Virus record (IMG/VR): IMGVR_UViG_3300037470_000672
Coordinates: 64,001-128,000 of that record
Length of the DNA stretch: 64,000 nt
Origin: a virus
Strand: one strand, 5' to 3'
In this document: piece by piece, positions 1-64,000 of the stretch
Position numbering within the stretch: the first letter of the stretch is position 1
How the letters are laid out: each line of letters begins with the position of its first letter
Position numbers and translations under genes: made by a program
Notes under the pieces: model-generated
What the model saw: the letters and a program-made list of their open reading frames with translations, nothing else
What the model was told of the DNA's origin: nothing
Databases searched by the model: none

Positions 1-172
1 GCCAAAACTTCACGCGCCAGGCTTGTGAGCGCCACCCTGGCAGGCCGTTCTTCTTTTCGAAGAGGGGCCAGGTGGACTGCCGCAGCGCGTGGATGATGGT
101 CCAGTTGCCCACCACGAGGAGCACGTTCCAGAACGTGATGAGCTTCTGAAGCTCGGCGATGAACAAGTCCAT
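1..172 (-). CDS. Membrane protein, truncated by window edge (holin-like candidate)
   Basis: Not in ORF track; manual translation from ATG at 172 (TGATG overlap with upstream stop): MDLFIAELQKLITFWNVLLVVGNWTIIHALRQ..., hydrophobic N-terminus. Confidence 0.55.
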   Translation of the reverse strand, partial: MDLFIAELQKLITFWNVLLVVGNWTIIHALRQSTWPLFEKKNGLPGWRSQAWRVKFW

Positions 173-498
173 CAGCTTGCGCCGTTCTTGTGCTGCGCCT
201 TCACATTCTTCAAGTGATTGTTGCTGAGGTACGTACCTGACGCGAGGCCCAGAAGGGCTGAGATTGCGACCACGTCGAAGGCCGGCACCGTCCAAGAGAG
301 CCAGGAAAGCTCGATCTTGGTGGCTGCGAAGAGCAGGGTGAGCGGCGCGTAGAGAGCGAGCGCGAACAGCCAGGTGAGGGAATGGATCAGGCTCGTCTTG
401 GAGAACTTGCCATTCTTCGAGGCAAGGCGGCGCACACCCGAATCCTTCCACGTGTTGAGGCCAGGGATAGGGGCGTTGTCGTCGTTCTTGTCAGCCAC
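172..498 (-). CDS. Small two-TM membrane protein (holin-like candidate)
   Basis: 108 aa, two hydrophobic segments (LTWLFALALYAPLTLLFAA; VVAISALLGLASG), charged termini; GGAGG upstream of GTG. Confidence 0.6.
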   Translation of the reverse strand: MADKNDDNAPIPGLNTWKDSGVRRLASKNGKFSKTSLIHSLTWLFALALYAPLTLLFAATKIELSWLSWTVPAFDVVAISALLGLASGTYLSNNHLKNVKAQHKNGAS

Positions 499-522
499 GG
501 GAACCTCCGTACAGCGAGCTTA

Positions 523-1392
523 CTACATCCGCTTTCGGGCCTCCTTGGCCTTGGCGTAGTCGAACTTCCGCAGCTCGTTGGACAACTCTTTTCTGTACTG
601 AATCCAGCCACGTAGGTTGCCGGACCGATAGAAGGGTTGTGACGCGGGTCGCGCCTGATGCTCTGCTGGGGAGACGTGACCGTTGGCGATGAGCTGGTCG
701 TACAGGCGCACATCGTTCGTGACGTCAGAGTTTGTGTTGTCGTGGTTGAGGTACGACACGCGGGCACATCGGGCCACGGAGCACTTCTGAGCGAGCACAA
801 GCTGCTCGGGGTCAGACATGTAGAACTCGCCCGTACGTACGTACGGGAGGTGCCACTGCCATTCCCGCAGCTCTTGGGGAGGGGCTTTGGGTTCGTAGAG
901 GGCCTCCGCCATGACCCAGGCGAGAGCTTGGATCTCGGGCTGGGCGTCTTCCGGAGTGCGCAGTCCGAAGAAGTTCTCCCAGTCGGTGCCGGTGATGACG
1001 GTGGAGGCGTGGAGAAACGGCTCCAGGATTCGGTTGGCCGTCTGCTTGTGGACACCCAACTCTCGAAGGCGCTCCGCATGGGCAATGGCATCCGTCATTG
1101 CGGCCAACCATTCTTCTCGGGCGAGGTACTGCGTGGCCTTCGGTAGCTCTTCTGGCGCCACCATACCCCGCTGATTTTTGCCCCAATATATGGGAATGTA
1201 CGGGTCTTTTTTGATGCGCTCAATGAGCTTGGAAGAAGGAATCGCTCGATGTGAGGCTGTGCTGCGGGCGAACGATCTGTGCGTATTGAGTTGCGCCAGG
1301 AGGAACCGGGGGTAGACGAGCTGCATGGTCGTCAGCCGCACCCCCTCTTGGGAGACGGAGTCGGCGACAACCTCTGCGGTGATGGTGGTCAT
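523..1392 (-). CDS. thyX: Flavin-dependent thymidylate synthase
   Basis: Phage-type ThyX motifs THRSFARSTASHRAIP, ARCARVSY, HVSPAEHQA. Confidence 0.9.
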   Translation of the reverse strand: MTTITAEVVADSVSQEGVRLTTMQLVYPRFLLAQLNTHRSFARSTASHRAIPSSKLIERIKKDPYIPIYWGKNQRGMVAPEELPKATQYLAREEWLAAMTDAIAHAERLRELGVHKQTANRILEPFLHASTVITGTDWENFFGLRTPEDAQPEIQALAWVMAEALYEPKAPPQELREWQWHLPYVRTGEFYMSDPEQLVLAQKCSVARCARVSYLNHDNTNSDVTNDVRLYDQLIANGHVSPAEHQARPASQPFYRSGNLRGWIQYRKELSNELRKFDYAKAKEARKRM

Positions 1393-1398
1393 GAGATT

Positions 1399-1665
1399 TT
1401 ACTTCTTCAGCTCATCCAGACATTCCCCCAAAGAGATATCACCTTCGGGTCCCCAGACGAGGCAAGTGCGATCCCAGTTTCTGCAAAGACGGTGCTCTGG
1501 ATCGGTCACTTCGACGGCCGAAATCTGATCGAAGGTGTTCATTGAGCAGTTGCCAAGCTCTTGCTCTGCATACCCCACCGTATCGATTTCGGAGGGAGGT
1601 GTAGGGCTGCGCACGTAGAACGTGACGCTCACGTCCGCTCGGCAGAGCCACAGCTTTTCGGTCAC
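1399..1665 (-). CDS. Hypothetical protein
   Basis: 88 aa, co-oriented, 4-bp overlap with methylase stop. Confidence 0.6.
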   Translation of the reverse strand: MTEKLWLCRADVSVTFYVRSPTPPSEIDTVGYAEQELGNCSMNTFDQISAVEVTDPEHRLCRNWDRTCLVWGPEGDISLGECLDELKK

Positions 1666-2441
1666 GAGCGCTCCTCCCTCATGACTAGCCCCCGAACACC
1701 TTCGTTGAGGAAGTCGCTTGTGACATCAGCCAAGAGGAACTTCCGCCCGAGCTTCATCGCCTCTATGCCTACCACCCCGGTGCCACAGAACGGGTCGACG
1801 ACCAACTCTCCGGGTTGGGTGGAGACGGAGATGACCTCTCGCGTCACCTTGGGCGGCTTGGGTGCAGGTAAGCGTTCTCCGCGCGGCGACAGAACCCGAG
1901 GGGCCGGGATCACGTCCAGGATGTCGTGGTTGAGTGCGCGCTTACCCTTCTCGAAGAAGAGGATGCGCTCGTTGGCACCTCGACCATGGTAGCCGGCGCC
2001 GCCGTGGAGTTTGGAACCGTCCTGGGTGGTCTTGACCCAGATCCACTCCCGCCAGAAGTAGAAGCCGGTCTTGGTCTTCCGGCGCCCGTCTTTGAGGCGA
2101 CAGATGCGGGGGTCGGATATCTCCTGCTGGGCCTTGATCACATCCGCCGTTGTCTCGTCACACCAGAGGAAGAAGTGGCGGTCTTTCTTCAGGATGCGGA
2201 AGACCTCGGCGAACAAGACCTCGAACGCTTCCCAGGCGAGCACCGAGAACCAGGGGTTCGAGCTACCCTTGGACTCTTTGAGGCGGGTGGTGGTGCCCTT
2301 CTCGCGGTGGATCTCAAGCGACGGGAAGGGCGGGTCTGTCAGCACCAGATCGACGCTCTCCGCCGGCAGCGCGCGAAGAAACTCCAGGTAGTCGCAACGG
2401 TAGACCTGACCCGGAAGGTCTTCGCGGACGGTGATGTCCAT
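1662..2441 (-). CDS. N4-C/N6-A DNA methyltransferase, beta class, no cognate nuclease seen
   Basis: Motif IV DLVLTDPPF near N-terminus, motif I VVDPFCGTG near C-terminus. Confidence 0.9.
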   Translation of the reverse strand: MDITVREDLPGQVYRCDYLEFLRALPAESVDLVLTDPPFPSLEIHREKGTTTRLKESKGSSNPWFSVLAWEAFEVLFAEVFRILKKDRHFFLWCDETTADVIKAQQEISDPRICRLKDGRRKTKTGFYFWREWIWVKTTQDGSKLHGGAGYHGRGANERILFFEKGKRALNHDILDVIPAPRVLSPRGERLPAPKPPKVTREVISVSTQPGELVVDPFCGTGVVGIEAMKLGRKFLLADVTSDFLNEGVRGLVMREERS

Positions 2442-2485
2442 CCTTGTTACCTTTCATGTACGGTCAGTCTCGTCAAGAGGTTCGG

Positions 2486-2971
2486 CTACGCCTCGACGAG
2501 GGCCTCAATCATTTGCGGATCGACGAAGCCGATGAAGTCGCCACGGTCCTCTCCCTCTCCCTCGATACGCTTGAGCCAGCCAAAGTTGAGGCGACTGAAG
2601 AAGATACGGTCGCCTGGCTGAAAGGGTCGGGACAACCTCTTGGCGCGCTTGTGTGCGTTGGGTCCGGCCGAGAGCACGTCCCCGATGATGTAGACCTTGG
2701 ACCCCATGCGATCGTCGTACAGACGCGGACCGGTGGTGCCGACGGGATACCAGATGCCGCCGGCTGACTTCTCGGGCGGAGAGCCTACCCGGACAAGAAG
2801 GCGCCAGCCGAGGGCTTGTACTCGCCGCCCGTCGTAGACGCGCATGAGCAGGTCTTCGCACTCGTCTGGGGTCATCGGATCGGGCATCCGCGGAGGGATG
2901 ACACGCAGAGGGTGTCCTTCGATGATCTCCGCAGAGCCGCGAGGTGGGGCGCCTAGGATTCGGTTGGCCAC
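2486..2971 (-). CDS. groES: GroES/Cpn10-like co-chaperonin (T4 gp31 analogue)
   Basis: ALGWRLLVR, mobile loop EKSAGGIWYP, VLSAGP, PFQPGDRIFF. Confidence 0.8.
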   Translation of the reverse strand: MANRILGAPPRGSAEIIEGHPLRVIPPRMPDPMTPDECEDLLMRVYDGRRVQALGWRLLVRVGSPPEKSAGGIWYPVGTTGPRLYDDRMGSKVYIIGDVLSAGPNAHKRAKRLSRPFQPGDRIFFSRLNFGWLKRIEGEGEDRGDFIGFVDPQMIEALVEA

Positions 2972-2988
2972 GCTTCCTCCGTCCGTGC

Positions 2989-3516
2989 CTACGCTCTTCT
3001 ACCGACAAGAGGGTTGGGAGCCGGTAGGAGCTTCACGTCCGCAACCAGAGTCCAATCTTCGCTACCACCTTTGGGCTTGATAGTCACGAGAATAGTGCGC
3101 TTACCTGCGGTGGAGTCCAGAAAATCCAGCTCAAAGGTGAGCTTCTGTCCATCCCTGAGATTACTCTGCGGATTGAGTTTCTGCGCAACGAGCGTATCCA
3201 GAACCTTTTGGGTAGCCGAATAGACTTCGCCGCTCTTACCGTACTGTTCGATGGCTACAGCCAACGCCTTCTGAACGGTAGCGCGAGCCTTGGCGCCGTC
3301 CATGAAACGAATACCAGCGCTGTCTTTTGGGGAGCCCAGATAGCGCGCGAAGATGGTGATCCCGCGGAACTCGTGTCCGTCCCCTACCCCGCCGGACGAG
3401 AGCTGCGATGTGTAGCCATTGGCTGCGGCCGGGTAGACGCCGGTGCCGTAATACTCCAGCAGCAGGGGCTCGCCTGCGGCCAGTCTCTCCAGCAGCGCTA
3501 CGCGCTTTGGTTCCAT
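2989..3516 (-). CDS. Hypothetical protein
   Basis: 175-aa ORF tiling the minus strand. Confidence 0.65.
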   Translation of the reverse strand: MEPKRVALLERLAAGEPLLLEYYGTGVYPAAANGYTSQLSSGGVGDGHEFRGITIFARYLGSPKDSAGIRFMDGAKARATVQKALAVAIEQYGKSGEVYSATQKVLDTLVAQKLNPQSNLRDGQKLTFELDFLDSTAGKRTILVTIKPKGGSEDWTLVADVKLLPAPNPLVGRRA

Positions 3517-3525
3517 CCGCCCATC

Positions 3526-4680
3526 CTAGTGCGGCACGAACACGATGCGAACCGGCAGCGCAGCACCACCAACGGGCATGAACTGCTGCCACACGGACAG
3601 ACTGTCGCTCGGCTCGTAGCGCGCTTCGACAACGCACTTGGTGTTGTCGCCGAGTGACCCGGTTCCGGCGGGGAGCAAGGCTGTCGTGTTCGTGGTCGGG
3701 ACAACACCGGCCATGATGCGCGCTGCGCCACCCCAAGTCCCGCCGCGAGGGTTCACGCACAGGCCGAGGTGGTCGTGTGCTGCATCATCGTCTTCGGTAG
3801 ACAGGTGCATGCGGTAGAGGACGCCGAAATTCCCTTGGAGGGTTTCCTCTGTTGGCGGGTCGACGGCGTTGTCATAGCCGGTGACGTATTCATCACCGTT
3901 GCCGCCGATGGGAAATTGAACGACGCCTTCTGACGTCAAGATCGTCTCTGTCGCGGCTGTGTCGTAGACCTTGTCCGCGTAGTCGAAGGTGCCGCGATCA
4001 TGGCTGTCACGGGCGAGCACGGACATGCCCGGGCAGTCACCTGTCGGGCTCTCGCTCTGCTTGAGGAAGCACACGGTGACGGCGTGTGTCGACGACATCG
4101 AGTAGTCCCAGATGCCGTGCAGCAGGTAGCCCTTGGCCACGTTCGTAGTGTCGAAGGCCGTATCTAGACGCACCGTTGCTCCAGCCGCGACGTTCACGGA
4201 ACCGAGCGCCGATGAATCTGTCCACCGCTCATAAGCTTTCTTACCCGCGTACAGGAACGATGTGGACGGTCCGGCGGTCCCGTGCTTCTGCACCTGCAAG
4301 GTCGCTGAAGAGCCGGATGTGTTCTTCACGATCACTGAGAACCGTCGTGACGGCCCGTTGGCGTTGTTCACGTGGTAGACGAAGACGCGGTTGTAGTCAG
4401 TGCCCGCGGTGGCTGCGAGCCCCGTGTCCTCGTAGAGCTTACCCGATGCTGTCGGGTATTCCGGGGAGTCGGAGAAGACGAGCCTTCCCCCCGCCCACGT
4501 CTGGGATATGTCGACTTCGGGGCAGTTGATGACCCCGCTGCCAATGTCGTCGAGAGAGATGACGTCGGAGACGCTGGCGCCTGTGATGTCGGCGTCGAGC
4601 TGCGATGACGTGGGGCAGGTCTGCGCCTGCGCGGTCCCTGCTGCTACCAGCAGCAAGAAGAGGGGGAAAAATATCTTCAT
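3526..4680 (-). CDS. Secreted protein of unknown function with Sec signal peptide
   Basis: MKIFFPLFLLLVAAGTAQA|Q (AQA cleavage site); FSDSPE, RVFVYHVN, GNFGVLY, NPRGG motifs. Confidence 0.75.
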   Translation of the reverse strand: MKIFFPLFLLLVAAGTAQAQTCPTSSQLDADITGASVSDVISLDDIGSGVINCPEVDISQTWAGGRLVFSDSPEYPTASGKLYEDTGLAATAGTDYNRVFVYHVNNANGPSRRFSVIVKNTSGSSATLQVQKHGTAGPSTSFLYAGKKAYERWTDSSALGSVNVAAGATVRLDTAFDTTNVAKGYLLHGIWDYSMSSTHAVTVCFLKQSESPTGDCPGMSVLARDSHDRGTFDYADKVYDTAATETILTSEGVVQFPIGGNGDEYVTGYDNAVDPPTEETLQGNFGVLYRMHLSTEDDDAAHDHLGLCVNPRGGTWGGAARIMAGVVPTTNTTALLPAGTGSLGDNTKCVVEARYEPSDSLSVWQQFMPVGGAALPVRIVFVPH

Positions 4681-5801
4681 GATTCACTGTCCTCGCTGAG
4701 TCCGTAGAAGGTCACTACAGACCAAGTGCCGTCACAAGGGATGTGGTTTTGGAGGCTGATTTCGATGTCCATACCCAGAGCCTCGTCTATGTCGATGGTC
4801 GCCTGGTGGCTGTATGGCCAGCGGTAGATGTAGACATCGCGGGTCAGGTCACGCCATCCGAGGTTTGCTCCCTGGGTCTTGGGGATGACGGGGAAGGCAC
4901 CGCTGGCTTCGGCGATGATGTCCATGACCGTCTGGTAGATAACGGGGTCACCGAGCGGGAGCATGGTGCCTGCGGGATACGGCCCACCGTTAGCGTCCCA
5001 ATACGCAGCTAGAGCCGGATGCTTGGCGACATCGCCACGGGCCTGAAACAGGAAGCTGTTCTTGAGGCGGGCATCGTCGCTGAACTGAAGCTCGGCTGTG
5101 ATCAGGCGGATGCGCTTACCGGCTGCTGGCGTGATGTACCACTGGCTGGTGGTGACGCGGCTGTAGTCGATGGTGACGACGCCAGACGGCACGTCGTCGA
5201 AGTCGACGTCTCCCGTCAGGTAGTCGATGCTGTAGTCGCCGATGTCGGTGTCCGGGTCTTTTTCTGTCTTGGCTACGGCGTCCACGTAGACAACGGGTTG
5301 GTGCTCTGCGCGGAGCTTGGTCTCGCCGGTGATGCGTCCGTGGCTGACGTCGACGACGGTCTCGGGGGCCGGGAGATGAAACAGCGTCGGGAGGACGACG
5401 TCCACGGTCATCGCCACGCCGGTCTCACGAACCGACTTCGTGTACCAGGTGCGCTTGTCGCAGAAGTTCTGGCTGATGATCTGGAGCTTGGAGCCCTCTC
5501 GCACCGCGGGTTGCACGACCGGCGTGTTGGTCGTCGTCTTCTTCGTGACACGGGGTGGCTTGCTGACCCAATTTGTCTCGAAGTCTGTGACCAGCGCAGC
5601 GTGCGCAGCATCGGCCTTCCGTAGCGACGTCCGACGATGGATTCCACCATCCTCCTCCGTGTACACACGGTAATGGTCGTCGCGGTCCTCGAACACGTAG
5701 TTCAGCGATGCGTAGGTGCCGTCGATGAACTTGACGAAATCCTCCCATTCCAATTCTTGGACGGGAGAGCTGATCATCATACGCCCGCTATTTACGGTCA
5801 T
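4677..5801 (-). CDS. Putative virion structural protein
   Basis: 374 aa beta-rich; contains the IDYLTGDVDF module also seen in sheath and capsid insertions. Confidence 0.6.
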   Translation of the reverse strand: MTVNSGRMMISSPVQELEWEDFVKFIDGTYASLNYVFEDRDDHYRVYTEEDGGIHRRTSLRKADAAHAALVTDFETNWVSKPPRVTKKTTTNTPVVQPAVREGSKLQIISQNFCDKRTWYTKSVRETGVAMTVDVVLPTLFHLPAPETVVDVSHGRITGETKLRAEHQPVVYVDAVAKTEKDPDTDIGDYSIDYLTGDVDFDDVPSGVVTIDYSRVTTSQWYITPAAGKRIRLITAELQFSDDARLKNSFLFQARGDVAKHPALAAYWDANGGPYPAGTMLPLGDPVIYQTVMDIIAEASGAFPVIPKTQGANLGWRDLTRDVYIYRWPYSHQATIDIDEALGMDIEISLQNHIPCDGTWSVVTFYGLSEDSES

Positions 5802-6526
5802 GACGGAATATCCTGTTCATACACGTATAGCTCACCGCGTATGACCGTTGACGTTGCCTGAAACGGCACGACGTTCACCCAGACCCTGGACTTCTCCGGC
5901 AGCTTCACGGCGTTCAAGGGCTTATCGAAGGACAGGCGTGACGGTACGATGGCGCCGCCGTCGCGGAGATTGATGAGGTCGAGGTTGTGATCGACCAGGT
6001 TCGTGCCGTCTTCGCGTAGCTGGCCTTTGAGCTTGAAGGCTACCTCGTCCTCGACGTCTCCGTTCCATCCTATGGCCCAAGCTTCCTTGCCTGCCGGGAC
6101 GTAGTGGTGGCAGAGGAACGCCTTTTCCGTTCCCGAGCCTATGCCACAGAACTCCGACGCCCCACCTGTTGTCCCGTCCAGCAGGCGGATGGCACCGGCT
6201 GCGGCTGCGCCTTCGATGACAAAGAAGTCCTCGATGAAGCGGATGTCGGTGGCGACGGTGTTGACGTTTACTGTGCCGTTGAGGACTACGTCTTCGACCT
6301 TCCGCTCGTACGCCGAGTTCTGGAAAATGATGCGCACCTTCTTGGCGCCTGTGCCGCCGCTGTCGTCTTGTGCGCTCGTGGAGTCGACAGCGCATTGTCG
6401 TTCCGACGTCAGCTCGATGTACGATCGTAGGGACAGGAGCGTCTCGCTGGCAGACGTGGTGGTCTTGTTCCCGAGCCGACGGATGACGCGCTCGTCGTTG
6501 AATAGTGCTTGATTGGGCGCGGGCAT
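5798..6526 (-). CDS. Putative virion structural protein
   Basis: 242 aa; STSAQDDSGGTGAKKVRI, EDVVLNG and YVPAGK pattern recalled from phage hypothetical structural proteins. Confidence 0.6.
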   Translation of the reverse strand: MPAPNQALFNDERVIRRLGNKTTTSASETLLSLRSYIELTSERQCAVDSTSAQDDSGGTGAKKVRIIFQNSAYERKVEDVVLNGTVNVNTVATDIRFIEDFFVIEGAAAAGAIRLLDGTTGGASEFCGIGSGTEKAFLCHHYVPAGKEAWAIGWNGDVEDEVAFKLKGQLREDGTNLVDHNLDLINLRDGGAIVPSRLSFDKPLNAVKLPEKSRVWVNVVPFQATSTVIRGELYVYEQDIPS

Positions 6527-6533
6527 GTGCTTG

Positions 6534-7475
6534 CTACTCCTCGTACCCGACCCAGCTAGCGGTCATGTGCAACGGGGAGCCGGTACCGTTCGTCCGCTGG
6601 ATAACGATTCGACGGTCACCGTCACCGACAAACTCCTGGCCTATAGTCCTCTGGAAGTTGTTGGCGTTCAGGTACAGGAGGTCGAGGATGCTGTCTCCCC
6701 CGGTAGTCCTTTCCACGAGCACACCACGCCCGCCGCCTATCGAACCATCAGCCCCGGCAGAAAACCGTTGTAGTATCAGCGTTTTCCCGTCTGTGATCGT
6801 GTAGATGTCTTCGGAGGTCGAACCGGAACCGATTGACCCGGAAACGAACCGGTTAACGGGTGTAGTTCCTGGCGGTGAAGCGGGTGGAGGGATGCTAACG
6901 CGCAGTCGAGAGTCTGCCTCCAACTCTATATTGTCGAATATTCCGTCCGGTTTCTTACCCGTGAGGATGGCCTTCACCAGCTCCGCGTCGTCATCGTCGA
7001 CGATGGAATCGGAGATGCGGTGCGAACTAGGTTTGCCGTAGAATTGTTTGTAGACAATCTGGAGCCGGAAGAAGGTCTGCGTTGTCGATCCGTTCTTGTA
7101 GCGGACGCGAAACCAGTTACCGACAACAGACGTGTAGATTTTCCCCTTGTTTGCGGGGATCGTAAACTCATCAATGCTGTCCCAGTTCGTGCCGTCGGGG
7201 CTCGTCTCCAGTACCAACCCATCGACCGCCGAGGCATGGCTGGCCTTGACTACGATCACAGCCATGGCGTAGTCACGTACTTGTTCGGCTGTGCCTACAA
7301 ATTCGGCATCGGCAGCAAGAGTGGTGACGGAACTGTTGCCGGTTTCGTTGGCGGAGACGACACCACGAGGTACGAGCAGGGACTCCACTTGCAGCCTACG
7401 ATCACTCCCATCACCTGCGGTCGTGACGATGTTGCCGTCTACGTCTACTATCAGGCGGGCCGGGCCATCGGTCAT
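6534..7475 (-). CDS. Putative virion structural protein
   Basis: 313 aa beta-rich, overlapping-stop coupling to neighbour. Confidence 0.6.
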   Translation of the reverse strand: MTDGPARLIVDVDGNIVTTAGDGSDRRLQVESLLVPRGVVSANETGNSSVTTLAADAEFVGTAEQVRDYAMAVIVVKASHASAVDGLVLETSPDGTNWDSIDEFTIPANKGKIYTSVVGNWFRVRYKNGSTTQTFFRLQIVYKQFYGKPSSHRISDSIVDDDDAELVKAILTGKKPDGIFDNIELEADSRLRVSIPPPASPPGTTPVNRFVSGSIGSGSTSEDIYTITDGKTLILQRFSAGADGSIGGGRGVLVERTTGGDSILDLLYLNANNFQRTIGQEFVGDGDRRIVIQRTNGTGSPLHMTASWVGYEE

Positions 7476-8218
7476 GCGATAGCTCTCGTGCGACCGGACT
7501 CAAAGGCCCCGGAATAGGAGACGGTGTCTGTGACCGTGGCCAAAACCGTGGTTCCGTCGGTGTCGTAAATCTTCCACTCCACGGTCGTGGGAAAAGCGTC
7601 CGTGTAGGTCAGGGACTTACGGACAAGAGCCGAGGTGTCAGCACGCTTCCACAACACCTCGGTCGGGAACGCCCCTGAGTACGTAATGACCTTGGTAGCC
7701 CCGCTAGCAAACCCTTCCGCCGGCCCCTCATCGATGAAGTGGATGAGCTGGAGAAGGGCACGGTGTTGCGCTTCACTCAGCCCTGACCCCGACCGCGGAT
7801 CGTACTCCCCTGTGGAGTCGAAAAACTTCCAATTCCCTGCTGTTGGGTCGTAAGAAAATTCTCCAGCTACGTCCGGAGTAGCTCCCCCTACCGAGTCCAG
7901 TTTCGCCACGCCGCTGTCATCGATGGATAGCTTGCTGGTCTGAATCTGACCATCCACGCCATCGAACCTAGGAACCCCGTTGTCGGCCGAACCGCTTGGT
8001 GGAGGTGCAATCGTAACGGTTTTCCAGACCGACCCGTCCCACCGCTGAAGAAGCCGACGACCTACCCCATCGTCCAGAAGCCAAAGGTCTCCTACAACGT
8101 CACCTGTGGCAGGACGTTCCCCGATGGCTCCTGACCCGAATAGGTCTGCGTCCTCTGCGTCGATCGTTGTCGGCAGCCCTGTTACTGGGTCTACATAAGT
8201 GATCTGCCGGGTACCCAT
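7472..8218 (-). CDS. Putative fibre/decoration protein
   Basis: 248 aa; GERPATGDVVGDLW, WDGSVW and VPRFDG fibre-like motifs. Confidence 0.55.
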   Translation of the reverse strand: MGTRQITYVDPVTGLPTTIDAEDADLFGSGAIGERPATGDVVGDLWLLDDGVGRRLLQRWDGSVWKTVTIAPPPSGSADNGVPRFDGVDGQIQTSKLSIDDSGVAKLDSVGGATPDVAGEFSYDPTAGNWKFFDSTGEYDPRSGSGLSEAQHRALLQLIHFIDEGPAEGFASGATKVITYSGAFPTEVLWKRADTSALVRKSLTYTDAFPTTVEWKIYDTDGTTVLATVTDTVSYSGAFESGRTRAIA

Positions 8219-8224
8219 CGTCGC

Positions 8225-8503
8225 TCATCGAGCCCGCGATGATGTTCGTGCGCTCTTGTTCTTTGGGGGCACTTCGCCATTCGAGGAGGGCGCCGCGCCG
8301 TTCAAAGTCGGTTCGGGCTTTGTGGCGACGCCTACAGGGCCGTAGGTATCCTTGTACATCTTCCACTCGTGGATGACCTGCGCCATCAGCTTCAGCGACA
8401 AGTCCAGGACCCGGTGATCGTCGCGCGTACCTTGGTACTTCGCTACGACTCCATCCAGGTAGCCGTACGCAGTGTCTGGGGTGACGGTGATCTTGTCAGC
8501 CAT
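8225..8503 (-). CDS. Hypothetical protein (start revised to MADKITV)
   Basis: GGAG before ATG at 8503; removes overlap with upstream gene. Confidence 0.6.
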   Translation of the reverse strand: MADKITVTPDTAYGYLDGVVAKYQGTRDDHRVLDLSLKLMAQVIHEWKMYKDTYGPVGVATKPEPTLNGAAPSSNGEVPPKNKSARTSSRAR

Positions 8504-8519
8504 GGGGTCGAAGCTCCTA

Positions 8520-10751
8520 TCAGGACACACCCGGTCCGCGGCTGATGAACATCGGCATGTAGAGCACATCCACTGTTGTGGCGACGCCGTCAGCGCCTTG
8601 AACGATGCCGACCTGGAAGACAACGCGGTTGTTCGCTCCTGCGGGGATGGACGTGTCTACCTGACCCGCCGTAGTCGACAGGTAGCAGGGAAGGCCGTTG
8701 AAAGCCGACGCAGGGGCAGACACGAAGCGAATCGGAACCAAAGACCCTGGCGCGGTGTAAATCTGCGCCGGGTTGCCTGCCGTCGCTGCCGCTCGGGTCA
8801 CGCCCGTTACCAGCCCATCGGATAGTGTTCCGGTGTCGGCATCTGCTAGGCCGACGTCTCCGTCAGATTCGATCTGTACGACGTCTCCTGCCGTCAGCGT
8901 GTCGTTGGTCGTGAAGATGAGACCGGCGCCGCCTGCGATGTTGCTGAACTGCGGAAGGTCAACCTTCTCCAACCCCGCCGTTGAGTCCAAGACGAGAAAG
9001 TCGTCCGCGCCGTCCGTGACGGTAAGCGCGGTCGCGCTCGCGTTGGGGATGGTGTAGGTCGAGTCATCTGCGGAGCTGAGCAACAGGCTGCCGCTCGTCG
9101 TAGTGCTCAGGGCGAGGTTGCCGGCGTCCGCCGTCACGTTGCTGGCGCCGGTGCCGTCAATCGAAAACGCACCGGTCGCAAGCATGTCGAACGTGCCGGT
9201 GACGTCGATGTCGAGGTTGGCGCCTGCGTTGATGTCGATCAATCCGCCGGCCGTCAGGTCGATCTCATCGTCCGATGAGACGAGCACGTTGCCCGTACCT
9301 GCCCCGGCGTTCGTGGCGCTGAGAGTCAGGTTCTCCGCACCGGCGCTGTTCCCGGTGACCGTCAGGTTGGAGCTGGTCACCGCGTCGAGGGAGATGCTCG
9401 TGGTGGCGTCGACCGTTACCGCAGTCCCGTCTACGTCTACGTTGACCGCGGCGTCGATGACCACGTCACCAGAGGTGGTCGTGTTGAGCGTCAGGTTCCC
9501 GGACGCCGCCGTGACGTTGGACGCCCCTGTCCCGTCGATGCTGAACGCCCCTGTCGCCAGGATGTCTACGGTCCCTGTGACATCGACATCCAGGTTGGCT
9601 CCGGCGTTGATGTCAACCAAGCCGCCTGCGGTGAGGTCGATCTCATCATCTGCGGAGAGGAGAACGTTCCCGGCACCGGCGCCTGCGTTGGTAGCCGCCA
9701 GCGTCAGGTTGATGGTCCCGGCGTCGTTGCCTGTGACCGTGAAGTTCGAGGAGGTGATGGCGTCCAGGGAGATGGATGCCGTGGCGTCGAAGAGGATGTT
9801 CGCCGCGTCTGCGTCGATGTCGCCTGTGGCGTTGAGGACTACGTTCCCGGACGTAGTTGTGCTGAGCGTCAGGTTTCCGGCGTCCACGGAGACGTTCGAT
9901 GCGGCTGTGCCGTCGATGGAAAACCCGTTGGTGCCCGACATCTGGACGTCGAAGACCGTCCCATCGAAGTCGAGCTGGGTATCGATGTCGATACCCCCGG
10001 TCGCAGTGATGAGGAGCTGCTCGGTGCCGGAGATGACAACGTCACCCTCAGCCGCCGACGTCGTGATCGTGTTGCCGTTTTCGTACGCTGTTTGGAGCGT
10101 TACCGCCGAAGCTGAGATGTCGGAGAACGACAACGGTGTAGAGCTACCGAAAGCGGTCTCCCAGGCGCCGTCCGCGCCTGCCCGCATGACGGACACGTTG
10201 ACCTTGCGGATCGTGCCCTGGGCTGTGTTGTCCGTATCGAACTGGTTCTGGGTGAAGTCCTCGTCCGTGGCGGTTGTGCCGATGCCGCGGATGGTCAGGG
10301 TGGTGCCGACGTGGCTGAGTACCTCGAACAGCCCGTTGTTCTGCGGATCGGCGGCGCCTGTGATCTGAATCAGATCACCAGCCGCGAACGTAGCCGTTCC
10401 TGTCGTGACCACCGTCGGGTTGGAGGTCGCCGGAACTCCGGCCGTGAACCCTCCCGCAGCGACGGTATCGTTCGTAGAGGTCGGAAGGTAGTTGACAACC
10501 AAGCCGCCCGTTTGGGCGGCCACCGTTTCGTACCCGCTGTTCAGGTAGAGGTGGTTATCGTCGAAGGAAACAGTCTCGGCCTGCTCCGTAACCATCGCAC
10601 CGCGAACCGTGAGGTTCGCGGTAATCAGTACATCGTTTTGAAGCTCCATCCGAGCACTGATCTGGAGATTGTCAGCCGCCTCGATGGTTCGAGGGAGAAA
10701 CGGCGCGGAGGCGTCCAAGATCTGGATGTTGTCTACTTGGTTTCCGGCCAC
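8520..10751 (-). CDS. Head/whisker fibre-like protein with internal repeats
   Basis: 743 aa, about 2.3 copies of a ~120-aa repeat (FSIDGTGASNVT...DDEIDLTAGGL); C-terminal domain paralogous to that of 10760..11524. Confidence 0.7.
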   Translation of the reverse strand: MAGNQVDNIQILDASAPFLPRTIEAADNLQISARMELQNDVLITANLTVRGAMVTEQAETVSFDDNHLYLNSGYETVAAQTGGLVVNYLPTSTNDTVAAGGFTAGVPATSNPTVVTTGTATFAAGDLIQITGAADPQNNGLFEVLSHVGTTLTIRGIGTTATDEDFTQNQFDTDNTAQGTIRKVNVSVMRAGADGAWETAFGSSTPLSFSDISASAVTLQTAYENGNTITTSAAEGDVVISGTEQLLITATGGIDIDTQLDFDGTVFDVQMSGTNGFSIDGTAASNVSVDAGNLTLSTTTSGNVVLNATGDIDADAANILFDATASISLDAITSSNFTVTGNDAGTINLTLAATNAGAGAGNVLLSADDEIDLTAGGLVDINAGANLDVDVTGTVDILATGAFSIDGTGASNVTAASGNLTLNTTTSGDVVIDAAVNVDVDGTAVTVDATTSISLDAVTSSNLTVTGNSAGAENLTLSATNAGAGTGNVLVSSDDEIDLTAGGLIDINAGANLDIDVTGTFDMLATGAFSIDGTGASNVTADAGNLALSTTTSGSLLLSSADDSTYTIPNASATALTVTDGADDFLVLDSTAGLEKVDLPQFSNIAGGAGLIFTTNDTLTAGDVVQIESDGDVGLADADTGTLSDGLVTGVTRAAATAGNPAQIYTAPGSLVPIRFVSAPASAFNGLPCYLSTTAGQVDTSIPAGANNRVVFQVGIVQGADGVATTVDVLYMPMFISRGPGVS

Positions 10752-10759
10752 TTTTACCT

Positions 10760-11524
10760 CTACGGACGCCTTGACACGTACTGGGGTTGAATCAGAACAC
10801 TCGGAGCAATCGTGATACCGTCCGCACCTTGGAGCACACCGACCGTGAAGACCACGTTACCCGCTGTCAGCGGTGGGGTCAGACTACCGATTCCGGCCGT
10901 TGTGCTCAAGAAGACCCGCTGACCGTTCGCGGAGGCGAGCGGCGCGACGCTGAAGCGCACAGGCCCGAGGTCGCCGGACGTGGCGACCTGAACGGAGCTA
11001 CCCGCCAAAACGGCTTGGCGAGCACTCCCCACCGCATAAAAATTCCCTCCCGAAAAACTGGCAGCGGCGCGGAGCACCTCTCCTGCTGCGTCGATGGCCA
11101 CGATGTGACCCAAAGACAGAGCCTCGGCTGCAACGAGGACGACACCCCCTACGCCTCCTGCGATCCCGATCCAAAGGGCAGCGCTTGGGGTGGCGTCCAG
11201 ACAGATGAACACCGAGCTGGTCGCGGTGTTGTACCAGTGCGACCCGACCCCGTAGCCTTCGGTGCTGTCGTTGGTTGGGAGCGGATCGCTCGTCGTGCGA
11301 TTATCAAGCTGCCCGGATGTGAATGTAAGAACTTCGTCAAGGAAGTCCGGGACGATCTCGATGTCGATGTCCCCATCGACAAAGAACTGCTTGAGGTTCC
11401 GCGCGCCTTCGATGTCCGCAGGTAACCGCTCCGTAAGAAGTACTTCACCTGGCTCAAGAAACGTCTGGTAGACGCCCGCCAGGTGCTGTCGTTCAGCGCT
11501 GAGATTGGTGATGCGGACCCGCAC
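10760..11524 (-). CDS. Decoration/fibre protein
   Basis: C-terminus (LSTTAG...VFTVGVLQGADG...YVSRRP) matches C-terminus of 8520..10751 (LSTTAG...VFQVGIVQGADG...FISRGP). Confidence 0.65.
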   Translation of the reverse strand: MRVRITNLSAERQHLAGVYQTFLEPGEVLLTERLPADIEGARNLKQFFVDGDIDIEIVPDFLDEVLTFTSGQLDNRTTSDPLPTNDSTEGYGVGSHWYNTATSSVFICLDATPSAALWIGIAGGVGGVVLVAAEALSLGHIVAIDAAGEVLRAAASFSGGNFYAVGSARQAVLAGSSVQVATSGDLGPVRFSVAPLASANGQRVFLSTTAGIGSLTPPLTAGNVVFTVGVLQGADGITIAPSVLIQPQYVSRRP

Positions 11525-11527
11525 AAG

Positions 11528-11860
11528 TTAGAGCCTCCGCAGCATCTCCGCGAGACGCTTACGCCGCTCTACTTCATCTTCCAAAGAGGCGACCACTTCC
11601 AGCTCCTTCTTGTCCTCTTCGGCCTTCACTCGCGCCTCCACGCGGGCGACGAGAGCTTCTTTCTCGACCTGCTTGACCTTCCTGACCAGGAACTTTGGGG
11701 GCTCAGGGAGGTAGGTCTCGTCGCCTGAGTGCTCAGGCCCGCCGCGGAACACGAGCAGACGCAGCGCGAGCAGGACGAGGCCAGAAATTGCAGCGAGCGC
11801 AGCCCAGCACTCCCAGCGCCGGGCCTGGTAGAACGCCTTGAGCTTCTTCCACATCACCAC
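11528..11860 (-). CDS. Single-TM coiled-coil protein (i-spanin-like candidate)
   Basis: N-terminal TM (WAALAAISGLVLLALRLLVF) then charged helical region. Confidence 0.45.
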   Translation of the reverse strand: MVMWKKLKAFYQARRWECWAALAAISGLVLLALRLLVFRGGPEHSGDETYLPEPPKFLVRKVKQVEKEALVARVEARVKAEEDKKELEVVASLEDEVERRKRLAEMLRRL

Positions 11861-12330
11861 GCCTCGACGCGGAAGTCTGTACCCGCGGCCGAACGAACAG
11901 CGATGCCGGACTCATACCGCTGGCGGTAGGTCCGGGTCTCTTCGGGGAAAACTACACCGTGCACGGTTGTACCGTCGAACGAAATCTCCAGATTGTTGGT
12001 AGCGCCGTCGTTGCTGATCTGAAAGGTCCCAGCAGCGCGCCGAGAAACGATCGCACCCTGCGGCGGGGTTCCGGTCGGGGTGACGTTCCCTCCGCCCAGA
12101 GGAGGCGCTGGACGTGCCAGGCGACCGATTTCTGTCGGCCGGGGTTCAGATGTGCCGATGTCTCCGCCTGGTCGCACGATGGGCGTGGGGTCGACCTGAG
12201 CCTCAGCATCCGTGTCACCGATGAGCCAGGCGTTGTCGGCGAAGTCGGCTGTCGCTGTACCCGCTTGAAAGAAACGGACCGAGCGAACCCCGGACGGTGG
12301 TGTGGGGGGCCAGCCTGCGGGAAACGGCAT
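11854..12330 (-). CDS. Hypothetical, probably structural
   Basis: 158 aa; NNLEISFDG...VFPEE small beta-sandwich pattern. Confidence 0.6.
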   Translation of the reverse strand: MPFPAGWPPTPPSGVRSVRFFQAGTATADFADNAWLIGDTDAEAQVDPTPIVRPGGDIGTSEPRPTEIGRLARPAPPLGGGNVTPTGTPPQGAIVSRRAAGTFQISNDGATNNLEISFDGTTVHGVVFPEETRTYRQRYESGIAVRSAAGTDFRVEAW

Positions 12331-12333
12331 GCT

Positions 12334-12543
12334 CTACTCCTCGTCGACGGGGACCTTCTCTATAGCCTGTTCCAGTAGTTGCGCAACAGACATCCCCCGC
12401 TTCAGAGCTGCCTTCGAGAGAGCTTCGTACGTTACCCGAGGGATGGCGACGAAGTAGAAGTCCCCAAGAAACGCCTCAGAGGCGCCTTGCTGAAGTTCCT
12501 CCTGCCCTGGCTCTGGTAGAATCGCAGGTCGTGCCCGTACCAT
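12334..12543 (-). CDS. Ribbon-helix-helix (CopG-like) DNA-binding protein
   Basis: VAIPRVTYEALSKAALKRGMSVAQLLEQAIEK. Confidence 0.6.
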   Translation of the reverse strand: MVRARPAILPEPGQEELQQGASEAFLGDFYFVAIPRVTYEALSKAALKRGMSVAQLLEQAIEKVPVDEE

Positions 12544-12557
12544 ATCTCAGGTTCTCG

Positions 12558-13355
12558 TCAGGTCGTGGGATCTAGGATCTTACTCCTGGCACCGAGAGAA
12601 TACGGCGCCAAGCCGAAGTCGACAGGCGTGAGTGGCTGGGAACGCGGCGTAGGCGCAAACCGCACAGCTCCGTCTAGAGCGTCGGTTGCGGACGGGAAGT
12701 GTACCTGCCCTTGGTACTGCGCCGACTGAGCAAAGGCCATGTTCACGGCAACTATACGCGGTAACCCGCTCGGAAAGAACGCCTCAAAGGTTACGTCACA
12801 CAACGTCATGAACGCAATAATAGAGTCTCGTGCGGTAGACGAAGCTTGCCCCCCGTACAAGCCTATTCCGGAGTTGGGGAGGTAGAGCTTGACCTTGCGC
12901 GGAGCGAAGACCGTGGTGGTTCCTACAGACCCCTCCGGCCCGTACCGAGGAAGGATGTGTCGCCGGAGCCAGACGATAGCCGCGCGTATGTCGACGTTTC
13001 GATCAATGGCTCCGATGTTGGCTAGTGCTGCCAATCTAGCCGTGTTCACTTGCTGACCGGGCTGACCGCTAGCAGTGATCGTCAGGTCTATGTCTGTCGT
13101 GAAGACGGCCGTAAAGGTAATGAGCCGTTCACCGGTGCTCATCCACTGGTACAGCGGGAGGGTCGCCCCTGGAATCTCTTTGGGGTTGTAGTTGACCTGT
13201 TTTTGGTCGTTCAGCGAGTCGGGGAAATACTGGAAGCGCAGGAAGTCCCCTATCGGGGTGTCGTCCTGATCGTCCAGGGTCAGAAGAAGCGCATCTGCCC
13301 GCTTTTCGTTGTGAACGGGGTTGAGCGCGCTGGCTAGTGATCTCAGCGCGACCAT
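12558..13355 (-). CDS. Contractile-system tube-initiator-like protein (CIS tube type)
   Basis: FQYFPDSLNDQKQVNY...IPGATLPLYQWMSTGERLITFTAVF...FFPSGLPRIVAVNMAF. Confidence 0.7.
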   Translation of the reverse strand: MVALRSLASALNPVHNEKRADALLLTLDDQDDTPIGDFLRFQYFPDSLNDQKQVNYNPKEIPGATLPLYQWMSTGERLITFTAVFTTDIDLTITASGQPGQQVNTARLAALANIGAIDRNVDIRAAIVWLRRHILPRYGPEGSVGTTTVFAPRKVKLYLPNSGIGLYGGQASSTARDSIIAFMTLCDVTFEAFFPSGLPRIVAVNMAFAQSAQYQGQVHFPSATDALDGAVRFAPTPRSQPLTPVDFGLAPYSLGARSKILDPTT

Positions 13356-13370
13356 GCGTTCCCTTCTGGG

Positions 13371-13718
13371 CTACGCGGCTTTCTTCTTGCCGCTGGCCTT
13401 CTTCTTCTTTCCACGACGCCAGGCGCCGTACTTCTCACGATAGGCCGCGTTGTACCCTGCCTTGTAGGCGGGGTTCACGCTGAAGCGCTTGGTCTGACCG
13501 TTCGGACCGGAGCACTGGCACTGGTAGTTGGCGCATCGGCAACTCCAGTCATCGGTCTCGCCACGCGGTGTGCTCTTGTAGCCCGGAAGGTTCGCACCAC
13601 CGATGTCCGAACCGCCACGCGGTCCCGTAGCGTTGAAGGGGTTTTGCTCCTTCTCCGCCAGGCTTCGATCGAATTCGAGGAAGACTGCGCTCAGTTCTTC
13701 AAGAAGGTCTTCGTTCAC
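13371..13718 (-). CDS. Small Cys-containing protein with basic tail
   Basis: MNEDLLEE..., CRCANYQCQC, C-terminal RRGKKKKASGKKKAA. Confidence 0.65.
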   Translation of the reverse strand: MNEDLLEELSAVFLEFDRSLAEKEQNPFNATGPRGGSDIGGANLPGYKSTPRGETDDWSCRCANYQCQCSGPNGQTKRFSVNPAYKAGYNAAYREKYGAWRRGKKKKASGKKKAA

Positions 13719-14131
13719 GCTGCGACCCCATCAGCCGCCGCGGCTGGGTTTGGGTACTCTTTGAGCTTCGCTTCCCAATTCACTTCTTCTACACGGTATA
13801 CCGAAACGAGGCGAAGCTCAAACTCCGGATCTGCCCTCAGAACATGGCGGAAATCTCCACTTCGATCCGGGTTGAACATGAAAAACGTACCCAGTTTGCC
13901 GGTTCGGCGGTTCTTGGACAGACCGAGAAAAGCGCCGGGAGTCGCACGTCGGAGCTGCTTGTGCGCATCCGAGGAGCCGTGCGGAGCAAGTACCCCACAC
14001 AAGCGCTTCCAGTCATACCGTACAGCTTTGGCGCCTTTCCGAGCGACGAAACGATCGGCGCGAACGTGGCACTCCGTCAGGACAACGTCTGTCCCGCCTT
14101 CAGCTTGCACACCTACCACATGGTCTACCAT
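13715..14131 (-). CDS. Hypothetical protein (start revised to MVDHVV)
   Basis: ATG at 14131 lies after upstream stop (14163) and the palindrome. Confidence 0.55.
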   Translation of the reverse strand: MVDHVVGVQAEGGTDVVLTECHVRADRFVARKGAKAVRYDWKRLCGVLAPHGSSDAHKQLRRATPGAFLGLSKNRRTGKLGTFFMFNPDRSGDFRHVLRADPEFELRLVSVYRVEEVNWEAKLKEYPNPAAAADGVAA

Positions 14132-14143
14132 GGGAAATTCTCG

Positions 14144-14161
14144 TCCGCCCGTACGGGCGGA
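14144..14161. repeat. Palindrome family copy 1 (TCCGCCCGTACGGGCGGA)
   Basis: Perfect 18-bp palindrome; identical 16-bp core at 28764 and 60271; lies just after a stop codon. Confidence 0.9.
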
Positions 14162-14162
14162 T

Positions 14163-14447
14163 TCAGCGGGCGCCTGTGATTGGCTTCCCCTCACCGAGGG
14201 CTTGCAGCGACGCTTCGACGCTCTCACGCAGGTGCAGCAGAATCTGCTTGGCCTCCTCGAACTGGTCGCCGCGGATGGCCTGGAGCGCGTGCCCGAGCGT
14301 CGCCTGATGCACCGAGATCGACTCGTAGGCGGTTTTCTTGTTCACCCCGAGCTGCTCGGGGGTCTTGGACAGACGCCAACCTGCGTAGGGGCCGTCCCCT
14401 AAGGCGACGCTGCGCATCTCTTCAAGGAGGCTGTTCGGGTTGCTCAT
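14163..14447 (-). CDS. Hypothetical protein MSNPNSLLEE (alternative in-frame start at 14486 inside the repeat)
   Basis: GGAG 5 nt before ATG at 14447. Confidence 0.65.
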   Translation of the reverse strand: MSNPNSLLEEMRSVALGDGPYAGWRLSKTPEQLGVNKKTAYESISVHQATLGHALQAIRGDQFEEAKQILLHLRESVEASLQALGEGKPITGAR

Positions 14448-14459
14448 GCAGGCTCCGGC

Positions 14460-14562
14460 GTCTCGGAATTTCAAATATCCGAGCATCTGTTCATTGGTGC
14501 GGGCCATATCCACCGGATTGGCCGTGGTCTCGGAATTTCAAAGATCCGAGCATCTTTTCAAC
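14460..14562 (-). repeat. Repeat-spacer-repeat unit (CRISPR-like mini-array; 34-36 nt repeats, 33-nt spacer)
   Basis: 14460-14493 and 14527-14560 match at 32/34; internal inverted repeat CTCGGA-N10-TCCGAG; no cas genes in window. Confidence 0.85.
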
Positions 14563-14564
14563 GG

Positions 14565-14918
14565 CTAAACAGCCGCGACGAACAACTCCTCGTTGTCACG
14601 CACGTCGGCCTGCGCCCCGATGCCGAAGGTCACGTCGCCACGGTTGACGAGGATGTTCCACTCCTCACCGGGTTCGAGACCATCGCCATCCATCGCCGAC
14701 TGGGACTTGCTGTGGTGGAAGTCCCGCGGGTGCATCGGCAACTCCACAGAAGAGCCGAACTCCAACGTGCCGTTGGCATCGGGCAGGTTCGCCGGCTCGT
14801 TGAAGGGGTAGGGGAGCGGATCCTCGCGCTGCCCGCCAGTGGCGAGACCGTCCTCGCCCAGACCCAGGCGGTTGAGGGTCTTGTTCGGATCCGTGGTATT
14901 TTCGATCGTAACGATCAC
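14565..14918 (-). CDS. Hypothetical, possibly decoration protein
   Basis: 117 aa, GGAGG RBS before GTG. Confidence 0.65.
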   Translation of the reverse strand: MIVTIENTTDPNKTLNRLGLGEDGLATGGQREDPLPYPFNEPANLPDANGTLEFGSSVELPMHPRDFHHSKSQSAMDGDGLEPGEEWNILVNRGDVTFGIGAQADVRDNEELFVAAV

Positions 14919-14954
14919 GTCATCCTCCGTACCCCTGTACAGGGTGTAGGCGCA

Positions 14955-14983
14955 ACAATACTCTCCGTCAGATCAAGGGTCAA
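14955..14983 (-). promoter_or_regulatory. Sigma70-like promoter TTGACC-17-TATTGT
   Basis: Intergenic, -35 at 14978-14983, -10 at 14955-14960, exact 17-nt spacing. Confidence 0.55.
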
Positions 14984-14990
14984 GCAACCC

Positions 14991-15395
14991 CTAATCCCCT
15001 GCCATGGACACGATGACCACCATGTCCACCGTCCCACCGTTGTTCACGGTGAGGGACGTGATGCCCGGGTGGGTGACCGCCAAAAACCCCACCTTGGTGG
15101 TGCCGAGCGGGGTGACGGGAAGAACCTCGGCGCCGCCGTTGAGCGCGAAGTCGAGCTGCGTCGGGGTATCCGTCTCCGTCTTGGGGCTCGTCCGCACGTA
15201 GAGGAACTTCGCCGAGGCGATGCTGGGGCAGGGGATTACCTGCCCGGCAGCGCCTGCCGGGACGACCACCTTCTGGGTAGCGCCTTCGCCTAGGTCATCG
15301 GTCTGAACCTCGTGGGAGAGGTTGCCCAGGTCTTTCTCCTCCGCTGTGGTGGATGAGATGCCTACCTCGGCCTTGAAGCGGGCGCGTACGGACAT
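14991..15395 (-). CDS. Hypothetical structural-type protein
   Basis: 134 aa beta-rich, AGGAG RBS. Confidence 0.65.
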   Translation of the reverse strand: MSVRARFKAEVGISSTTAEEKDLGNLSHEVQTDDLGEGATQKVVVPAGAAGQVIPCPSIASAKFLYVRTSPKTETDTPTQLDFALNGGAEVLPVTPLGTTKVGFLAVTHPGITSLTVNNGGTVDMVVIVSMAGD

Positions 15396-15407
15396 GGAGG
15401 GCTCCTG

Positions 15408-15698
15408 CTAAACGTCGGTGGCGTCAGACCACTCGGAGAGGGTCTTGAGGTAGGTGTAGGCTTGGGTGTGGGCGTTCGCGCCAGCCTTGTCAAAGGCAGT
15501 GAGCGTGTACGCCCACACCTTGAGCGGCGGATCGGCTGTCTTGGGGTCGACCTTGTAGGCGGTCGCCTCGGTCTGAGACCTGAAAGTCCCTAGCTTGATA
15601 GCGAGCGCACCGTCTCGCCCTGAGGCAACACGGAGCACCTGGTGGTAGGCGTTGGCCACCTGCACACTGCTGAGGGCGATGGTCTTCTGAAGAGCCAT
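15408..15698 (-). CDS. Tail fibre assembly chaperone-like, paralogue 2
   Basis: MALQKTIALSS...FDKAGANAHTQAYTYLK; follows fibre genes. Confidence 0.6.
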   Translation of the reverse strand: MALQKTIALSSVQVANAYHQVLRVASGRDGALAIKLGTFRSQTEATAYKVDPKTADPPLKVWAYTLTAFDKAGANAHTQAYTYLKTLSEWSDATDV

Positions 15699-15994
15699 CA
15701 CACATCCGTGGTGTCAGCGTCGAAGCCTGACTGACTGATCGGGTCTTTGAGCCAGTCGTACGCTTGGGTGTGGATGTTGTCAGTCACGTGAGCCTTGTCA
15801 AAGGAAAGCAATGCGTATTCTTTCTTCTCGACGGGAGGATCCCCAGCATCCGCCTGCGCCTGTCCCACGTAGGAGCAAAGTGTAAAGCGAACCCGATCCG
15901 GGTGAGCTTCATCCCATCGAAGGTGGGTGATCTTGTGATAGGCGTCTGTGAGCTGGACACCCGAAGCAGTCGTGACCGTCTTCTGAAGAGCCAT
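15698..15994 (-). CDS. Tail fibre assembly chaperone-like, paralogue 1 (start revised)
   Basis: MALQKTVTTAS...FDKAHVTDNIHTQAYDWLK; GGAG RBS; shares 19-nt identical stretch with paralogue 2. Confidence 0.6.
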   Translation of the reverse strand: MALQKTVTTASGVQLTDAYHKITHLRWDEAHPDRVRFTLCSYVGQAQADAGDPPVEKKEYALLSFDKAHVTDNIHTQAYDWLKDPISQSGFDADTTDV

Positions 15995-16005
15995 CAGGCT
16001 TTCTC

Positions 16006-18774
16006 CTATGAGTCCTTCGAAACCGTGTACCGCGCCACGCCTACCCAATGCGTATCTACACGCACGCCTGCATTCGACAGCGCCACAAGCCTCACGATCC
16101 AGTCCGAACCGATCGAAGCCGTGTAGGTGGCCAGCGTGGTGAACACCGTCTCAGTGAACGAAGCTGGCGCCCCACCAAGCTCGCGGCCTTGCTCCGTGAT
16201 TGCGACCGTCGATTCAAACGCACCGCCGTTCGGTCCGCCGTCGGATCCTTTAGCTGCAAAGAATCCTCGGATAACTATACTGTAATGGAGTGTCCGGGTA
16301 GCAGAGCCTTTGGCGGTACCTGATAGCTCAAGAACAAGGTCTACCGATGCGTTATCGGTGGCTAGATCGGAGAAAAAGAAGTTGTAGAGAACAGTTCCTG
16401 TAGCGCCATCCGCTGCCAGCGCCGTGAAATCTATAAACTCCTCGAAGAGTTGCTCGCTAAGCGTTGCGTCCTCTTGGAGGAAGATTTTGCGTCCGGCGGA
16501 CAGGGGTAGAGGTCCCATGTCTAGTGGCTTGGCGAATTCTACCTGTGCGTTGTTTGATGTCAGATCGCCGTCGAGGAAGGTATCTCCTGACACATTAAGC
16601 TGATCGTCTACTGTGAGGTCGTTTGTAACTTGGGCCGTTCCCGCAAAAAATACGTTTCTCACGCCGTAGAGGAGTGCCCAAGCCGTATCCAACCAGGAGG
16701 CTGCTGCCGCTGGGTTAACTGCAACCGCAAAATCAGCAGCAAGATGTGGCGGAGCGCCGCCGCAGAAGACAGCAAAACCCCCAAGGGCCAGGTCAGCCAC
16801 CCAATCTGCGGTAGCTTCACGCCACCGGGCGTTCTGGGTGATGACAAAGCCAGGGTCCGCCGTAGGGGAAACGGCTGTCCGGGTGTACAGGCGCACCTTT
16901 GCGGTCCCGGTGTCCATTTCCCAGAGCAGCGTGTATCGGGGGTCTACGGCATCTGCGGGAGCCGTGTCGGTGAGAATCCTAGGGGTTTCGTGGTTGCCTG
17001 CGGATCCGACCAGATCTCGCCCAAGCTCCGTCGTTTGGTCGGGGTTCACCTCCAAAGCGCGGAAGTCACCATTGATTGTCACGTCGTCCAGAAAATCCGT
17101 GAGCGCGACCCCGAATAACCCACCCACGTGATCTATCTCACGCAACCACGCCGTCTCGACAAAAGGGCTGGCCCCTGTGTGGTAGTCAACGCTCGGCCCG
17201 ACGCTTTTGAAGCTCCCGTCGAGATTGTGGAAATCGCCCAAGATGACGCGCGAGGACTCGTTACCGCCGACATCCTTGACCCACTGCGCTCCGGCGTGGT
17301 CGTACCGGGCGTTGGTGGTAACCGCCAGGGATAGTCCGGTCGTAGAACCGGCGGGGAAAAACCCGTAAAGCCGGGTGTGCCACACCGCCGCACCGTCGGC
17401 GTCGTTCTCCCAGAGCAGGGTCCACTGGTCAACCACCGCTCCGGCCCGTCGGGATGCAGTCAGGAACCGGGTAAGCTCGGCCTGCGCGTCAGACGAAACC
17501 AGACGGGTCAGAGAGAGGCGCGCGGTGTCGAAGGTGGGTTGGCTAGCGCTGACGTCATCGCCATCAACGCGAGCGTGCTTCAGCGTGCCGGACCCAGGAT
17601 CTCGAAGGTACGAGGCTTCGGGGTAGCCAGAGAAGTCCTCACCGCCGCCGAAACGCAACTCCTCCACGCTCGGGTACGATGAAGCCAGTCCTAGGAACCG
17701 CGCATCAGTAGGACGGCCCTCCCACCAAACCTGTACGCTGTCTACATGGAAAGCATCGCCAAGTGAGTTGAAAGTGATGTTATTGAAGAACACTTCGAGA
17801 TGAAGAAGTCTGGTCTGGGAAAACCCACTTACGTCGAAGACGTCTTCCAGGGTCCGGTACGCGCCAACTGACGCCGTCATTGGATCTATGATCCGAACGT
17901 CGACGTCCGCTGTACCGTCTGCTCCCGCCATCACCAACCGGAACTGCAAATCACCAGCGGCGGCTGCCTGGTCTACACGGACCCGGACACGGACACGTGC
18001 TCGCTGCCCAGAGATGTTCCTGACAGGGACCTGAAGAGGGTACAGCGCGCTAGAGCCGTTGAAGCTACCGGTCGACGTAACGACCCATCGCAGGCTTTTG
18101 AGCCCTACGTCAGCGTCGGGTGCGGATTCGTGGATCTCCCAGTTTCCAACGCCCGTTCCGCCAGGAGGTGGAATCAGGCGCCAGTAAAACGCCGCGCGCT
18201 CGTACACCGCGCTCGACTCCGCACTTTGAAAGTCCCCGTTCTGAAGGAGCGGCGTCCACAGCGCCCGATCGGTCCCCTCGTTCTGGTAAGCAGCGCGACG
18301 CTCCAAGGCGCGCACATCCGCAGTCACAACCGGCACAGCGCCGGCTGGCACATCTACCTGTCCCACCACCACGAGCCGGCGCTGGTCGGCTGCGGAGAGG
18401 GCGCTGAACTCCGCCTCGGTGAAAGACTGCACCTCGAAGGTGGTGGGTGTAACGATCGTGTAGTCAGGTACCAAAACGAGGAAGACTGTCGTACCTGCGA
18501 GGGCTGCCAGGTCGATGTTGAACGAACCGACCACCCGCACGGCTACGGCAAATCCCGTGTCGGTCAGGCCGATGGCGTAGCTGTCGCCGGTGTCCGGGTC
18601 CGGATCGAGCTGAACGGTCTGATTGAACGCCCCGTTGGGTGCGAGGGTGAAGCCTCGGTAGACGCCGGCCGGCGCCTCGATTGCCTGTTTTTGGTTGAGC
18701 CCGTCCGTCGCCCGAACCTGGTTCAGGCGCATGTTGAACTCAATGTCGGCAAAGGTGTGGACGATGGTAGGCAC
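16006..18774 (-). CDS. Tail fibre / receptor-binding protein 3
   Basis: 922 aa; N-terminal domain paralogous to the two upstream fibres (FADIEF...GVYRGF); galactose-binding-like module (LLQNGDFQ). Confidence 0.75.
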   Translation of the reverse strand: MPTIVHTFADIEFNMRLNQVRATDGLNQKQAIEAPAGVYRGFTLAPNGAFNQTVQLDPDPDTGDSYAIGLTDTGFAVAVRVVGSFNIDLAALAGTTVFLVLVPDYTIVTPTTFEVQSFTEAEFSALSAADQRRLVVVGQVDVPAGAVPVVTADVRALERRAAYQNEGTDRALWTPLLQNGDFQSAESSAVYERAAFYWRLIPPPGGTGVGNWEIHESAPDADVGLKSLRWVVTSTGSFNGSSALYPLQVPVRNISGQRARVRVRVRVDQAAAAGDLQFRLVMAGADGTADVDVRIIDPMTASVGAYRTLEDVFDVSGFSQTRLLHLEVFFNNITFNSLGDAFHVDSVQVWWEGRPTDARFLGLASSYPSVEELRFGGGEDFSGYPEASYLRDPGSGTLKHARVDGDDVSASQPTFDTARLSLTRLVSSDAQAELTRFLTASRRAGAVVDQWTLLWENDADGAAVWHTRLYGFFPAGSTTGLSLAVTTNARYDHAGAQWVKDVGGNESSRVILGDFHNLDGSFKSVGPSVDYHTGASPFVETAWLREIDHVGGLFGVALTDFLDDVTINGDFRALEVNPDQTTELGRDLVGSAGNHETPRILTDTAPADAVDPRYTLLWEMDTGTAKVRLYTRTAVSPTADPGFVITQNARWREATADWVADLALGGFAVFCGGAPPHLAADFAVAVNPAAAASWLDTAWALLYGVRNVFFAGTAQVTNDLTVDDQLNVSGDTFLDGDLTSNNAQVEFAKPLDMGPLPLSAGRKIFLQEDATLSEQLFEEFIDFTALAADGATGTVLYNFFFSDLATDNASVDLVLELSGTAKGSATRTLHYSIVIRGFFAAKGSDGGPNGGAFESTVAITEQGRELGGAPASFTETVFTTLATYTASIGSDWIVRLVALSNAGVRVDTHWVGVARYTVSKDS

Positions 18775-18784
18775 TGCTGGTCCG

Positions 18785-21040
18785 CTAACTCTGTTCGGCG
18801 AAGACGGAGAAGTTTACAAACAAGGTGGAGGCGAAGTCACGGGCGTCTACTTGAACGGGCGCGCCTGCTCCTGAGATATCCCATATCTCGATGTCGAAGT
18901 CTGCCCCGGACTGCGATTCGACGGTCGCGATCAACAAAGAGGGTGAGATCGACAGGTCTACCTGGGCCTGCACTTGGTAGTCGTCGCTGCTGCCAATACC
19001 CAAGCCGCCTGCAAGCGTAACACGGATGCCTCGGGGAACAGATACCGTGTAGGCCACGTTCCCGGTACCGATGCTGAAACCATTGCGCACGGACGGCGGG
19101 TCGTCTGCACCAGCGTTCCCACAACGGACGCGCCCCCACATCGCTGGGAAACTCTTCGCACGCAGCTCATTCTTCACCACATCCGTAAACGGCCCATTGG
19201 ATCCACCTGCGCCTGTTGTCGGACTTGGAACGGTGGCGTGACCGTCCGTGATGGCTAGCGTCTTCGTCGCCAGCGTGAACACAAAAGATGTGAGCAGAGT
19301 GAGCTGTGCGGAGGTCAGAGTAAAGTTGCTCAATGAGGTTGTAAACAGATCGGCTGCATCGTTTACCGAAAACTTGCTAGAGAACAAGCTAAACAAAGTG
19401 CTTGTTAGCAGCACACTAGAGTCAAGTAAAAGTGTCGCTGTGTTGGTAAACACTGCTGGGTTACTATCCCATGAACCTTCGGCCCATGGACCGGACACTG
19501 TTTTGTGTTGCAAAGTGAGTGCTACATTGGTGAGCAGCAAGCGCATGGAGCTGTCTGCGATGTCCTGCGACCACATGGAGGTCGCTTCGTCCCAGACAGC
19601 GTTGGTCGTAATCGCGAGGAGACCGAGGCTGCTGACATAAATCCTTGTAGCTCGCCCTCCGGAGGACGCGCTCTCCCACAGCAGATTGTAGGAGCTGGTG
19701 GAGAACACCGGCGCGGAGACACGAGCCGTCTGCGCATTCGCGGCTGTGTCGCCAAGCCCTGACCCGAGCAGAAGACGCCCAGCCATACGCAGTGCGGGGT
19801 CCCGGCTCTTGTCGTTGAGCAGGTCCCGCATCCGTTGGAGGTCGAGGAACGCCTCCGTCGGATCTGAGTCATCGACCGCAAGCTGAACACCATCTGAATC
19901 CTGATCGGCATCAGGGTCACGAAGGGTCAACGGGCCGGCTTGTACCTCGCGTGCCCACGCCTCCTTGAAGAGGTACGGGTTGTCCGGCCCAACCGTCTGC
20001 ACCCACACTTGTACCTGATCGACGCGGAAGACCACGCCCGCCGAACCCACCTGCACGTCGTCTACCTGAAGCTCGATGCGTCGCAGCAGGGCCGCCCCTG
20101 TTGGGGGAATGACCGTGTCGGTGAAGCGCACAAAGGCACCGGAGACTCCCTGCGGCGTGAAATCCACGGAGGTTGTCGTGAGGTCAGTGCCGTCCTTGTC
20201 TACCCAACCAAGCTCGAAACGGATGGCGCCACCTACGGTCGCGAGGGACGGCTGCTGGATGAACGCTTCCAGGCGAACAGAGGGGGCGTGGTCGACCGGG
20301 ATGTTCACGAACTGCCGAAGGAGGGCCAGGTCGACGGTAGTTGTAAGGGGTCCGGGGGCTGCCAGCTCGACCGATCGTACTCCTGCGTGGGTAGCGGCTT
20401 CGGTGATCGTCCAGGTGTAGCTGTCGGTGGCAGAGAAGAACCAGCCGTCTGCCAAGCGGCTCTCGGCTGGGGTAACGGCGCCGGTACGAGCGTTTTCGAA
20501 GCCGCTGTTGAGAATGATGGGGGCGAAGAAGATTTCTCCGGACGACTTCGCCCGCCAGGCATCGGAGCGGAAAGACGCGGAGATGTCGGTTGCTACCAGC
20601 GGGACGGCCGTGGCCGGGACGTCCACTGTTCCCAGGGCGGTCACTTCCAGGCCGGCAGCCCCGGTGAACTCATCTGTCGGCGACAGCTCGAAGGCTTGGA
20701 GACGAGAGACGGTCGTGAAGCCGACGTCGTACTCGCCAGCGAGGGCCAAGACGACGCGCTTGCCGGCGAAAGCGGTCAGGTCGACGGTGAAGTTTCCGAT
20801 GCGGCGTACGGATAGATTGACCCCAGAAGCAGTGAGCAGAGCGGCAGCGTGGTCGCTGCGTTCGGGGTCGCCCTGGACCTCTACTGTGCGGGGCGCTGCA
20901 CCGGGAGTGAGGCGAAAGCCGCGGTAAATGCCGGGAGCTTCGCTGGCGACGAACTTGCGGTTGATCTCTTGGGTGAGCAGAGCCGACTTGGTCCGGGCTT
21001 GGACCTCTGCTGCGCCGAAGGTGAGGAGCGTAGCGGGCAT
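18785..21040 (-). CDS. Tail fibre / receptor-binding protein 2
   Basis: 751 aa; GIYRGFRL, ILNSGFE module, C-terminal AMWGRV...DDYQV fibre-tip pattern. Confidence 0.75.
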   Translation of the reverse strand: MPATLLTFGAAEVQARTKSALLTQEINRKFVASEAPGIYRGFRLTPGAAPRTVEVQGDPERSDHAAALLTASGVNLSVRRIGNFTVDLTAFAGKRVVLALAGEYDVGFTTVSRLQAFELSPTDEFTGAAGLEVTALGTVDVPATAVPLVATDISASFRSDAWRAKSSGEIFFAPIILNSGFENARTGAVTPAESRLADGWFFSATDSYTWTITEAATHAGVRSVELAAPGPLTTTVDLALLRQFVNIPVDHAPSVRLEAFIQQPSLATVGGAIRFELGWVDKDGTDLTTTSVDFTPQGVSGAFVRFTDTVIPPTGAALLRRIELQVDDVQVGSAGVVFRVDQVQVWVQTVGPDNPYLFKEAWAREVQAGPLTLRDPDADQDSDGVQLAVDDSDPTEAFLDLQRMRDLLNDKSRDPALRMAGRLLLGSGLGDTAANAQTARVSAPVFSTSSYNLLWESASSGGRATRIYVSSLGLLAITTNAVWDEATSMWSQDIADSSMRLLLTNVALTLQHKTVSGPWAEGSWDSNPAVFTNTATLLLDSSVLLTSTLFSLFSSKFSVNDAADLFTTSLSNFTLTSAQLTLLTSFVFTLATKTLAITDGHATVPSPTTGAGGSNGPFTDVVKNELRAKSFPAMWGRVRCGNAGADDPPSVRNGFSIGTGNVAYTVSVPRGIRVTLAGGLGIGSSDDYQVQAQVDLSISPSLLIATVESQSGADFDIEIWDISGAGAPVQVDARDFASTLFVNFSVFAEQS

Positions 21041-23961
21041 CAGTACCTGGCCCCTGCTTCGCCGATGGCGTCGTTGTAGTTGGCGTACTCGAAGTCGATG
21101 GCGATTTCTTCGACACGAATTGGGTTAAGTCCGGAATCCGAAAGCTCCACACACATGACCCAGTTACGCTCATCGTCCAGGATACCTGTACCCCCTGGCG
21201 GCTCGTCGAACTCGACATCAATAGCAAAGTCAAACTCATTGCTAAGAAGCACACCGTCCATGGTGAATGTAAACTCGTCGAACGCTTCCGGGTTGTTTCG
21301 CGTGCCCATAAGCACTCTGTACGTATCGTTTGTCGCCGGACTAACCTCCTGTAGAAAACGACCTCGAAACCGCACCGCTGTTGGTTTACGCCCCAAATCG
21401 AGACCAAAAACACCCCATATGTTGGTGGTCCCTGTCCCCCCCTGCCAACCGGTCGCCTTGGACCACTGCTCCCGCATATCCGCAGCCGAGGGTTTACCGT
21501 CGGTTCCTCCTCCTTTCACTGGCCGAAATTCCACAGGGCGGTATCTGACCACCACCGGATCTGTGCCGTTGCTCTTTAGAAGGGAGTTGGCACGGACCGT
21601 AGTAGCCTCGACTCGGTTAACGATGGCGCGAGACAGACCGCTACCTAGGTCCAATCTTCCGTCAGATAGGCCAAAGAAGGGGCGCATCAAAGGATCAGCA
21701 TCCCCTGATATTGCAGTACCGTCTTTGGCGTACTGAAAAGCCCCTAGCCAGGATATTTGGTCAACGCTGATGTCTACCCTGAGCCCCGAGCTAAGGTTCG
21801 CGCTACCGTTACCTAACACCTCGAAGAAGTCAGTCTTGTCTAGAGTGAGGCCGTCCCCGACATCCCCGCCACCAAAGATCGACAACACCTCCGCTGCGTT
21901 GTCCAAGTACACCGCCGAGTTTCCCAGCGTCGTACCGAACAACCTGAACACGTCAGCGGTATCGTCGTACCGGAACCGCCCCGCAAACGCTGCAAACACC
22001 TGGGCGTTTGAATCAAAGAACACGTCTCCGGAGTTGAGGTTGGTCGTGTTGTCGAACACGTCGGCTTCGAAAAACCCGGAGGCGAAGCTCAGAAGGGTGG
22101 GCTCTACCCCAAGTAGCGTTCCCAGCGGAGATCCTAGGAAGAACTCCTCGTTGACCCCATCCCACACGAAGCTACCGAACGCTCGGATGACTTCGTCCGT
22201 CTCGTCGAACTCCACACCGGTGCCGAAGAACCGAACGTGACGAGGAGCGATGCCTCCTACAAAAAGCGTCCCAGCGTCAAAACTCAGCTCTTGGAGGGTT
22301 GCATCTAGCGTCAGCAGGCTGTCCAGGACCCTGAGCTTGTCTGCGTCCAGAAAGGAGAGCAGCTCGACATCCCAGCCTGCGTCTACCCACGGGGCGGCGG
22401 CGCTGTCCTTGTGCACCAGCCGGACCTCATCGTCGAGGAGCTGTAGGAGCTTGGAGGTCGAGCCCGCATCATCCTGGTTCCACAGCGACGTGGACGGGTT
22501 CCAGTCAGCGTTGAAGGTCAGCGTCAGGTTGCCATCCTCTTCTACGAGTAGGCGGGAGGCGGGTTTGCCGAGCAGCCCTACGCCGAGGGATTCGATCAGG
22601 GTCGTGTAGGTCGCCGTTGCTGGGTTGTCTTGGTAAGGCGCCAGGATACGGGGCCGAGCCGCCGCATCTGCGGTCCCCAGCAAGTCCGACCCCAGGTCCA
22701 GCAAGCGCCCCCGATGCCGCAACGCAGGGGTGAACGCATGCGTCTCCAGCGTGTCGTTGAGCCGATCGATGTCGAGCGCGCCCTCATCTCCGGCGGGGTC
22801 GAACTCGATCTTGACGCCGTCCTCTCCGAAAGATGAACCATCCTTGGGGCGGAGGATGAGGGGGTTGGCGTGGCGCTCGCGGGCGATAGCCGAATCGAAC
22901 GTGTACGGGTCTTGGACGCCGTCGGTCTCCAGCCACAAGGAGATGTCGTCGAAGCGGAAAACGTCCCCTGCTGGGGTCCAAGCGACGTTTTGGAGGTCAA
23001 TGGCGATGGATTGGAGCATCGCAGCATCCACCAGACCCACTCTTCGTATCTCTTCGAGGGTACGGTAGTTCGCATCCGGAGCTGACAGGTCGATGGAAAT
23101 CGTCTCGGTGGTTTTGGCCCCCGTCTTGTTGCGGAAAACCAGCTCGATGAAGGCAGAGCCGGCCGTCGGTGCCTCAAGGAGACGCAGCGCGACGCTAAGC
23201 TTGTAGTACCGGTCCGTCAGGGTGGGCGCGTTGATGTACTGTACAATCCGCGCGGTCGTGACCGTGGAGAGCACCGCTGGTGCGACCAGCTTAACAGACC
23301 GGTTTCCGGTGTTCGGGTCTGCCTCTTCCACCTCCCACAGGAAACCATCGGACGCCAAGAACTCCCAGAAGTCGGCGAGCCGGGTATCCGGAGGCGCCTG
23401 GGCGCCGTTGCGAGAGATTTCGAAGCTCGGGTTCTTGGTGAGCGGCGCCCACTGGATGGCCGCGTCGGATGTGTTCTCCCACGCCTCTGTCCGATGAAGA
23501 GGGGTGATGTCTGCTGTTGGGATGACCCCCGCGGCCGGGACCGTCACGGTGCCCAGCACGATCAGTTCATCGCTGGCTCCGGTGAACTCATCAAGCGGGC
23601 CTAGTTCAAAGACACGGATATCAGCCGTGGTGTTCGCGCCAACCTGGTACCGAACAAAGACTGTGATGACGATCGTCTTGCTGGCGAACTGCGTCAGGTT
23701 GAGCTGGAAGTCTCCGCCGATCCGACGCAGGGAGATGGCCTCGCCAGTAGCGTTCACGTGTACGAGCGCATGGTCCTGGGTAGTCGGGTCTGCCATGACC
23801 GTGACCGCGAGGTTCGAGATGCTGGGGGCTAGCCGAAAACCGCGGTAGATACCCGCCGGGGTGTTGACCGCCTTCTTCTTGTTGATGCCTTCCGTAAGCA
23901 GCGGGCGCTTGAACCGCAGCTCGAACTCAGCATCGGCAAAGGAGACGAGGGTGGTAGGCAT
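21040..23961 (-). CDS. Tail fibre / receptor-binding protein 1
   Basis: 973 aa; FADAEF...GIYRGFRL, TKNPSFE module. Confidence 0.75.
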   Translation of the reverse strand: MPTTLVSFADAEFELRFKRPLLTEGINKKKAVNTPAGIYRGFRLAPSISNLAVTVMADPTTQDHALVHVNATGEAISLRRIGGDFQLNLTQFASKTIVITVFVRYQVGANTTADIRVFELGPLDEFTGASDELIVLGTVTVPAAGVIPTADITPLHRTEAWENTSDAAIQWAPLTKNPSFEISRNGAQAPPDTRLADFWEFLASDGFLWEVEEADPNTGNRSVKLVAPAVLSTVTTARIVQYINAPTLTDRYYKLSVALRLLEAPTAGSAFIELVFRNKTGAKTTETISIDLSAPDANYRTLEEIRRVGLVDAAMLQSIAIDLQNVAWTPAGDVFRFDDISLWLETDGVQDPYTFDSAIARERHANPLILRPKDGSSFGEDGVKIEFDPAGDEGALDIDRLNDTLETHAFTPALRHRGRLLDLGSDLLGTADAAARPRILAPYQDNPATATYTTLIESLGVGLLGKPASRLLVEEDGNLTLTFNADWNPSTSLWNQDDAGSTSKLLQLLDDEVRLVHKDSAAAPWVDAGWDVELLSFLDADKLRVLDSLLTLDATLQELSFDAGTLFVGGIAPRHVRFFGTGVEFDETDEVIRAFGSFVWDGVNEEFFLGSPLGTLLGVEPTLLSFASGFFEADVFDNTTNLNSGDVFFDSNAQVFAAFAGRFRYDDTADVFRLFGTTLGNSAVYLDNAAEVLSIFGGGDVGDGLTLDKTDFFEVLGNGSANLSSGLRVDISVDQISWLGAFQYAKDGTAISGDADPLMRPFFGLSDGRLDLGSGLSRAIVNRVEATTVRANSLLKSNGTDPVVVRYRPVEFRPVKGGGTDGKPSAADMREQWSKATGWQGGTGTTNIWGVFGLDLGRKPTAVRFRGRFLQEVSPATNDTYRVLMGTRNNPEAFDEFTFTMDGVLLSNEFDFAIDVEFDEPPGGTGILDDERNWVMCVELSDSGLNPIRVEEIAIDFEYANYNDAIGEAGARY

Positions 23962-23988
23962 GGTTCAGTAGTACGTCAGAAACACAGC

Positions 23989-24516
23989 TCAGTAGATGAG
24001 GCGGATGATGTTCTCAAGTTGTACGGCTGCGCTCTTGGTCTCCTGGGGAAAGGTTGCGTAGCCGACCATGAGCTTGGTCCCTGCTGGGTAGACCGAGCCG
24101 GCCAGGGGGTGGTCTTGGAAGATGCCGACCTCCCAAAGCTCCGGGCTGTTGGCGAACCCATCGTCGTTGAACTCGCCGAAGTCCAAACGGATCGCAACCC
24201 GAAGAATCGACGGCGTCTCAAATAGCATGTCCGCGACGGTGAGCGATTTGGTGAACGTGGCGCGGGAGTCTGCGGGGTAGCGCTGCTGGACGACTGGTCG
24301 ATCTGCGTCGATGGCAGCGTCGATGTCTTGTAGGCCGGTCACTGGATTGCGCAGAGCTGGGTCGGGGATACGTCGGACCTTGCCGCTACCCGGATCGATC
24401 CAGCCCCCCTCCCCCACCTTGAACTCGTCAATGACGTTGAACGTGACCAGACCGCTCTTTTCTTGCGGCCAGAACACCCGAGCATCGTCTGTCACCACAC
24501 CGGCAATGATCGCCAT
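23989..24516 (-). CDS. Baseplate/tail-collar protein
   Basis: IDEFKVGEGG...LWEVGIF...LMVGYATFP.ETK pattern typical of fibre-attachment proteins. Confidence 0.6.
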   Translation of the reverse strand: MAIIAGVVTDDARVFWPQEKSGLVTFNVIDEFKVGEGGWIDPGSGKVRRIPDPALRNPVTGLQDIDAAIDADRPVVQQRYPADSRATFTKSLTVADMLFETPSILRVAIRLDFGEFNDDGFANSPELWEVGIFQDHPLAGSVYPAGTKLMVGYATFPQETKSAAVQLENIIRLIY

Positions 24517-24529
24517 GTCAGGCTCCTAG

Positions 24530-25210
24530 CTAGGCCGTCCGCGCCGTGATCTCTGTCTGGCCGATGCCGACCCCGAAGGATTGCCCGTTGATAACGATCT
24601 TGCCTCCCGCCATCTGGATGCGGCCGAGCATGTTGCCACCTGAGACGGCGTCGTGGACGCTAAAATAGGTGATGGCGGGCCAATCCGCTGTCGCCGGCCC
24701 GAACGTGAGGTTGGTGTCGTTGTCGATGCGCCTGCCCGCGGCGAGAGCGACGATGGCGGCGAAGGTGACTGGCTGGCGCGCGTAGCCGATGCCCGAGCCC
24801 AACTCGGTCGGCGGAAGCCGCTCTACCCAAGAGATAGCACCGTTGTTGGCATCTGGAATGACGGCCGCACCATTGATCACGTCCACCGTCAGGACGTCGA
24901 CGAACGCATCGATGTCGAAGGTCCCATTGTTACCTCCTGATGCAGCACCAGAGATTTCCAGCTCCCGTTCTACCGAGTCGGCGACCATCCCTGTGAGCCC
25001 GGTGACCCGCATCTGTCCCGCTGGCGCTCCAGCTATGATGCTCGCTGCGGCGCCGCTTTGCCCGGGAACGGGTTTGCCCACTGCCGTGAAGTCGTCCGCC
25101 TCAGGATCGGCGATGTTCAAAGCCAGCCAGAGGTTGGCGGGTGAGGCTTGGGCATTGGCAAGGAAGAAGTGCTCCAAGATCGCGTCGGCCAAAAAGGTGG
25201 AAAGTAGCAT
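24530..25210 (-). CDS. Tail protein with inserted beta-barrel module
   Basis: FLADAILEHF...LWLAL...GYARQPV...FGPATADW...FSVHDAVSGGNML with ~90-aa insertion. Confidence 0.65.
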   Translation of the reverse strand: MLLSTFLADAILEHFFLANAQASPANLWLALNIADPEADDFTAVGKPVPGQSGAAASIIAGAPAGQMRVTGLTGMVADSVERELEISGAASGGNNGTFDIDAFVDVLTVDVINGAAVIPDANNGAISWVERLPPTELGSGIGYARQPVTFAAIVALAAGRRIDNDTNLTFGPATADWPAITYFSVHDAVSGGNMLGRIQMAGGKIVINGQSFGVGIGQTEITARTA

Positions 25211-25214
25211 GGGG

Positions 25215-28200
25215 TCAGCTCACCGTTCCGTCGCCTGAGCCCTCAAACACGATCTCGTTACCCGACGGCCCGAGGCCAGTGCTGTCGGCAAACAGCTCAC
25301 CAAACGCCGATCCGGAGACGTCTGCCGTGGGATGAGGAAGAGGTACGATCTTGGCCAACTTCAACGCCACGTCCAGGGGTACAAGGTCCACAGGGATACC
25401 AAGATCGAAGAGCCCTGTCAGGAACAAATAGAAGATGTTGGACGCCGCTACCCACTCCCCCAGCTCTAGCTGGAGGTTCAGGCTGATGTCGATCTCACGG
25501 GTGAAACGGGTCGCGAGCTGTACGTGGGCTGGGGTCACCTCCTCGAAGCGCCGGAAAACGCGCTGGAAGGCGTTCTCAATGGCGACCCCTACCTCTGCCG
25601 CGATGTCCCCCTCCGTGACGTTGGCGAACGCCACGTAGCTCGGGCAGTAGTCGCAGGTGTTCTCCGGCTCGCACTCGTACTTGAGCAAGCTGTCCCAGAA
25701 GCCGGGCGCTCCCCCTACCGTCTCGGAAGCAGATCCTGTGAGCACAGCGCTTACGGTTGCTTCCCCACCTCCTGTGTCGGTGATGGTTTCACCTTCCTCG
25801 AACGGCCCAGGACCGCCCGTGACCGTGTCGATGGTCAGGACCCCGGTGTCGTCGGGGTTCTCCACGATCTCAAGGATGACCCCTGTAGCCCCGGAAGTGC
25901 CGCCGGTGACAGTGTCGCCAACCGTGAAAGAGTTGACGAGCCCTTCGTAGGCCAGGTCATAGACGCCCTCCGGGGAGGAGAGCTTGGGCGCTGCGGCGAC
26001 CTTGGTCGTGAACCGGTAGCGCAGATTTCCATCAGCGCGGGCGGCACCAATGCTCGTTCCTGTATCTGGCTGACCGTCACCATTGGTGTCGAGGATGGAC
26101 CAGATCAGGACGTCGTCATCGAACGTTCCGCGCACATCCGCGAGGATAAGGGTACCTGTAAGACCGCTCTCTTCCACAGCCGTGATGAGCGCTTGGTCGA
26201 TGATGCGGATGTCTCCGTCCACATCTGCGGTATTCGCTCCGGAGGTGAGGGTCTCACCATCGATGAAGATTCCGTCTACCTGGACCAGCTTGAGGGTTCC
26301 GGTTGCACCTACGTTGTCGTCATCGGCGATGACTGCCGTAGCGCCAGAGGTACCTCCTGTTATGGTTTGGCTAGTGATAAAACCAGGCCCCGCAAAGGAG
26401 TCGTAGTCCAGCTCCTGTGGGCCGTAAAGCGTTTGACCGGCTAGAAATACCTGCGTCTGGGCGTCGTAATCGAGCCGCCCTTCGGGGACGGTGTCGACAA
26501 AAAACTGCTGCCCGGTGCGATCGACGAAGGTCCAGCGACCAATGTCAATCACGACATTCCCCGGGCCTTCAACCTCCACCGCAAAAATGTCCGGATCGGG
26601 GAACAGGGGCTCTACCAGGACTACTTTGACACCTACCTCAGCAAGGAAATCCGCTTCCCAACAAAAGCGATCGACTCCGAAGAACTTCACCTGCCCGCCC
26701 GACAGCTCGGCGTCTGCGGACCCTGTGACGGAGCCTGTGAGCAACTCGTTGTCGAGAAAGGTTCCTCGTACATCTGCCAGGCGCAGCTCCCCTGCGGGGC
26801 CGTCTTCGGTGAAGGAAACCAGTGCGGCTGTAGCTCCTGAAGTCCCGCCAGTGACCAGCTCGCCTACCGTGAAAGACGCTGTAAGCGCATCGTAGGGGAG
26901 AAAAGTCTCGGCGACGCGCTCTTCCAGCTCCTCTACCAGGATCTCATCGAACCTTGGGATGAGCGGAGGCAGGTCTGTGTAGAGCCGCAAGACCACCCAG
27001 GAGAGGCTTCCGTTGTTAGCCTCCGGCAACGTCGCGGTATCGGAAAGAGAAAACTCGACTGTGTTGGCGTCAAGGAACCGATCAATCGTGTAGAGCTTAT
27101 CGTTCGTCCCCAAGTCTGAATCGCGGATCCTGATCTGACGCGAAATGTCCGCCGCAGTGAACACAGCCGTCAAAGAGTTGAGGCGGATTCGTCCTGCGCC
27201 GAGGGTAAGGCTGCCGTCTGCGCCCGACCGACCTTCACCTGCCTCGCCAATCTCAATAACGTTGGCGGCTGGAACGGTATCGAGAAACCCAGGCCCAATG
27301 TGCCAAAGCTGGCTGACCTCTGCCTCGAAGCCGGAAATTTTCGCGAGAACCTCGTACGCCCGGGCCTGCCCCTTGATACTGATCCATTGGCCGATGTTAC
27401 GGACCCAGCTCCGCTGACGAGCCTCACTCTCTTGACGGTCCAGCTTTATGCCGAAGTCTTGTGCGAGTAGCTCTAAAAGACTCTGAGGTCCCGCCTCTAC
27501 CTGCGACAGGTCTCCAAGAACGGTAGCCGTCCGCAGCTCCCAAAAGAGGCTTCCGGTGTTCGTCTCGGGTACGGTAAAGGTCGCATCGAGCTGAAGACGA
27601 CGGGGGCTGAGTACACCTAGTACCCTCGTTGGGCCATCGTTTACCTGCCCATCTGAGCCACGTAGGAAGACCGTCTTGCCAACGTCTCCGGCGGAAAAAG
27701 CCCCGGAGGATGCACGGAAGATGTCCGTAGCGAGTGTACCATCAGGATCTAACTCCCCATCAAAACCGCTCTGCTCGACCACCCCTCGCGGCGTTCCAGA
27801 TGCTTGAAGCACCAGTTCAGGTCGCGGGCGGATAGCCCAAACGAGAGGACCGACGTCTGGATCGGGTACAGGGTCTAGCTCCAGAATAAGGGTGCCCGAA
27901 CCGTCATCTACGACAGCCTCTACAACATACGGAGCGTTGGTCTCTGGGGTGGTTGACCCCGAGATTGTGAGCACCTTCCCTACATCGAACTGGTCTACCC
28001 GCAGCGTGGGAGAAGTGAACCGCCCAAACGTATCGATGGAGCCGTTCTTTCCTTCCTGCTCGGTGAGCACCTTGCGCTCGTCGTTCGGATCTTGAAACTG
28101 TCGACGAGCCAACACCTTGAAGAAACCCAGACCGTCGGTCAGAACCCAACCGGGTGCGATCTCGGATACGTCTCCGGCTTGCACTTCGACTGCGATCTCG

Positions 28201-28748
28201 TTCGCCGGCCGGTCGACAGCAGCGCGCAGCTCCCAACGAAGGAGGTTGTCACCTGCATCGAACACCAAAGACGGGAGGGTTACGATCTCTTGTAGTCCAA
28301 TTACTTGAGAGATGACGACGGTACGGTTGTTTGCTGATACCCGGGAATTTTTTAGTGTCAGCTCTTTGCCGATATCTCGATCTCTGAACCGCCCCCTCTT
28401 GGAGAAGAAGTTACCCGTTCCGAGTACCTGCCCTTCGAGGCCCCTCTGTTCGATCTGTCCTTGGAGGAGGATTTGCGGCCCGAGGCGAAGCGTGGTGACA
28501 TCGTCGAATGCGCTGCGTACCCGCAGAGGGTCTCGCAAGTCGCCAAAGTCTGCGATGCGCCGCTTGAACCTGTCGAAGGACGGGCGCAAGCCTTTGGTCC
28601 AGGCTTCAAGCTGCCCGTTTCCTTGGTTCGGATCTGCGTCCTGTCCTTTATGCAGCTCGGGGAGCAGGTCGAAGAGCACGTACTTCGACCACGGCCATTC
28701 TCCAAAAGGCTCGTGTCCGAACGGTCCGTAACCCCAACCGAAGCTCAT
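25215..28748 (-). CDS. Large baseplate wedge protein (P2 gpI / T4 gp7-like) with repeats
   Basis: LLELLAQDFG...ISIKGQARAY gpI-like core; repeated VTGGTSGATA and F..GDVGK modules. Confidence 0.65.
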   Translation of the reverse strand: MSFGWGYGPFGHEPFGEWPWSKYVLFDLLPELHKGQDADPNQGNGQLEAWTKGLRPSFDRFKRRIADFGDLRDPLRVRSAFDDVTTLRLGPQILLQGQIEQRGLEGQVLGTGNFFSKRGRFRDRDIGKELTLKNSRVSANNRTVVISQVIGLQEIVTLPSLVFDAGDNLLRWELRAAVDRPANEIAVEVQAGDVSEIAPGWVLTDGLGFFKVLARRQFQDPNDERKVLTEQEGKNGSIDTFGRFTSPTLRVDQFDVGKVLTISGSTTPETNAPYVVEAVVDDGSGTLILELDPVPDPDVGPLVWAIRPRPELVLQASGTPRGVVEQSGFDGELDPDGTLATDIFRASSGAFSAGDVGKTVFLRGSDGQVNDGPTRVLGVLSPRRLQLDATFTVPETNTGSLFWELRTATVLGDLSQVEAGPQSLLELLAQDFGIKLDRQESEARQRSWVRNIGQWISIKGQARAYEVLAKISGFEAEVSQLWHIGPGFLDTVPAANVIEIGEAGEGRSGADGSLTLGAGRIRLNSLTAVFTAADISRQIRIRDSDLGTNDKLYTIDRFLDANTVEFSLSDTATLPEANNGSLSWVVLRLYTDLPPLIPRFDEILVEELEERVAETFLPYDALTASFTVGELVTGGTSGATAALVSFTEDGPAGELRLADVRGTFLDNELLTGSVTGSADAELSGGQVKFFGVDRFCWEADFLAEVGVKVVLVEPLFPDPDIFAVEVEGPGNVVIDIGRWTFVDRTGQQFFVDTVPEGRLDYDAQTQVFLAGQTLYGPQELDYDSFAGPGFITSQTITGGTSGATAVIADDDNVGATGTLKLVQVDGIFIDGETLTSGANTADVDGDIRIIDQALITAVEESGLTGTLILADVRGTFDDDVLIWSILDTNGDGQPDTGTSIGAARADGNLRYRFTTKVAAAPKLSSPEGVYDLAYEGLVNSFTVGDTVTGGTSGATGVILEIVENPDDTGVLTIDTVTGGPGPFEEGETITDTGGGEATVSAVLTGSASETVGGAPGFWDSLLKYECEPENTCDYCPSYVAFANVTEGDIAAEVGVAIENAFQRVFRRFEEVTPAHVQLATRFTREIDISLNLQLELGEWVAASNIFYLFLTGLFDLGIPVDLVPLDVALKLAKIVPLPHPTADVSGSAFGELFADSTGLGPSGNEIVFEGSGDGTVS

Positions 28749-28763
28749 GTACCTCCCACCAAT

Positions 28764-28779
28764 CCGCCCGTACGGGCGG
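28764..28779. repeat. Palindrome family copy 2
   Basis: CCGCCCGTACGGGCGG between TAA (28781) and GGGAGG RBS of the wedge gene. Confidence 0.9.
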
Positions 28780-28780
28780 T

Positions 28781-29602
28781 TTAGTCGATCTTGAATCCAG
28801 CCCAGGACGTCACGATGCGATCGTTGGGGGGCGTCCCTCCTGTTACTCGGTGACGCACCTCGTACAGGCGCGGGCCAGCCGGCAGGGACAGAACAGCCGA
28901 CACGGTAGAGGCGGGTGTCAGCGTCCCTGGATAGGTGTGGGTGATGACAGCCCCCGCATCGGTCAGGTTGAAGAGCTGAATTTCCCCGGTGAGCGCGCCG
29001 TCGGTCACGTTGGCTACGGTGGAAAACTGGACCGAGTCGTGTTCGGTCGCGTCCAGCTCAAAGGAGCCGATGACCTGGAAGGTGGCCTGATCTGTAGATT
29101 CATTCGTCGCAAGAGGAAGATTGTCGAAGTCCCCGGCGCCGCTGGGGTTTTCGATGACATTGGCCGGAACCCCATCGTCGAGCACGGCGCCGTTACGGAA
29201 GTAGACCTTGTCACCCTTGCGAAATGCCAGCGCGATGTGAGCGTCGCTGGACGGTACCTGGGAGGCTGCCGCGACAGGGACGTTGACGTTGTTGGTGGGT
29301 CGGCGGACAAGCTCGGCGTATAGGGTCTCCCCGTCTTCCAGATCGATAGGACTGGTAGGAGGTTGGATGCGCCAGAGGAAGCCAGAGATGGCGGCCAGCA
29401 TCTCCCAGACATCCTCCCACTCGATCGTGTTGGCGATGGCGCTGAAGGTAAACGTACCACCACCGCGCATGATGAGATGACGGTCTTCCCGGGCCGCAAA
29501 GGCGGAGTTTTCCTGGGCCGTGACGAGTTGGTTGAAGTCTCGGATCCACGGATCACGAAACTCCGAAACCAGCGGCCAACCCATGCGCGGCGTGTTCGCC
29601 AT
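28781..29602 (-). CDS. Putative tail/baseplate protein
   Basis: 273 aa, AGGAGG RBS; C-terminal beta-sandwich. Confidence 0.6.
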   Translation of the reverse strand: MANTPRMGWPLVSEFRDPWIRDFNQLVTAQENSAFAAREDRHLIMRGGGTFTFSAIANTIEWEDVWEMLAAISGFLWRIQPPTSPIDLEDGETLYAELVRRPTNNVNVPVAAASQVPSSDAHIALAFRKGDKVYFRNGAVLDDGVPANVIENPSGAGDFDNLPLATNESTDQATFQVIGSFELDATEHDSVQFSTVANVTDGALTGEIQLFNLTDAGAVITHTYPGTLTPASTVSAVLSLPAGPRLYEVRHRVTGGTPPNDRIVTSWAGFKID

Positions 29603-29630
29603 GCTTCAAACCTCCTGACGGATAAGGTCG

Positions 29631-30431
29631 TCAGTCGCCCGGTCGTGTAACGTGCAGCCCGTAGGGCCGGCCGGTCAGAACCCTCAATGCGCTGACGGTA
29701 CCAGGCCCAGCAACTCCATCTACAACCAACTTCGCATCGAACATCTCGTTCAGGTGGTGCTGCCGCAGCTTCCACGCGCTGAGGTCTTCCTCCGCATCGT
29801 AGTCCCACGGTTCGTAGCCGCCTTCAACGAGCCGCTCAAAGACAGCGTCGCCAGGGTCTCCCCGACTCCTGGTGGATGTGACATCCCGGTGCCCATAGAT
29901 GCCTACACAGTCATCACCACCGTTGCGAAGCCGTTGGATTGGACCGACGAAAGGAAAGTGCACTTGACGCTGAATCCCGAAGACCCGCGTGAGGTAGTCA
30001 CACATCAGGACAACTGATTGAAGCTGCTGGTCGAAGAGGACGCCGTCTTCTCCGTCTTGATAGATTTCGATGCCGATAGTGTTGTCGTTGACCGCTCCAG
30101 CATGGAACGTGGTCGCGGTGGCGAGGTCAGCCATGTTTGCCCACGACCCATCCAGATCACACATCAAGTGACACCCGGCGCGCCGGCCGTCTTTGCTCCA
30201 CCACTTACCGATACGCTGTGCTGCGCGGGTGTGCGGACCTTGTCCGGGTTCGATCTGTTTGACGTCTGGCTTCCCCAACGTGGTGTGGAGCACGATCGCT
30301 CGGACCCACTTGGTGCGACGGGCTCGGTAGTCCTCAACGGCCTTGAGCGCATAGCTCGGCACTTCTTTCCAGTGCCGACAAACCAGCCCGGGGATTTCCT
30401 TCTCGATACCATCGACGACTACTCCAGGCAC
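29631..30431 (-). CDS. N-acetylmuramoyl-L-alanine amidase endolysin with PG-binding motif (start revised)
   Basis: IVLHTT, FHAG, TIGIEI, YGHRD, DPG; C-terminal LVVDGVAGPGT; GGAGG before GTG 30431. Confidence 0.85.
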   Translation of the reverse strand: MPGVVVDGIEKEIPGLVCRHWKEVPSYALKAVEDYRARRTKWVRAIVLHTTLGKPDVKQIEPGQGPHTRAAQRIGKWWSKDGRRAGCHLMCDLDGSWANMADLATATTFHAGAVNDNTIGIEIYQDGEDGVLFDQQLQSVVLMCDYLTRVFGIQRQVHFPFVGPIQRLRNGGDDCVGIYGHRDVTSTRSRGDPGDAVFERLVEGGYEPWDYDAEEDLSAWKLRQHHLNEMFDAKLVVDGVAGPGTVSALRVLTGRPYGLHVTRPGD

Positions 30432-30441
30432 GGAACCTCCG

Positions 30442-30831
30442 TTACAACCGAGGAATACAAGTAGACTTGGAGAGGGTAAGCTGAGCACGCTTGATGAGCG
30501 GAAAAGGCTGGTCTACCGGAAAGATCAACCACACGTCGAATATGTAGTTTCCCGGATCTAAACCTACAGTGTCTGCCTGTTTGAAGAACACATAGGCTAG
30601 ACCGTCCTCCACCACTAGTATCTGTGTAGGGTCATCGGTCGAAAGAAAGAGAGTCGGAAACTCATCGTCACTACATCTCTTTGCGCACAAGAGTATCTTG
30701 GTATTGGCCAGCGGTACCGGTGTCTCGCATGCGTCTTCTATCCGCAACTTGAGCGTAGCAGCCTGACCGATACAAAGCAGCAGGGCACCTGATGGCGCTA
30801 AGAGCGTAGAGGTGGGAGAAACGCACGCCAC
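30442..30831 (-). CDS. BppU-N/Ig-like small structural protein (start revised)
   Basis: ATLKLRIED...DGLAYVFFKQADT..L.PGNYIFDVWL. Confidence 0.55.
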   Translation of the reverse strand: MACVSPTSTLLAPSGALLLCIGQAATLKLRIEDACETPVPLANTKILLCAKRCSDDEFPTLFLSTDDPTQILVVEDGLAYVFFKQADTVGLDPGNYIFDVWLIFPVDQPFPLIKRAQLTLSKSTCIPRL

Positions 30832-30833
30832 GC

Positions 30834-31586
30834 TTAAACCTCCGACACCTGGACAGTAACCTGTCCAAGGTCGTCTGTGTCTCCCATCCAAAGCTGGTAT
30901 GTAACGGGTACCCCGTTCGGCGTGCCAGGTGTAACCGCAATAGCGTCGTTGATGAGAATCGCTCCTACAAGGGGCTGGTTCACAACCTCGAACTTCGGCG
31001 GACCGAGTAAGAGGGGCGCCGCCCAAAAGAACCGCTCCCCCACACCTATACTGACGGCGAAAATGGTCTCTACCGTGCCTTGAATTGCGGAAATAACCAA
31101 CGCCTCGACGAACGCCTCATCCCCCCCTCCAACCAGTAGTGGCGCAGATACCCCAGCGTACACCCGCGGCCAGAACGGAACCGAGAAGGTCGCCTGCACC
31201 GGCCCTTTGTCCTCTGCCTTGGCTGTAAGAACAAAGCCCACTTCTTCCAGCGGTAGGGTCTTTGAGAAGGTCTCGTCTGACTGGAAAGCCGTTGGGGCGG
31301 CGATGACAGACTTTGACGGAGAGCCTTCTGCGTCGGTCAGGACCGCGGAGGTAGGGGTGAGCGAGTACGCTGCTGTGAAAGCAGGAGTGATCAGCTCGGC
31401 GCCGATCTCTTGCGGAGCGGGACCGTCGAACGTGGTGATGAGAAAGGGCGCGTCTTCGATGAGCGCTGTACCAGCGGCGCTGAGCATCCCCACGAGTTCA
31501 GTGAAAACCTCCACCTTCCGCCGAGCTGGGGGCACCCGATGGAAGAGAAGCTGGGCGCGGGGGTTCTTGGTGACGATCGCTGTCAT
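30834..31586 (-). CDS. Hypothetical structural protein
   Basis: 250 aa, beta-rich. Confidence 0.6.
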   Translation of the reverse strand: MTAIVTKNPRAQLLFHRVPPARRKVEVFTELVGMLSAAGTALIEDAPFLITTFDGPAPQEIGAELITPAFTAAYSLTPTSAVLTDAEGSPSKSVIAAPTAFQSDETFSKTLPLEEVGFVLTAKAEDKGPVQATFSVPFWPRVYAGVSAPLLVGGGDEAFVEALVISAIQGTVETIFAVSIGVGERFFWAAPLLLGPPKFEVVNQPLVGAILINDAIAVTPGTPNGVPVTYQLWMGDTDDLGQVTVQVSEV

Positions 31587-31593
31587 GTACGGC

Positions 31594-32190
31594 TCACGCT
31601 ACCGTGGAAACAGAGTGCACAGAGGAGACCGTACCAAACGCATCGGTAACGATCACCAAGGCGTTGTAGGGGCGGTTGTCGGACAAGAGCACCCCCGCCT
31701 GCTCGATGTTGAACACTCCGTTGGATGCCTGCGGAGCTGCGCTGGCCAAACTGGCGATGATGGCCTCGTCTTTGTCTCGGAGTGCCACCGTACAAGAGGT
31801 AGGAGATAGCACCACCTGCCCCTCTCGTTCCAACCACACTTCCACAAAAAGTTGCTCTCCTGCTTCATCATAGGCAAAGTTGACATGGGCTACAGATGGT
31901 GGAGTAACTACTCGCAAAGTCTCATGGAGTACAGGCTCTCCGCCCGCTACGACGGTGTGCCCAGCATCCGTATAGAAGGTTGTAATAATCGAGTAGTACC
32001 CAGAGACCAACGGAGCGACAAAGGTCCCAAGGTAACCCCCGTCCCCTAGGTCTACAGAAAGATCAACTGGACTCACACCGATAGGTACACCCGATGCGTC
32101 CCTCACTGCGGAACGAGGGAACAACCCAACAGACCCGCCCGGACTGACCACTCCAACCAGAACGATTGAGCCTACTTTTGTCTCGATCAT
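31594..32190 (-). CDS. Hypothetical structural protein (Ig-like)
   Basis: 198 aa; DLGDGGYLGTF, GYYSI. Confidence 0.6.
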   Translation of the reverse strand: MIETKVGSIVLVGVVSPGGSVGLFPRSAVRDASGVPIGVSPVDLSVDLGDGGYLGTFVAPLVSGYYSIITTFYTDAGHTVVAGGEPVLHETLRVVTPPSVAHVNFAYDEAGEQLFVEVWLEREGQVVLSPTSCTVALRDKDEAIIASLASAAPQASNGVFNIEQAGVLLSDNRPYNALVIVTDAFGTVSSVHSVSTVA

Positions 32191-32206
32191 GCGGTCAACC
32201 TTACCC

Positions 32207-34402
32207 CTACACCAAAGAAAGCATTTTCCTACCCTGCCGATAGATGTCGAATATCTGGCTCGTCGTCAATAGCACGCCGGGCCAGAACGCGACCTCGTCC
32301 ATCAAGCCGGACCACCACCTAGCTACCGTCCCTGGTAACCCATCGGCGTCGACGCCGATGGTTGACGCGACACCGCTGGTGAAATCTGCGCCAATGAGGG
32401 CCGGGTCAGAAGCTGCGTGACGACTGACGCCGTCCACGTACAGCTTGGCTGTACCAGTCGCATTCTCCCACGTGACAGCGATGTGGGTCCACACGTTCCC
32501 GGTCACAGGTATCGATACTGGTGAACCAGCTTGAACCACGTTACCTGCACCGTCATCGAGGAAAAAGTTGACGTTTTCTGCGGCCTCAAGGCGCAGAAAC
32601 CACCCAGGGAACGACCCAGGCAGTCCAGGCCCGCGATTCTGGATAATCTGTTTCGCGGACGCATCGTTTCCGATGTCCCATAAGACCCAGGCTGCGACTG
32701 AAAAGTCCTGGGCATTTATATCTAAACTTCCATCGGGAAGACGGAGATACCCAGTCGTTCCGTCAAAGTCGTACGCTTCTTTCACCTGCCCGACGACACC
32801 TGTCGTAATCCCCCCAACGATTGTGGCGTCAAATCCGCCAGTAACGCCGCCATCGGTAAGTACACCTCCTCCCGTGTCGACATCGTCCATGCGCCAGAGA
32901 TGCAACGGAGCAGGAAATCCTTCGGCGGCTGGACTGACCAGCGACCGTGACCGCGTGCCCTCACGGTAGACATCGAACATTTCTCCAGCCGTCAGCAATG
33001 CGCTTGGGTAAACCACCACCTCGTCGAGTAATCCAGACCACCACTGAGACAGGGCGCCGGGCAGACCGTCAGCGGCTACACCGATTGTCGATGCGCGTCC
33101 ACTGGTCAAGTTGGCGCCGATCAGTGCCGCGTTGGTAGCCGTACCAGCTTGCTTACCGTTGACGTATACCTTCGCTGTACCGGTCGCATTCTCCCACGTG
33201 ACGCCGATATGGGTCCACACGTTCTGTACGACAGCCGCGACGAGCATGATATCGATGAAGTTTCCAGCACCGTCGTCTACATGCAGAGATGGAACTTCCG
33301 AGTCGAGAATCATGAGATTCCAGCCGGGAACGGTTCCCAAAAAACCGGTGCCTCGGTTCTGTATGATTCGCTTGGAGGCTCCACCAGCCCCGCCGTCCCA
33401 GTTCACCCAAGCCGCGACTGAGAAGTCCTGAGCGTTGACGTCCAGGCTACCATCAGGCAGCCGCAGATACCCGGTAGAACCATCGAAGTCATAGCCCTCG
33501 TTGGCGACGCCGATGTCGCCTGTCTCTACCCCTCCAACGATTGTAGCGTCGGAACCGCCAACGCTCCCAATATCGGTAAGGACTCCGCCGGCAGTGTCTG
33601 CGTCGTTCATGGACCACAGATGCGGAGGGGCTGGAAACGAGGGGTACGCGCCCGTATCGTCTACCTGGGCCTGGTACCTATAGATCGGTACTTCGACCAA
33701 GGCAAAACTGGCATTGACGTTACCGAATTCCGAAAATCGGTATCCTGTAAACCCGTTACTATCCCACGGTTGGTAGTGCGAGGCCGTGTTGGACACCAAC
33801 TCCGTGTGCAGCAGGTTCCATGCACCGCCTCCGACGGTGTCTTCTTGGTAGACATCAATACGGTCCTGAAACGACTCGTCAGTAACCACCAAGCGGAAGC
33901 TGACGACTAGATCGTGCCCTATTGTCGCCCCCGGGACGTTCACGATCGACGTGCCAGACCCGCGAAGGATCAAACGTAAGTCGTATAGACCCGCGGTGTC
34001 TCGCCTGTAAACTAGGCTGTAGCCTTGTGGTGGCACGCCTACAGGGGTTATGGCACTGCGTGCCATCTTAGACGCCAACTCCGAATGGATAGATATCTGA
34101 TCCGATCCAGCCGTCTTAATCATCTTCATGACATACCGGATATCGACTCTGGATCCGAACGGCGGGAATACGAATTTCGCGTCCTGAACCGTGGGTTCTA
34201 GGACTGTTTGAATCATCTCGTCACAGAAAAAGTGCGCCGGCAGCGCGTACATTCTTCCGTACTCGCCTACGTGAAAGCCGATGGCTAGCTCATCGTTGCG
34301 TCGGGCGACAGCCTGCCCTCGCAGACCTAGAAACTGGTTGGTTACGTCGCCACCGCCAGAGCAGCTAAATGCGTTTGAGATGAACCAGTCTTGATTTGCC
34401 AC
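32207..34402 (-). CDS. Fibre protein with two tandem LamG/concanavalin-A-like domains
   Basis: Two ~230-aa repeats HLW.M.D...FDG.TGYL...FSVAAWV...WTHI.VTW...LYV.G...WWSGL.DEV. Confidence 0.8.
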   Translation of the reverse strand: MANQDWFISNAFSCSGGGDVTNQFLGLRGQAVARRNDELAIGFHVGEYGRMYALPAHFFCDEMIQTVLEPTVQDAKFVFPPFGSRVDIRYVMKMIKTAGSDQISIHSELASKMARSAITPVGVPPQGYSLVYRRDTAGLYDLRLILRGSGTSIVNVPGATIGHDLVVSFRLVVTDESFQDRIDVYQEDTVGGGAWNLLHTELVSNTASHYQPWDSNGFTGYRFSEFGNVNASFALVEVPIYRYQAQVDDTGAYPSFPAPPHLWSMNDADTAGGVLTDIGSVGGSDATIVGGVETGDIGVANEGYDFDGSTGYLRLPDGSLDVNAQDFSVAAWVNWDGGAGGASKRIIQNRGTGFLGTVPGWNLMILDSEVPSLHVDDGAGNFIDIMLVAAVVQNVWTHIGVTWENATGTAKVYVNGKQAGTATNAALIGANLTSGRASTIGVAADGLPGALSQWWSGLLDEVVVYPSALLTAGEMFDVYREGTRSRSLVSPAAEGFPAPLHLWRMDDVDTGGGVLTDGGVTGGFDATIVGGITTGVVGQVKEAYDFDGTTGYLRLPDGSLDINAQDFSVAAWVLWDIGNDASAKQIIQNRGPGLPGSFPGWFLRLEAAENVNFFLDDGAGNVVQAGSPVSIPVTGNVWTHIAVTWENATGTAKLYVDGVSRHAASDPALIGADFTSGVASTIGVDADGLPGTVARWWSGLMDEVAFWPGVLLTTSQIFDIYRQGRKMLSLV

Positions 34403-35559
34403 TACACCACCAAACCGCCGTCGAGCGTCGTGTTCGCCAGGAAGGCTAGTTCGCCCTGCGTGAGGGCCGTGCCCCTGTACACGATTAGGTCATCTATGCG
34501 CCCGTTGTTTAGCGTTTGATCCCAGTCGTTAGGATCTGGATTGCCTGTGGCCCTGCTACCCGCGATTGTCGCGTTTGCGTTGGCGAAACTAGCGCCGATG
34601 AGATTCGTGTCGACGACTTCATTCCGAATCTGTGGCCCGTCAGCTCTAAACGAGCTGCTGTAGAATCTGGCTCTACCGAGAGCGGTTTCCCAGGTAAGGG
34701 CGATGAAGAAGAACGCTGCCGCTTTTACCAAGAGGGCAGCGCCCACGCCTACGTAAGCGGGATGCCAGATTGCATCAAACACGATCACGTTCGCGCCAGA
34801 CTCAAGCCTGATTTCATAGCCGGCTGTGCTGTCTATGGCCCAACCCGTACCGCCAGCGGCTGTGGTGTTGCCGATGATGCGCCCACGATTGACGGAGCCG
34901 GATTCTATCTGGACCCAGCCGGCGACGGTGAAATCTTCGTTGTCGAAGTCACAGGATGCGCCTACAGACAGCGACGGCCCCAAGCCATCACCACCCGGCG
35001 ACGTGGGTATGAACAGTGCGCCGTCAACTGATCGGATTAAGCCTGTCGTAATGACAGATGCCCCGTCTTGTAGGCCGCCGTCTATTCCGCCGGAACCTCG
35101 ATCTGCGACAACCGCGCCGCTGACGTCTGCCGTAGCGAACGCCCAGTAGTGTGTGGGAACGCCCGGGTCTTGGACATCCGTCCCGAGGCCCTGCCCCCAC
35201 AGGCCGTCTTGCTCGAAGTCTTCTACATAGGCGGCTATGGGTTCAACGAATACTGCTAGGGCCACAAAATCAGTTAATTCCGACGCCGGTACGGGAGCTT
35301 GTACTCCTATCGGGTCTGGCGCGTTTTCCGTAATCCAGTACACGTGCCTTTGAGGCAAGGTGAACTTGAACGCGCGGTTGATGAAGTTTTCTACCCCACC
35401 TCCATAGGTGCCCAGATCGATTATGTCAGCCAGCTCCCCTGCTGGCACAGGCGCCTGCGCGCCTGCGGAGTCTGGGGTGTTGATGGACGGCCAGTACACG
35501 AACCTAATAGGGTCCGTGACCTTGAGTGCTCGCATCAGGAAGGTCAGGTCTACTGCCAC
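34402..35559 (-). CDS. LamG-domain protein
   Basis: DFTVAGWVQ...FFFIALTW...NGRIDDLIVY; duplicated N-terminal QAPVPA.EL.D motif. Confidence 0.75.
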   Translation of the reverse strand: MAVDLTFLMRALKVTDPIRFVYWPSINTPDSAGAQAPVPAGELADIIDLGTYGGGVENFINRAFKFTLPQRHVYWITENAPDPIGVQAPVPASELTDFVALAVFVEPIAAYVEDFEQDGLWGQGLGTDVQDPGVPTHYWAFATADVSGAVVADRGSGGIDGGLQDGASVITTGLIRSVDGALFIPTSPGGDGLGPSLSVGASCDFDNEDFTVAGWVQIESGSVNRGRIIGNTTAAGGTGWAIDSTAGYEIRLESGANVIVFDAIWHPAYVGVGAALLVKAAAFFFIALTWETALGRARFYSSSFRADGPQIRNEVVDTNLIGASFANANATIAGSRATGNPDPNDWDQTLNNGRIDDLIVYRGTALTQGELAFLANTTLDGGLVV

Positions 35560-35563
35560 AGCG

Positions 35564-36457
35564 CTACCAAGAGGTCCCGTTGTTCAAAGACCGCGTAGCG
35601 CTGTCGTACCCGTCTTGTATAGCGCCCTGGATCGCCTCCGAAGAAGCGAAGAAGTCACCTCCCTCCAAATCCGTCTTGAGCGCCAGCCGTAGAAGCTCTA
35701 CCCCCTCCTCTTCAGCGTCTTCTATGGAGCGGCGCATATTACCGTCAATCGTACCGAGGACGTTGCGCAAGAGCAGATCGATGTTGTCTTTCACCGGTAC
35801 CAGCTCTGCGCCCTCGATAGGGGCAGCCAAAGCTACGAGGCTAATCTCCCCGAAGTAGAGAGCTACGACCCTCTTCTGGTCCTTGGGGATGCTGAGGTTC
35901 GCCAACCACCCGCCGTCCTGAAGCATGGCCTTGCCCCACATCGTCGGATCGAAGATGGGTGCCGGAAGAGTCATCGAAGCGAGGACAGCAAGAGGTAGGT
36001 CGATATCGGAAGCCGTGAACAGCACCGGATGCGTTGTCTGAAGATTCACCTGCGTCGCCGTGATGCGAAGAGGGAGCTGGGCATCGCCTATGGTGGGGGG
36101 CATCAGCTCGCGAAACAACTTGAGCATCTTGGTGGTCTTGAAGACTCCCTTCGGTCCGCGACGAAAGACCTTGGTGAGCGTCCACTCCCAAAATTGCCAA
36201 CGAACCGTGAGATAGCTGAGGAGACGAAACTTCCCGGCAAGCCGAATCAGCTCATTCACGGATTCCGTCGGCTTGGTCGGGTCCCACACCTTTCCCAGCA
36301 TGGCGGCGACCACAGCACCCCCAGACGTCCCTGTAGCACCAGTGAAACGGTACCCGTGCTCTACCAGGGCCTTGAGAGCGCCCAGGAATGCGTAAAGCTT
36401 CATCCCACTACCTGAGAGAACCAGCCAAACCTGCTTCTCGTTCGGGACAGGGATCAT
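35564..36457 (-). CDS. Patatin-like phospholipase
   Basis: LSGSGMK glycine loop, GTSGG nucleophile, ASMTLP..F.P, DGG catalytic Asp. Confidence 0.9.
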   Translation of the reverse strand: MIPVPNEKQVWLVLSGSGMKLYAFLGALKALVEHGYRFTGATGTSGGAVVAAMLGKVWDPTKPTESVNELIRLAGKFRLLSYLTVRWQFWEWTLTKVFRRGPKGVFKTTKMLKLFRELMPPTIGDAQLPLRITATQVNLQTTHPVLFTASDIDLPLAVLASMTLPAPIFDPTMWGKAMLQDGGWLANLSIPKDQKRVVALYFGEISLVALAAPIEGAELVPVKDNIDLLLRNVLGTIDGNMRRSIEDAEEEGVELLRLALKTDLEGGDFFASSEAIQGAIQDGYDSATRSLNNGTSW

Positions 36458-38616
36458 GAGGCTTCCTCATCCAAGACCGTCGAAAGCGTGACCGTCCCCT
36501 TGGTGATGACCTCCGTATCCTCCACAAGGAGGTTTCCCAAGGTGTCCAGCTTGTCGGTCACGAGGTTGTCGTCGCGATCTAGAGACCCATTGACGGTAGC
36601 GTCGATGAAGCTGACTCCCTCAACAAGGGTCGCGACGTCTATGATGTTCGAGCGGAAAAGAGACCTCCCGAACCGGCGATCTCGGAGAAGATTGTCAACT
36701 GCGGTCGCGACCGCAGCGAGGACCGTGCTCTCGGCGTTTCCAGGAATCACGCCGATACGAACGGTAACAACAGCGCGAATGAGGAAGTCCTCACCAGAGA
36801 CTACCTCAACCGTCTGGGTAACCTCCTTGCGCGCTTCGAGAAACTGCTCCAGCGCGTTGATGAGCCCCAGGCTGGGCGCGGCGAAGAACCCGGAGGCGTC
36901 ACGCGCGAGGATGGGCACGATGACCACATTGGACTTGCAGTCGTCGGACAAAATCTTGTCGAAGTGCTCGTTGATGACGGTGGTCTGGTTGGACACCTCG
37001 GTCCGGGTGTCCTGGATAGTCGCTTCGATGCTGTCTACGGACGCTCGGGTGGTGAGTACCTCGGCCGAGATGCTCTGGGTCTGTGCCTGAATTTGCCCCA
37101 ACTCCTCTTCCGTATCCGTAAGGCCGATGTCGGCCAGAGCGTCGCGGGCGCTCCCCATACCTGTGATCTGAGACTCCACGCTCCCCTTCAACGATGACGC
37201 AGCGCCCGAAATAGACCCGTTCTCTGTGTTGATCCGATCAAAGAACGTCTTGATGGAGTCCTTGTCGGCGGTTGTAAGCGTTGAGCTTCCCCCTGTGGTG
37301 ATACCGTCCACGAACGCTTTACCGTCCGTGACCTTGGTCGAGATGCCACCTGTGTCAGCGCCGATCTCATCTGCTCGGTTCTTGGCATCCCGCGCCGCGT
37401 CGATAGCGGTCACCAGGTCAGCGTCCGCAGCAGCGGTCAGAGCCGCGATGTCTGTCCTGTTCTGGTCGATCTCGGCGACGGCCGCGTCGATCGCGTCCAT
37501 GTCCGCTTCGATGGCAGGAGCTTCTGTGTCCACTACAGCTAGGGGCTGGATGGATGCGCCTTCAATGGCGATGGTGGCGCTCTGCACCACCAGATCCGCA
37601 GCCGCCGAACGCGCAGTAAACGCATGAGCCACCGCTACCCGACCAAAGAGCGGGTCTGAGAAGGCGTTGGCAAGGCTCTCGTAGTCCTCGCGGGTGACAG
37701 CCGCGCCTCGGGTCTTGAAGACCTTGGGGCCGTTGATTTTGGCTGAAGAAATCGTCTCAGGATCGTCCCCCGCTACCGAACCCAATGGGTTGTCGATAAC
37801 CAGCCCTATCTCCTGAAACGCTACTACCAAGGGAGTCACCACCCCCTGGATAGTGTTCTGGTTGACCAACCCAGCCTTACCACGAGAAGCCACGTAGGTG
37901 ACGTTGATGGTCGCGCCGGTCGTGGGAACGTTACCCGCTACACCGTCCCCAAAGGTGATCGTTGGGGGCTCGCCGTTGAAGTTGATCTCGTATTGGTCGG
38001 TCTCATCGAAGGCTATGAATTCCGCCTCCTCCCACTCAGCCCCGTCAACCGTGACCGTCGCTGAGCCTTGGACGATGAACTTGTCGTCCGGTACTCTGGC
38101 TAGCTCGAACTCTTGGAGCGCCGTGCCGTCCGAGACGAAGGTCTCGGTGATGGTCTCGCCCTCGAAGCACGGCACAATCTGAAAGTCACTAGGCCCGTCT
38201 CCCGGAGCGAACGTGACCGATTCAGCCGCCTCGAAAATTAGACCGTTCGGGCCGGCGAACTGAAAACCGGACGGAACAGGAACAGCAAAACCCTTCACCT
38301 CCGCAAGGGAGACCTGGAGGTCCACTGAGCTTGCGACTGCGGCCCCCATCTTGTACCCGATCTGTCGGGTGAGCTTAGAAACGCTCTTCCGCGTCCTGGC
38401 TGTGACCAAGTAGCTATCACTGGCGCGTCGATCGAGGAAAAAGCTGAATCCGTCAAGCCCGAACGAGACCATATCCATCAGCAAAATGCCGAGAGAACTG
38501 ACCGCGAAATCGTTGAAATCAGCGGCAAACTGTATTTGCAATCTCGCCCGAAGGTCGTCCTCTATTGTATCGAAATCCAGACCAGTGTACCTGGCTCTGT
38601 TGATCTCTCGACCCAT
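36454..38616 (-). CDS. Baseplate J / gp6-like wedge protein with helical insertion
   Basis: FGDGVAG.VP..G..I...Y....G..G, RAVTREDYE-like AAVTREDYE motif. Confidence 0.85.
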   Translation of the reverse strand: MGREINRARYTGLDFDTIEDDLRARLQIQFAADFNDFAVSSLGILLMDMVSFGLDGFSFFLDRRASDSYLVTARTRKSVSKLTRQIGYKMGAAVASSVDLQVSLAEVKGFAVPVPSGFQFAGPNGLIFEAAESVTFAPGDGPSDFQIVPCFEGETITETFVSDGTALQEFELARVPDDKFIVQGSATVTVDGAEWEEAEFIAFDETDQYEINFNGEPPTITFGDGVAGNVPTTGATINVTYVASRGKAGLVNQNTIQGVVTPLVVAFQEIGLVIDNPLGSVAGDDPETISSAKINGPKVFKTRGAAVTREDYESLANAFSDPLFGRVAVAHAFTARSAAADLVVQSATIAIEGASIQPLAVVDTEAPAIEADMDAIDAAVAEIDQNRTDIAALTAAADADLVTAIDAARDAKNRADEIGADTGGISTKVTDGKAFVDGITTGGSSTLTTADKDSIKTFFDRINTENGSISGAASSLKGSVESQITGMGSARDALADIGLTDTEEELGQIQAQTQSISAEVLTTRASVDSIEATIQDTRTEVSNQTTVINEHFDKILSDDCKSNVVIVPILARDASGFFAAPSLGLINALEQFLEARKEVTQTVEVVSGEDFLIRAVVTVRIGVIPGNAESTVLAAVATAVDNLLRDRRFGRSLFRSNIIDVATLVEGVSFIDATVNGSLDRDDNLVTDKLDTLGNLLVEDTEVITKGTVTLSTVLDEEAS

Positions 38617-38999
38617 CAGATAGCTCCGTTGGTCGGGATCATCGTAGTGATCGTGTCTTGCCGGCCGCTCGACGCTACCACGTAGAGCACGTCCACCTGA
38701 ACTTCCTGAGAGTCGCGAAGGTTCAGGACGTTGACGTCCTGAATGATAGCGCGGGGCTCGTGCTTGCCGATAACGGCGATGACCTCGGAGCGAATCATCT
38801 CTGCTAACACGTCATCGTTGTTCTCGAAAACAAACGAAAAGACGTTCGAGCCCACGCCCGGGCGCATAACGCGCTCGCCTTTGGCCACAAGCATGAGCTG
38901 GATGATGCTCTGGCGGACCAATTCGTCGTCCGTGACGGGCGCCGGAAACTCCGTCTGGCTCTTCTTGAACGGGAAGTTGAGGCCACGAAACAGCACCAT
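38616..38999 (-). CDS. gp25: Baseplate wedge gp25/gpW-like
   Basis: VRQSIIQLMLVAKGERVMRPGVGS...HEPRA. Confidence 0.9.
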   Translation of the reverse strand: MVLFRGLNFPFKKSQTEFPAPVTDDELVRQSIIQLMLVAKGERVMRPGVGSNVFSFVFENNDDVLAEMIRSEVIAVIGKHEPRAIIQDVNVLNLRDSQEVQVDVLYVVASSGRQDTITTMIPTNGAI

Positions 39000-39008
39000 G
39001 GTCGGAGC

Positions 39009-39899
39009 CTACTCCAAAAAGACCTTGCGCGAGGCTACGGTCCCTTCAGTGGTGGGTATGGGCGGCCCTGTAACCCCCGCCGCGGTACCAGCGGAAGGCG
39101 TGCCGGGTGGAGACGTAACGGGGACGGCCACGACAAGTCCGGGTACCTGGTGAGAGTGTGCGGCGAACATCGGGAGCCAATCAGCGAACTTCATCGCGGG
39201 GCTGGTCGCCCCCTCGCCCAGCTTGACAGCAGCTTTAGAGTCGATCACGACCGAGCCCGCTTGCATGGTGACCTTGTTTCCTGCTGCGTCCTCCGCTCGG
39301 ATGCCTGTATTGTCGAAAGTGAGCTTGTTCCCCGATCCGTTCTCCACCACCAAAGACCCGTCCGCGTTGCCCGTGACCTTAGCGCCGTTGGGGTTGGTAA
39401 TCTCAAACGTGTCGTCCGGGAACAGCTTGAAGGACGCGCCATCTTCCTGTCGGATGAGGTGGATGAATTCCTCTCCGGGCTCATCGGAGAAGGCAAGAAC
39501 ATGCCCGCCGGGGGTCTTGAAACCGCGCACCGTTGGAAGGTCTTGAGCGCGATGTCCTAGCTCGCTGGGAACCTCGTCCTCGCCGTACCACCCGCCCCAA
39601 TAGATGACGGGCTTGGAGGGGCGGCCTGCTTCAAAGGCCACCCGGACAGAATCCCCTACCTCCGGCGGCCAGAACATGCCGTGACCGGTCCCTGCGTTCG
39701 GGAAGGAGGGGTCGACCCACACGTTGGGAGGATCGCTCTGCTTGTGCCCCACTTCTGGGGATACGATCTGGATGCGCCCCCGCTGCTCGGGGTCGTCGTT
39801 TCGGGTCACGAGCGCGCGGTACACGCCGGGGTAGACCCGGAAATACTCCAGGCCGAACTGAGAGAGCTTCTCTAGGAAGACGCGAAAGCCCTCGCTCAT
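39009..39899 (-). CDS. Baseplate spike (gp5/gpV-like OB fold plus beta-helix)
   Basis: DDPEQRGRIQ, PPEVGDSVRVAFEAG, KTPGGH, C-terminal HSH metal-binding motif. Confidence 0.85.
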   Translation of the reverse strand: MSEGFRVFLEKLSQFGLEYFRVYPGVYRALVTRNDDPEQRGRIQIVSPEVGHKQSDPPNVWVDPSFPNAGTGHGMFWPPEVGDSVRVAFEAGRPSKPVIYWGGWYGEDEVPSELGHRAQDLPTVRGFKTPGGHVLAFSDEPGEEFIHLIRQEDGASFKLFPDDTFEITNPNGAKVTGNADGSLVVENGSGNKLTFDNTGIRAEDAAGNKVTMQAGSVVIDSKAAVKLGEGATSPAMKFADWLPMFAAHSHQVPGLVVAVPVTSPPGTPSAGTAAGVTGPPIPTTEGTVASRKVFLE

Positions 39900-41335
39900 G
39901 CGAATCCCTGGTCTACCGGGACCCCTAGATCCCGAGCAGAGCGGTCCGACTGTTCAGCCGGCACACCCGCGTTCTTTGGGCCTTGCGCAGGAACCCCGGC
40001 AAGGATGGCTCCGCTGTTGCTCACCCCTTCCCACTCGGTTTCGTAACCACCGCCCGCCCCGAAAGAATGAGTCACCTTGTGGACCATGTAGCGGCCGTTC
40101 TTGTCCTCTGAGATGCGGTCACCGAGTCCGCGGACCATGACCATCTCCCCGGGGACCAGCTCTGGTACGCCCGGCGCGCGTATGATCATCTTTACACCCA
40201 TGTTCGATGTCAGGTTCGAAAACTCCGCCTTGGCGGCCTCCTCGACACGCGGGTCATCTGGAGCGCCGAAATGCTGCGTCGCGCCGTCCTGGCTGTCGTT
40301 CGTACCTGGGAAGTCCTCAGATTCACCTGGCGCGGCTGCACCGTCGTTTGCTCGGGCGGGTAGCGCTTCGGCGTCGCCTACGACTTTAGACGTCACCTCA
40401 CGTGTCTTGGAGTCGACCCCCTGGATAACGAAGCCTCGTAGGGCTCCTGGCATGTAGACAGCCGTGGTCGGGCTGGAGGCGGTGATGATGGGCCATATCC
40501 CGGACGCTGGACCGATGCGGCCTTGGAACCGCCCGGGGTAAAGCTGGAAGGTCTTGGTGGGCTCGGCCTGAAAGCGAGCACTTTTGGGCATGACCTTGAG
40601 CGTAGGGACGGTCACTTCCCCTTGCGCTGTGCGTCGCCTAACGTCTGTTTGAGTCATAAAACACTGGCTCTCATTCACCAAGTTGTAGATAAGCTGGTAG
40701 TCCGTCAAGCTGCCTTGGCTTATCGTCACACTGGTATCGAAAAGAAGACGTTGTTCCTCCGATCCTGGTGGAAGTGCCCGGACTTCACTAAAATCGACAT
40801 CCAAGTTGCGACGGTTTGCTGGGTCAGACCCCTCCGCTAAAAAAGAGATGATGTTGGCACGCGGCTGGTCGTTGAACTGCTGGCGGCCCTCCTGCCTTGT
40901 AGCGCTGAACCCTCCCACTCCCTGAGCGTTGAGCACAATCTGGATGTCCTGCCCGATAGTCACATCGGGTTTGAGCAGCAGCCCTGTGAAGACAGGGGTC
41001 ATAATGCCGGACGGGATCGCGCCTGCGGCGTACCCCATCTGGACTTCGAGCCGAGAAACGCCCCATTCGATCAGTTCGGAGTTGAGGAACTTGATACCCT
41101 CCGTGTACGGAGGGGTGAGCGTGGCGCGGATGACAGGCAGGTAGGCGAGCTGAAGGGTGACGTCGAGCTGTTGAAGCCATGGAAGAGACTCAAGTCCCGA
41201 CGCCAGCACGGTGGCTGGGCTTCCTTGGAGTTGCCCACCTGGTCCGTTGTTCGACCATAGTGGGACCCGATCGCCATCGGCAGTGATGATGGCCGCTGCC
41301 ATGAACGGCGAATGGAAGTCGTACGAGATCGTCAC
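39896..41335 (-). CDS. Baseplate hub (gp27/gpD-like; start revised to GTG 41335)
   Basis: GVPELVPGEMV.V.GLG....G.YMVHKVTHSF; GTGA overlap with LysM stop. Confidence 0.75.
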   Translation of the reverse strand: MTISYDFHSPFMAAAIITADGDRVPLWSNNGPGGQLQGSPATVLASGLESLPWLQQLDVTLQLAYLPVIRATLTPPYTEGIKFLNSELIEWGVSRLEVQMGYAAGAIPSGIMTPVFTGLLLKPDVTIGQDIQIVLNAQGVGGFSATRQEGRQQFNDQPRANIISFLAEGSDPANRRNLDVDFSEVRALPPGSEEQRLLFDTSVTISQGSLTDYQLIYNLVNESQCFMTQTDVRRRTAQGEVTVPTLKVMPKSARFQAEPTKTFQLYPGRFQGRIGPASGIWPIITASSPTTAVYMPGALRGFVIQGVDSKTREVTSKVVGDAEALPARANDGAAAPGESEDFPGTNDSQDGATQHFGAPDDPRVEEAAKAEFSNLTSNMGVKMIIRAPGVPELVPGEMVMVRGLGDRISEDKNGRYMVHKVTHSFGAGGGYETEWEGVSNSGAILAGVPAQGPKNAGVPAEQSDRSARDLGVPVDQGFA

Positions 41336-41646
41336 CGAGGCGCCCCCTTGAAGAGGCGCTGCGTCACAAAGATGGGGGAGGGGATGCGCAAAGTGGCGCC
41401 GATGTGGAAGCCGAACGGCGGCAGCTCGATGTTGTTGGCCGCTGCGATAACCCACCAGAGCACAGGGTCGCCGTAGAAGCGCTGGGCCAGCAGGTCGAAG
41501 CGCTCGCCGTCTTTCACCCGGTAGGTGATGTCATCGGGCTGCTCAGGGATCTCAGGAAGGTCGAGCACGTCAAAGAACTCCGTCCCGTCCACCAACACGA
41601 AGTCAGCGAAGCGTAGGCGGCTGTTCTGGACGACCTTCCGGGCCAC
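41332..41646 (-). CDS. LysM / tail X-like baseplate protein
   Basis: YRVKDGERFDLLAQRFYGDPVLWWVIAAAN...GATLRIP. Confidence 0.9.
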   Translation of the reverse strand: MARKVVQNSRLRFADFVLVDGTEFFDVLDLPEIPEQPDDITYRVKDGERFDLLAQRFYGDPVLWWVIAAANNIELPPFGFHIGATLRIPSPIFVTQRLFKGAPR

Positions 41647-41662
41647 AGGCTCCTCTCAGACC

Positions 41663-44600
41663 TCAAAACAAGTCAGTCGTGGGTACACCGTTGGCCGCTG
41701 TGGCCAGCCTCTGCTCGTAGCCTAGGCTCTGAAGCGCTGTGGACGCCGCTCTCTGAAGCGCACCGCGACGGCCTACCTGAGCACCGGTTCGAGCACGATT
41801 CTCCGCCGCCTGCATAGCTCCCTGGAACATCGGCTTGAAGTCCTCGTAGTACCACCTGGGGGTGTGCACAGCTTCGATGAGGAGAGATAGCTCCGCTCGA
41901 CCGATAGCCGGTGCCATCTGGGCAGGGGAAGTCTCGGCGCGGCCTGGGGTGCGAAGCCCTCCGCCGGCTGTGGGGGTCATGTCGGCGATGCGCGCCATGT
42001 CCTGCGCCATCTTGTCGGTCGAAGAGCTGAAGAAGCCCTCGGCAGATTTCATGGTGGCGCGGACGTCGTCGTCGATGGAGTTACCGAATAGGGAGTCTGC
42101 GAGAGACTTGATCTTTTCAAAGAACTCCAGGGGGTTCTTGAAGGCGTCCGCGATGGCTGAGCCGACCTTCTTGAAAGCGTCGATGACTTTAGTACCGATA
42201 CCCAGCACAAAGTCGAAGAAAGCGGTTATGGGGGCGGTAACAAAGTCGTACCAGAGACCCCCGAGCCCTTTTATCGCCGCCCAAAGACCTCCCAGTATGA
42301 ACCCCGCAAGCTGCTTTAGCCCGTCCCATATGAACATTACAAAATCGCCGATAAAGCTGAAGATTCCTCCACTCTCGTTGACGGCAGTCATCAGCATGCC
42401 CCAACCCTTAAGCCCTTCTTCTATGGCGAAACCGATGATGTCGAAAACAGTGCCTACTGCATCACGAAGCGATTGAAACACTTTCATGATCGTCTCGGCG
42501 TGCTCGGGGAACTTCTCAGCCAAAGACTGGCCTATACCTGTTATCATACCCAGGACGAACTCCTTGAGTATCCCCACCGCTTTCGCGAGCACTTCTCCGA
42601 GAATAGGAAACACCTTGGAGAGGGCGTCTCGGATCATTGGAGGAAGATCGAGGGTTAACCAAAGGAAAGCAGTACCTCCAGCCTTACCGAGAGTCTCGCC
42701 CAAACCAGCCCAGTCAATAGCGGCGCCCAGCGTATCAAGCCCTTCGCTTACCGAACTAGCGAGCTTGGTAAACACACCAGCCCAGTCAATCGAAGTACCC
42801 AGCTTGTCAAAACCTTCGCTAACTGCGCCCGCTAGCTTGGTGATAATACCCACCCAATCAATTTTCTCCAACGCGCTCAGGATCTCCTCTCCAAACTCAC
42901 CAGCCTTCCCCAAAAATTCTCCGATCTTCTCCGGTAGCTTCTCAAAGAAGCCTACGACTCCGTCAGCGATCGTCTGAAGGGCCTCCTCGGTGGTCTTGCC
43001 CTCTCCTCTGAGCTTTACGAACCAGCCTACGAGGGCGGCGATAGCTGTGAGGGGGATGGCGATGACGGCGGCCCAGGCGAGTACGGACGCACCTACCGCA
43101 CTGATTACGATGGCGATGGGCGCGAGGGCCTTCATCAGGTCACCAAGCCCTCCAACGAAAGGTCGGAGAGGTTCGGGGGCGAAGGCGATGGGGCCGAGCT
43201 GGTGGATCTCGGACATCTTCCGAACGATCGCCCCTAGCGGACCCTTCTCTTCGGCGATGCTCTGAAGGCCCTTCGAGAAGGTCTTGAACTGCTTCCTGGT
43301 GTCCCGAACGAACGTACGCGCGCTCTCGCGGCTGATCCCTCGGAAAGACGTCACCATTTGATCGTGCGCAAGCTCCATCTGGTCTGACAGCGTGCGGCCG
43401 GTCGAGAAGCCTTGGTCAGCCAGTGTTTTCAAGCTGGTCGTAGCGGTCTGTGTTCTCTTCATCATCGCGAACGTTTTCTCGTTCGCGGAAGTGAAGAAGG
43501 TCGTGAGCTGTGCCGCCATCTCCGGCCCCATGGCCTTTTCCAGACGGGCGCGGAGGAAGTCGAGCGCCTGGGGAGTGAATTTCCCCATGGCCTTCGACTG
43601 CTGAACCATGTCGAAGAGACCCTGGGTGAAGCCTGCTGGCCCCTGCTGCATCAACTCAAACGACTTGGCGATGTCGCCGGTGCCGATCCCTAGCTCCTGG
43701 GCAAGTGCGCCGATGTCGTCATCGGTGCCGGCCATCATGTTCTGAAGGTTCTTCTGGCCTTCCAGGATGGCATCGGTTAGTCGCCCTGCGCTTGCGCGTG
43801 CCTGATCGCTGTTCTGCCCCATCTGGAAGAAGCCGGTGGAGAGAGCAGCCTGTTGTTTGGCAAAGTCAGCAAGCTGAGCCGGGTCCAGCTCTTCCCCCAT
43901 GAGTGCTGCCTTCTGACGCAATCTCTCCATGGTCTGGGGCAGCTCGTTGAGGGCTCCTCCTACGTCCCCTGTGGCTCGCCCCATGTCGAGCATGGACTTG
44001 AAGACGGAATCGATCTGCTTGGTAGAGAGCTTAAATTCCTTCCGCATCTGAAGCGAGCTGTTGCGAAAGACGTTTGCGCTGACGCCGGTCACCTCTGAGA
44101 GCTTGGCCAAGTCGCTGGCGTTCTTCAGACCCGTAGCACTGAGCGCTTCTTGTGCCTCCGTCCACCCACGGACAGCCATGGCAGCACTGTCGGCGGAGAT
44201 GTTAAGACCGACAGCTATGCTGGTCGCTTGGCGCCGGAACTTGGTGAGCTTCTCTCCGAGAAAGCCCATGTTCGCACCGGTCGCCTTGGTGACCTTGTCG
44301 TGCGCGACGAGTTGGGCTTCGTAGGAGGTTGTCAGGTTTTGGTTGGTGCCGGCTAACTGCTCCAGGTTCTTGTCGACGTCTCGTAGCTGATTGAGCTGGA
44401 ATGCGGCTGCGATGTTGCTGATCTTGAGCTGCCGTATTCCTTCCTTCACCTTGTCCAACGCCTGGGATATCGCATCGAACCCGGACCCCACCCGGCGCTC
44501 ATCCTGCACAACCTTGTTGGTCACTTGCTTGAACTGATCCGAGAACCCGCGCAGCTCGGACACGATCGAAGCCAGGTTCGCTTCGACTCCGCCCAGGTTG

Positions 44601-44719
44601 ATGTGGTCGACAGAGCCCTCAATACCTTTGAAGCCCTCAGACACAGCCTGCTGCATCTTGCGCAGGCCGGCATCTTTGGCGCCAAAACTGAATCCCATGC
44701 CTAAAAAGTTGAGCGCCAT
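41663..44719 (-). CDS. Tail tape measure protein
   Basis: 1018 aa helical, Ala/Gly-rich, central hydrophobic stretch, IDW.G repeats; follows the chaperone. Confidence 0.8.
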   Translation of the reverse strand: MALNFLGMGFSFGAKDAGLRKMQQAVSEGFKGIEGSVDHINLGGVEANLASIVSELRGFSDQFKQVTNKVVQDERRVGSGFDAISQALDKVKEGIRQLKISNIAAAFQLNQLRDVDKNLEQLAGTNQNLTTSYEAQLVAHDKVTKATGANMGFLGEKLTKFRRQATSIAVGLNISADSAAMAVRGWTEAQEALSATGLKNASDLAKLSEVTGVSANVFRNSSLQMRKEFKLSTKQIDSVFKSMLDMGRATGDVGGALNELPQTMERLRQKAALMGEELDPAQLADFAKQQAALSTGFFQMGQNSDQARASAGRLTDAILEGQKNLQNMMAGTDDDIGALAQELGIGTGDIAKSFELMQQGPAGFTQGLFDMVQQSKAMGKFTPQALDFLRARLEKAMGPEMAAQLTTFFTSANEKTFAMMKRTQTATTSLKTLADQGFSTGRTLSDQMELAHDQMVTSFRGISRESARTFVRDTRKQFKTFSKGLQSIAEEKGPLGAIVRKMSEIHQLGPIAFAPEPLRPFVGGLGDLMKALAPIAIVISAVGASVLAWAAVIAIPLTAIAALVGWFVKLRGEGKTTEEALQTIADGVVGFFEKLPEKIGEFLGKAGEFGEEILSALEKIDWVGIITKLAGAVSEGFDKLGTSIDWAGVFTKLASSVSEGLDTLGAAIDWAGLGETLGKAGGTAFLWLTLDLPPMIRDALSKVFPILGEVLAKAVGILKEFVLGMITGIGQSLAEKFPEHAETIMKVFQSLRDAVGTVFDIIGFAIEEGLKGWGMLMTAVNESGGIFSFIGDFVMFIWDGLKQLAGFILGGLWAAIKGLGGLWYDFVTAPITAFFDFVLGIGTKVIDAFKKVGSAIADAFKNPLEFFEKIKSLADSLFGNSIDDDVRATMKSAEGFFSSSTDKMAQDMARIADMTPTAGGGLRTPGRAETSPAQMAPAIGRAELSLLIEAVHTPRWYYEDFKPMFQGAMQAAENRARTGAQVGRRGALQRAASTALQSLGYEQRLATAANGVPTTDLF

Positions 44720-44752
44720 TTACTGCATCTTTTCCAGGCTAGGATTAAGAGA

Positions 44753-44932
44753 CTACCGTGTCTTACTCTTGGCTCGCGCCTCTTTCAGCTCATCGCTGTG
44801 CTTCAAGGCAAAACGATACCGCCTCGACGTGGGCATGGCCATCACCGCCTCGTAGTGTTGCTCCATCGCTACCATCACGTAGCGGACCTCCGTCTCGAAC
44901 GCTTCGTGAGAACGGATGGGAAGAAAAAACCC
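44753..44932 (-). other. -1 frameshift site and extension ORF (G/GT-type)
   Basis: G GGT TTT / T TTT TTC in phase at 44923-44932; stem-loop 44889-44916 six nt downstream; -1 frame open to 44753. Confidence 0.65.
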
Positions 44933-45711
44933 TCCTGACCGGGATTCACCTCCACTTCTGACTCTTCCATGCACGAGGGGCACTCCACCTCGACGGTGGT
45001 GTTCACGCCGCCGTCGATCTGATCGAAGAACCCCCGAAGGAAGTCCCGATCGCGCATGGTCAGGGCTTGGATGTGACGGACGGTTGGTTCTTTGTCGTCC
45101 AACGAGGCGATGCGAACACGCATCATGCGTGAGAGACGGTCTTCGGCGTTTCGCTTGGCCTTTTGATCGATCTCGAACTCCAGGCGACCGGTCATGACCT
45201 TGATTACGGCTTTGATGCCGGATGGAAGCTGAACTTCCCACAATTCCCGTTTGAGTACGGCCTCGGGCTCATCGGGGTCGAAGCCGTCGGGAAGGGCGAT
45301 CTCCAGCTCGGACAGGTCTACTTCGAGGGTGTGCTTGGCCTTACACGTGGCGTCGGGGCACTTGAACTCGAAGGGGTACGTGTCCCCTAAGGAAACGCGA
45401 CGCAGGGCGAGCAGGATGAACGTCCTGTCCCCCGTGCGCATGTCGAGAACGAGCTTGCTGATCTTTTGCCGATCGGAGATGTGGCCGATCTTGAGTACAC
45501 AGTTGGTCAGCACATCGTTGAACTTGGTGACGATAGATCCGGTCTTGGAGAGGAGGATGTCCTCTTCGACGCCAGTGATCTCGCGAAGCTGGATCTGACG
45601 ATGCAACTCCCCCTCCGCATCGATGACCCCCATCGGCAGGTCGAAGAGACCCAACCCCGAATGCGGTTCCTCCATCTGTTGCTGAAGACGAGCCTCTTGG
45701 TGGGCGGTCAT
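44875..45711 (-). CDS. Tail assembly chaperone / T4 gp26-like hub assembly protein
   Basis: LREITGVEEDIL, CPDATC and CPSC Cys motifs; ends GFFFPS; precedes tape measure. Confidence 0.75.
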   Translation of the reverse strand: MTAHQEARLQQQMEEPHSGLGLFDLPMGVIDAEGELHRQIQLREITGVEEDILLSKTGSIVTKFNDVLTNCVLKIGHISDRQKISKLVLDMRTGDRTFILLALRRVSLGDTYPFEFKCPDATCKAKHTLEVDLSELEIALPDGFDPDEPEAVLKRELWEVQLPSGIKAVIKVMTGRLEFEIDQKAKRNAEDRLSRMMRVRIASLDDKEPTVRHIQALTMRDRDFLRGFFDQIDGGVNTTVEVECPSCMEESEVEVNPGQEGFFFPSVLTKRSRRRSAT

Positions 45712-45732
45712 AAAGTCTCCTTGAGAAGCGCA

Positions 45733-46386
45733 CTATCGCTCCTCTAACCTGTACTCAGCCTCCTCCTCAAAGAGCATGACGAGGCTGATGATGGTGCTCG
45801 TGACGGTGTTCCCGTTCTTGGCTGCAAGGGATTGAAATCTCTTGTATTCCGAGGAGGCTACCCAGATCGACATCTTCACCTTGTCAGCGCCTTGGTCCTG
45901 CCACATGTCAAGGTCGGTGAACTTGTCGGGCGCCTCGACGTACTTGCCCATGAGGTAACGACAAAGCGACCCCTTGGAGTTGAAGCCGTTGCGCTTGGAC
46001 AAACCCTGTTCGATGCGCTCGTAAAGGCTACGTGATAGGTAGAAGTTGACCAGGCGACGACCTGGGGTCGCCTTCGAGACCTTGGGATTCCGATCGAACG
46101 CCTCTGCGGCCATCTCGCAGGCTCTACAGAGCAGGGTGGCGTTTTCGACCGCTTGCTTACCTCCTGCCTGTTCGGGCACGATGAGGTGCAGCTTGAGCTT
46201 GGCTGGTTCATCGTAACCACAGTTGCCGCAGCGGTTTTGACAGCGCTCCCAGACCGTCTCTATGAACAGCGCCCGCTTGCGTTGCTCCTCGGAGAGGTCG
46301 ACCTCTATGACCTCGGCAGGCTCTTCGAGCGTAGACAGGTCTATCACTGGAGAGGCGGTCGGCCGCTCAGCTTCGTCGTCGCTCAT
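45733..46386 (-). CDS. Degenerate HNH zinc module fused to two RHH domains
   Basis: CGNC..LHLIVP...GG....NATLLCRAC; RLVNFYLSRSLYERI and VKMSIWVASSEYKRF. Confidence 0.65.
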   Translation of the reverse strand: MSDDEAERPTASPVIDLSTLEEPAEVIEVDLSEEQRKRALFIETVWERCQNRCGNCGYDEPAKLKLHLIVPEQAGGKQAVENATLLCRACEMAAEAFDRNPKVSKATPGRRLVNFYLSRSLYERIEQGLSKRNGFNSKGSLCRYLMGKYVEAPDKFTDLDMWQDQGADKVKMSIWVASSEYKRFQSLAAKNGNTVTSTIISLVMLFEEEAEYRLEER

Positions 46387-46470
46387 TACTCGTCAGAGAT
46401 ACTGCTATCAGGCAGCACACGCAAGCGGAACCTTCTCGTGAGACAACGGATGTCTAGGCTTGCGTCGCTA

Positions 46471-46845
46471 TCACGACTCGTCGCCGCACAGCGTAGGCTT
46501 GAGCACAGCCTGAAGCGCATCCCATTCTGCGCGGGCTCGTGCAGTGAAACTTGGGTCGCTGTCCAAGTCGCACCCGGACTCGTGTGAGATCCACCGCACA
46601 TGTCGACCGCGCACCGGACCGTTGCATGCGGGGCAGGTATCTCCCGGCTCTATCGTTTGTTCCGGTACCGACAAGCCGTTCTCCTTAAGGCCGGTGACCA
46701 CTTTAGCGACGACGCGCATGATCGCAGCCTTGGCGCTGTTATGGTTGTCGCCGTAGGCGACAAGTGAGGGAAACTCGTAACAGTAACCGACAAAGATGCC
46801 GTCTTCGTCGGACCATTCGGTGAGGTAGTGGTAGCGCGCAGTCAT
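46471..46845 (-). CDS. hicB: HicB-like protein with C-terminal Cys/His motif (start revised)
   Basis: YLTEWSDEDGIFVGYCYEFPSLVAYGDNHNSAK...GLSVP; then CPAC...HESGC. Confidence 0.7.
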   Translation of the reverse strand: MTARYHYLTEWSDEDGIFVGYCYEFPSLVAYGDNHNSAKAAIMRVVAKVVTGLKENGLSVPEQTIEPGDTCPACNGPVRGRHVRWISHESGCDLDSDPSFTARARAEWDALQAVLKPTLCGDES

Positions 46846-46858
46846 TTTCCGCCAGGAA

Positions 46859-47077
46859 CTAGCTTCTGCGCCTACGCTCAATCCAGTCGAACGCATCCTC
46901 GTAACCATCAAGTTGCGGGCCAGCACCCGCTCCCGTTCCGAGAGGCCGACCTACCAGGTCTGGCGGGCGCAGGGGTCCTGGAAGAGGCACGACAAAACCA
47001 CCTGCGTGAGCAGCGGTGGTCTGCTCACCCATCACATCCCAGAGGGACAGCAGGTCCAGGGTCTCCCAATCGTCCAT
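46859..47077 (-). CDS. Small hypothetical protein
   Basis: 72 aa, fills the gap between tube 2 and HicB-like gene. Confidence 0.5.
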   Translation of the reverse strand: MDDWETLDLLSLWDVMGEQTTAAHAGGFVVPLPGPLRPPDLVGRPLGTGAGAGPQLDGYEDAFDWIERRRRS

Positions 47078-47086
47078 GTACGCAGC

Positions 47087-47782
47087 TTAGCCCACGAGCG
47101 AGACTTCATCCAGTCCCTCAGGCTGGATGTCCAACTCAGCAATGGAGATTCCGCTGGACGACGCATCGAAGTCCGTCCCGCTCTTGTACCGTAGCGGCAG
47201 GCAGCCGGAGAGCAGCCAAGCACGCCCCGGCAGCCTACCTGCGATGTCGAACGGGCCAAGGAACGTACCGAGCACACCCGCGCCCGCCTTGAGCGCGTTA
47301 AGCACACCCGGATCGACAGCGCTCTGCGCTATGTCTTGGATGCCCTCCGCTACAACACGACCTCTTGCTCGCGCTGCGTTGTCGAGGGTAGGGGAGATGG
47401 GCAGCCGGGACAGGAAGTGAACCATTACCAGCGACCGTCTGGGGGTCGGTCCGCCGATTGGAAAACCCCCGGTCAACGCATTGAAGTGCGCCGTGTTACC
47501 TTCGATCGCTGTCACGATCCAACGGTAGAAGTCGTGGTCGGTGAAGCGAACCCCGCGTGTCAGCGTGATGGGGCTGATGCGGGCGTTCTTGATGACCGTT
47601 CGAGGGTAGTGCCAGTTACCCTCTTCGATCTCACGTGTCTGCGCAGTGATCTCGGGCGACGTCATGGTCGTGAACCCGGCCAAGGGGTTCAGCACCGGCA
47701 GTCCGCCTTGGACAACGCTGAAGGCGTCGAACAGCCAGAAGGCGTATTGCTGCATGAGGTCGTGGAAGACGGATCGTGCCAT
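47087..47782 (-). CDS. Tail tube paralogue (gp19/gp54-like)
   Basis: GFTTMTSPEI...EEGN...ITLTRGV...FYRWI...CLPLRYK..DFDASSS.ISIAEL. Confidence 0.85.
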   Translation of the reverse strand: MARSVFHDLMQQYAFWLFDAFSVVQGGLPVLNPLAGFTTMTSPEITAQTREIEEGNWHYPRTVIKNARISPITLTRGVRFTDHDFYRWIVTAIEGNTAHFNALTGGFPIGGPTPRRSLVMVHFLSRLPISPTLDNAARARGRVVAEGIQDIAQSAVDPGVLNALKAGAGVLGTFLGPFDIAGRLPGRAWLLSGCLPLRYKSGTDFDASSSGISIAELDIQPEGLDEVSLVG

Positions 47783-47813
47783 AGATCCTTTACACTACCT
47801 CATGTAACGAAGA

Positions 47814-48365
47814 TTACGGCGCGGCGAGCGCCTCCACCTCAAAGTTTTCGACTGAGAAGTCAAACTCCATGAGGTTGATCTCAGAGCTGGTCGCATCCAG
47901 ATCCCCTGCCGGCTTGCAGCGGATCGGCAAGCACTCGCGCAGGTGGTACGCGAATGCAGGCGCGTCGACGTTGATGTTGGTCAGGTTGGGCTGCGTGCCG
48001 TCGGTCGGGAAATCCCGATTGAGCGCCGTGTCGCGGTGGAAGTGGTTGATGTCCACGTCAGCGCGCACCTCCCCCGAACCTTCAACGGCGACGCGCGCCC
48101 AATCCCAGAAGCTCGTGTCCAGACGAGCTGTACCTCGCTGAAGCGAGCAGTCTGAAACGGTGGGCACCCCAGGCTGTTTGCGCGTGTAGACGAACGTACC
48201 TTCCCTGTACTCCGCACCCTCGATGGTGACCTCGGGGAGCGTCGTGGTCGAAAAGCCCGCCTGCGGACGTCCTGCCGGCTGCAACCGCGGCGTGCCGTCG
48301 GGAGAGGTGGCGACGACCTGCCAGCGGAAGGAATGGAGGAAATCCGTTGATTGTGCACGAGCCAA
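47814..48365 (-). CDS. gp19: Tail tube protein
   Basis: AGFSTTTLPEVT.E..EYREG...RKQPG....LQRG...FWDW...DLDATSSEI. Confidence 0.9.
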   Translation of the reverse strand: MARAQSTDFLHSFRWQVVATSPDGTPRLQPAGRPQAGFSTTTLPEVTIEGAEYREGTFVYTRKQPGVPTVSDCSLQRGTARLDTSFWDWARVAVEGSGEVRADVDINHFHRDTALNRDFPTDGTQPNLTNINVDAPAFAYHLRECLPIRCKPAGDLDATSSEINLMEFDFSVENFEVEALAAP

Positions 48366-48388
48366 GGGCGTCTCCTATGTGCCTAGCA

Positions 48389-48406
48389 CCCGTACTTACG
48401 TACGGG
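48389..48406 (-). promoter_or_regulatory. Hairpin CCCGTAC-GTAA-GTACGGG (GNRA loop) in tube-gene leader
   Basis: 7-bp perfect stem, intergenic, no U-tract. Confidence 0.55.
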
Positions 48407-48442
48407 CGAGAAGTCCTGTCACTCTACCAGACCCGTGTCAGA

Positions 48443-49075
48443 TCAGGACTCGGGTCGCAACAGCGCGTAGAGCGTGCCGGCGATGGCGTCGTCGGTCCGC
48501 CGTACGATGAGGCCAATGGTCGCGCCCGGCGCGTCGGTCACCCCGCCGTAGACCGTGTTGGGACCGACGCGGAGTGCTGCGGCGTTGGCGTCGACGTCGG
48601 CGAGCAGGTTGCCGACACCAGCGGCCTGGTCGCGGATCTGAACCGCTTCACCGGCCACGTTGGCCGTAATCTCCGCCCAGATGTCCAAGACGCGGTAGCG
48701 CTTGGTGAGCGACCCCGCCGGGATGACGGGAATGTCGTCCGGCGCCCCGCCGGCCCCCGCCACCAGCGGTACCCGGAGAAGGATGGCGCCAGCAAGCAGC
48801 GTCGCCGCAGCAACTGGCACGATGTCATCCTGGTCCACGCTGTTGGGCGGGGACTGGAGTCCCGAGGCGATCTCGTCGGCGCTGTACGTCACCGAGAGCG
48901 ACACCCGACCTGCTGCCATCTCCGCCTGAAGCGCGCTCAGGTCTGGGATGGCCCCTGCTGGGTAGTCTTCGACGACCCGCGGCGTCCCGAAGAAGAGATC
49001 GATGTAGAAATCCCCCAGGCGGATGGGCGACTCGTCGCCGCTGAGCCCGAGATGCGTGATGGTCAAGTCGGCCAT
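48443..49075 (-). CDS. Putative structural/decoration protein
   Basis: 210 aa between sheath and tube genes. Confidence 0.65.
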   Translation of the reverse strand: MADLTITHLGLSGDESPIRLGDFYIDLFFGTPRVVEDYPAGAIPDLSALQAEMAAGRVSLSVTYSADEIASGLQSPPNSVDQDDIVPVAAATLLAGAILLRVPLVAGAGGAPDDIPVIPAGSLTKRYRVLDIWAEITANVAGEAVQIRDQAAGVGNLLADVDANAAALRVGPNTVYGGVTDAPGATIGLIVRRTDDAIAGTLYALLRPES

Positions 49076-49088
49076 GTGTCTTCTCTCC

Positions 49089-49111
49089 GTCTCGGGTTTA
49101 GAGGCTCCGAG
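49089..49111 (-). repeat. Degenerate hairpin-repeat copy abutting RBS
   Basis: CTCGGAGCCTCTAAACCCGAGAC then GGAG; keeps CTCGG/CCGAG arms and terminal GAGAC. Confidence 0.5.
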
Positions 49112-49183
49112 GGCCTTGGTTCTTGTACTACCGACAGCCTTCGCGGCTCAAGGTGTACGAGGGTGAACAGATAGCAGAAACCG

Positions 49184-52111
49184 TCAACTCAGAGTCTTCT
49201 GACTAAATTTGAAGCGGATAAATTCCGCCGGCCGGTTGGGCGCGAGCCCCACATCGATGACTACCTGGCTGGACTCCGCATTGTTGTTCGTCTCGTCGAC
49301 GATGACGAAGAAGCTCTCGGTCGGCGTGTTGCCAGCAAAGAGCCCATCGTTGTGTAGAGGCGTGAGGAAACCACCTAGCTGGGCTTTGATCTTGGCCCAT
49401 AGAGCCGGTCCGTTGTTCTCGAACGCGATCCAGTGGGTCGCATTGAATACCGACTTTTCGACGAACATGAACGTGCGTCGCGCTTGGATAAAGCGCCATT
49501 CCGCTTCGCTGGTGGACGCGAAGGTACGGGCTCCCCATACCACCAAGCCGGTCTGTGGCGTGTTGATGAGGGGGTTGATGTTCGCCGGGTAGACCAGATC
49601 GCGCTCGCCCTGATCGGGGTTGAACTCCAGCCCGAGCAGGAAATTCAACTTGCCGTCGACCGTACCCGCGGGCGCCTTACCCACGTTACGGTTGTTGTCG
49701 GTCCTGGCGTAAATGCCGGCGACGTGCCCGAGAGCGGGAACGGTGATGGGTTGACCGGTTGGGGAGAGCGGATCGGCTACGCGCACGTGCGGCCAGTAGA
49801 TCGCGCCCCACTTCGTGTTGCGCCCCAGGTCGTTGCGAAGCCAATCCACCGCCTCTTGCGCATCCGAACCAACAGGTGGTTGAAGGATAAGGAAGCGATC
49901 ACCGCCCGAAGGCTGGAACGCGCGCCCCTCGGCGTAGTCGATGAGGTCGCCGGTGATGGTCACATCGCCCACGAAGTCGGGAACGATGACTTGCATCAGC
50001 TCTTCGACACGGTTGAGCGCGAACACCCCCTCCCGACCGGCTTCCAAAGATGGGTTGGTGAACTGGTTGCGCCCGTAGGTGGAGGGGGTGAAGGTTCCGT
50101 CAGACCCTGCGTCCCAGGACTGTACAACAGCAGCAACCGTGTCGTAGGTGACCTTGGTCGTGTCTCCGAAGGTCTCCAGGTGCTGGGTCTCGGTCGGAGC
50201 CGTCCACCATGTGGTCTGCACCAAGATACCGCCTACGATGGGCTCCAGGAGCGTTACATCGAGAGCACCGGTGGTGTAGTTGATGGTGTTGTTACCGGTC
50301 GGATCGACGTCTCCGGTGAGATTCCCGTTGCCGTCATCGGTGACGGTCAGCGTTGTTCCTGCGCCGGTGGTCGTGCCTTCGTAGGTGAGCATGAAGGTCC
50401 GCGGCCGAACAGGGAGACCACCGGATGCGAGAGAGGTGACAATGGTGGAGCCACCTGCGGTCTCATCACCGCCCGCGACGACTTGGCCGCGTCCGACGGC
50501 CTGGAGCTGACCGGGGGCCTCGTTGCCGCCCGGATCGGTGACCGAGATGAGGTCGCTCAACTCGTTGATGACGTCGGCCCAGAAACTGGTCGAGGTCGGA
50601 TCGTTGAAGACCAACTCCTCGAAGGTCTCCTGGACGTCGAACACGGTGGGCGAGGAGCTGTTCCGGAGGGCCACGTTGACGTCGAACCGGCTGAACTGGC
50701 CGGTGGCGACGGTGAGGAAGTCGGCGTTGCCGTTGATCTGGATCTGAAGGTCATCGCCCCACACACCCGCTGAGATCGGGTCGAGGTCCCAGGCATCGAT
50801 CTGGTAGTCGACCAGGATACCCGCTTCGTCATGCGGTGCCGTCTCGAAGGTGATGTCGTACGACCCGTCGCCATAGTCGATGGTCGAGTCGACACCGCCC
50901 ACCATGCCGGTGACGCTGAAACCACCGTCAGCTACTGTCTCCAGGATGGCTACGTTTCCAACCGCCCCTTCCACAGTGTTCGTCAGGGACACCAAACCAA
51001 CACCGCCGTTGGCTGCTGTGATGTTGAGGATCCCTGCGGTGTTCGCAGCGTTCACAGCTAAGATGATGCGGTCTCGCACATCATCCGCAGTAACGTCCGC
51101 GGAGACGTCCACCGTTCTGTTTCCAGGAATGACCCCGTCCGGAACGGTGTCGAACTCAAACACCACCGCCGGGTTGACGCCGTCATCGAGGGTGAAGGTC
51201 TCACCATCGATCAAAGCAGCAAACGCAACCGTAGTGATGGAACCCGTAGCTGTGCTGAGCCCTGCGCCTAACAACTTCCCCGTGGCCCCGTCATCTACAG
51301 CGGTCAGGGTTTCTGACGTAGGGGTGTAGCCCAGGCGCAAGTCTCCAGCCGCTCCCACTCCGGGCGACTCTGAACCGGCGAACTTCACGCTGAGGAAGCC
51401 AGAGCGATGGTCGAAGCGGATCACAGACCCCTCGACCGTCGTGACCGTCACGATCGAGCCGGTGCCAGCAGGGATGGCGATGGTTCGGTCACCGTTGCCG
51501 TCGGGGTCGAAGATGAGCGACGCCGTGCCTCTCACCACCGAATCCAGTGCCTCGTCGAAGGCGGGTAGGCTGCCGGGAGCAATGCGCGCTTCGTAGTCGT
51601 CGGTTCCGCTGACGAGTGCCACGTCGGCGCCGTCGGCGCGGTTGCGCAGGTCTTCGGTCGCGACCAACGTGCCGGCTGTGCGCCAGCGAAGATTGAACGT
51701 GCCAGGGATGACCGGTGAATCCCCGTCGTTCGCCTTGACGACGGTGGTGGCGGAGGTCTTGGCGAAGTTGAGGGTAGCGCCGTCACCTGTCTCGATCTGT
51801 TGCTTGTTCGTCTGGCTCTGAACCTTGGCTTCGCTCAAAACCGCGTCGGACGGAACGACGCGATTGATGAACGCCCGCCGTCCGCCGTTGGCGAAGAAGG
51901 CGGCCATCGAGATCGGCAGCAGACCGTTGGAGCTGATGCCTCCGAAACGCGAGAAGAACTGCGGGAAAGAGGTGACCAGCGTCGCTTCGTTGGTCGGCCC
52001 CTTCTCGGTAAAGCCGACACCACCGACGTTGCTGGTGGAGACAGCCTGAATCGTTTGGACCTGGGATGGGACTTCCTCGATGAAAATCCCGGCGGACAAC
52101 AGCTCTGCCAC
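49184..52111 (-). CDS. gp18: Tail sheath protein with large insertions
   Basis: LSAGIFIEEV...GFTEKGP...FFANGG; C-terminal GKAPAG, INPL...G.VVWGART, FENNGPALW, V.CDETNN-like and PAEFIRF. Confidence 0.95.
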   Translation of the reverse strand: MAELLSAGIFIEEVPSQVQTIQAVSTSNVGGVGFTEKGPTNEATLVTSFPQFFSRFGGISSNGLLPISMAAFFANGGRRAFINRVVPSDAVLSEAKVQSQTNKQQIETGDGATLNFAKTSATTVVKANDGDSPVIPGTFNLRWRTAGTLVATEDLRNRADGADVALVSGTDDYEARIAPGSLPAFDEALDSVVRGTASLIFDPDGNGDRTIAIPAGTGSIVTVTTVEGSVIRFDHRSGFLSVKFAGSESPGVGAAGDLRLGYTPTSETLTAVDDGATGKLLGAGLSTATGSITTVAFAALIDGETFTLDDGVNPAVVFEFDTVPDGVIPGNRTVDVSADVTADDVRDRIILAVNAANTAGILNITAANGGVGLVSLTNTVEGAVGNVAILETVADGGFSVTGMVGGVDSTIDYGDGSYDITFETAPHDEAGILVDYQIDAWDLDPISAGVWGDDLQIQINGNADFLTVATGQFSRFDVNVALRNSSSPTVFDVQETFEELVFNDPTSTSFWADVINELSDLISVTDPGGNEAPGQLQAVGRGQVVAGGDETAGGSTIVTSLASGGLPVRPRTFMLTYEGTTTGAGTTLTVTDDGNGNLTGDVDPTGNNTINYTTGALDVTLLEPIVGGILVQTTWWTAPTETQHLETFGDTTKVTYDTVAAVVQSWDAGSDGTFTPSTYGRNQFTNPSLEAGREGVFALNRVEELMQVIVPDFVGDVTITGDLIDYAEGRAFQPSGGDRFLILQPPVGSDAQEAVDWLRNDLGRNTKWGAIYWPHVRVADPLSPTGQPITVPALGHVAGIYARTDNNRNVGKAPAGTVDGKLNFLLGLEFNPDQGERDLVYPANINPLINTPQTGLVVWGARTFASTSEAEWRFIQARRTFMFVEKSVFNATHWIAFENNGPALWAKIKAQLGGFLTPLHNDGLFAGNTPTESFFVIVDETNNNAESSQVVIDVGLAPNRPAEFIRFKFSQKTLS

Positions 52112-52139
52112 GGTTCACTCCACAGATCGATGAAAGGGT

Positions 52140-52580
52140 TCAGGAGCGACTACGGCGCCGCGATGAGGAGGAACTGGATGAATCGGACTCGCCGACCACT
52201 TCGGCAGAGGGCGTCTCTTCCTTGGGAGGGTCGGCTGGCTTGGGCGCTGTCGACAGCGCGACTGCGGCTGTTGCGCTCACGCTCACCTCCGGCTTGGAAG
52301 CGACCGGCTTGGGCACCGGCTTCTTCGCTTCCTTGACCTCTGGAGCACCTTCTTTGCCCTTCGCCCCAGCATCCGGCTTGGTAGCGACCTCGGGCTTGGC
52401 AACCTCCGAGACCTGCTTGAGGATGAGAAGCCCCTTCTTTCGCTTGCGGATGATATCGGCTGAGCCTACCTGACGCGCGTCCAGGACGAGCGTACCTTTT
52501 CCCGGGACAGACGTAGATGTCCCATCCCGTAAAGAGACTGGACAGGGCACGCGCTTGGGGTTGTAGAGCCGGAAGGCCAT
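52140..52580 (-). CDS. Hypothetical with low-complexity Pro/Lys/Ser tail (start revised)
   Basis: MAFRLYNPKR...; ends SSSSSSRRRSRS. Confidence 0.6.
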   Translation of the reverse strand: MAFRLYNPKRVPCPVSLRDGTSTSVPGKGTLVLDARQVGSADIIRKRKKGLLILKQVSEVAKPEVATKPDAGAKGKEGAPEVKEAKKPVPKPVASKPEVSVSATAAVALSTAPKPADPPKEETPSAEVVGESDSSSSSSSRRRSRS

Positions 52581-52590
52581 TGAAACCGTC

Positions 52591-53358
52591 CTACGTCTGG
52601 GAAAGGTTGAAGACCGGTGCATCGGTGACGGCGGTCTTGGTCTCGTCATCCGTCAGATCTAGCTCACCCTCCACCCGGAGATTGAGGGTAAACCCGATCT
52701 TGCGCTTGGTGACGTCCTGCGTCTCATCCAGGTTGGAGCTGGACTCGAAGAAGCAGTCGTACGTGCGGATGTCCCCGATGGAGTCGAACAGGCCGATCTT
52801 GGCATACGGTTGAAAGCGCCGGATGGCGTACATGAACATCACGTTGGCGTTGTTGCGGGTGGCGGCTTCTTGCCGATTTTCGATGTTCAGCACATACGCC
52901 AGATCGTAAGGCACCGCCTGTTGGCGGTCATCGAAGCTGCTCCACCCGGACAGGTCCCCAGAAACGACAGGAAGGGCACCTTTGGAGGGGGCGCGGTACT
53001 GCCTGGACCCGGGGTGCCAGCGGTTCATCGCCGGATCGAGGGATTCCCTGGACACCCAAAAAACAGGCATCTGGTAGCGCTCGAACAAGTCTTCCGGGAA
53101 GCTCCACGTGACGGGAACGCCCGGGAGCCCGGCGGGAGGTGAAACCCCTTCGACCTGGACGAAGTAGTTGGGAAAGATGCCGAGCTTTTTCAACGCCGGA
53201 TCGCACTCGACGTCGGGGTCTTTGGAGGTGGGGGAGTACCATACTTCTCCCCCCAGGGTCTCAACGATCCCGCGATCGAAGTCGCGCAAAGTGACCGTGC
53301 CGTTCTGACGGCGGCCCTCTGCTCGTTCGCGCAGTTCTTCGAGACCTACCAACGCCAT
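52591..53358 (-). CDS. Tail terminator / sheath stabiliser (gp15-like; start revised)
   Basis: LRDFDRGI, VPYDLAY.L, IGFTLNLRVEGEL; position between neck and sheath. Confidence 0.6.
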   Translation of the reverse strand: MALVGLEELRERAEGRRQNGTVTLRDFDRGIVETLGGEVWYSPTSKDPDVECDPALKKLGIFPNYFVQVEGVSPPAGLPGVPVTWSFPEDLFERYQMPVFWVSRESLDPAMNRWHPGSRQYRAPSKGALPVVSGDLSGWSSFDDRQQAVPYDLAYVLNIENRQEAATRNNANVMFMYAIRRFQPYAKIGLFDSIGDIRTYDCFFESSSNLDETQDVTKRKIGFTLNLRVEGELDLTDDETKTAVTDAPVFNLSQT

Positions 53359-53389
53359 GTGCAGTCCTCTCCTCTGATGCGATCGGGTG

Positions 53390-53839
53390 TCAGTCCCCGG
53401 GGTACTCTTGCTCGGCACGCCGCAAGATCTCGTTGTGGAGCATCACGCTCTTCGCACGACCGAGGAACGCGGCCAGGTAGTTGGCATCGGCAGCATCCTC
53501 ACCCGGCCAGGCGGGAAGCAACCCTTGCTCCTCGTAGTCCTCGATGGTGCCGAACACGAGCCCTTCGGCGTCTTCGATGCTGATGCCGTGCTTCTCCATC
53601 AGTCCAGCGATCAGAGATGCGACGTACTTCTCGAAGGTGTCCGAGACGTCTGGGACGTTCACAGCCCCAACCGTGTAAGCAGGCGTGTCCTGCCCGGACC
53701 CTGCCTCCTGGGGCTCTGGGGACGTGCCGGCGAGGCTGAGGCCCCCGGTCTCGGCTGGGGGCATCGGCATGTTGGCGGCCTCTTGAAGGCGCTGCCGGAT
53801 CTGACCCAAAATCTGGGTCGCTTCGGTGTAGATGCTCAT
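53390..53839 (-). CDS. Hypothetical protein (start revised to MSIYTE)
   Basis: GGGAG RBS. Confidence 0.6.
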   Translation of the reverse strand: MSIYTEATQILGQIRQRLQEAANMPMPPAETGGLSLAGTSPEPQEAGSGQDTPAYTVGAVNVPDVSDTFEKYVASLIAGLMEKHGISIEDAEGLVFGTIEDYEEQGLLPAWPGEDAADANYLAAFLGRAKSVMLHNEILRRAEQEYPGD

Positions 53840-53867
53840 CGTCGTCTCTCCCTGATTTGAGCCCGGC

Positions 53868-54668
53868 TCAGAAACTACCCAGTCTCTCGGCGAAGGGTAT
53901 GTACTTGGCCGCCTCTGCCGGTGTGATGTGTCGTTGGACCCTAGCGGGCCAACTTCTCCAACCCTGATACGAAGCGCGCGTGAACGCAAAGGTCAAAGTG
54001 GAATGCGCTTTGAGAATACCCTGCATCCCACCAGCAATCTGCCTGAGGGCCGGGCGCCAGTGGGGTTTCGCATTCTGTCCACCCATTCCAAACTCCAACC
54101 GCAACCCCTCAAACGCGATGTCCGGAACAGCCGTCTGTTGGCGATTTCGCTTATCGCTCAGCTTGAGACGTACTCCAGCTCGGGCTAACTCTCTTTGCCA
54201 CTTCGACTTGTCGCGGCGTCTGTCTTTCCTAACCTGTTCCACCTCTTTCGGGGTGACCTTTCGTACCACCAACCGCGCTTCGTTGCGCTTAGGAGTGAAA
54301 GGTAGCGCTTCTGCTGTCCAGGGTGAATACTTCTCTAGTACAGCAACACCGGGATGCGTTTTAGCCATCCGTCTTCGGGGCTCAATGTACAAAACGCTCA
54401 CGGAGCCGTCAACTTCACGTACACCCGAACGCCGCGAGTTAAGGCGCACCGCGAATGCAGGAACGACTGCGTTTACTTGAGCGACTTCGAGCGCTTTCCT
54501 GTATTCCTCCCACTCGGGAGCAGAAGGAATGCGCTGGAGAAGCTCTTCGTGTAATCGCTTAGCGGCGTAGTACACGAGCTGGGCTTGAAACGCCTCCGTA
54601 CGCTCGGGCCACTCTCTGACGACGGCAAAATAGCTCCGCGTCCGCTGAGTCGGACAGATGGACAGCAT
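53868..54668 (-). CDS. Basic neck/tail-completion protein (HK97 gp10-like, tentative)
   Basis: KPHWRPAL motif; position in neck module. Confidence 0.4.
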   Translation of the reverse strand: MLSICPTQRTRSYFAVVREWPERTEAFQAQLVYYAAKRLHEELLQRIPSAPEWEEYRKALEVAQVNAVVPAFAVRLNSRRSGVREVDGSVSVLYIEPRRRMAKTHPGVAVLEKYSPWTAEALPFTPKRNEARLVVRKVTPKEVEQVRKDRRRDKSKWQRELARAGVRLKLSDKRNRQQTAVPDIAFEGLRLEFGMGGQNAKPHWRPALRQIAGGMQGILKAHSTLTFAFTRASYQGWRSWPARVQRHITPAEAAKYIPFAERLGSF

Positions 54669-55147
54669 TAGAGCTTTCCGCCGCTGTTGAGGCGCGAGGT
54701 CACCTCCCTGACAATCTGGGTGAAGAGTAACAGAGCTTTGGGGAGGTGCTTGTCGAGGTTGCCCCAGGTTTCTCCATCAGAGACCTCGAAGCTGGGCTCT
54801 GCCTGATCGGTATCCGGGCGGTATTCCGCCAGGTACCGCAGGTGCTGCCGGCAGATCCCTACGATACGGGTTTCAGATCCTTTGACCCGGATGGCGAATT
54901 CCTTCGGCTGCCCACAGACAAAACACCACCGATCGAGGCTCGGCATGATGCCCTCATACTCGGGGAAGGCGTGCCCGGCCATGGGGGAGCCACACGGCTT
55001 GCTCGCTAGGCAGAGGTGTCCGGGAAGTCCTGCATCCCTGGCTCGCCAGTAGTAGATACAGGACGAGCAAACCGCGGAGAGCCCGGCCTCTTGAGCCGCT
55101 TTCATCCTGTCAACGTCCAACCAGCTCGGCTTTGGGAGATGGGTCAC
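54668..55147 (-). CDS. Cys-rich hypothetical protein
   Basis: CSSC, CFVC, C..H candidate zinc ligands. Confidence 0.6.
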   Translation of the reverse strand: MTHLPKPSWLDVDRMKAAQEAGLSAVCSSCIYYWRARDAGLPGHLCLASKPCGSPMAGHAFPEYEGIMPSLDRWCFVCGQPKEFAIRVKGSETRIVGICRQHLRYLAEYRPDTDQAEPSFEVSDGETWGNLDKHLPKALLLFTQIVREVTSRLNSGGKL

Positions 55148-55719
55148 GGCGCGATCCTACGCTCCGGCGTGAACTCGGTCCGCCTCTTGACCGTGAGCCG
55201 GAAATTGACAAAGGCAGCTTCGTTGTTGACGTGCCCATCGCTGTCGACGTTTTCGACGTCGAAGGCGAACTTTCGACCGGGTACCGGTGCATGATCGACA
55301 CCTTCCTCATTGAAGAAGGGTATGTCCCAAACCTGAACCACATCCCCTACGAGAGGGACGCGCATGCCGGCGGCCTCCACAATGGAGCGGGGAATGGTGA
55401 TGATGGCATCCCATTCGGCGCGCTGACCTTGTTCGATGGTTTCGCGGATAGGCTCAGGTTTGTCGAAGGAACCCTTGAGCTTGTAGGGACCTATCCAGAC
55501 AATGTGGACCGGCTCATCATAGAGCGGATCGCGCTTGGACCGCTCCATGTCGCGCACGAAGTACAGTATCTCCGTCCCCGAGATGGTCGCGCTGTGCTCG
55601 GTGGCGTAGGTGTCAAACAAAAGACGCTCGACCTGAGCAGCCAAGGACAAGTCGAACGAGCCTTTGCAGGGCTCGCAAAAGCTGGTGGTAGGGAACGGCT
55701 CCAGTTTACCCTTGGTCAT
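55144..55719 (-). CDS. gp14: Neck/head-closure protein
   Basis: GTEILYF..D...RDPLYDE...P..GDVV; follows gp13. Confidence 0.7.
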   Translation of the reverse strand: MTKGKLEPFPTTSFCEPCKGSFDLSLAAQVERLLFDTYATEHSATISGTEILYFVRDMERSKRDPLYDEPVHIVWIGPYKLKGSFDKPEPIRETIEQGQRAEWDAIITIPRSIVEAAGMRVPLVGDVVQVWDIPFFNEEGVDHAPVPGRKFAFDVENVDSDGHVNNEAAFVNFRLTVKRRTEFTPERRIAP

Positions 55720-55738
55720 GCGGCCTACCCATCACCCC

Positions 55739-56485
55739 TTAACCTGTCAGGAAACCAAGCGGGAAGCCGCTGTCAAAAATCTCCTCTTCCAACCGATCTC
55801 GCTCCTCTTGGGCTTGCTCGTACAGCCGGTCTGCGTTGAGCGTGAGCGTACCTTGCGCGGAGGGGTATGCATCGTACTTGCCGCGCACCAGGGACAACGT
55901 TCCCTTGGCTTCGGCCAGTGCTTTGCGTCTGATCAGATCGTGGTCTCGGAACTTCAGGTGCTCCAGGGTGACGCAGTTGGGTTTGTAGAAGATGACCGCC
56001 TTTAACGGGTTGGAACCCAACGCATCAGAGCTGATCCTATAGACGAGAAAGTAGCTGCGCTCGCCTCGTACCACCTCCCATTCAGGCTCTACCGAGATGA
56101 TGCGCTTGGCCATCTCAATGTACTGAAGAGACTGCACGAACGAACTGTAGAGCCCTCCTCCGCGTGGGTTGGCGAAGACGTCGTACGGGATCTTATCCAC
56201 GAACGCGAACGGACTGAAAATTGTCGCGAAGTCCAATTCCCGCTCGGCGAACACCACCTCGAAGACAGTGTCAACGTCATCGGGTAGCTCGACGCGCGTT
56301 TCGTTCGGGATCAAGTCTTTCTCTAAGACCCTTTCGATACCCTTCTTGGCGATGAACCACTCGATGGCGTCATCGATGGCGTCGTCGAGCTGCTCCTGTG
56401 ACAACTCGACACAGATCAGTGGCCCTCCGAGCTTGCGAAGAAGCCACTGTTCCAGCTCTGCTCGGGTCATCAGCCGCTGGGCCAC
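55739..56485 (-). CDS. gp13: Neck/head-tail adaptor protein
   Basis: LRKLGGPLICVELSQEQLDDAIDDAIEWF...RGKY....G.LTLNAD.LY.QA.EE. Confidence 0.85.
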   Translation of the reverse strand: MAQRLMTRAELEQWLLRKLGGPLICVELSQEQLDDAIDDAIEWFIAKKGIERVLEKDLIPNETRVELPDDVDTVFEVVFAERELDFATIFSPFAFVDKIPYDVFANPRGGGLYSSFVQSLQYIEMAKRIISVEPEWEVVRGERSYFLVYRISSDALGSNPLKAVIFYKPNCVTLEHLKFRDHDLIRRKALAEAKGTLSLVRGKYDAYPSAQGTLTLNADRLYEQAQEERDRLEEEIFDSGFPLGFLTG

Positions 56486-56495
56486 AAGCTCTCCT

Positions 56496-56520
56496 GTCTC
56501 GGAATTTCAAAGATCCGAAC
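56496..56520 (-). repeat. Hairpin-repeat copy directly abutting the gp13 RBS
   Basis: 24/25 identity to 14527 copy; followed immediately by AGGAG. Confidence 0.9.
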
Positions 56521-56558
56521 GCTCTTCTGTGCATCCTTTCATCGCTGGGACGACGGGA

Positions 56559-57098
56559 TCAACTCTCCTCGACGTCGAACATCACCTTCAGCAGGTACGC
56601 CCGCAGCTCACCGACGAGTCGGACTTCGGCAGGGATCTCGATCTTGGCGGCGTCCGCCACCGCCTTCAGGTCTTTGCCCGTCATCCCCATCAGGCTGTCC
56701 GCCGTGAGCGCAGATTCCTCAGCCTGCTGTTCTTCTTGCTGCTCTTCCTGCTTCTCGACTTGCTGCTCTTTCGCCCCCTGAGCCTCTGCGTCACCCGCTG
56801 CCTTCTCTTCCTCGCGCGTCTGCGTGACCGGGTCTTCTTGGGGCGGCACAGGGGTCGCGGAGGGGGTAGATGACGCAGCCAGGTCGGGCTCGGTCTTCTT
56901 CGCAGGAGGTGACAGCGCAGGGATCACACGCACGATGGACGGAGCGGGCGGTGTGAACGGCACGAGGAGCTTTCCACCGGCCGGAGTCGCGAACTTCGCC
57001 CACTGCTCGCCAATGAGCACGGCGCCGTCTCGGACGCGACCGTAGCCGGGGACAAACGCCTGCTGGACGTCAGGATTCTTGGTGTACTGATGTTCCAT
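56559..57098 (-). CDS. Protein with low-complexity linker and C-terminal HeH/Rho-N-like module
   Basis: LTADSLMGMTGKDLKAVADAAKIEI...ELRAYLL. Confidence 0.55.
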   Translation of the reverse strand: MEHQYTKNPDVQQAFVPGYGRVRDGAVLIGEQWAKFATPAGGKLLVPFTPPAPSIVRVIPALSPPAKKTEPDLAASSTPSATPVPPQEDPVTQTREEEKAAGDAEAQGAKEQQVEKQEEQQEEQQAEESALTADSLMGMTGKDLKAVADAAKIEIPAEVRLVGELRAYLLKVMFDVEES

Positions 57099-57363
57099 TT
57101 GACGATGTCTCCTGTTTCTCGTGGGGAACAGCGGCCAGGTCTTCCAAGCCCTGGGCGAGGGCCTTCAGTTCTGCGAGTTGGCCCTCGATGAAGAGTACCT
57201 TCTGCTGGATGCGAAGCGCCACTTGTCGGACGAGTTGGCGGTCTTCATCGGGGAGAGGAGCGGGCGGCGTCTTGCTACGCATCTTCGCGGCCTCGCCCAG
57301 GGAGGGCGCGTTCAGGGCGCCGATGGCGTTCAGCTCGCGCTCGATCTCTTCGGGGGTGGGCAT
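57070..57363 (-). CDS. Hypothetical coiled-coil protein
   Basis: 97 aa, AAGGAG RBS. Confidence 0.6.
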   Translation of the reverse strand: MPTPEEIERELNAIGALNAPSLGEAAKMRSKTPPAPLPDEDRQLVRQVALRIQQKVLFIEGQLAELKALAQGLEDLAAVPHEKQETSSNGTSVHQES

Positions 57364-57402
57364 GAGGAGGCTCCTTGGTCCGACATCCTGGGGCTGGGAA
57401 AC

Positions 57403-57431
57403 AGAGTAGCGCGGGGAGAACGAAGAACCAA
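57403..57431 (-). promoter_or_regulatory. Sigma70-like promoter TTGGTT-17-TACTCT
   Basis: Intergenic downstream of the homing endonuclease; exact 17-nt spacing, weak consensus. Confidence 0.35.
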
Positions 57432-57443
57432 CCGCCTACTACT

Positions 57444-58472
57444 TCAAACCACATTGGCGAGGACAGAACCCTTTCGGCGCTTGAGGCGCAAGAATTTACG
57501 CTCTAGCCGCAATCCGGGAGCGGTGCCCGTATAGAGCCTACGAGCAACAAGGTCACGAGCGTCACCATTGAACCACACGGTGCGGGCACTGATATAACGT
57601 TCTCTGTCGTCGGTCTCCCACTCGACTTCCTGAATATGCCCTGGTTTCTCGCCGATGAAGTCAAGCAGCCAGTCTAAGAAGAAAGGAGACCCAGATGTAA
57701 ACGCCAATGAGTTACCACGTTTGTTAGCGTGACCGTCCCCATCAAAGCAACCCCGGAGAAAGTGCCATAACAGAGTATCGTCTCGAATCTTTGGCGGCTT
57801 CAGTGTTAGAGATTTTGCCGGGGTTATGCTGTAGTACCTTTCCAGGGCCTCTACCCAATCGACACTACACACATCCAACCAGCTATACACACGACCTGTG
57901 TTGTTGGGTTTGTCCCTTATGGGCTGGTCTAGGGTAGCGAACAGCTTGAGACTTTCGAGAATGCAGCGGTCCTTTGGGTGTACTCCAAAGGCTACAGATC
58001 TACGATTTTGCGGGACACACCCATCGGCTGCCACGAAGCCGGCGAAGTACGCAGAAACTGGGGTAGGGGTGCGAAAGAAGTCCCGATCGCACTCGGTATA
58101 CTTTGCGTACACCCGATCGGGTTTCGCTTCTCGTCCGCTGCGTCGGACGGCTTCTTGGATCCGGCCGAACGAGACCCCAAAGATCGCCCCCACCTCCGCC
58201 ATGGTCATTTTCTCGTTTGCGAAGTACATCTCGACCGCGGCGTCTGTGTCAAAAGTTGGCGGACTCGCTTCGCGATGAGAACGCGTTCGGACGCCTCGCT
58301 CCCGTAATATCTGACTCACACGCCCTTGGCTTACCCCAAACTCGGCCGCAAGTTGCGCCTGGGTCAGGTTTTTTCCTTCAGCAAGGGCCTGCGTATAGCG
58401 GTCAACCACGGCCTGGGCCGAGTGGATACGACCTCGTGGTTTGAGGTCTTTACGTCCTTTTGGCCTTCCCAT
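57444..58472 (-). mobile_element. Free-standing LAGLIDADG homing endonuclease with N-terminal HTH repeats
   Basis: YFAGFVAADG and HFLRGCFDGDG motifs; two HTH segments; visibly lower GC than flanks. Confidence 0.9.
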
Positions 58473-58480
58473 AGTCGGGC

Positions 58481-58509
58481 ATAGTAGTACATCAGAAGAA
58501 GAACGTAAA
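58481..58509 (-). promoter_or_regulatory. Sigma70-like promoter TTTACG-17-TACTAT for the endonuclease
   Basis: -10 ends 9 nt before ATG; -35 abuts terminator. Confidence 0.45.
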
Positions 58510-58539
58510 GAAAAGGGCGACCTTAGGCCGCCCTTTTCT
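58509..58539 (-). terminator. Intrinsic terminator after capsid gene
   Basis: AGAAAAGGGCG / CGCCCTTTTCT inverted repeat followed by T-rich tract on minus strand. Confidence 0.85.
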
Positions 58540-58558
58540 CAAGCTATCTCTAGCGCGG

Positions 58559-60082
58559 CTAGAGATTTTGCACCCTGATCTGACCGTAGTAGTCAGGGCG
58601 GAGGAGCTTCTTCGCGTACCGGGTCCGCAGACCCTTCCTGAAGCTGAAGTCACTCGGATCCAGGAATGTTGGGGTGACCTGGAGCGGGATGTAGGGCGCC
58701 CACACGAAGCCGGCTTCCAGGAAGTGCATGCCCTTGAGCCCCACCAGCATCTGGTCGGTGCTGAAGAACGGGTCCTCGTAGACGCGCCACTTGTTCATCA
58801 TGGTGCCGGTCCGGTAGATGCCGAACTGACCGTGGGTACCCATGGGGCGCGGCAGATCGACCGGAGCGTCGATGGCCATGCCTGCTGAGTACAGGGGCTT
58901 GAAGTCGCCGTGCGTGGTGAGTTGGGCGAACAGGGCCGAGACCTCGGGCGAGGTCACGATGAAGTTCGCCGGCTGCCGCAGGGTCTTCTTGTGGATGGTG
59001 TTGGCCACGGTCGAGATGACCGTGATCATGGATCGCAGGTGGTCGTGCTCAGTGATGCCAGCGGGTACGGCGCGGTCGAAGACGCCGGTGGTCCCGGTGC
59101 TGTTCTGGAACAGCTCCTGGATGATCTCGCGGTCAATCTCCAAGGAGATCTCTTGCGCCACCGCCGAGACCAACTCGGTCTCCGCATCGATGCCGTGGAA
59201 GGCCCGGAGGTCTTCCGCAGCCTCACTGCTCCACAACGCCTTGAGGCGGCGCGGGACCGCTTCGACGGGCGCCTTGCGGACGTCCAGGTTCACCTGCGGG
59301 ATCTTGGTGTTCAGCTCGCCGTCGTAGAAGTAGAACACCTTGATCGAGTTGCCCGCTACCGGCGCAACCGTGAACAGGAACCCGGTGAGCGAGCCGTTGG
59401 CGTAGTTGAGCGAACCGGCGGTCACGTCGCCCGTGAACCCACCCGCGCCGTTGTCCACTGCTTCCTGCACAGTCGCGCCCGCCGAATCCAGCTCGCGGAC
59501 GGTGACCGAGAAGCCGCGCTCTGCGTTGAGCGGACGGACCGGCGTGAAGCCGAGGTTGACGTCCAGACCGGTGCCCACACCACCGAAGGCTGCGCCGTCC
59601 CCCACCGCGGCGATTTCACCGTCGATGAACTCGGACGAGTAGTCGCGGTTGAAGTCGCGTGGGAAGACGTTACCTGCGGTCGTCGACCCCTTGGTCGTGC
59701 CGTAGATGTAGTCCAGGAAGAAGACGGCGCCGATCGGCGCAGTCATTGGTTGGACAGACACCAGCTCGTGCGCGATGAGGTTGGGAAACACCCTCCGCAA
59801 GATCGGGAAGATGTACTTGGTGAACGGGCCGACGTTGCCACCGCGCGTCTCCTCGTCGATCAGGCGCATGGTCTGTGCATCGACGCCGCGGAGGTGCTGG
59901 GACTGGTTCTCCATGAGCATCGCGGTGAGGCCGAGCACGTACCGCTGCTGCTCGCTGCGATCCGGGATGCCCTCCAGCAGCGCTCCCCACTTGTTGATGC
60001 ACTGATTCACGTAGCCCCGTGCGAGGACCGTACCCTGACGATCCTCCCCCGGGACGCCTTCGACCATCTGTCGCGCTTCCAT
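58559..60082 (-). CDS. gp23: Major capsid protein, T4 gp23 family
   Basis: KWGALLEG, LIAHELVSVQPMTAPIGAVF, RRLKALWS.EAAEDL..HGIDAE.EL, EIDREII, PYIPLQ. Confidence 0.97.
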   Translation of the reverse strand: MEARQMVEGVPGEDRQGTVLARGYVNQCINKWGALLEGIPDRSEQQRYVLGLTAMLMENQSQHLRGVDAQTMRLIDEETRGGNVGPFTKYIFPILRRVFPNLIAHELVSVQPMTAPIGAVFFLDYIYGTTKGSTTAGNVFPRDFNRDYSSEFIDGEIAAVGDGAAFGGVGTGLDVNLGFTPVRPLNAERGFSVTVRELDSAGATVQEAVDNGAGGFTGDVTAGSLNYANGSLTGFLFTVAPVAGNSIKVFYFYDGELNTKIPQVNLDVRKAPVEAVPRRLKALWSSEAAEDLRAFHGIDAETELVSAVAQEISLEIDREIIQELFQNSTGTTGVFDRAVPAGITEHDHLRSMITVISTVANTIHKKTLRQPANFIVTSPEVSALFAQLTTHGDFKPLYSAGMAIDAPVDLPRPMGTHGQFGIYRTGTMMNKWRVYEDPFFSTDQMLVGLKGMHFLEAGFVWAPYIPLQVTPTFLDPSDFSFRKGLRTRYAKKLLRPDYYGQIRVQNL

Positions 60083-60137
60083 TGTTTCTACTCCTCAGAG
60101 GGGTTTTTGTGGGAGGGGATCTCCCGGGGGTGGCCTG

Positions 60138-61928
60138 CTACGAGGCCGACAGTCGCTTGATTTCATCGAGAGAAAGGCCGGTGCCGTTGTAACTCGCCCC
60201 GGATCGAGCGTCGCTGCTTGCGTGAGCTTCCATCACCGGTTCGTTCGGGTTGGAAATGTCGTAGTCCAATCCGCCCGTACGGGCGGATTGGGGCAGTTGG
60301 GGCGCCGGCTCGACATGGCTGACGGAGTTGGAGCCTGCCAAAGCGCGCACACGGGCACGGATGGCATCGACCTGGTCCGATTCGGACATCGGGCGGCGGA
60401 ACTGGTCCAACACCTGATCCACTTCCGCTCGGTTGGTCGGCGGGTTCTCCTCGAAGTGGCTGACCATCTCCGCACGGCGGGGGTGGTGACGAAGTCGCTC
60501 GGCGATGTAGGCGTCGATCGCTTGGGCCTTGTTGAGAGTTACCGACTTCTCCAACGCCTCTTTGAGCTGGGTCATCTGCGTTTCGAGGGCCTGAACTCGC
60601 CGATCGGACTCAGACTTGACCTTGTTCATCTCCTTCTGCCGCGCGTCCTCTTGTGCCTTCTTCTCGGCCGCGCGGCGATCCAGCTCTTCTTGGACAGCGG
60701 AGACCTTGGTGGCGATCTCTTCAACAGATCCGTAGCTCGCCACGTCACCGACGATGCTGCGGATCAGATCGGCGTCGGCGCTCCCTTGAAGCTGTTGCTC
60801 CAGATAGAAGCGGTAGCCTGCCTTCTTGGCCATCGCTGCGAGCTTGTTGACCTGGTCTTCGAGCTGGACCTTCTCCTTGGAAAAGGAGCTGCGCTCGGTC
60901 GCGAGCTGGCCTTCCAGCTTGTCGATGCGGTCTTCGAGCTTGGCGACGACCGATTCCTCATCCTCGGAGAGGACGTAGGGTCGGATGACGGTCTTGATCT
61001 GTTCGACCGCCTTCATCGCGCCAGCCAACTTCGGATCGGAGAGCATGTCACCACGAACCTGCTCGGCAATCTGCTCTTTGGCGTCGACGATCTGCTGGGT
61101 CACCTTCTCGGTGACCTGTTTGACCGCCTCGTCCTTGCCCTTTTCGCGCCCGGCCTCTTCGGCTTGGAGGACGCGCTTCTCGGCATCCTCGGTGAGCTTG
61201 GCGAGTAGGGCATCTTTTTCGGCGAGCTGCTCTTGCATCTCTCGGGTCGCCTGGGCCGAGATGGCTTCAAACAGCTCGGGATGCTGTTCCTTGAGCTGCT
61301 CCTCGGTGAGGTCTTGGATCTCCATACTCAGGTTCCCCTTGTTCTCTTGGAAGGATTCTGGCCACGCATCGCGGTCTGCTGGATCGGCGACGGCGTCGAA
61401 GGTGACCAACCGGAAGCCGGGTTGGACTACAGATTCACCTTGCGCGTTGGTCCGTGTTGCGCCGAAGCCTCTGGAAGAAACACCGACCTGACAACCTGCT
61501 TCGACGATGGCTTTGAGGTTCTGTCCGCGCGCGGTGTTGAGAATCTCTGCTTCACCGTACATCACACCATCAGGTTGAAGGTCCAACTTTGTGATAACGT
61601 GAGAAATACGGTTGAGGCTTGTACGACCATCCAACGGATGGTCGGCTTCCCCGAATACACGACGCTGTTCAATCAGAGGTTGGAGGCGCTTCAGCTCCTC
61701 CGCTACGAGATTGCGCGGGTATAGGCGCTTGTTTTCGGTGGCCCGATCAGCGCGACCGAACTCACCCTTAAGGATCCACTTCTTCGGCGCACCCTCTACG
61801 ACTTCACGCTCTTCAACGACCAGAGGTGTCGACGGGTAGTAGACCCCTTCGATGAGACCCACCTGTCCCTGCGTGTCCTCCAAGAGGGCGCGACCGATTT
61901 TTTTGGCTGGGGTAGGGGGTGTACTCAT
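60138..61928 (-). CDS. gp21: Prohead protease (gp21-like) fused to coiled-coil scaffold
   Basis: NKRLYP, GEADHP, ISHVIT, GVSSRGFG, TFDAVADP; C-terminal ~400 aa charged helical. Confidence 0.9.
   Translation of the reverse strand: MSTPPTPAKKIGRALLEDTQGQVGLIEGVYYPSTPLVVEEREVVEGAPKKWILKGEFGRADRATENKRLYPRNLVAEELKRLQPLIEQRRVFGEADHPLDGRTSLNRISHVITKLDLQPDGVMYGEAEILNTARGQNLKAIVEAGCQVGVSSRGFGATRTNAQGESVVQPGFRLVTFDAVADPADRDAWPESFQENKGNLSMEIQDLTEEQLKEQHPELFEAISAQATREMQEQLAEKDALLAKLTEDAEKRVLQAEEAGREKGKDEAVKQVTEKVTQQIVDAKEQIAEQVRGDMLSDPKLAGAMKAVEQIKTVIRPYVLSEDEESVVAKLEDRIDKLEGQLATERSSFSKEKVQLEDQVNKLAAMAKKAGYRFYLEQQLQGSADADLIRSIVGDVASYGSVEEIATKVSAVQEELDRRAAEKKAQEDARQKEMNKVKSESDRRVQALETQMTQLKEALEKSVTLNKAQAIDAYIAERLRHHPRRAEMVSHFEENPPTNRAEVDQVLDQFRRPMSESDQVDAIRARVRALAGSNSVSHVEPAPQLPQSARTGGLDYDISNPNEPVMEAHASSDARSGASYNGTGLSLDEIKRLSAS
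60266..60291. repeat. Palindrome family copy 3 (26-bp perfect palindrome)
   Basis: CCAATCCGCCCGTACGGGCGGATTGG equals its reverse complement; inside scaffold CDS, ~185 nt upstream of capsid start. Confidence 0.9.
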
Positions 61929-62110
61929 CGTTCTCGTTTCCAGAACTTGGCTTTGAAGGGACCTCGATCGAGGATGCTGGGCTTCTTCTTGACTTCGCGC
62001 TTCTTCGGTTTGAGCCCCGTCATCAGGTCGCTGACTCCAAGAATCTCCCGCCAGGTACTACGGTAGGCGGTCCGTCGCTTTCGATGACCACCATAACCCT
62101 CGTGGATCAC
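61925..62110 (-). CDS. Small basic head-module protein
   Basis: GTG overlaps upstream TGA (GTGA); 61 aa; KPKKREVKKK. Confidence 0.55.
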   Translation of the reverse strand: MIHEGYGGHRKRRTAYRSTWREILGVSDLMTGLKPKKREVKKKPSILDRGPFKAKFWKRER

Positions 62111-63651
62111 TGCGGTCCTGGCTTGCCCTTCTCTTTCGCAGCCCACTGGGCCATCTTCTTGGCGCCGTACTTCTTCTGTCCGATGGCCGCCGCCACCGCT
62201 TTGGGATCTTGGATGTCGGGGCGCTTCTCCAACTCCTTCGCCAGGGCGGCGAAGCGACCCCCCTTTCCCGTCTCGGAATTCCAAGGATCCGAGCGTCCTT
62301 TCAACCCAAAAGGGGCCTTCTCAGCTTCCATGACGGCCTCCTCGGGGAGAAGGTGCTCGTAGCAGGCTGCGAGAAAGGTGATGTCGTTGTCGTCGATGGA
62401 TTCCTTCTTGTAGCCGTTCTTCTTTGCGGCCTTCATCCCCTTGACGACCTTCATCGCCTCATCGCCGGGCATGTTGGCGAGCTTCACACCCATCTCAACC
62501 ATACCTTGCACAGCGTCCAGGGTGTCATCCTCGGACATGGTCGCCATGCCGACGAGCTTGTTCTTAAGACCCCTCACGTATGCCGGGATGTCGTCATCGG
62601 AGAGCGACTCCAGCTTGACGGCGACGCCCTTCATGAGGGCCAAAGCGTCATCGTCCGACAGTCCTTCGAGCGCGCTTGCGGCAAGCGCGATGACAGCCAG
62701 GTCTGAACCCTCAACCTGGTCCTCCTCCTCCGAGTCGGCGAAGAGGCTCACGTCTTCGATGAGGTCGTCGTAAATCTCCAACATCTCCAGAAACGTGCTG
62801 AAGAAGAGCTTGAAGTCCTCTTCAAATTCCGCCGCGTCGGTGTCGCCCAACTCGTACTCATGCAACGTCTCTGCATAGTCAGCAGCGGTCTCGGCCAGGG
62901 CGTTGACGGCCTGGCAGAACTCGATGACGCCTTCGCGGATCTCGTCATCCCCCTCCTCATCGAAGAGGTCTGCCTCGACCATCTCGGCGAGGGTCTCCTC
63001 GACCGGGACGAGTTGATGGGCAAGATCGTTGGCAGCCAGCGAGAGCGACGCGAACGCCTGCGTGTTCTCCAACACCTTGGGCGCGAGCGAGACCTTACCG
63101 GCTGCCTCCATCAGATCGTTGAGATCGGCGATCAACGCCGTCAGCGCATCCGCCTCCACCCCTTCCTGTGCAGGCGACGGACGGCGCAACGTGATGCGCT
63201 TGACACCTGACTTGCGCAGGTGGCCGAGGCGGGACTGCGCTCGCTTGTAGAGGCGCTTGAAGCGTCGGCCCGCGGCCGATCGGCGCCACTTCTTGACCAT
63301 GCGCTTCTTGACGGCCTTGACACGGCGGTACTTGCGACGGGCGAGACGTCGTTCACGACGAATCTCAGCGCCGCGCTCCTGTCGCATAATACGTGCGGCT
63401 TGCTCAGACAAGTCCGCCAACTGGTCGTCGTCCAGATCTGCTTGGTCGAGAAGCCGGGAGATCTCCGCCGCGACGCGCGCCACGTCCAGATCGACCACTT
63501 CTGCTGGGTGAGGGTCTTCCTGACGAGTGGAGTCCTCCACGATAGGAGCAGACGGCGGGGGGTTGACGATTCGCTGCACCCTTTCATCATCGCGTACCAA
63601 CCCGATGAGGGCGAAGTCTTCGGCAAGAGAAGAGAGCTTGGGCTGGGTCAC
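62107..63651 (-). CDS. Prohead core protein (gp68-like basic segment plus acidic domain; start revised)
   Basis: GGAGG RBS before GTG 63651; RRERRLARRKYRR...KWRR basic run; C-terminal GGRFAAL...AAAIGQKKYG module. Confidence 0.65.
   Translation of the reverse strand: MTQPKLSSLAEDFALIGLVRDDERVQRIVNPPPSAPIVEDSTRQEDPHPAEVVDLDVARVAAEISRLLDQADLDDDQLADLSEQAARIMRQERGAEIRRERRLARRKYRRVKAVKKRMVKKWRRSAAGRRFKRLYKRAQSRLGHLRKSGVKRITLRRPSPAQEGVEADALTALIADLNDLMEAAGKVSLAPKVLENTQAFASLSLAANDLAHQLVPVEETLAEMVEADLFDEEGDDEIREGVIEFCQAVNALAETAADYAETLHEYELGDTDAAEFEEDFKLFFSTFLEMLEIYDDLIEDVSLFADSEEEDQVEGSDLAVIALAASALEGLSDDDALALMKGVAVKLESLSDDDIPAYVRGLKNKLVGMATMSEDDTLDAVQGMVEMGVKLANMPGDEAMKVVKGMKAAKKNGYKKESIDDNDITFLAACYEHLLPEEAVMEAEKAPFGLKGRSDPWNSETGKGGRFAALAKELEKRPDIQDPKAVAAAIGQKKYGAKKMAQWAAKEKGKPGPQ
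62270..62305 (-). repeat. Hairpin-repeat copy inside core-protein CDS
   Basis: 32/36 identity to 14527-14562. Confidence 0.9.
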
Positions 63652-64000
63652 GGCGAATCCTCCGGACTCACGTCGGCTTGGGCAGCAGCTTCTACAAAAC
63701 ACCGCGCCACAGAGATTGGAAAGAGAACTTCCGACAGAACGTTGCGAAAATCGGCAAGTGTGTTGACGCTCGCGTCCTGTTGGATTGTGAGCACCTTCTC
63801 CGCAGCGGTACTGACCGTCTCTAGGTGCTCGGACAACTCCACTTGGACCCTGTCCGCGAGGCTATCAGCGCCATCTCGGAATTCCAAAGAACCGAGCGGC
63901 CTCGCATCCCCAAAGTCGAAGCTGTTGAGCTTGTTGCGCTCATCCCTAAGCATGCGCACCAGGTCTTCAAGATCGGTAACGACCTGCATTCGGTCATCAT
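63648..64000 (-). CDS. Head-module protein, probably 5'-truncated by window edge
   Basis: Frame stays open beyond ATG 63989 to window end; stop coupled to next gene. Confidence 0.55.
   Translation of the reverse strand, partial: DDRMQVVTDLEDLVRMLRDERNKLNSFDFGDARPLGSLEFRDGADSLADRVQVELSEHLETVSTAAEKVLTIQQDASVNTLADFRNVLSEVLFPISVARCFVEAAAQADVSPEDSP
63874..63897 (-). repeat. Hairpin-repeat copy inside CDS
   Basis: 22/24 identity to core of 14527 copy. Confidence 0.8.

Follow-up and report, generated by a model that had tools for sequence, protein, structure and literature searches.

Lone type V-M CRISPR repeats within the operons of a T4-like phage that encodes its own Cas12m

Short hairpin repeats that are scattered over a viral genome in the orientation of its genes, and in part directly ahead of ribosome-binding sites, raise the question of what the element is, which protein reads it and what it does for the virus. 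Such a family was found in a stretch of 64,000 nt (positions 64,001 to 128,000 of the IMG/VR record IMGVR_UViG_3300037470_000672), hereafter the window, which is part of the 176-kb genome of a virulent-type, T4-like phage from soil or sediment. The record has an estimated completeness of 83% and a coding share of about 86%. Phage sequence is present in 21 public runs, all of them soil or sediment metagenomes and none of them RNA, while no close relatives were found among GenBank phages. Likewise, the repeat core, searched as an exact 22-mer, was not found in the viral, species-genome (185,579 genomes) or metagenome collections. Six independent assemblies of genome positions 109.7-130.5 kb are 99.99-100% identical and carry identical repeat copies. 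In addition, no presence/absence variant of any repeat was detected in the contigs of four further runs, which cover genome positions 30001-50000 at low depth; apparent 'joints' in these contigs proved to be array contigs mapping onto lone copies.

The repeat family as such is real. A search of the window with the 25-nt core, allowing up to three mismatches, yields five matches as opposed to none in 100 shuffles, and these matches (14527, 14460, 56496, 62270 and 63873, all on the minus strand and all on the gene strand, as had been claimed) account for five of the seven copies named in the original prediction. The degenerate copy claimed on the minus strand at 49089..49111, a hairpin-like CTCGG...CCGAGAC, is unsupported, since its score with the family covariance model (3.8 bits, E 8.2 in a search of 7.9 kb) is at chance level, and the half copy claimed at 55943 is not matched by this model at all. 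Genome-wide, the family proved far larger than first described: it comprises 29 full copies, 28 on the minus strand and one on the plus strand, distributed over a 6-repeat array, a 3-repeat array, a 2-repeat unit and 18 lone copies; one truncated copy comes in addition.

Almost certainly, the phage itself carries a type V-M (Cas12m) system, and this 36-nt family is the CRISPR repeat belonging to it. The repeat folds into two stems, formed by positions 6-10/19-23 and 13-18/29-34, in which 92% of the cells of the alignment are paired, compared with 18-63% when the partners are slid against each other. The CTCGGA/TCCGAG stem proposed previously is borne out, its six pairs forming in 96% of the cells across 21 distinct copies, and the C-to-T change of the copy at 56496 indeed gives a U.G pair (pair 13-34) solely in the minus-strand RNA. 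The covarying inner pair of the original prediction (columns 21/25), on the other hand, did not hold, as it is paired in only 57% of the distinct copies, reads C-A in 9 of 21 and has a score reached by 425 of 500 shuffles; column 21 rather pairs with column 8 of the second stem (G-C in 11 copies, A-U in 5, G-U in 4, other in 1). Covariation within the genome is weak and restricted to one pair other than the one claimed, with 38 of 500 shuffles reaching the observed score. In the solved crRNA of Cas12m2, a stem is combined with a pseudoknot whose 3' strand occupies positions -8 to -3 and precedes a conserved A and C (PMC10442227), and both stems of the phage repeat fit this arrangement. Moreover, the characterised V-M repeats of Ms and Tf (PMC11013384 supplement) likewise begin with GUUG.AA, contain the hairpin and terminate in GAGAC at the 3' end. 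In the closest homologue, the array is organized alike and uses another stem sequence. The V-M crRNA architecture of stem, pseudoknot helix and 3' GAGAC end therefore marks the element as a true CRISPR repeat belonging to a system of the phage. An Rfam scan of the window and of the record segments L001, L003 and L007 returned tRNAs only and no CRISPR-DR match at the gathering score, Rfam perhaps being devoid of a V-M repeat family.

The element is very probably read by the Cas12m of the phage itself, whose gene lies 6 kb to the left of the window, on the minus strand at genome 56196-57974 (L003:16196-17974). The assignment of this 592-aa protein is based on structure-database matches and motifs: residues 18-544 match PDB 23vw 'Cas12m' with an E-value of 2e-80, MmCas12m (8pm4) is matched with 3e-23, and the Pfam TNB domain PF07282 is recognized with 1.3e-10. 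The D-E-D residues of the RuvC domain and a zinc ribbon are present, as are the motifs AIDVG, LEKFD and DQDENAA and two CxxC pairs. The 3-repeat array begins 23 nt past the cas12m stop codon and features 38-nt spacers and a degenerate last repeat, while the 6-repeat array, which lies behind a tRNA cluster, has an A/T-rich leader and spans the contig ends, consists of six identical repeats separated by spacers of 37-42 nt. The array period of 73-78 nt compares with 72-75 nt in dozens of viral Cas12m arrays. Cas1 (PF01867) was not found in the 176-kb record with its estimated completeness of 83%. Spacers of such a system would be expected to match foreign DNA beside a T- or C-rich PAM; no spacer had a hit in GenBank phages, and two spacer 22-mers are absent from IMG/VR. 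The first 22 nt of the spacer within the window match the SU10-type portal gene of a foreign phage (L086); because the same 22-mer occurs in three unrelated genes (..TANPVDM..) and none of the matches extends, this match was judged to be due to chance and rejected as a target.

Among the options offered previously, that of a CRISPR-repeat mimic came closest, but the element is no mimic, being the authentic repeat of a type V-M system that the phage carries in complete form, arrays included. Cas6 and RegB, which had been considered as the processing endoribonuclease, are not involved. The system resembles the described type V-M systems (MmCas12m2, GoCas12m and MsCas12m; PMC10442227, PMC11013384) in its effector homologue, in the 36-nt repeats with stem, pseudoknot helix and 3' GAGAC end, and in an array located right after the gene, spacers of about 37-42 nt, the lack of Cas1 and its carriage by a mobile element. 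It differs from them in that the carrier is a virulent-type T4-like phage with three short arrays and, above all, in the 18 sense-oriented lone repeats between genes, which are unreported in both studies. Cas12m relatives process their own pre-crRNA within the repeat, and bind DNA in a PAM-dependent manner without cleaving it, thereby silencing it (PMC11013384, PMC10442227).

Within the window, the 2-repeat unit forms a mini-array on the minus strand. Its first repeat (14527..14562) is the exact family consensus (60.6 bits, E 5e-15) and begins 2 nt past the stop codon of the upstream 117-aa gene; a 31-nt spacer (14496..14526) without a confirmed target follows, and the second repeat (14460..14495, 52.7 bits) has an intact scaffold part and a diverged 5' portion of 11 nt. 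Downstream of the latter, GGAG is found at +3 and the ATG of a 94-aa gene (14163-14447) at +12. Another minus-strand copy (56496..56531, 41.8 bits) lies in the leader of a T4 gp13-like neck gene (55739-56485); it is recognizable over its 3' part only (about 26 nt), carries the U.G pair in its stem, and is immediately followed by AGGAG (0 nt) and a GTG start at +10. Thus, the previously claimed spacing of 0-3 nt to a Shine-Dalgarno sequence stands for 14460 (3 nt) and 56496 (0 nt), and falls for the chance-level copy at 49089. In relatives with 62-67% identical gp13, the gp13 leader is a gap of 14-26 nt without a repeat, wherefore the repeat at this site is regarded as a lineage-specific insertion. 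The two remaining copies lie on the minus strand inside coding sequences of the head/neck region, as had been stated, namely in frame within a 514-aa ORF (62107-63651; repeat 62270..62305, 58.9 bits) and in frame within a 304-aa ORF that follows the portal gene and extends past the right end of the window (repeat 63873..63908, 44 bits). Both ORFs are situated between the portal and prohead protease genes; in a 180-kb relative, the divergence of their homologues is too great to judge an insertion.

Throughout the genome, 16 of the 18 lone copies are intergenic and 2 lie inside ORFs. All but one agree with the local gene strand, including the single plus-strand copy, which resides within a plus-strand gene cluster; the exception is a minus-strand copy at genome 62562 in an apparent plus-strand operon. 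Nine lone copies end 10-26 nt 5' of a start codon, and a Shine-Dalgarno sequence of the GGAG type accompanies seven of these. Most separate small ORFs of no known function within the early regions (33-44 and 56-63 kb), where an upstream ORF may even stop on the repeat's own TGA, as at genome 34346, a configuration that recurs at 142359. The highly transcribed tRNA cluster contains one copy, a second is located 72 nt past a tRNA gene, and some are preceded by hairpins or a terminator. Sequence decay among the lone copies is uneven: mismatches amount to 28% in positions 1-8 as opposed to 7% in positions 9-36 (p = 3e-10). The conserved part is the one that is held by Cas12m, whereas the variable part is the 5' end that is cut off, and positions 1-8 roughly correspond to the crRNA 5' end (-36 to -30) that is disordered in the Cas12m2 structure (PMC10442227).

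The phage possesses a promoter set of its own that is separate from the repeats. Sigma-70-type sites, defined by -35 and -10 hexamers with A2 and T6 at a spacing of 16-18 nt, conform to TTGACA-N17-TAnnnT, and 19 of the 20 strong matches in the genome are intergenic. None of these 20 sites, nor of the four sites of L073, is a repeat. As far as this promoter type is concerned, no strong site was found upstream of any lone copy, the nearest ones being downstream, where two to four copies have a site at a distance of 46-85 nt. The T4-type late promoter TATAAATA is absent from the genome.

Comparable layouts occur in other viruses. Relatives of Cas12m are encoded on at least 64 viral contigs in IMG/VR, and two of the four other Cas12m phages that were checked carry lone copies of their own V-M repeat (G001, four to six; G006, at least three). 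Since the layout was found again in some distantly related Cas12m phages, it may be general; none were detected in the other two, and the layout is therefore not needed for the system. In G001, two degenerate repeats are placed between the promoter and cas12m. No published description of dispersed lone repeats in Cas12m phages was found. MvCas12m of the myxophage MV-1, termed the first phage Cas12m, is likewise phage-borne and has the D-E-D residues; an array adjoins its gene, adaptation genes are missing, and targets of the spacers were not found. A single array is described there, unlike the dispersed lone repeats reported here (bioRxiv 10.64898/2026.09.14.751636).

Because the lone copies lie in sense orientation inside intergenic regions that are presumably transcribed, phage mRNAs would carry a Cas12m handle, which suggests that the phage uses Cas12m on its own mRNAs. 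Judged from sequence, we give even chances to a model in which Cas12m binds and cuts phage mRNAs at the lone copies and so controls their translation or stability. In a first step, the handle within the mRNA would be bound by Cas12m, which would then cut the RNA just 5' of the handle, as with pre-crRNA, and stay bound to the 5' end thus created, its guide slot taking up the following approximately 17 nt. In nine copies, this stretch holds the Shine-Dalgarno sequence of the next gene. As an outcome, neighbouring cistrons would be uncoupled, and Cas12m would control how the downstream message is translated or how stable it is. As to function, translational operator and processing site remain the foremost candidates for the lone copies, and the core of the original prediction, a strand-specific RNA element that is read by a phage protein, fits the evidence, while its covariation argument as worded does not. 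More tentative, and rather doubtful, is the extension to a Cas12m-run post-transcriptional regulon of about 18 transcripts encompassing neck, head-assembly, recombination (UvsX/RecA-like) and accessory genes, in which the same RNAs possibly also serve as guides against repeat-free relatives. In T4, the endoribonuclease RegB and the translational operators of RegA and gp32 exemplify phage proteins acting on RNA at or beside the Shine-Dalgarno sequence. No sequence or protein relation to them exists, the present element being a 28-nt structured CRISPR handle.

Several observations speak against the mRNA reading. Proximity to a Shine-Dalgarno sequence is expected for anything inserted in a short intergenic gap, and uniform orientation could stem from selection against inversions between inverted copies. 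Copies situated 46-85 nt before a promoter would belong to the 3' end of a transcription unit and not to a leader, and the minus-strand copy at 62562 is found in an apparent plus-strand operon. In addition, covariation is weak (38 of 500 shuffles), and the lone copies would rival the arrays in binding Cas12m.

The foremost alternative, though itself unlikely, regards each lone repeat as a one-repeat crRNA gene, in which the downstream phage sequence guides Cas12m to repeat-free DNA, such as co-infecting relatives or 'empty-site' alleles, in analogy to TnpB/omega RNA; with the repeat standing where the PAM would be, the phage's own copy would be protected. A repeat plus guide suffices for type V effectors, Cas12m silences through DNA binding, and the gp13 leader of the relatives mentioned lacks the repeat. 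Against it, no PAM-like motif shared upstream of the lone repeats was seen, the searches of GenBank phages and, with the 22-mer, of the viral, species-genome and metagenome collections provided no close relative for a comparison of guide and target, and the would-be guide seeds (11-12 nt) recur in the phage genome no more than random sites do (8 of 27 versus 19% expected). The last result also separates the lone copies from tracr-L of Cas9, CreA of CreTA and the crlRNAs (bioRxiv 10.1101/2024.12.27.630466): these likewise combine a degenerate or single repeat with a short guide for gene control instead of immunity, a use that would suit a non-cutting binder such as Cas12m, but they act by partial promoter matches elsewhere, none of which is above chance in this phage.

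Less probable still, the lone copies might have no function as RNA and be by-products, that is, array segments spread by recombination and kept where harmless, acting at most as points of cassette shuffling. The location of most copies between small ORFs of unknown function, the upstream ORFs that terminate on the repeat's TGA, the two copies within ORFs and the two Cas12m phages without lone copies are all in keeping with this explanation, as is the uniform orientation if inverted copies cause lethal inversions. Decay that spares the Cas12m-binding scaffold and not the 5' part, the compensation in the stem of the sole common substitution, and the lack of presence/absence variation in the six assemblies and the four further runs argue against it. 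The precedent would be the PeSLs (promoter-early stem-loops) of T4-type phages, which are reportedly intergenic repeats of about 40-50 nt that lie in one orientation between small accessory genes and contain an early promoter. The present element differs from them in being a CRISPR repeat without a promoter.

It is improbable that the lone copies are RNA decoys that soak up a host type V-M effector or buffer the phage's Cas12m. Viral solitary repeat units (Racrs) that are single and intergenic and keep the Cas-binding structure are established (PMC10651486), and the copy in the highly transcribed tRNA cluster as well as the one shortly after a tRNA gene are in keeping with this reading. However, Racrs mimic host repeats, are unlinked to cas genes, have their own promoter just upstream and number few per genome (PMC10651486), whereas the lone repeats belong to the phage's own system, with cas12m and three arrays in the same genome, are embedded in operons without a preceding sigma-70-type promoter, and with 18 copies far exceed the described cases; besides, none of the 185,579 species genomes holds the exact repeat core. 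Finally, a promoter or dimeric-regulator binding site acting at the DNA level, the main alternative of the original prediction, is very improbable despite the resemblance of the 5' TTGAAA to a -35 box, the palindromic core, the intergenic sites and the hairpins or terminator ahead of some copies, given that the element passes no promoter criterion and lacks a usable -10 element, that none of the phage's clear TTGACA-N17-TAnnnT promoters lies in a repeat, that GUUG.AA is common to V-M repeats of other organisms, that the U.G pair and a G-C to A-U change make sense only in sense-strand RNA, and that regular arrays with unique spacers are unlike promoters.

So far, Cas12m has been known as a bacterial or plasmid defence protein that silences invaders by DNA binding, and lone viral CRISPR repeats as decoys against host systems. 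Here, a single phage combines the effector and its arrays with many lone handles that are embedded in its operons. If these handles are used, a natural class 2 CRISPR effector would organise how the mRNAs of a virus's own genes are processed or translated, a counterpart of the Csy4 or Cas12a 'insulators' of synthetic biology. If true, this would broaden the view of what virus-borne CRISPR systems serve.

The 36-nt element is almost certainly a true CRISPR repeat belonging to the type V-M system that the phage itself carries, since the gene for the V-M effector Cas12m adjoins an array and the element has the architecture of a V-M repeat. The cas12m gene (genome 56196-57974, L003:16196-17974, minus strand) encodes a protein of 592 aa, and an array of three repeats starts 23 nt past its stop codon. 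The protein possesses a Cas12f1-like TNB domain, matches a solved Cas12m (PDB 23vw) over nearly its full length (E 2e-80) as well as MmCas12m (8pm4; E 3e-23), and has kept the D-E-D RuvC residues and the zinc ribbon. Of the V-M repeats already characterised, Ms and Tf start with GUAGCAA or GUUGCAA and finish with a hairpin followed by GAGAC (PMC11013384 supplement), and the phage repeat is alike in its start, its hairpin and the 3' GAGAC. Moreover, the closest homologue (48% identity) also has an array after the gene, with a repeat of the same layout and different stem letters, as do dozens of Cas12m loci in IMG/VR, where the periods are 72-75 nt. The element is thus no mimic of a CRISPR repeat, an option raised by the original prediction. 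Cas1, the absence of which is usual for V-M systems, was not found in the genome record, and no Rfam family matches the repeat.

In the solved Cas12m2 crRNA, a stem is stacked on a pseudoknot helix that has its 3' strand at -8 to -3, and the 5' end (-36 to -30) is disordered (PMC10442227). In the phage repeat, columns 13-18 pair with 29-34, equivalent to -8 to -3, and columns 6-10 with 19-23; these pairs are formed in 92% of cells, compared with 18-63% for slid partners. The partner of column 21 is column 8 (G-C in 11, A-U in 5, G-U in 4 and another combination in 1 of 21 distinct copies), which form the only pair changing on both sides, and not column 25: the covarying inner pair proposed for columns 21 and 25 is C-A in 9 of the 21 copies and does no better than shuffles. 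Overall covariation within the genome is modest, with 38 of 500 shuffles reaching the observed score, and the two variants may stem from a single event. Between V-M systems covariation is stronger, the same helices being built from other letters.

The record, of which the window makes up bases 64001-128000, comprises 175,906 bp of viral DNA (60% G+C; CheckV completeness 83%) and includes T4-type genes for portal (with an intein), gp21, gp23, gp13, sheath and gp19, in addition to about 14 tRNA genes. Soil and sediment metagenomes from 19 studies contain the phage; no close relatives were found in the collections searched, and identical genes are also present on a 222-kb contig. The T4-type portal gene, located just right of the window (genome 128618-132745, L005:618-4745), reaches 1375 aa through its intein, in which HNH and helix-turn-helix domains occur. 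A 342-aa ORF that sits between gp23 (major capsid) and the neck genes (window 57444-58472, minus) has weak or faint Pfam matches to Sigma70_r4, HTH and LAGLIDADG families and may encode a homing endonuclease or else a regulator that binds DNA.

In the window, where minus is the gene strand throughout, the 25-nt repeat core (up to three mismatches) has five matches, all minus, as opposed to none in shuffles, which bears out five predicted copies of one orientation: 14527-14562 (exact consensus), 14460-14495, 56496-56531, 62270-62305 and 63873-63908. Adjacency to a GGAG-type Shine-Dalgarno holds for 14460, which ends 12 nt before a start codon with the Shine-Dalgarno starting 3 nt after it, and for 56496 (10 nt and 0 nt, respectively). 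It falls away for 49089, a supposed degenerate copy that scored 3.8 bits (E about 8 in 7.9 kb) with the family covariance model and was dropped, as was the half copy at 55943, which the model did not recover. As predicted for copies outside leaders, 62270 is embedded in an ORF of 514 aa and 63873 in one of 304 aa, each in frame and both between the portal and prohead protease genes.

Genome-wide scanning for further copies, as originally suggested, yielded 29 full copies (28 of them minus) and one truncated copy. Six form an array just downstream of the tRNA cluster that spans both contig ends (spacers of 37-42 nt, A/T-rich leader), three the array after cas12m (38-nt spacers, last repeat degenerate) and two a unit in the window, while 18 are lone copies. 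The two contig ends (L001:1-420 and L007:7767-7906) overlap through the main array yet disagree, one reading spacer1-R-spacer5 and the other spacers 1 to 5, either because the array varies within the population or because the assembly took a shortcut through the repeats. The truncated member (genome 148699-148726, L006:699-726; 25.7 bits, E 8e-5) lacks the loop as well as the 3' strand of stem I, and retains a perfect 14-nt palindrome, CTCGGAATTCCGAG.

Although the genome is about 86% coding, 16 of the 18 lone copies are intergenic, and 17 are on the minus strand; the single plus-strand copy (genome 62486-62521) resides inside a plus-strand gene cluster. This copy, with two mismatches in the pseudoknot helix, belongs to two repeats facing each other on opposite strands 40 nt apart (genome 62486-62597, L004:2486-2597); the pair is bordered on one side by the palindromic hairpin described below and on the other by a hairpin with a T-run that resembles a terminator. 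Nine lone copies end 10-26 nt ahead of a start codon, seven of these with a GGAG-type Shine-Dalgarno, and the genes behind them include a gp13-like neck gene, a 304-aa gene after portal, a 310-aa gene and a UvsX/RecA-like gene. The stop codon of the upstream ORF is in two cases a TGA belonging to the repeat; one copy is inside the tRNA cluster and another 72 nt past a tRNA gene. Two to four copies have a sigma-70-type promoter 46-85 nt downstream, so that they close a transcription unit rather than sit in a leader. Differences from the consensus amount to 28% at positions 1-8 versus 7% at positions 9-36 (p = 3e-10); the conserved part is presumably that held by Cas12m, and the varying part corresponds roughly to the 5' end disordered in the Cas12m2 structure.

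The phage has a sigma-70-type promoter set (TTGACA-N17-TAnnnT) with 20 strong sites (spacing N16-18), 19 of which are intergenic, co-oriented with genes and clustered in early regions (genome 8-62 kb and 149-172 kb). None of the 20 lies in any repeat, so that the repeat is no promoter, and its 5' TTGAAA is common to V-M repeats of other organisms. The genome lacks the T4 late promoter motif TATAAATA. In a second repeat family, AAT and ATT usually flank the perfectly palindromic hairpin CCGCCCGTACGGGCGG; the family has 13 exact and two near copies genome-wide, mostly directly behind genes and lacking a U-tract (in the window 14145-14160, 28764-28779, 60271-60286 and, with two changes, 10504-10519). 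Three copies precede a Cas12m repeat by 4-9 nt, and the family may represent a 3'-end or processing hairpin.

Phages with 62-67% identical gp13 have 14-26 nt and no repeat between the upstream gene and gp13, compared with 73 nt including the repeat in this phage, so that this copy is a lineage-specific insertion. Four other Cas12m phage genomes were each scanned with their own repeat. G001 (110 kb, complete) contains four to six lone copies on the gene strand and G006 (202 kb) at least three, while G003 and G005 have none; the layout hence recurs and is not universal. Two of the lone copies in G001 are degenerate and lie between a strong, near-consensus promoter with extended -10 and cas12m (L009:9700-9940), the arrangement to be expected if a repeat-derived RNA autoregulated the effector.

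Cas12m, CRISPR arrays on phages and solitary viral repeats are all known already. A phage Cas12m accompanied by a single array has been presented as the first such case in a 2026 preprint (bioRxiv 10.64898/2026.09.14.751636), and at least 64 viral contigs in IMG/VR carry Cas12m relatives. No published account was found of a phage whose operons contain many lone copies of its own V-M repeat.

As to function, the lone copies could be one-repeat guide genes directed against repeat-free relatives, which is unlikely. No evidence was found for guide targets inside the phage genome, nor for targets of any array spacer. The first 22 nt of the mini-array spacer in the window match the sense strand of an SU10-type portal gene in an unrelated IMG/VR phage (L086:6319-6340) but also occur in three unrelated metagenome genes, so that the match is probably due to chance. 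An origin as by-products of recombination is rather improbable, and a role as decoys very much so. A DNA-level site can practically be dismissed; the U.G pair at 56496 was confirmed and is consistent with RNA of the minus strand alone.

The favoured function of the lone copies, with about even chances, is a post-transcriptional role, namely cistron uncoupling and control of translation or stability, by analogy with Cas12m relatives. These, including D-E-D forms, bind DNA without cutting it, and cut their own pre-crRNA inside the repeat, upstream of the scaffold, keeping the scaffold and a guide of about 17 nt (PMC11013384, PMC10442227). Cas12m should accordingly bind a lone repeat that lies in sense orientation within an operon, and then cut it as in pre-crRNA. 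The downstream message would then start with a handle held by Cas12m, its initial ~17 nt being placed in the guide position; for half of the copies, this stretch is the ribosome-binding site.

Follow-up and report, generated by a model that had tools for sequence, protein, structure and literature searches.

Two repeats separated by a single spacer lie between two genes of a phage genome, which raises the questions of whether they form a genuine CRISPR unit, which Cas protein they belong to and what they do at this position. The window, i.e., the whole 64,000-nt stretch of DNA analyzed, corresponds to bases 64001-128000 of a virus record of 175,906 bp with 60% G+C, and it contains the structural module of a myovirus (sheath, tape measure, baseplate wedge, major head protein, and protease). 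About nine out of ten rough gene calls were found on one strand, and the genes around the mini-array run along the minus strand.

Table 1. Repeats, arrays and neighboring features of the phage. Positions are those of the window unless marked as genome.
Feature	Position	Strand	Remark
Sigma-70-like promoter, TTGACC-17-TATTGT	14955..14983	-	1 site found vs 0.1 expected (shuffles)
Upstream ORF, 117 aa, GTG start after GGAGGA	14565..14918	-	Stop 2 nt before repeat 1
Repeat 1, canonical Cas12m repeat	14527..14562	-	One loop base differs from main-array repeat
Spacer, unique, 31 nt, gene-strand start CACGGCCAATCC	14496..14526	-	No second copy or seed match in genome
Repeat 2, terminal repeat	14460..14495	-	3' 24 nt kept except C20A; 5' end diverged
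Leader, 12 nt, GCCGGAGCCTGC, Shine-Dalgarno GGAG	14448..14459	-	Between repeat 2 and ATG 14447
Downstream ORF, 94 aa, all-helical ORFan	14163..14447	-	ATG at 14447
Palindromic hairpin CCGCCCGTACGGGCGG	14145..14160	.	2 nt past 94-aa ORF stop; one of 15 genome copies
Solitary repeat copy, 5' third diverged	56496..56531	-	Ends 10 nt before GTG (AGGAG) of 248-aa gene
Repeat copy in frame inside 531-aa ORF, read as LKGRSDPWNSET	62270..62305	-	
Degenerate repeat copy in frame inside 304-aa ORF	63873..63908	-	
Main array, 6 repeats, spacers 37-42 nt	genome 3-419		
Cas-adjacent array, 3 repeats	genome 55989-56172		Starts 23 nt past cas12m stop codon
Convergent repeat pair	genome 62486/62562		

A repeat search returned a pair at 14455-14493 and 14522-14560 with 90% identity and a spacing of 67 nt, and a 28-nt pattern taken from the repeat matched exactly at two sites of the window, where 100 shuffles gave an expectation of 0.00. 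The repeat borders were set against the main array of the phage, which gave two minus-strand copies of 36 nt each, identical at 32 of the 36 positions. Read on the gene strand, the first copy starts with GTTGAAAAGATG and the second with AATGAACAGATG. An earlier note on this DNA had described two repeats around a unique spacer of 33 nt; the repeat pair was confirmed, while the spacer was found to be 31 nt long, because the first two diverged bases of repeat 2 had been counted in. The hairpin that the same note placed at the 3' end of the repeat is present on the gene strand, where CTCGGA and TCCGAG are separated by 10 nt and followed by AC (CUCGGA...UCCGAG in the RNA). Folding of the spacer itself, previously held against a CRISPR unit, was not exceptional (z = -2.1), and another spacer, from the main array, was found to have z = -3.6. 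The C20A change in repeat 2 disrupts stem 1 (helix 1). The last repeat of the cas-adjacent array carries the change too, and a start codon lies within 11-12 nt of the end of each of these two repeats.

The unit had been described as lacking cas genes. This is correct within the 64-kb window but not genome-wide, and the phage is not Cas-less: the search for cas genes in the rest of the genome returned a full-length cas12m gene at genome 56196-57974 (minus strand, 592 aa), ~6 kb before the first base of the window and 20.5 kb from the mini-array. The protein matches the PADLOC Cas12u1 (V-U1) profile end to end (E 2e-103, residues 1-545) and the solved Cas12m structure PDB 23vw_A, entitled "CRISPR-associated DNA-binding protein Cas12m" (E 2e-80). 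All three RuvC motifs are present (AIDVGW, VLEKFD, and DQDENAA, a D-E-D triad). cas12m was found to be the only gene with a TNB domain in the genome, and Cas1 gave no match in the genome in a search whose control was positive in 7 of 14 genomes. Subtype V-U1 is now named V-M, and its effector Cas12m does not need a tracrRNA and itself processes pre-crRNA inside the repeat; it binds DNA without cutting it, beside T- or C-rich PAMs, and this includes D-E-D variants (PMC11013384). The Cas12m2 scaffold is the 36-nt repeat, whose pseudoknot helix is made of nucleotides -8 to -3, with A(-2) and C(-1) coming next, and only ~17 bp of the guide are read (PMC10442227).

The phage repeat has the same 3' end as the crRNA in the Cas12m2 structure, with the 3' arm at -8 to -3 and then AC. 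Its two helices pair positions 6-10 with 19-23 (helix 1) and 13-18 with 29-34 (helix 2), and since helix 1 crosses helix 2 the fold is an H-type pseudoknot. The two-stem layout was found in the same places, in wholly different letters, in the repeats beside four homologous cas12m genes (L016, L019, L020, and L021). We therefore consider it secure that the repeat is a Cas12m handle. The type V layout proposed for the unit stands, whereas the suggested Cas12j is replaced by V-M (Cas12m) on the basis of both effector and repeat structure: the effector is of the Cas12m family, the 36-nt pseudoknot repeat ends in AC, an array adjoins the effector and an adaptation module is absent, the latter being typical of V-M but not strictly defining. 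The element at 14460-14562 consists of a unique 31-nt spacer between two copies of a repeat that also builds a Cas-associated array; it is a true type V-M CRISPR unit, and its repeat is that of the phage's own Cas12m system. Neither a unit hijacking host Cas nor a decoy of the Racr kind needs to be invoked, as had been considered, since the phage itself encodes an effector, followed after 23 nt by the same repeat, and has a six-repeat array in addition, and no host repeat was found.

Characterized V-M systems (MmCas12m2, GoCas12m, and MsCas12m; PMC10442227, PMC11013384; PDB 23vw, 8pm4) share with this phage the full-length effector homology, the 36-nt pseudoknot repeat with its -8 to -3 arm and AC, the array right after the effector and the lack of Cas1. 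They differ in that the system described here resides in a myovirus-type phage of ~176 kb with ~20 dispersed repeat copies at gene junctions, an arrangement that has no described counterpart in the characterized systems. The RuvC triad is D-E-D in the Cas12m of this phage and H-D-D in MmCas12m, and published D-E-D Cas12m proteins are also non-cutting; the phage protein is predicted to be a DNA binder. Myxophage MV-1 likewise encodes a compact Cas12m with an adjacent array and no adaptation genes, for which no protospacers were found, but that protein is a different one (610 aa compared to 592 aa here); the preprint calls it the first phage Cas12m, and its main text contains neither "solitary" nor "mini-array" (bioRxiv 10.64898/2026.09.14.751636).

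Among the Cas12m homologues one, L016, is encoded by a complete 109.7-kb phage with direct terminal repeats. Its Cas12m is 33% identical to the one described here, and its repeat, which occurs in an array of seven, has a different sequence. Allowing up to three mismatches, 11 copies of that repeat were found, none of them on the opposite strand, and the 21.6-kb locus contains a further two that are more diverged. Among the copies outside the array is a repeat-spacer-repeat unit ~150 nt upstream of the cas12m gene. Other Cas12m homologues were found in phage-like contexts with irregular, degenerate arrays (L145:7950-10150, L019:5730-5990, L020:11900-12390, and L021:2400-3050), where repeats are degenerate and spacings range from 38 to ~160 nt. 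These arrays do not look like the product of Cas1-Cas2 adaptation.

A census of the whole record gave 31 repeat copies, 30 of them on the gene strand. When as many as 6 mismatches to the 24-nt core were allowed, no further copy was found in the genome, and the reversed core used as control gave one match. Sixteen copies are solitary, and the ~20 dispersed copies are spread over 165 kb at gene junctions. When only copies followed by non-repeat sequence are considered, 10 of 20 end 10-26 nt before a start codon, and the sequence in between mostly contains GGAG, GGAGG, or GGGAGG. For two upstream genes the stop codon is the TGA at repeat positions 3-5. Three copies sit 4-9 nt past a palindromic hairpin and two sit 47-83 nt upstream of promoter-like sites. 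Two copies lie in frame within ORFs, and the codon-position G+C pattern typical of coding sequence carries on past both; in the copy at 62270-62305 the usual TGA is replaced by TGG, so the frame stays open. The 42-kb tail/head block has no repeat copy, and the copy at 56496-56531 is the last one, in gene order, before this repeat-free structural block. The sole copy on the opposite strand belongs to the pair at genome 62486-62597, 1.4 kb before the window, where it faces a normal copy across 40 nt directly past a palindromic hairpin. Of the genes following other repeat copies, one was found to encode an Xre-type HTH protein (genome 34900-35328; Xre/Cro-type, 142 aa), which starts 14 nt past a solitary repeat.

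The 23 copies outside the main array were aligned. The 3' 24 nt were nearly invariant, including the loop bases, while the 5' 11 nt drift. Such contiguous 3' conservation fits a protein-bound RNA scaffold, whereas a promoter made of two hexamers would not be expected to conserve its spacer. Across the alignment 86.7% of the cells of helix 1 and 96% of those of helix 2 were paired. Positions 8 and 21 covary (GC in 11 copies, AU in 5, GU in 4, and a mismatch in 1), but this is a single pair among related copies and not significant compared to shuffles, of which 40 out of 500 reach the observed score. Cells with G-U on the sense strand outnumbered those with A-C by 14 to 5 (p = 0.06). Stronger support for the scaffold comes from the homologous cas12m loci, whose repeats keep both helices. 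We regard it as likely that the dispersed copies act as sense-strand RNA. The unit at 14460-14562 is one member of a genome-wide family of handles, for which a use on the phage's own transcripts appears plausible.

The promoter-like site TTGACC-17-TATTGT noted previously upstream of the unit was recovered at 14983-14955 on the minus strand; genome-wide, such sigma-70-like sites numbered 33 on the gene strand and 7 on the opposite strand. The site is likely to be the start of the operon containing the mini-array, and the hairpin at 14145-14160 its probable end. Along the gene strand the order is promoter, 117-aa gene, repeat-spacer-repeat, GGAG, ATG, 94-aa gene, and hairpin, with the mini-array making up the entire intergenic gap between the two genes. 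Judged by this order, the two ORFan genes between one promoter-like site and one hairpin look like a two-gene operon. The 117-aa ORF had no Pfam or PHROG match and only weak, unnamed matches in the protein atlas. The 94-aa protein likewise had no Pfam match, a search of 5.8 billion proteins returned only the protein itself, and its structural model (four helices, pLDDT 76.6) had no fold match. The near neighbors of both ORFs had no Pfam match and two unnamed PHROG matches only. An Rfam scan of window positions 13000-16000 gave only a chance-level c-di-GMP-II match (E 0.8). Public automatic gene calls lengthen the 94-aa ORF to 116 aa, with a GTG start at 14513 and reading through repeat 2 (window 14448-14513, read as NEQMLGYLKFRD). 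This is possible because one frame of the repeat, and only one, is open. If the 116-aa reading is correct, repeat 2 belongs to a coding sequence; the GGAG ahead of the ATG at 14447 favors the 94-aa form.

What the unit does within this operon can be framed as a mechanism, which we consider about as probable as all its alternatives taken together: the mini-array would yield a crRNA, while Cas12m would also bind and cut the operon RNA at the repeats and so control the downstream mRNA, as a phage-wide layer on top of the crRNA function. One RNA for the whole operon would be made from the promoter at 14983-14955. Cas12m would recognize the pseudoknot scaffold, i.e., the 3' two-thirds of each repeat, and cut just upstream of it, as characterized Cas12m proteins do on pre-crRNA. 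Three products would be expected: an mRNA for the 117-aa gene; a single crRNA, made up of the handle and a spacer of which ~17-18 nt are read, for binding and silencing a DNA target; and the mRNA of the 94-aa gene, headed by a Cas12m handle 12 nt from the AUG. On this last RNA the Shine-Dalgarno sequence and the start codon would take the position of the guide, and occupancy by Cas12m is therefore expected to set translation or stability of the 94-aa mRNA. The layout of repeat, Shine-Dalgarno sequence and start codon recurs at nine other junctions, which suggests Cas12m-dependent RNA processing or control throughout the phage.

In its general form, this reading makes the DNA-binding Cas12m also an RNA-binding and RNA-cutting factor for phage operons, with the ~20 handles in leaders and at junctions forming a post-transcriptional regulon in which polycistronic RNAs are cut and ribosome-binding sites occupied. 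We propose this only tentatively and put it at slightly less than an even chance. Half of the solitary copies lie away from start codons, upstream of promoter-like sites, past hairpins or inside ORFs, so a single role in leader control cannot cover all copies, and the dispersed copies of the second phage, L016, are mostly not start-adjacent. Cas12m is established as acting on DNA, and we know of no Cas12m for which binding to a handle embedded in mRNA has been shown.

A simpler reading is that the mini-array makes one crRNA with which Cas12m silences a competing phage, a plasmid or a host gene, and that the intergenic site and the solitary copies are by-products of repeat recombination without a function in cis. 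Both the effector and the arrays are genuine, virus-borne mini-arrays acting in inter-viral conflict are, as far as PMC10120712 cites them, established, and the irregular, degenerate arrays beside related cas12m genes suggest that repeats are easily gained and lost. The spacer itself offers one candidate target, since its first 22 nt match the SU10-like portal gene of another phage contig (~60% GC). However, the same 22 nt were found at four loci in all, including unrelated CoA-ligase-like genes of bacteria, the matches encode the common peptide TANPVDM and none extends past 22 nt; for the first 18 nt there are matches in over 120 metagenome contigs, where unrelated genes code for TANPV(E/D). 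We therefore rejected these matches of 18-22 nt as targets, because they fall in unrelated genes sharing the motif TANPV(D/E)(M) and are at chance level. The sequence search suggested for the spacer gave no match in plasmids, and its matches in metagenomes and in one viral portal gene are not convincing as protospacers. The earlier statement that the spacer has no convincing match within the window was borne out and extends to the whole genome, with no match of at least 14 nt and no PAM-proximal seed of 10-12 nt elsewhere; nor did the other spacers and the leader "guides" of the phage have a meaningful match elsewhere in its own genome. By-products in decay would also not be expected to keep the 24-nt scaffold in all 23 copies outside the main array, to show a strand bias of 30 out of 31, or to end 10-26 nt before start codons in half of the cases. 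We consider this reading unlikely, though it is the strongest of the rivals. If leaders as well as spacers serve as guides, each solitary repeat would turn the first 17-20 nt of the next gene into a fixed guide that silences related phages without the insert, while the phage's own copy would escape, its PAM position being taken by the repeat. The geometry of the 10 copies next to start codons leads to this idea, and Cas12m depends on a T- or C-rich PAM (PMC11013384) where the repeat ends in GAC. No relative of the phage was found in the phage DNA collection or through the 922-aa neighbor protein and the 94-aa protein, and we rate such fixed guides as the least probable of all the readings.

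The two other rivals place the function in the repeat itself. As an element acting at the DNA level, it would be a promoter or a site for a phage regulator, so that a transcription unit would begin at every copy and the crRNAs would have separate starts. There is precedent in the type II-C arrays of Neisseria, where each crRNA is made from its own start. The copies point along transcription and many are at gene starts, three of them lie past a terminator-like hairpin at 4-9 nt, where a new transcript is expected, and one precedes the 42-kb structural block. In our own reading of the hexamers most dispersed copies carry TTGAAA-16-GAAATT, a weak -35/-10 pair, with GGAATT in the array copies. A sigma-70 promoter, with two hexamers 16-18 nt apart that are better conserved than the spacer between them, was nevertheless not found in the repeats: the conserved block is contiguous, conservation is lowest in the candidate -35 hexamer, and the stretch between the two hexamers is conserved to the same degree as they are. 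The promoter scan, moreover, found only the site at 14983-14955 and none inside the mini-array repeats, no gene of the sigma-70 family was found in the phage genome, and the conserved part of the repeat is the same stretch as the Cas12m scaffold, with the same sequence recurring in the arrays by cas12m. A search of the phage for a T7-type polymerase gave no match, though the positive control was likewise without a match. Altogether, we regard a DNA-level function as improbable. Still less probable, and in our view very unlikely, are RNA decoys, in which the handles would sequester a host Cas12m, or that of the phage itself, and so blunt targeting. Viral solitary repeat units acting as RNA anti-CRISPRs (Racr) are established for several CRISPR types; like the copies here they are single intergenic repeats expected to be Cas-bound as RNA, but they mimic host repeats, usually occur without cas genes and often come right after a promoter of their own (PMC10651486). 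With many intact handles in one genome, competition would be strong. In this phage, however, the repeat fits the phage's own effector, the cognate Cas12m, is present in ~20 copies and often abuts a ribosome-binding site, and the mini-array has no promoter of its own directly upstream. The similarity to a host CRISPR repeat class that such a function would entail was not seen: in 185,579 species genomes the repeat core had only two matches, both isolated and attributable to chance, and did not occur as an array, and it was absent from other IMG/VR and metagenome contigs.

Repeat-spacer-repeat units outside the main array are also known as CreA, crlRNA and standalone repeats, and may have regulatory roles (PMC10120712; bioRxiv 10.1101/2024.10.29.618823). 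Their spacers show partial complementarity to cas or cargo gene promoters, whereas the spacer of the mini-array has neither a seed nor a longer match in the genome, and thus no such complementarity to a promoter of its own cas or cargo genes. One-spacer arrays in viral genomes, as far as they are presented where PMC10120712 cites Medvedeva 2019, rely on host Cas and have spacers matching related viruses; here the effector is viral and the spacer has no convincing target. In the papers searched on Cas12m biochemistry, phage Cas12m, viral solitary repeats, and regulatory mini-arrays we found no description of a phage that spreads its own Cas12m handle over its gene junctions.

Cas12m is a small, non-cutting, programmable DNA binder under development for base and epigenome editing. 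Were Cas12m to act on the phage's transcripts as proposed, it would represent a class 2 effector that acts on self transcripts in nature, a new model for the organization of phage gene expression and an existing template for building Cas12m-controlled operons. The reading of viral solitary repeats, which are now mainly taken as decoys against host CRISPR, would change as well.

Several observations concern the spacers and the record as a whole. The DNA of the region and of the main array had no similarity to known phages, and the unit at 14460-14562 had no match in plasmids. Contigs from four sequencing runs (soil/sediment, 2019-2025) were identical to the window over 11 kb but break at the repeats, and they are therefore uninformative on spacer turnover; no RNA run was found among the sequencing runs listed as containing this DNA. 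For the second spacer of the cas-adjacent array the first 12 nt recur once on the gene strand, at genome 48660-48671 in a 244-aa gene; with ~0.2 such matches expected over eight spacers, this is probably due to chance. The ends of the contig overlap within the main CRISPR array (genome 1-420 and 175767-175906), and the end copy lacks three spacers. Since the contig end thus repeats the main array minus three spacers, the record is probably a closed circle or terminally redundant, with an array content that varies within the population; CheckV gives 83% and "linear." No Y1 transposase, which would point to a mobile-element origin, was found in the genome.

The palindrome CCGCCCGTACGGGCGG, often lengthened to CAATCCGCCCGTACGGGCGGATTG, was found to recur after gene ends without a T-run, with 15 copies genome-wide. 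Those in the window lie at 14145-14160, 28764-28779, and 60271-60286, with a weaker copy at 10504-10519. Its probable role is that of a terminator used throughout the phage or of a hairpin at RNA 3' ends. Just past the window, at genome 128618-132745, lies a T4-like portal gene of 1375 aa that is interrupted by intein, HNH, and HTH domains.
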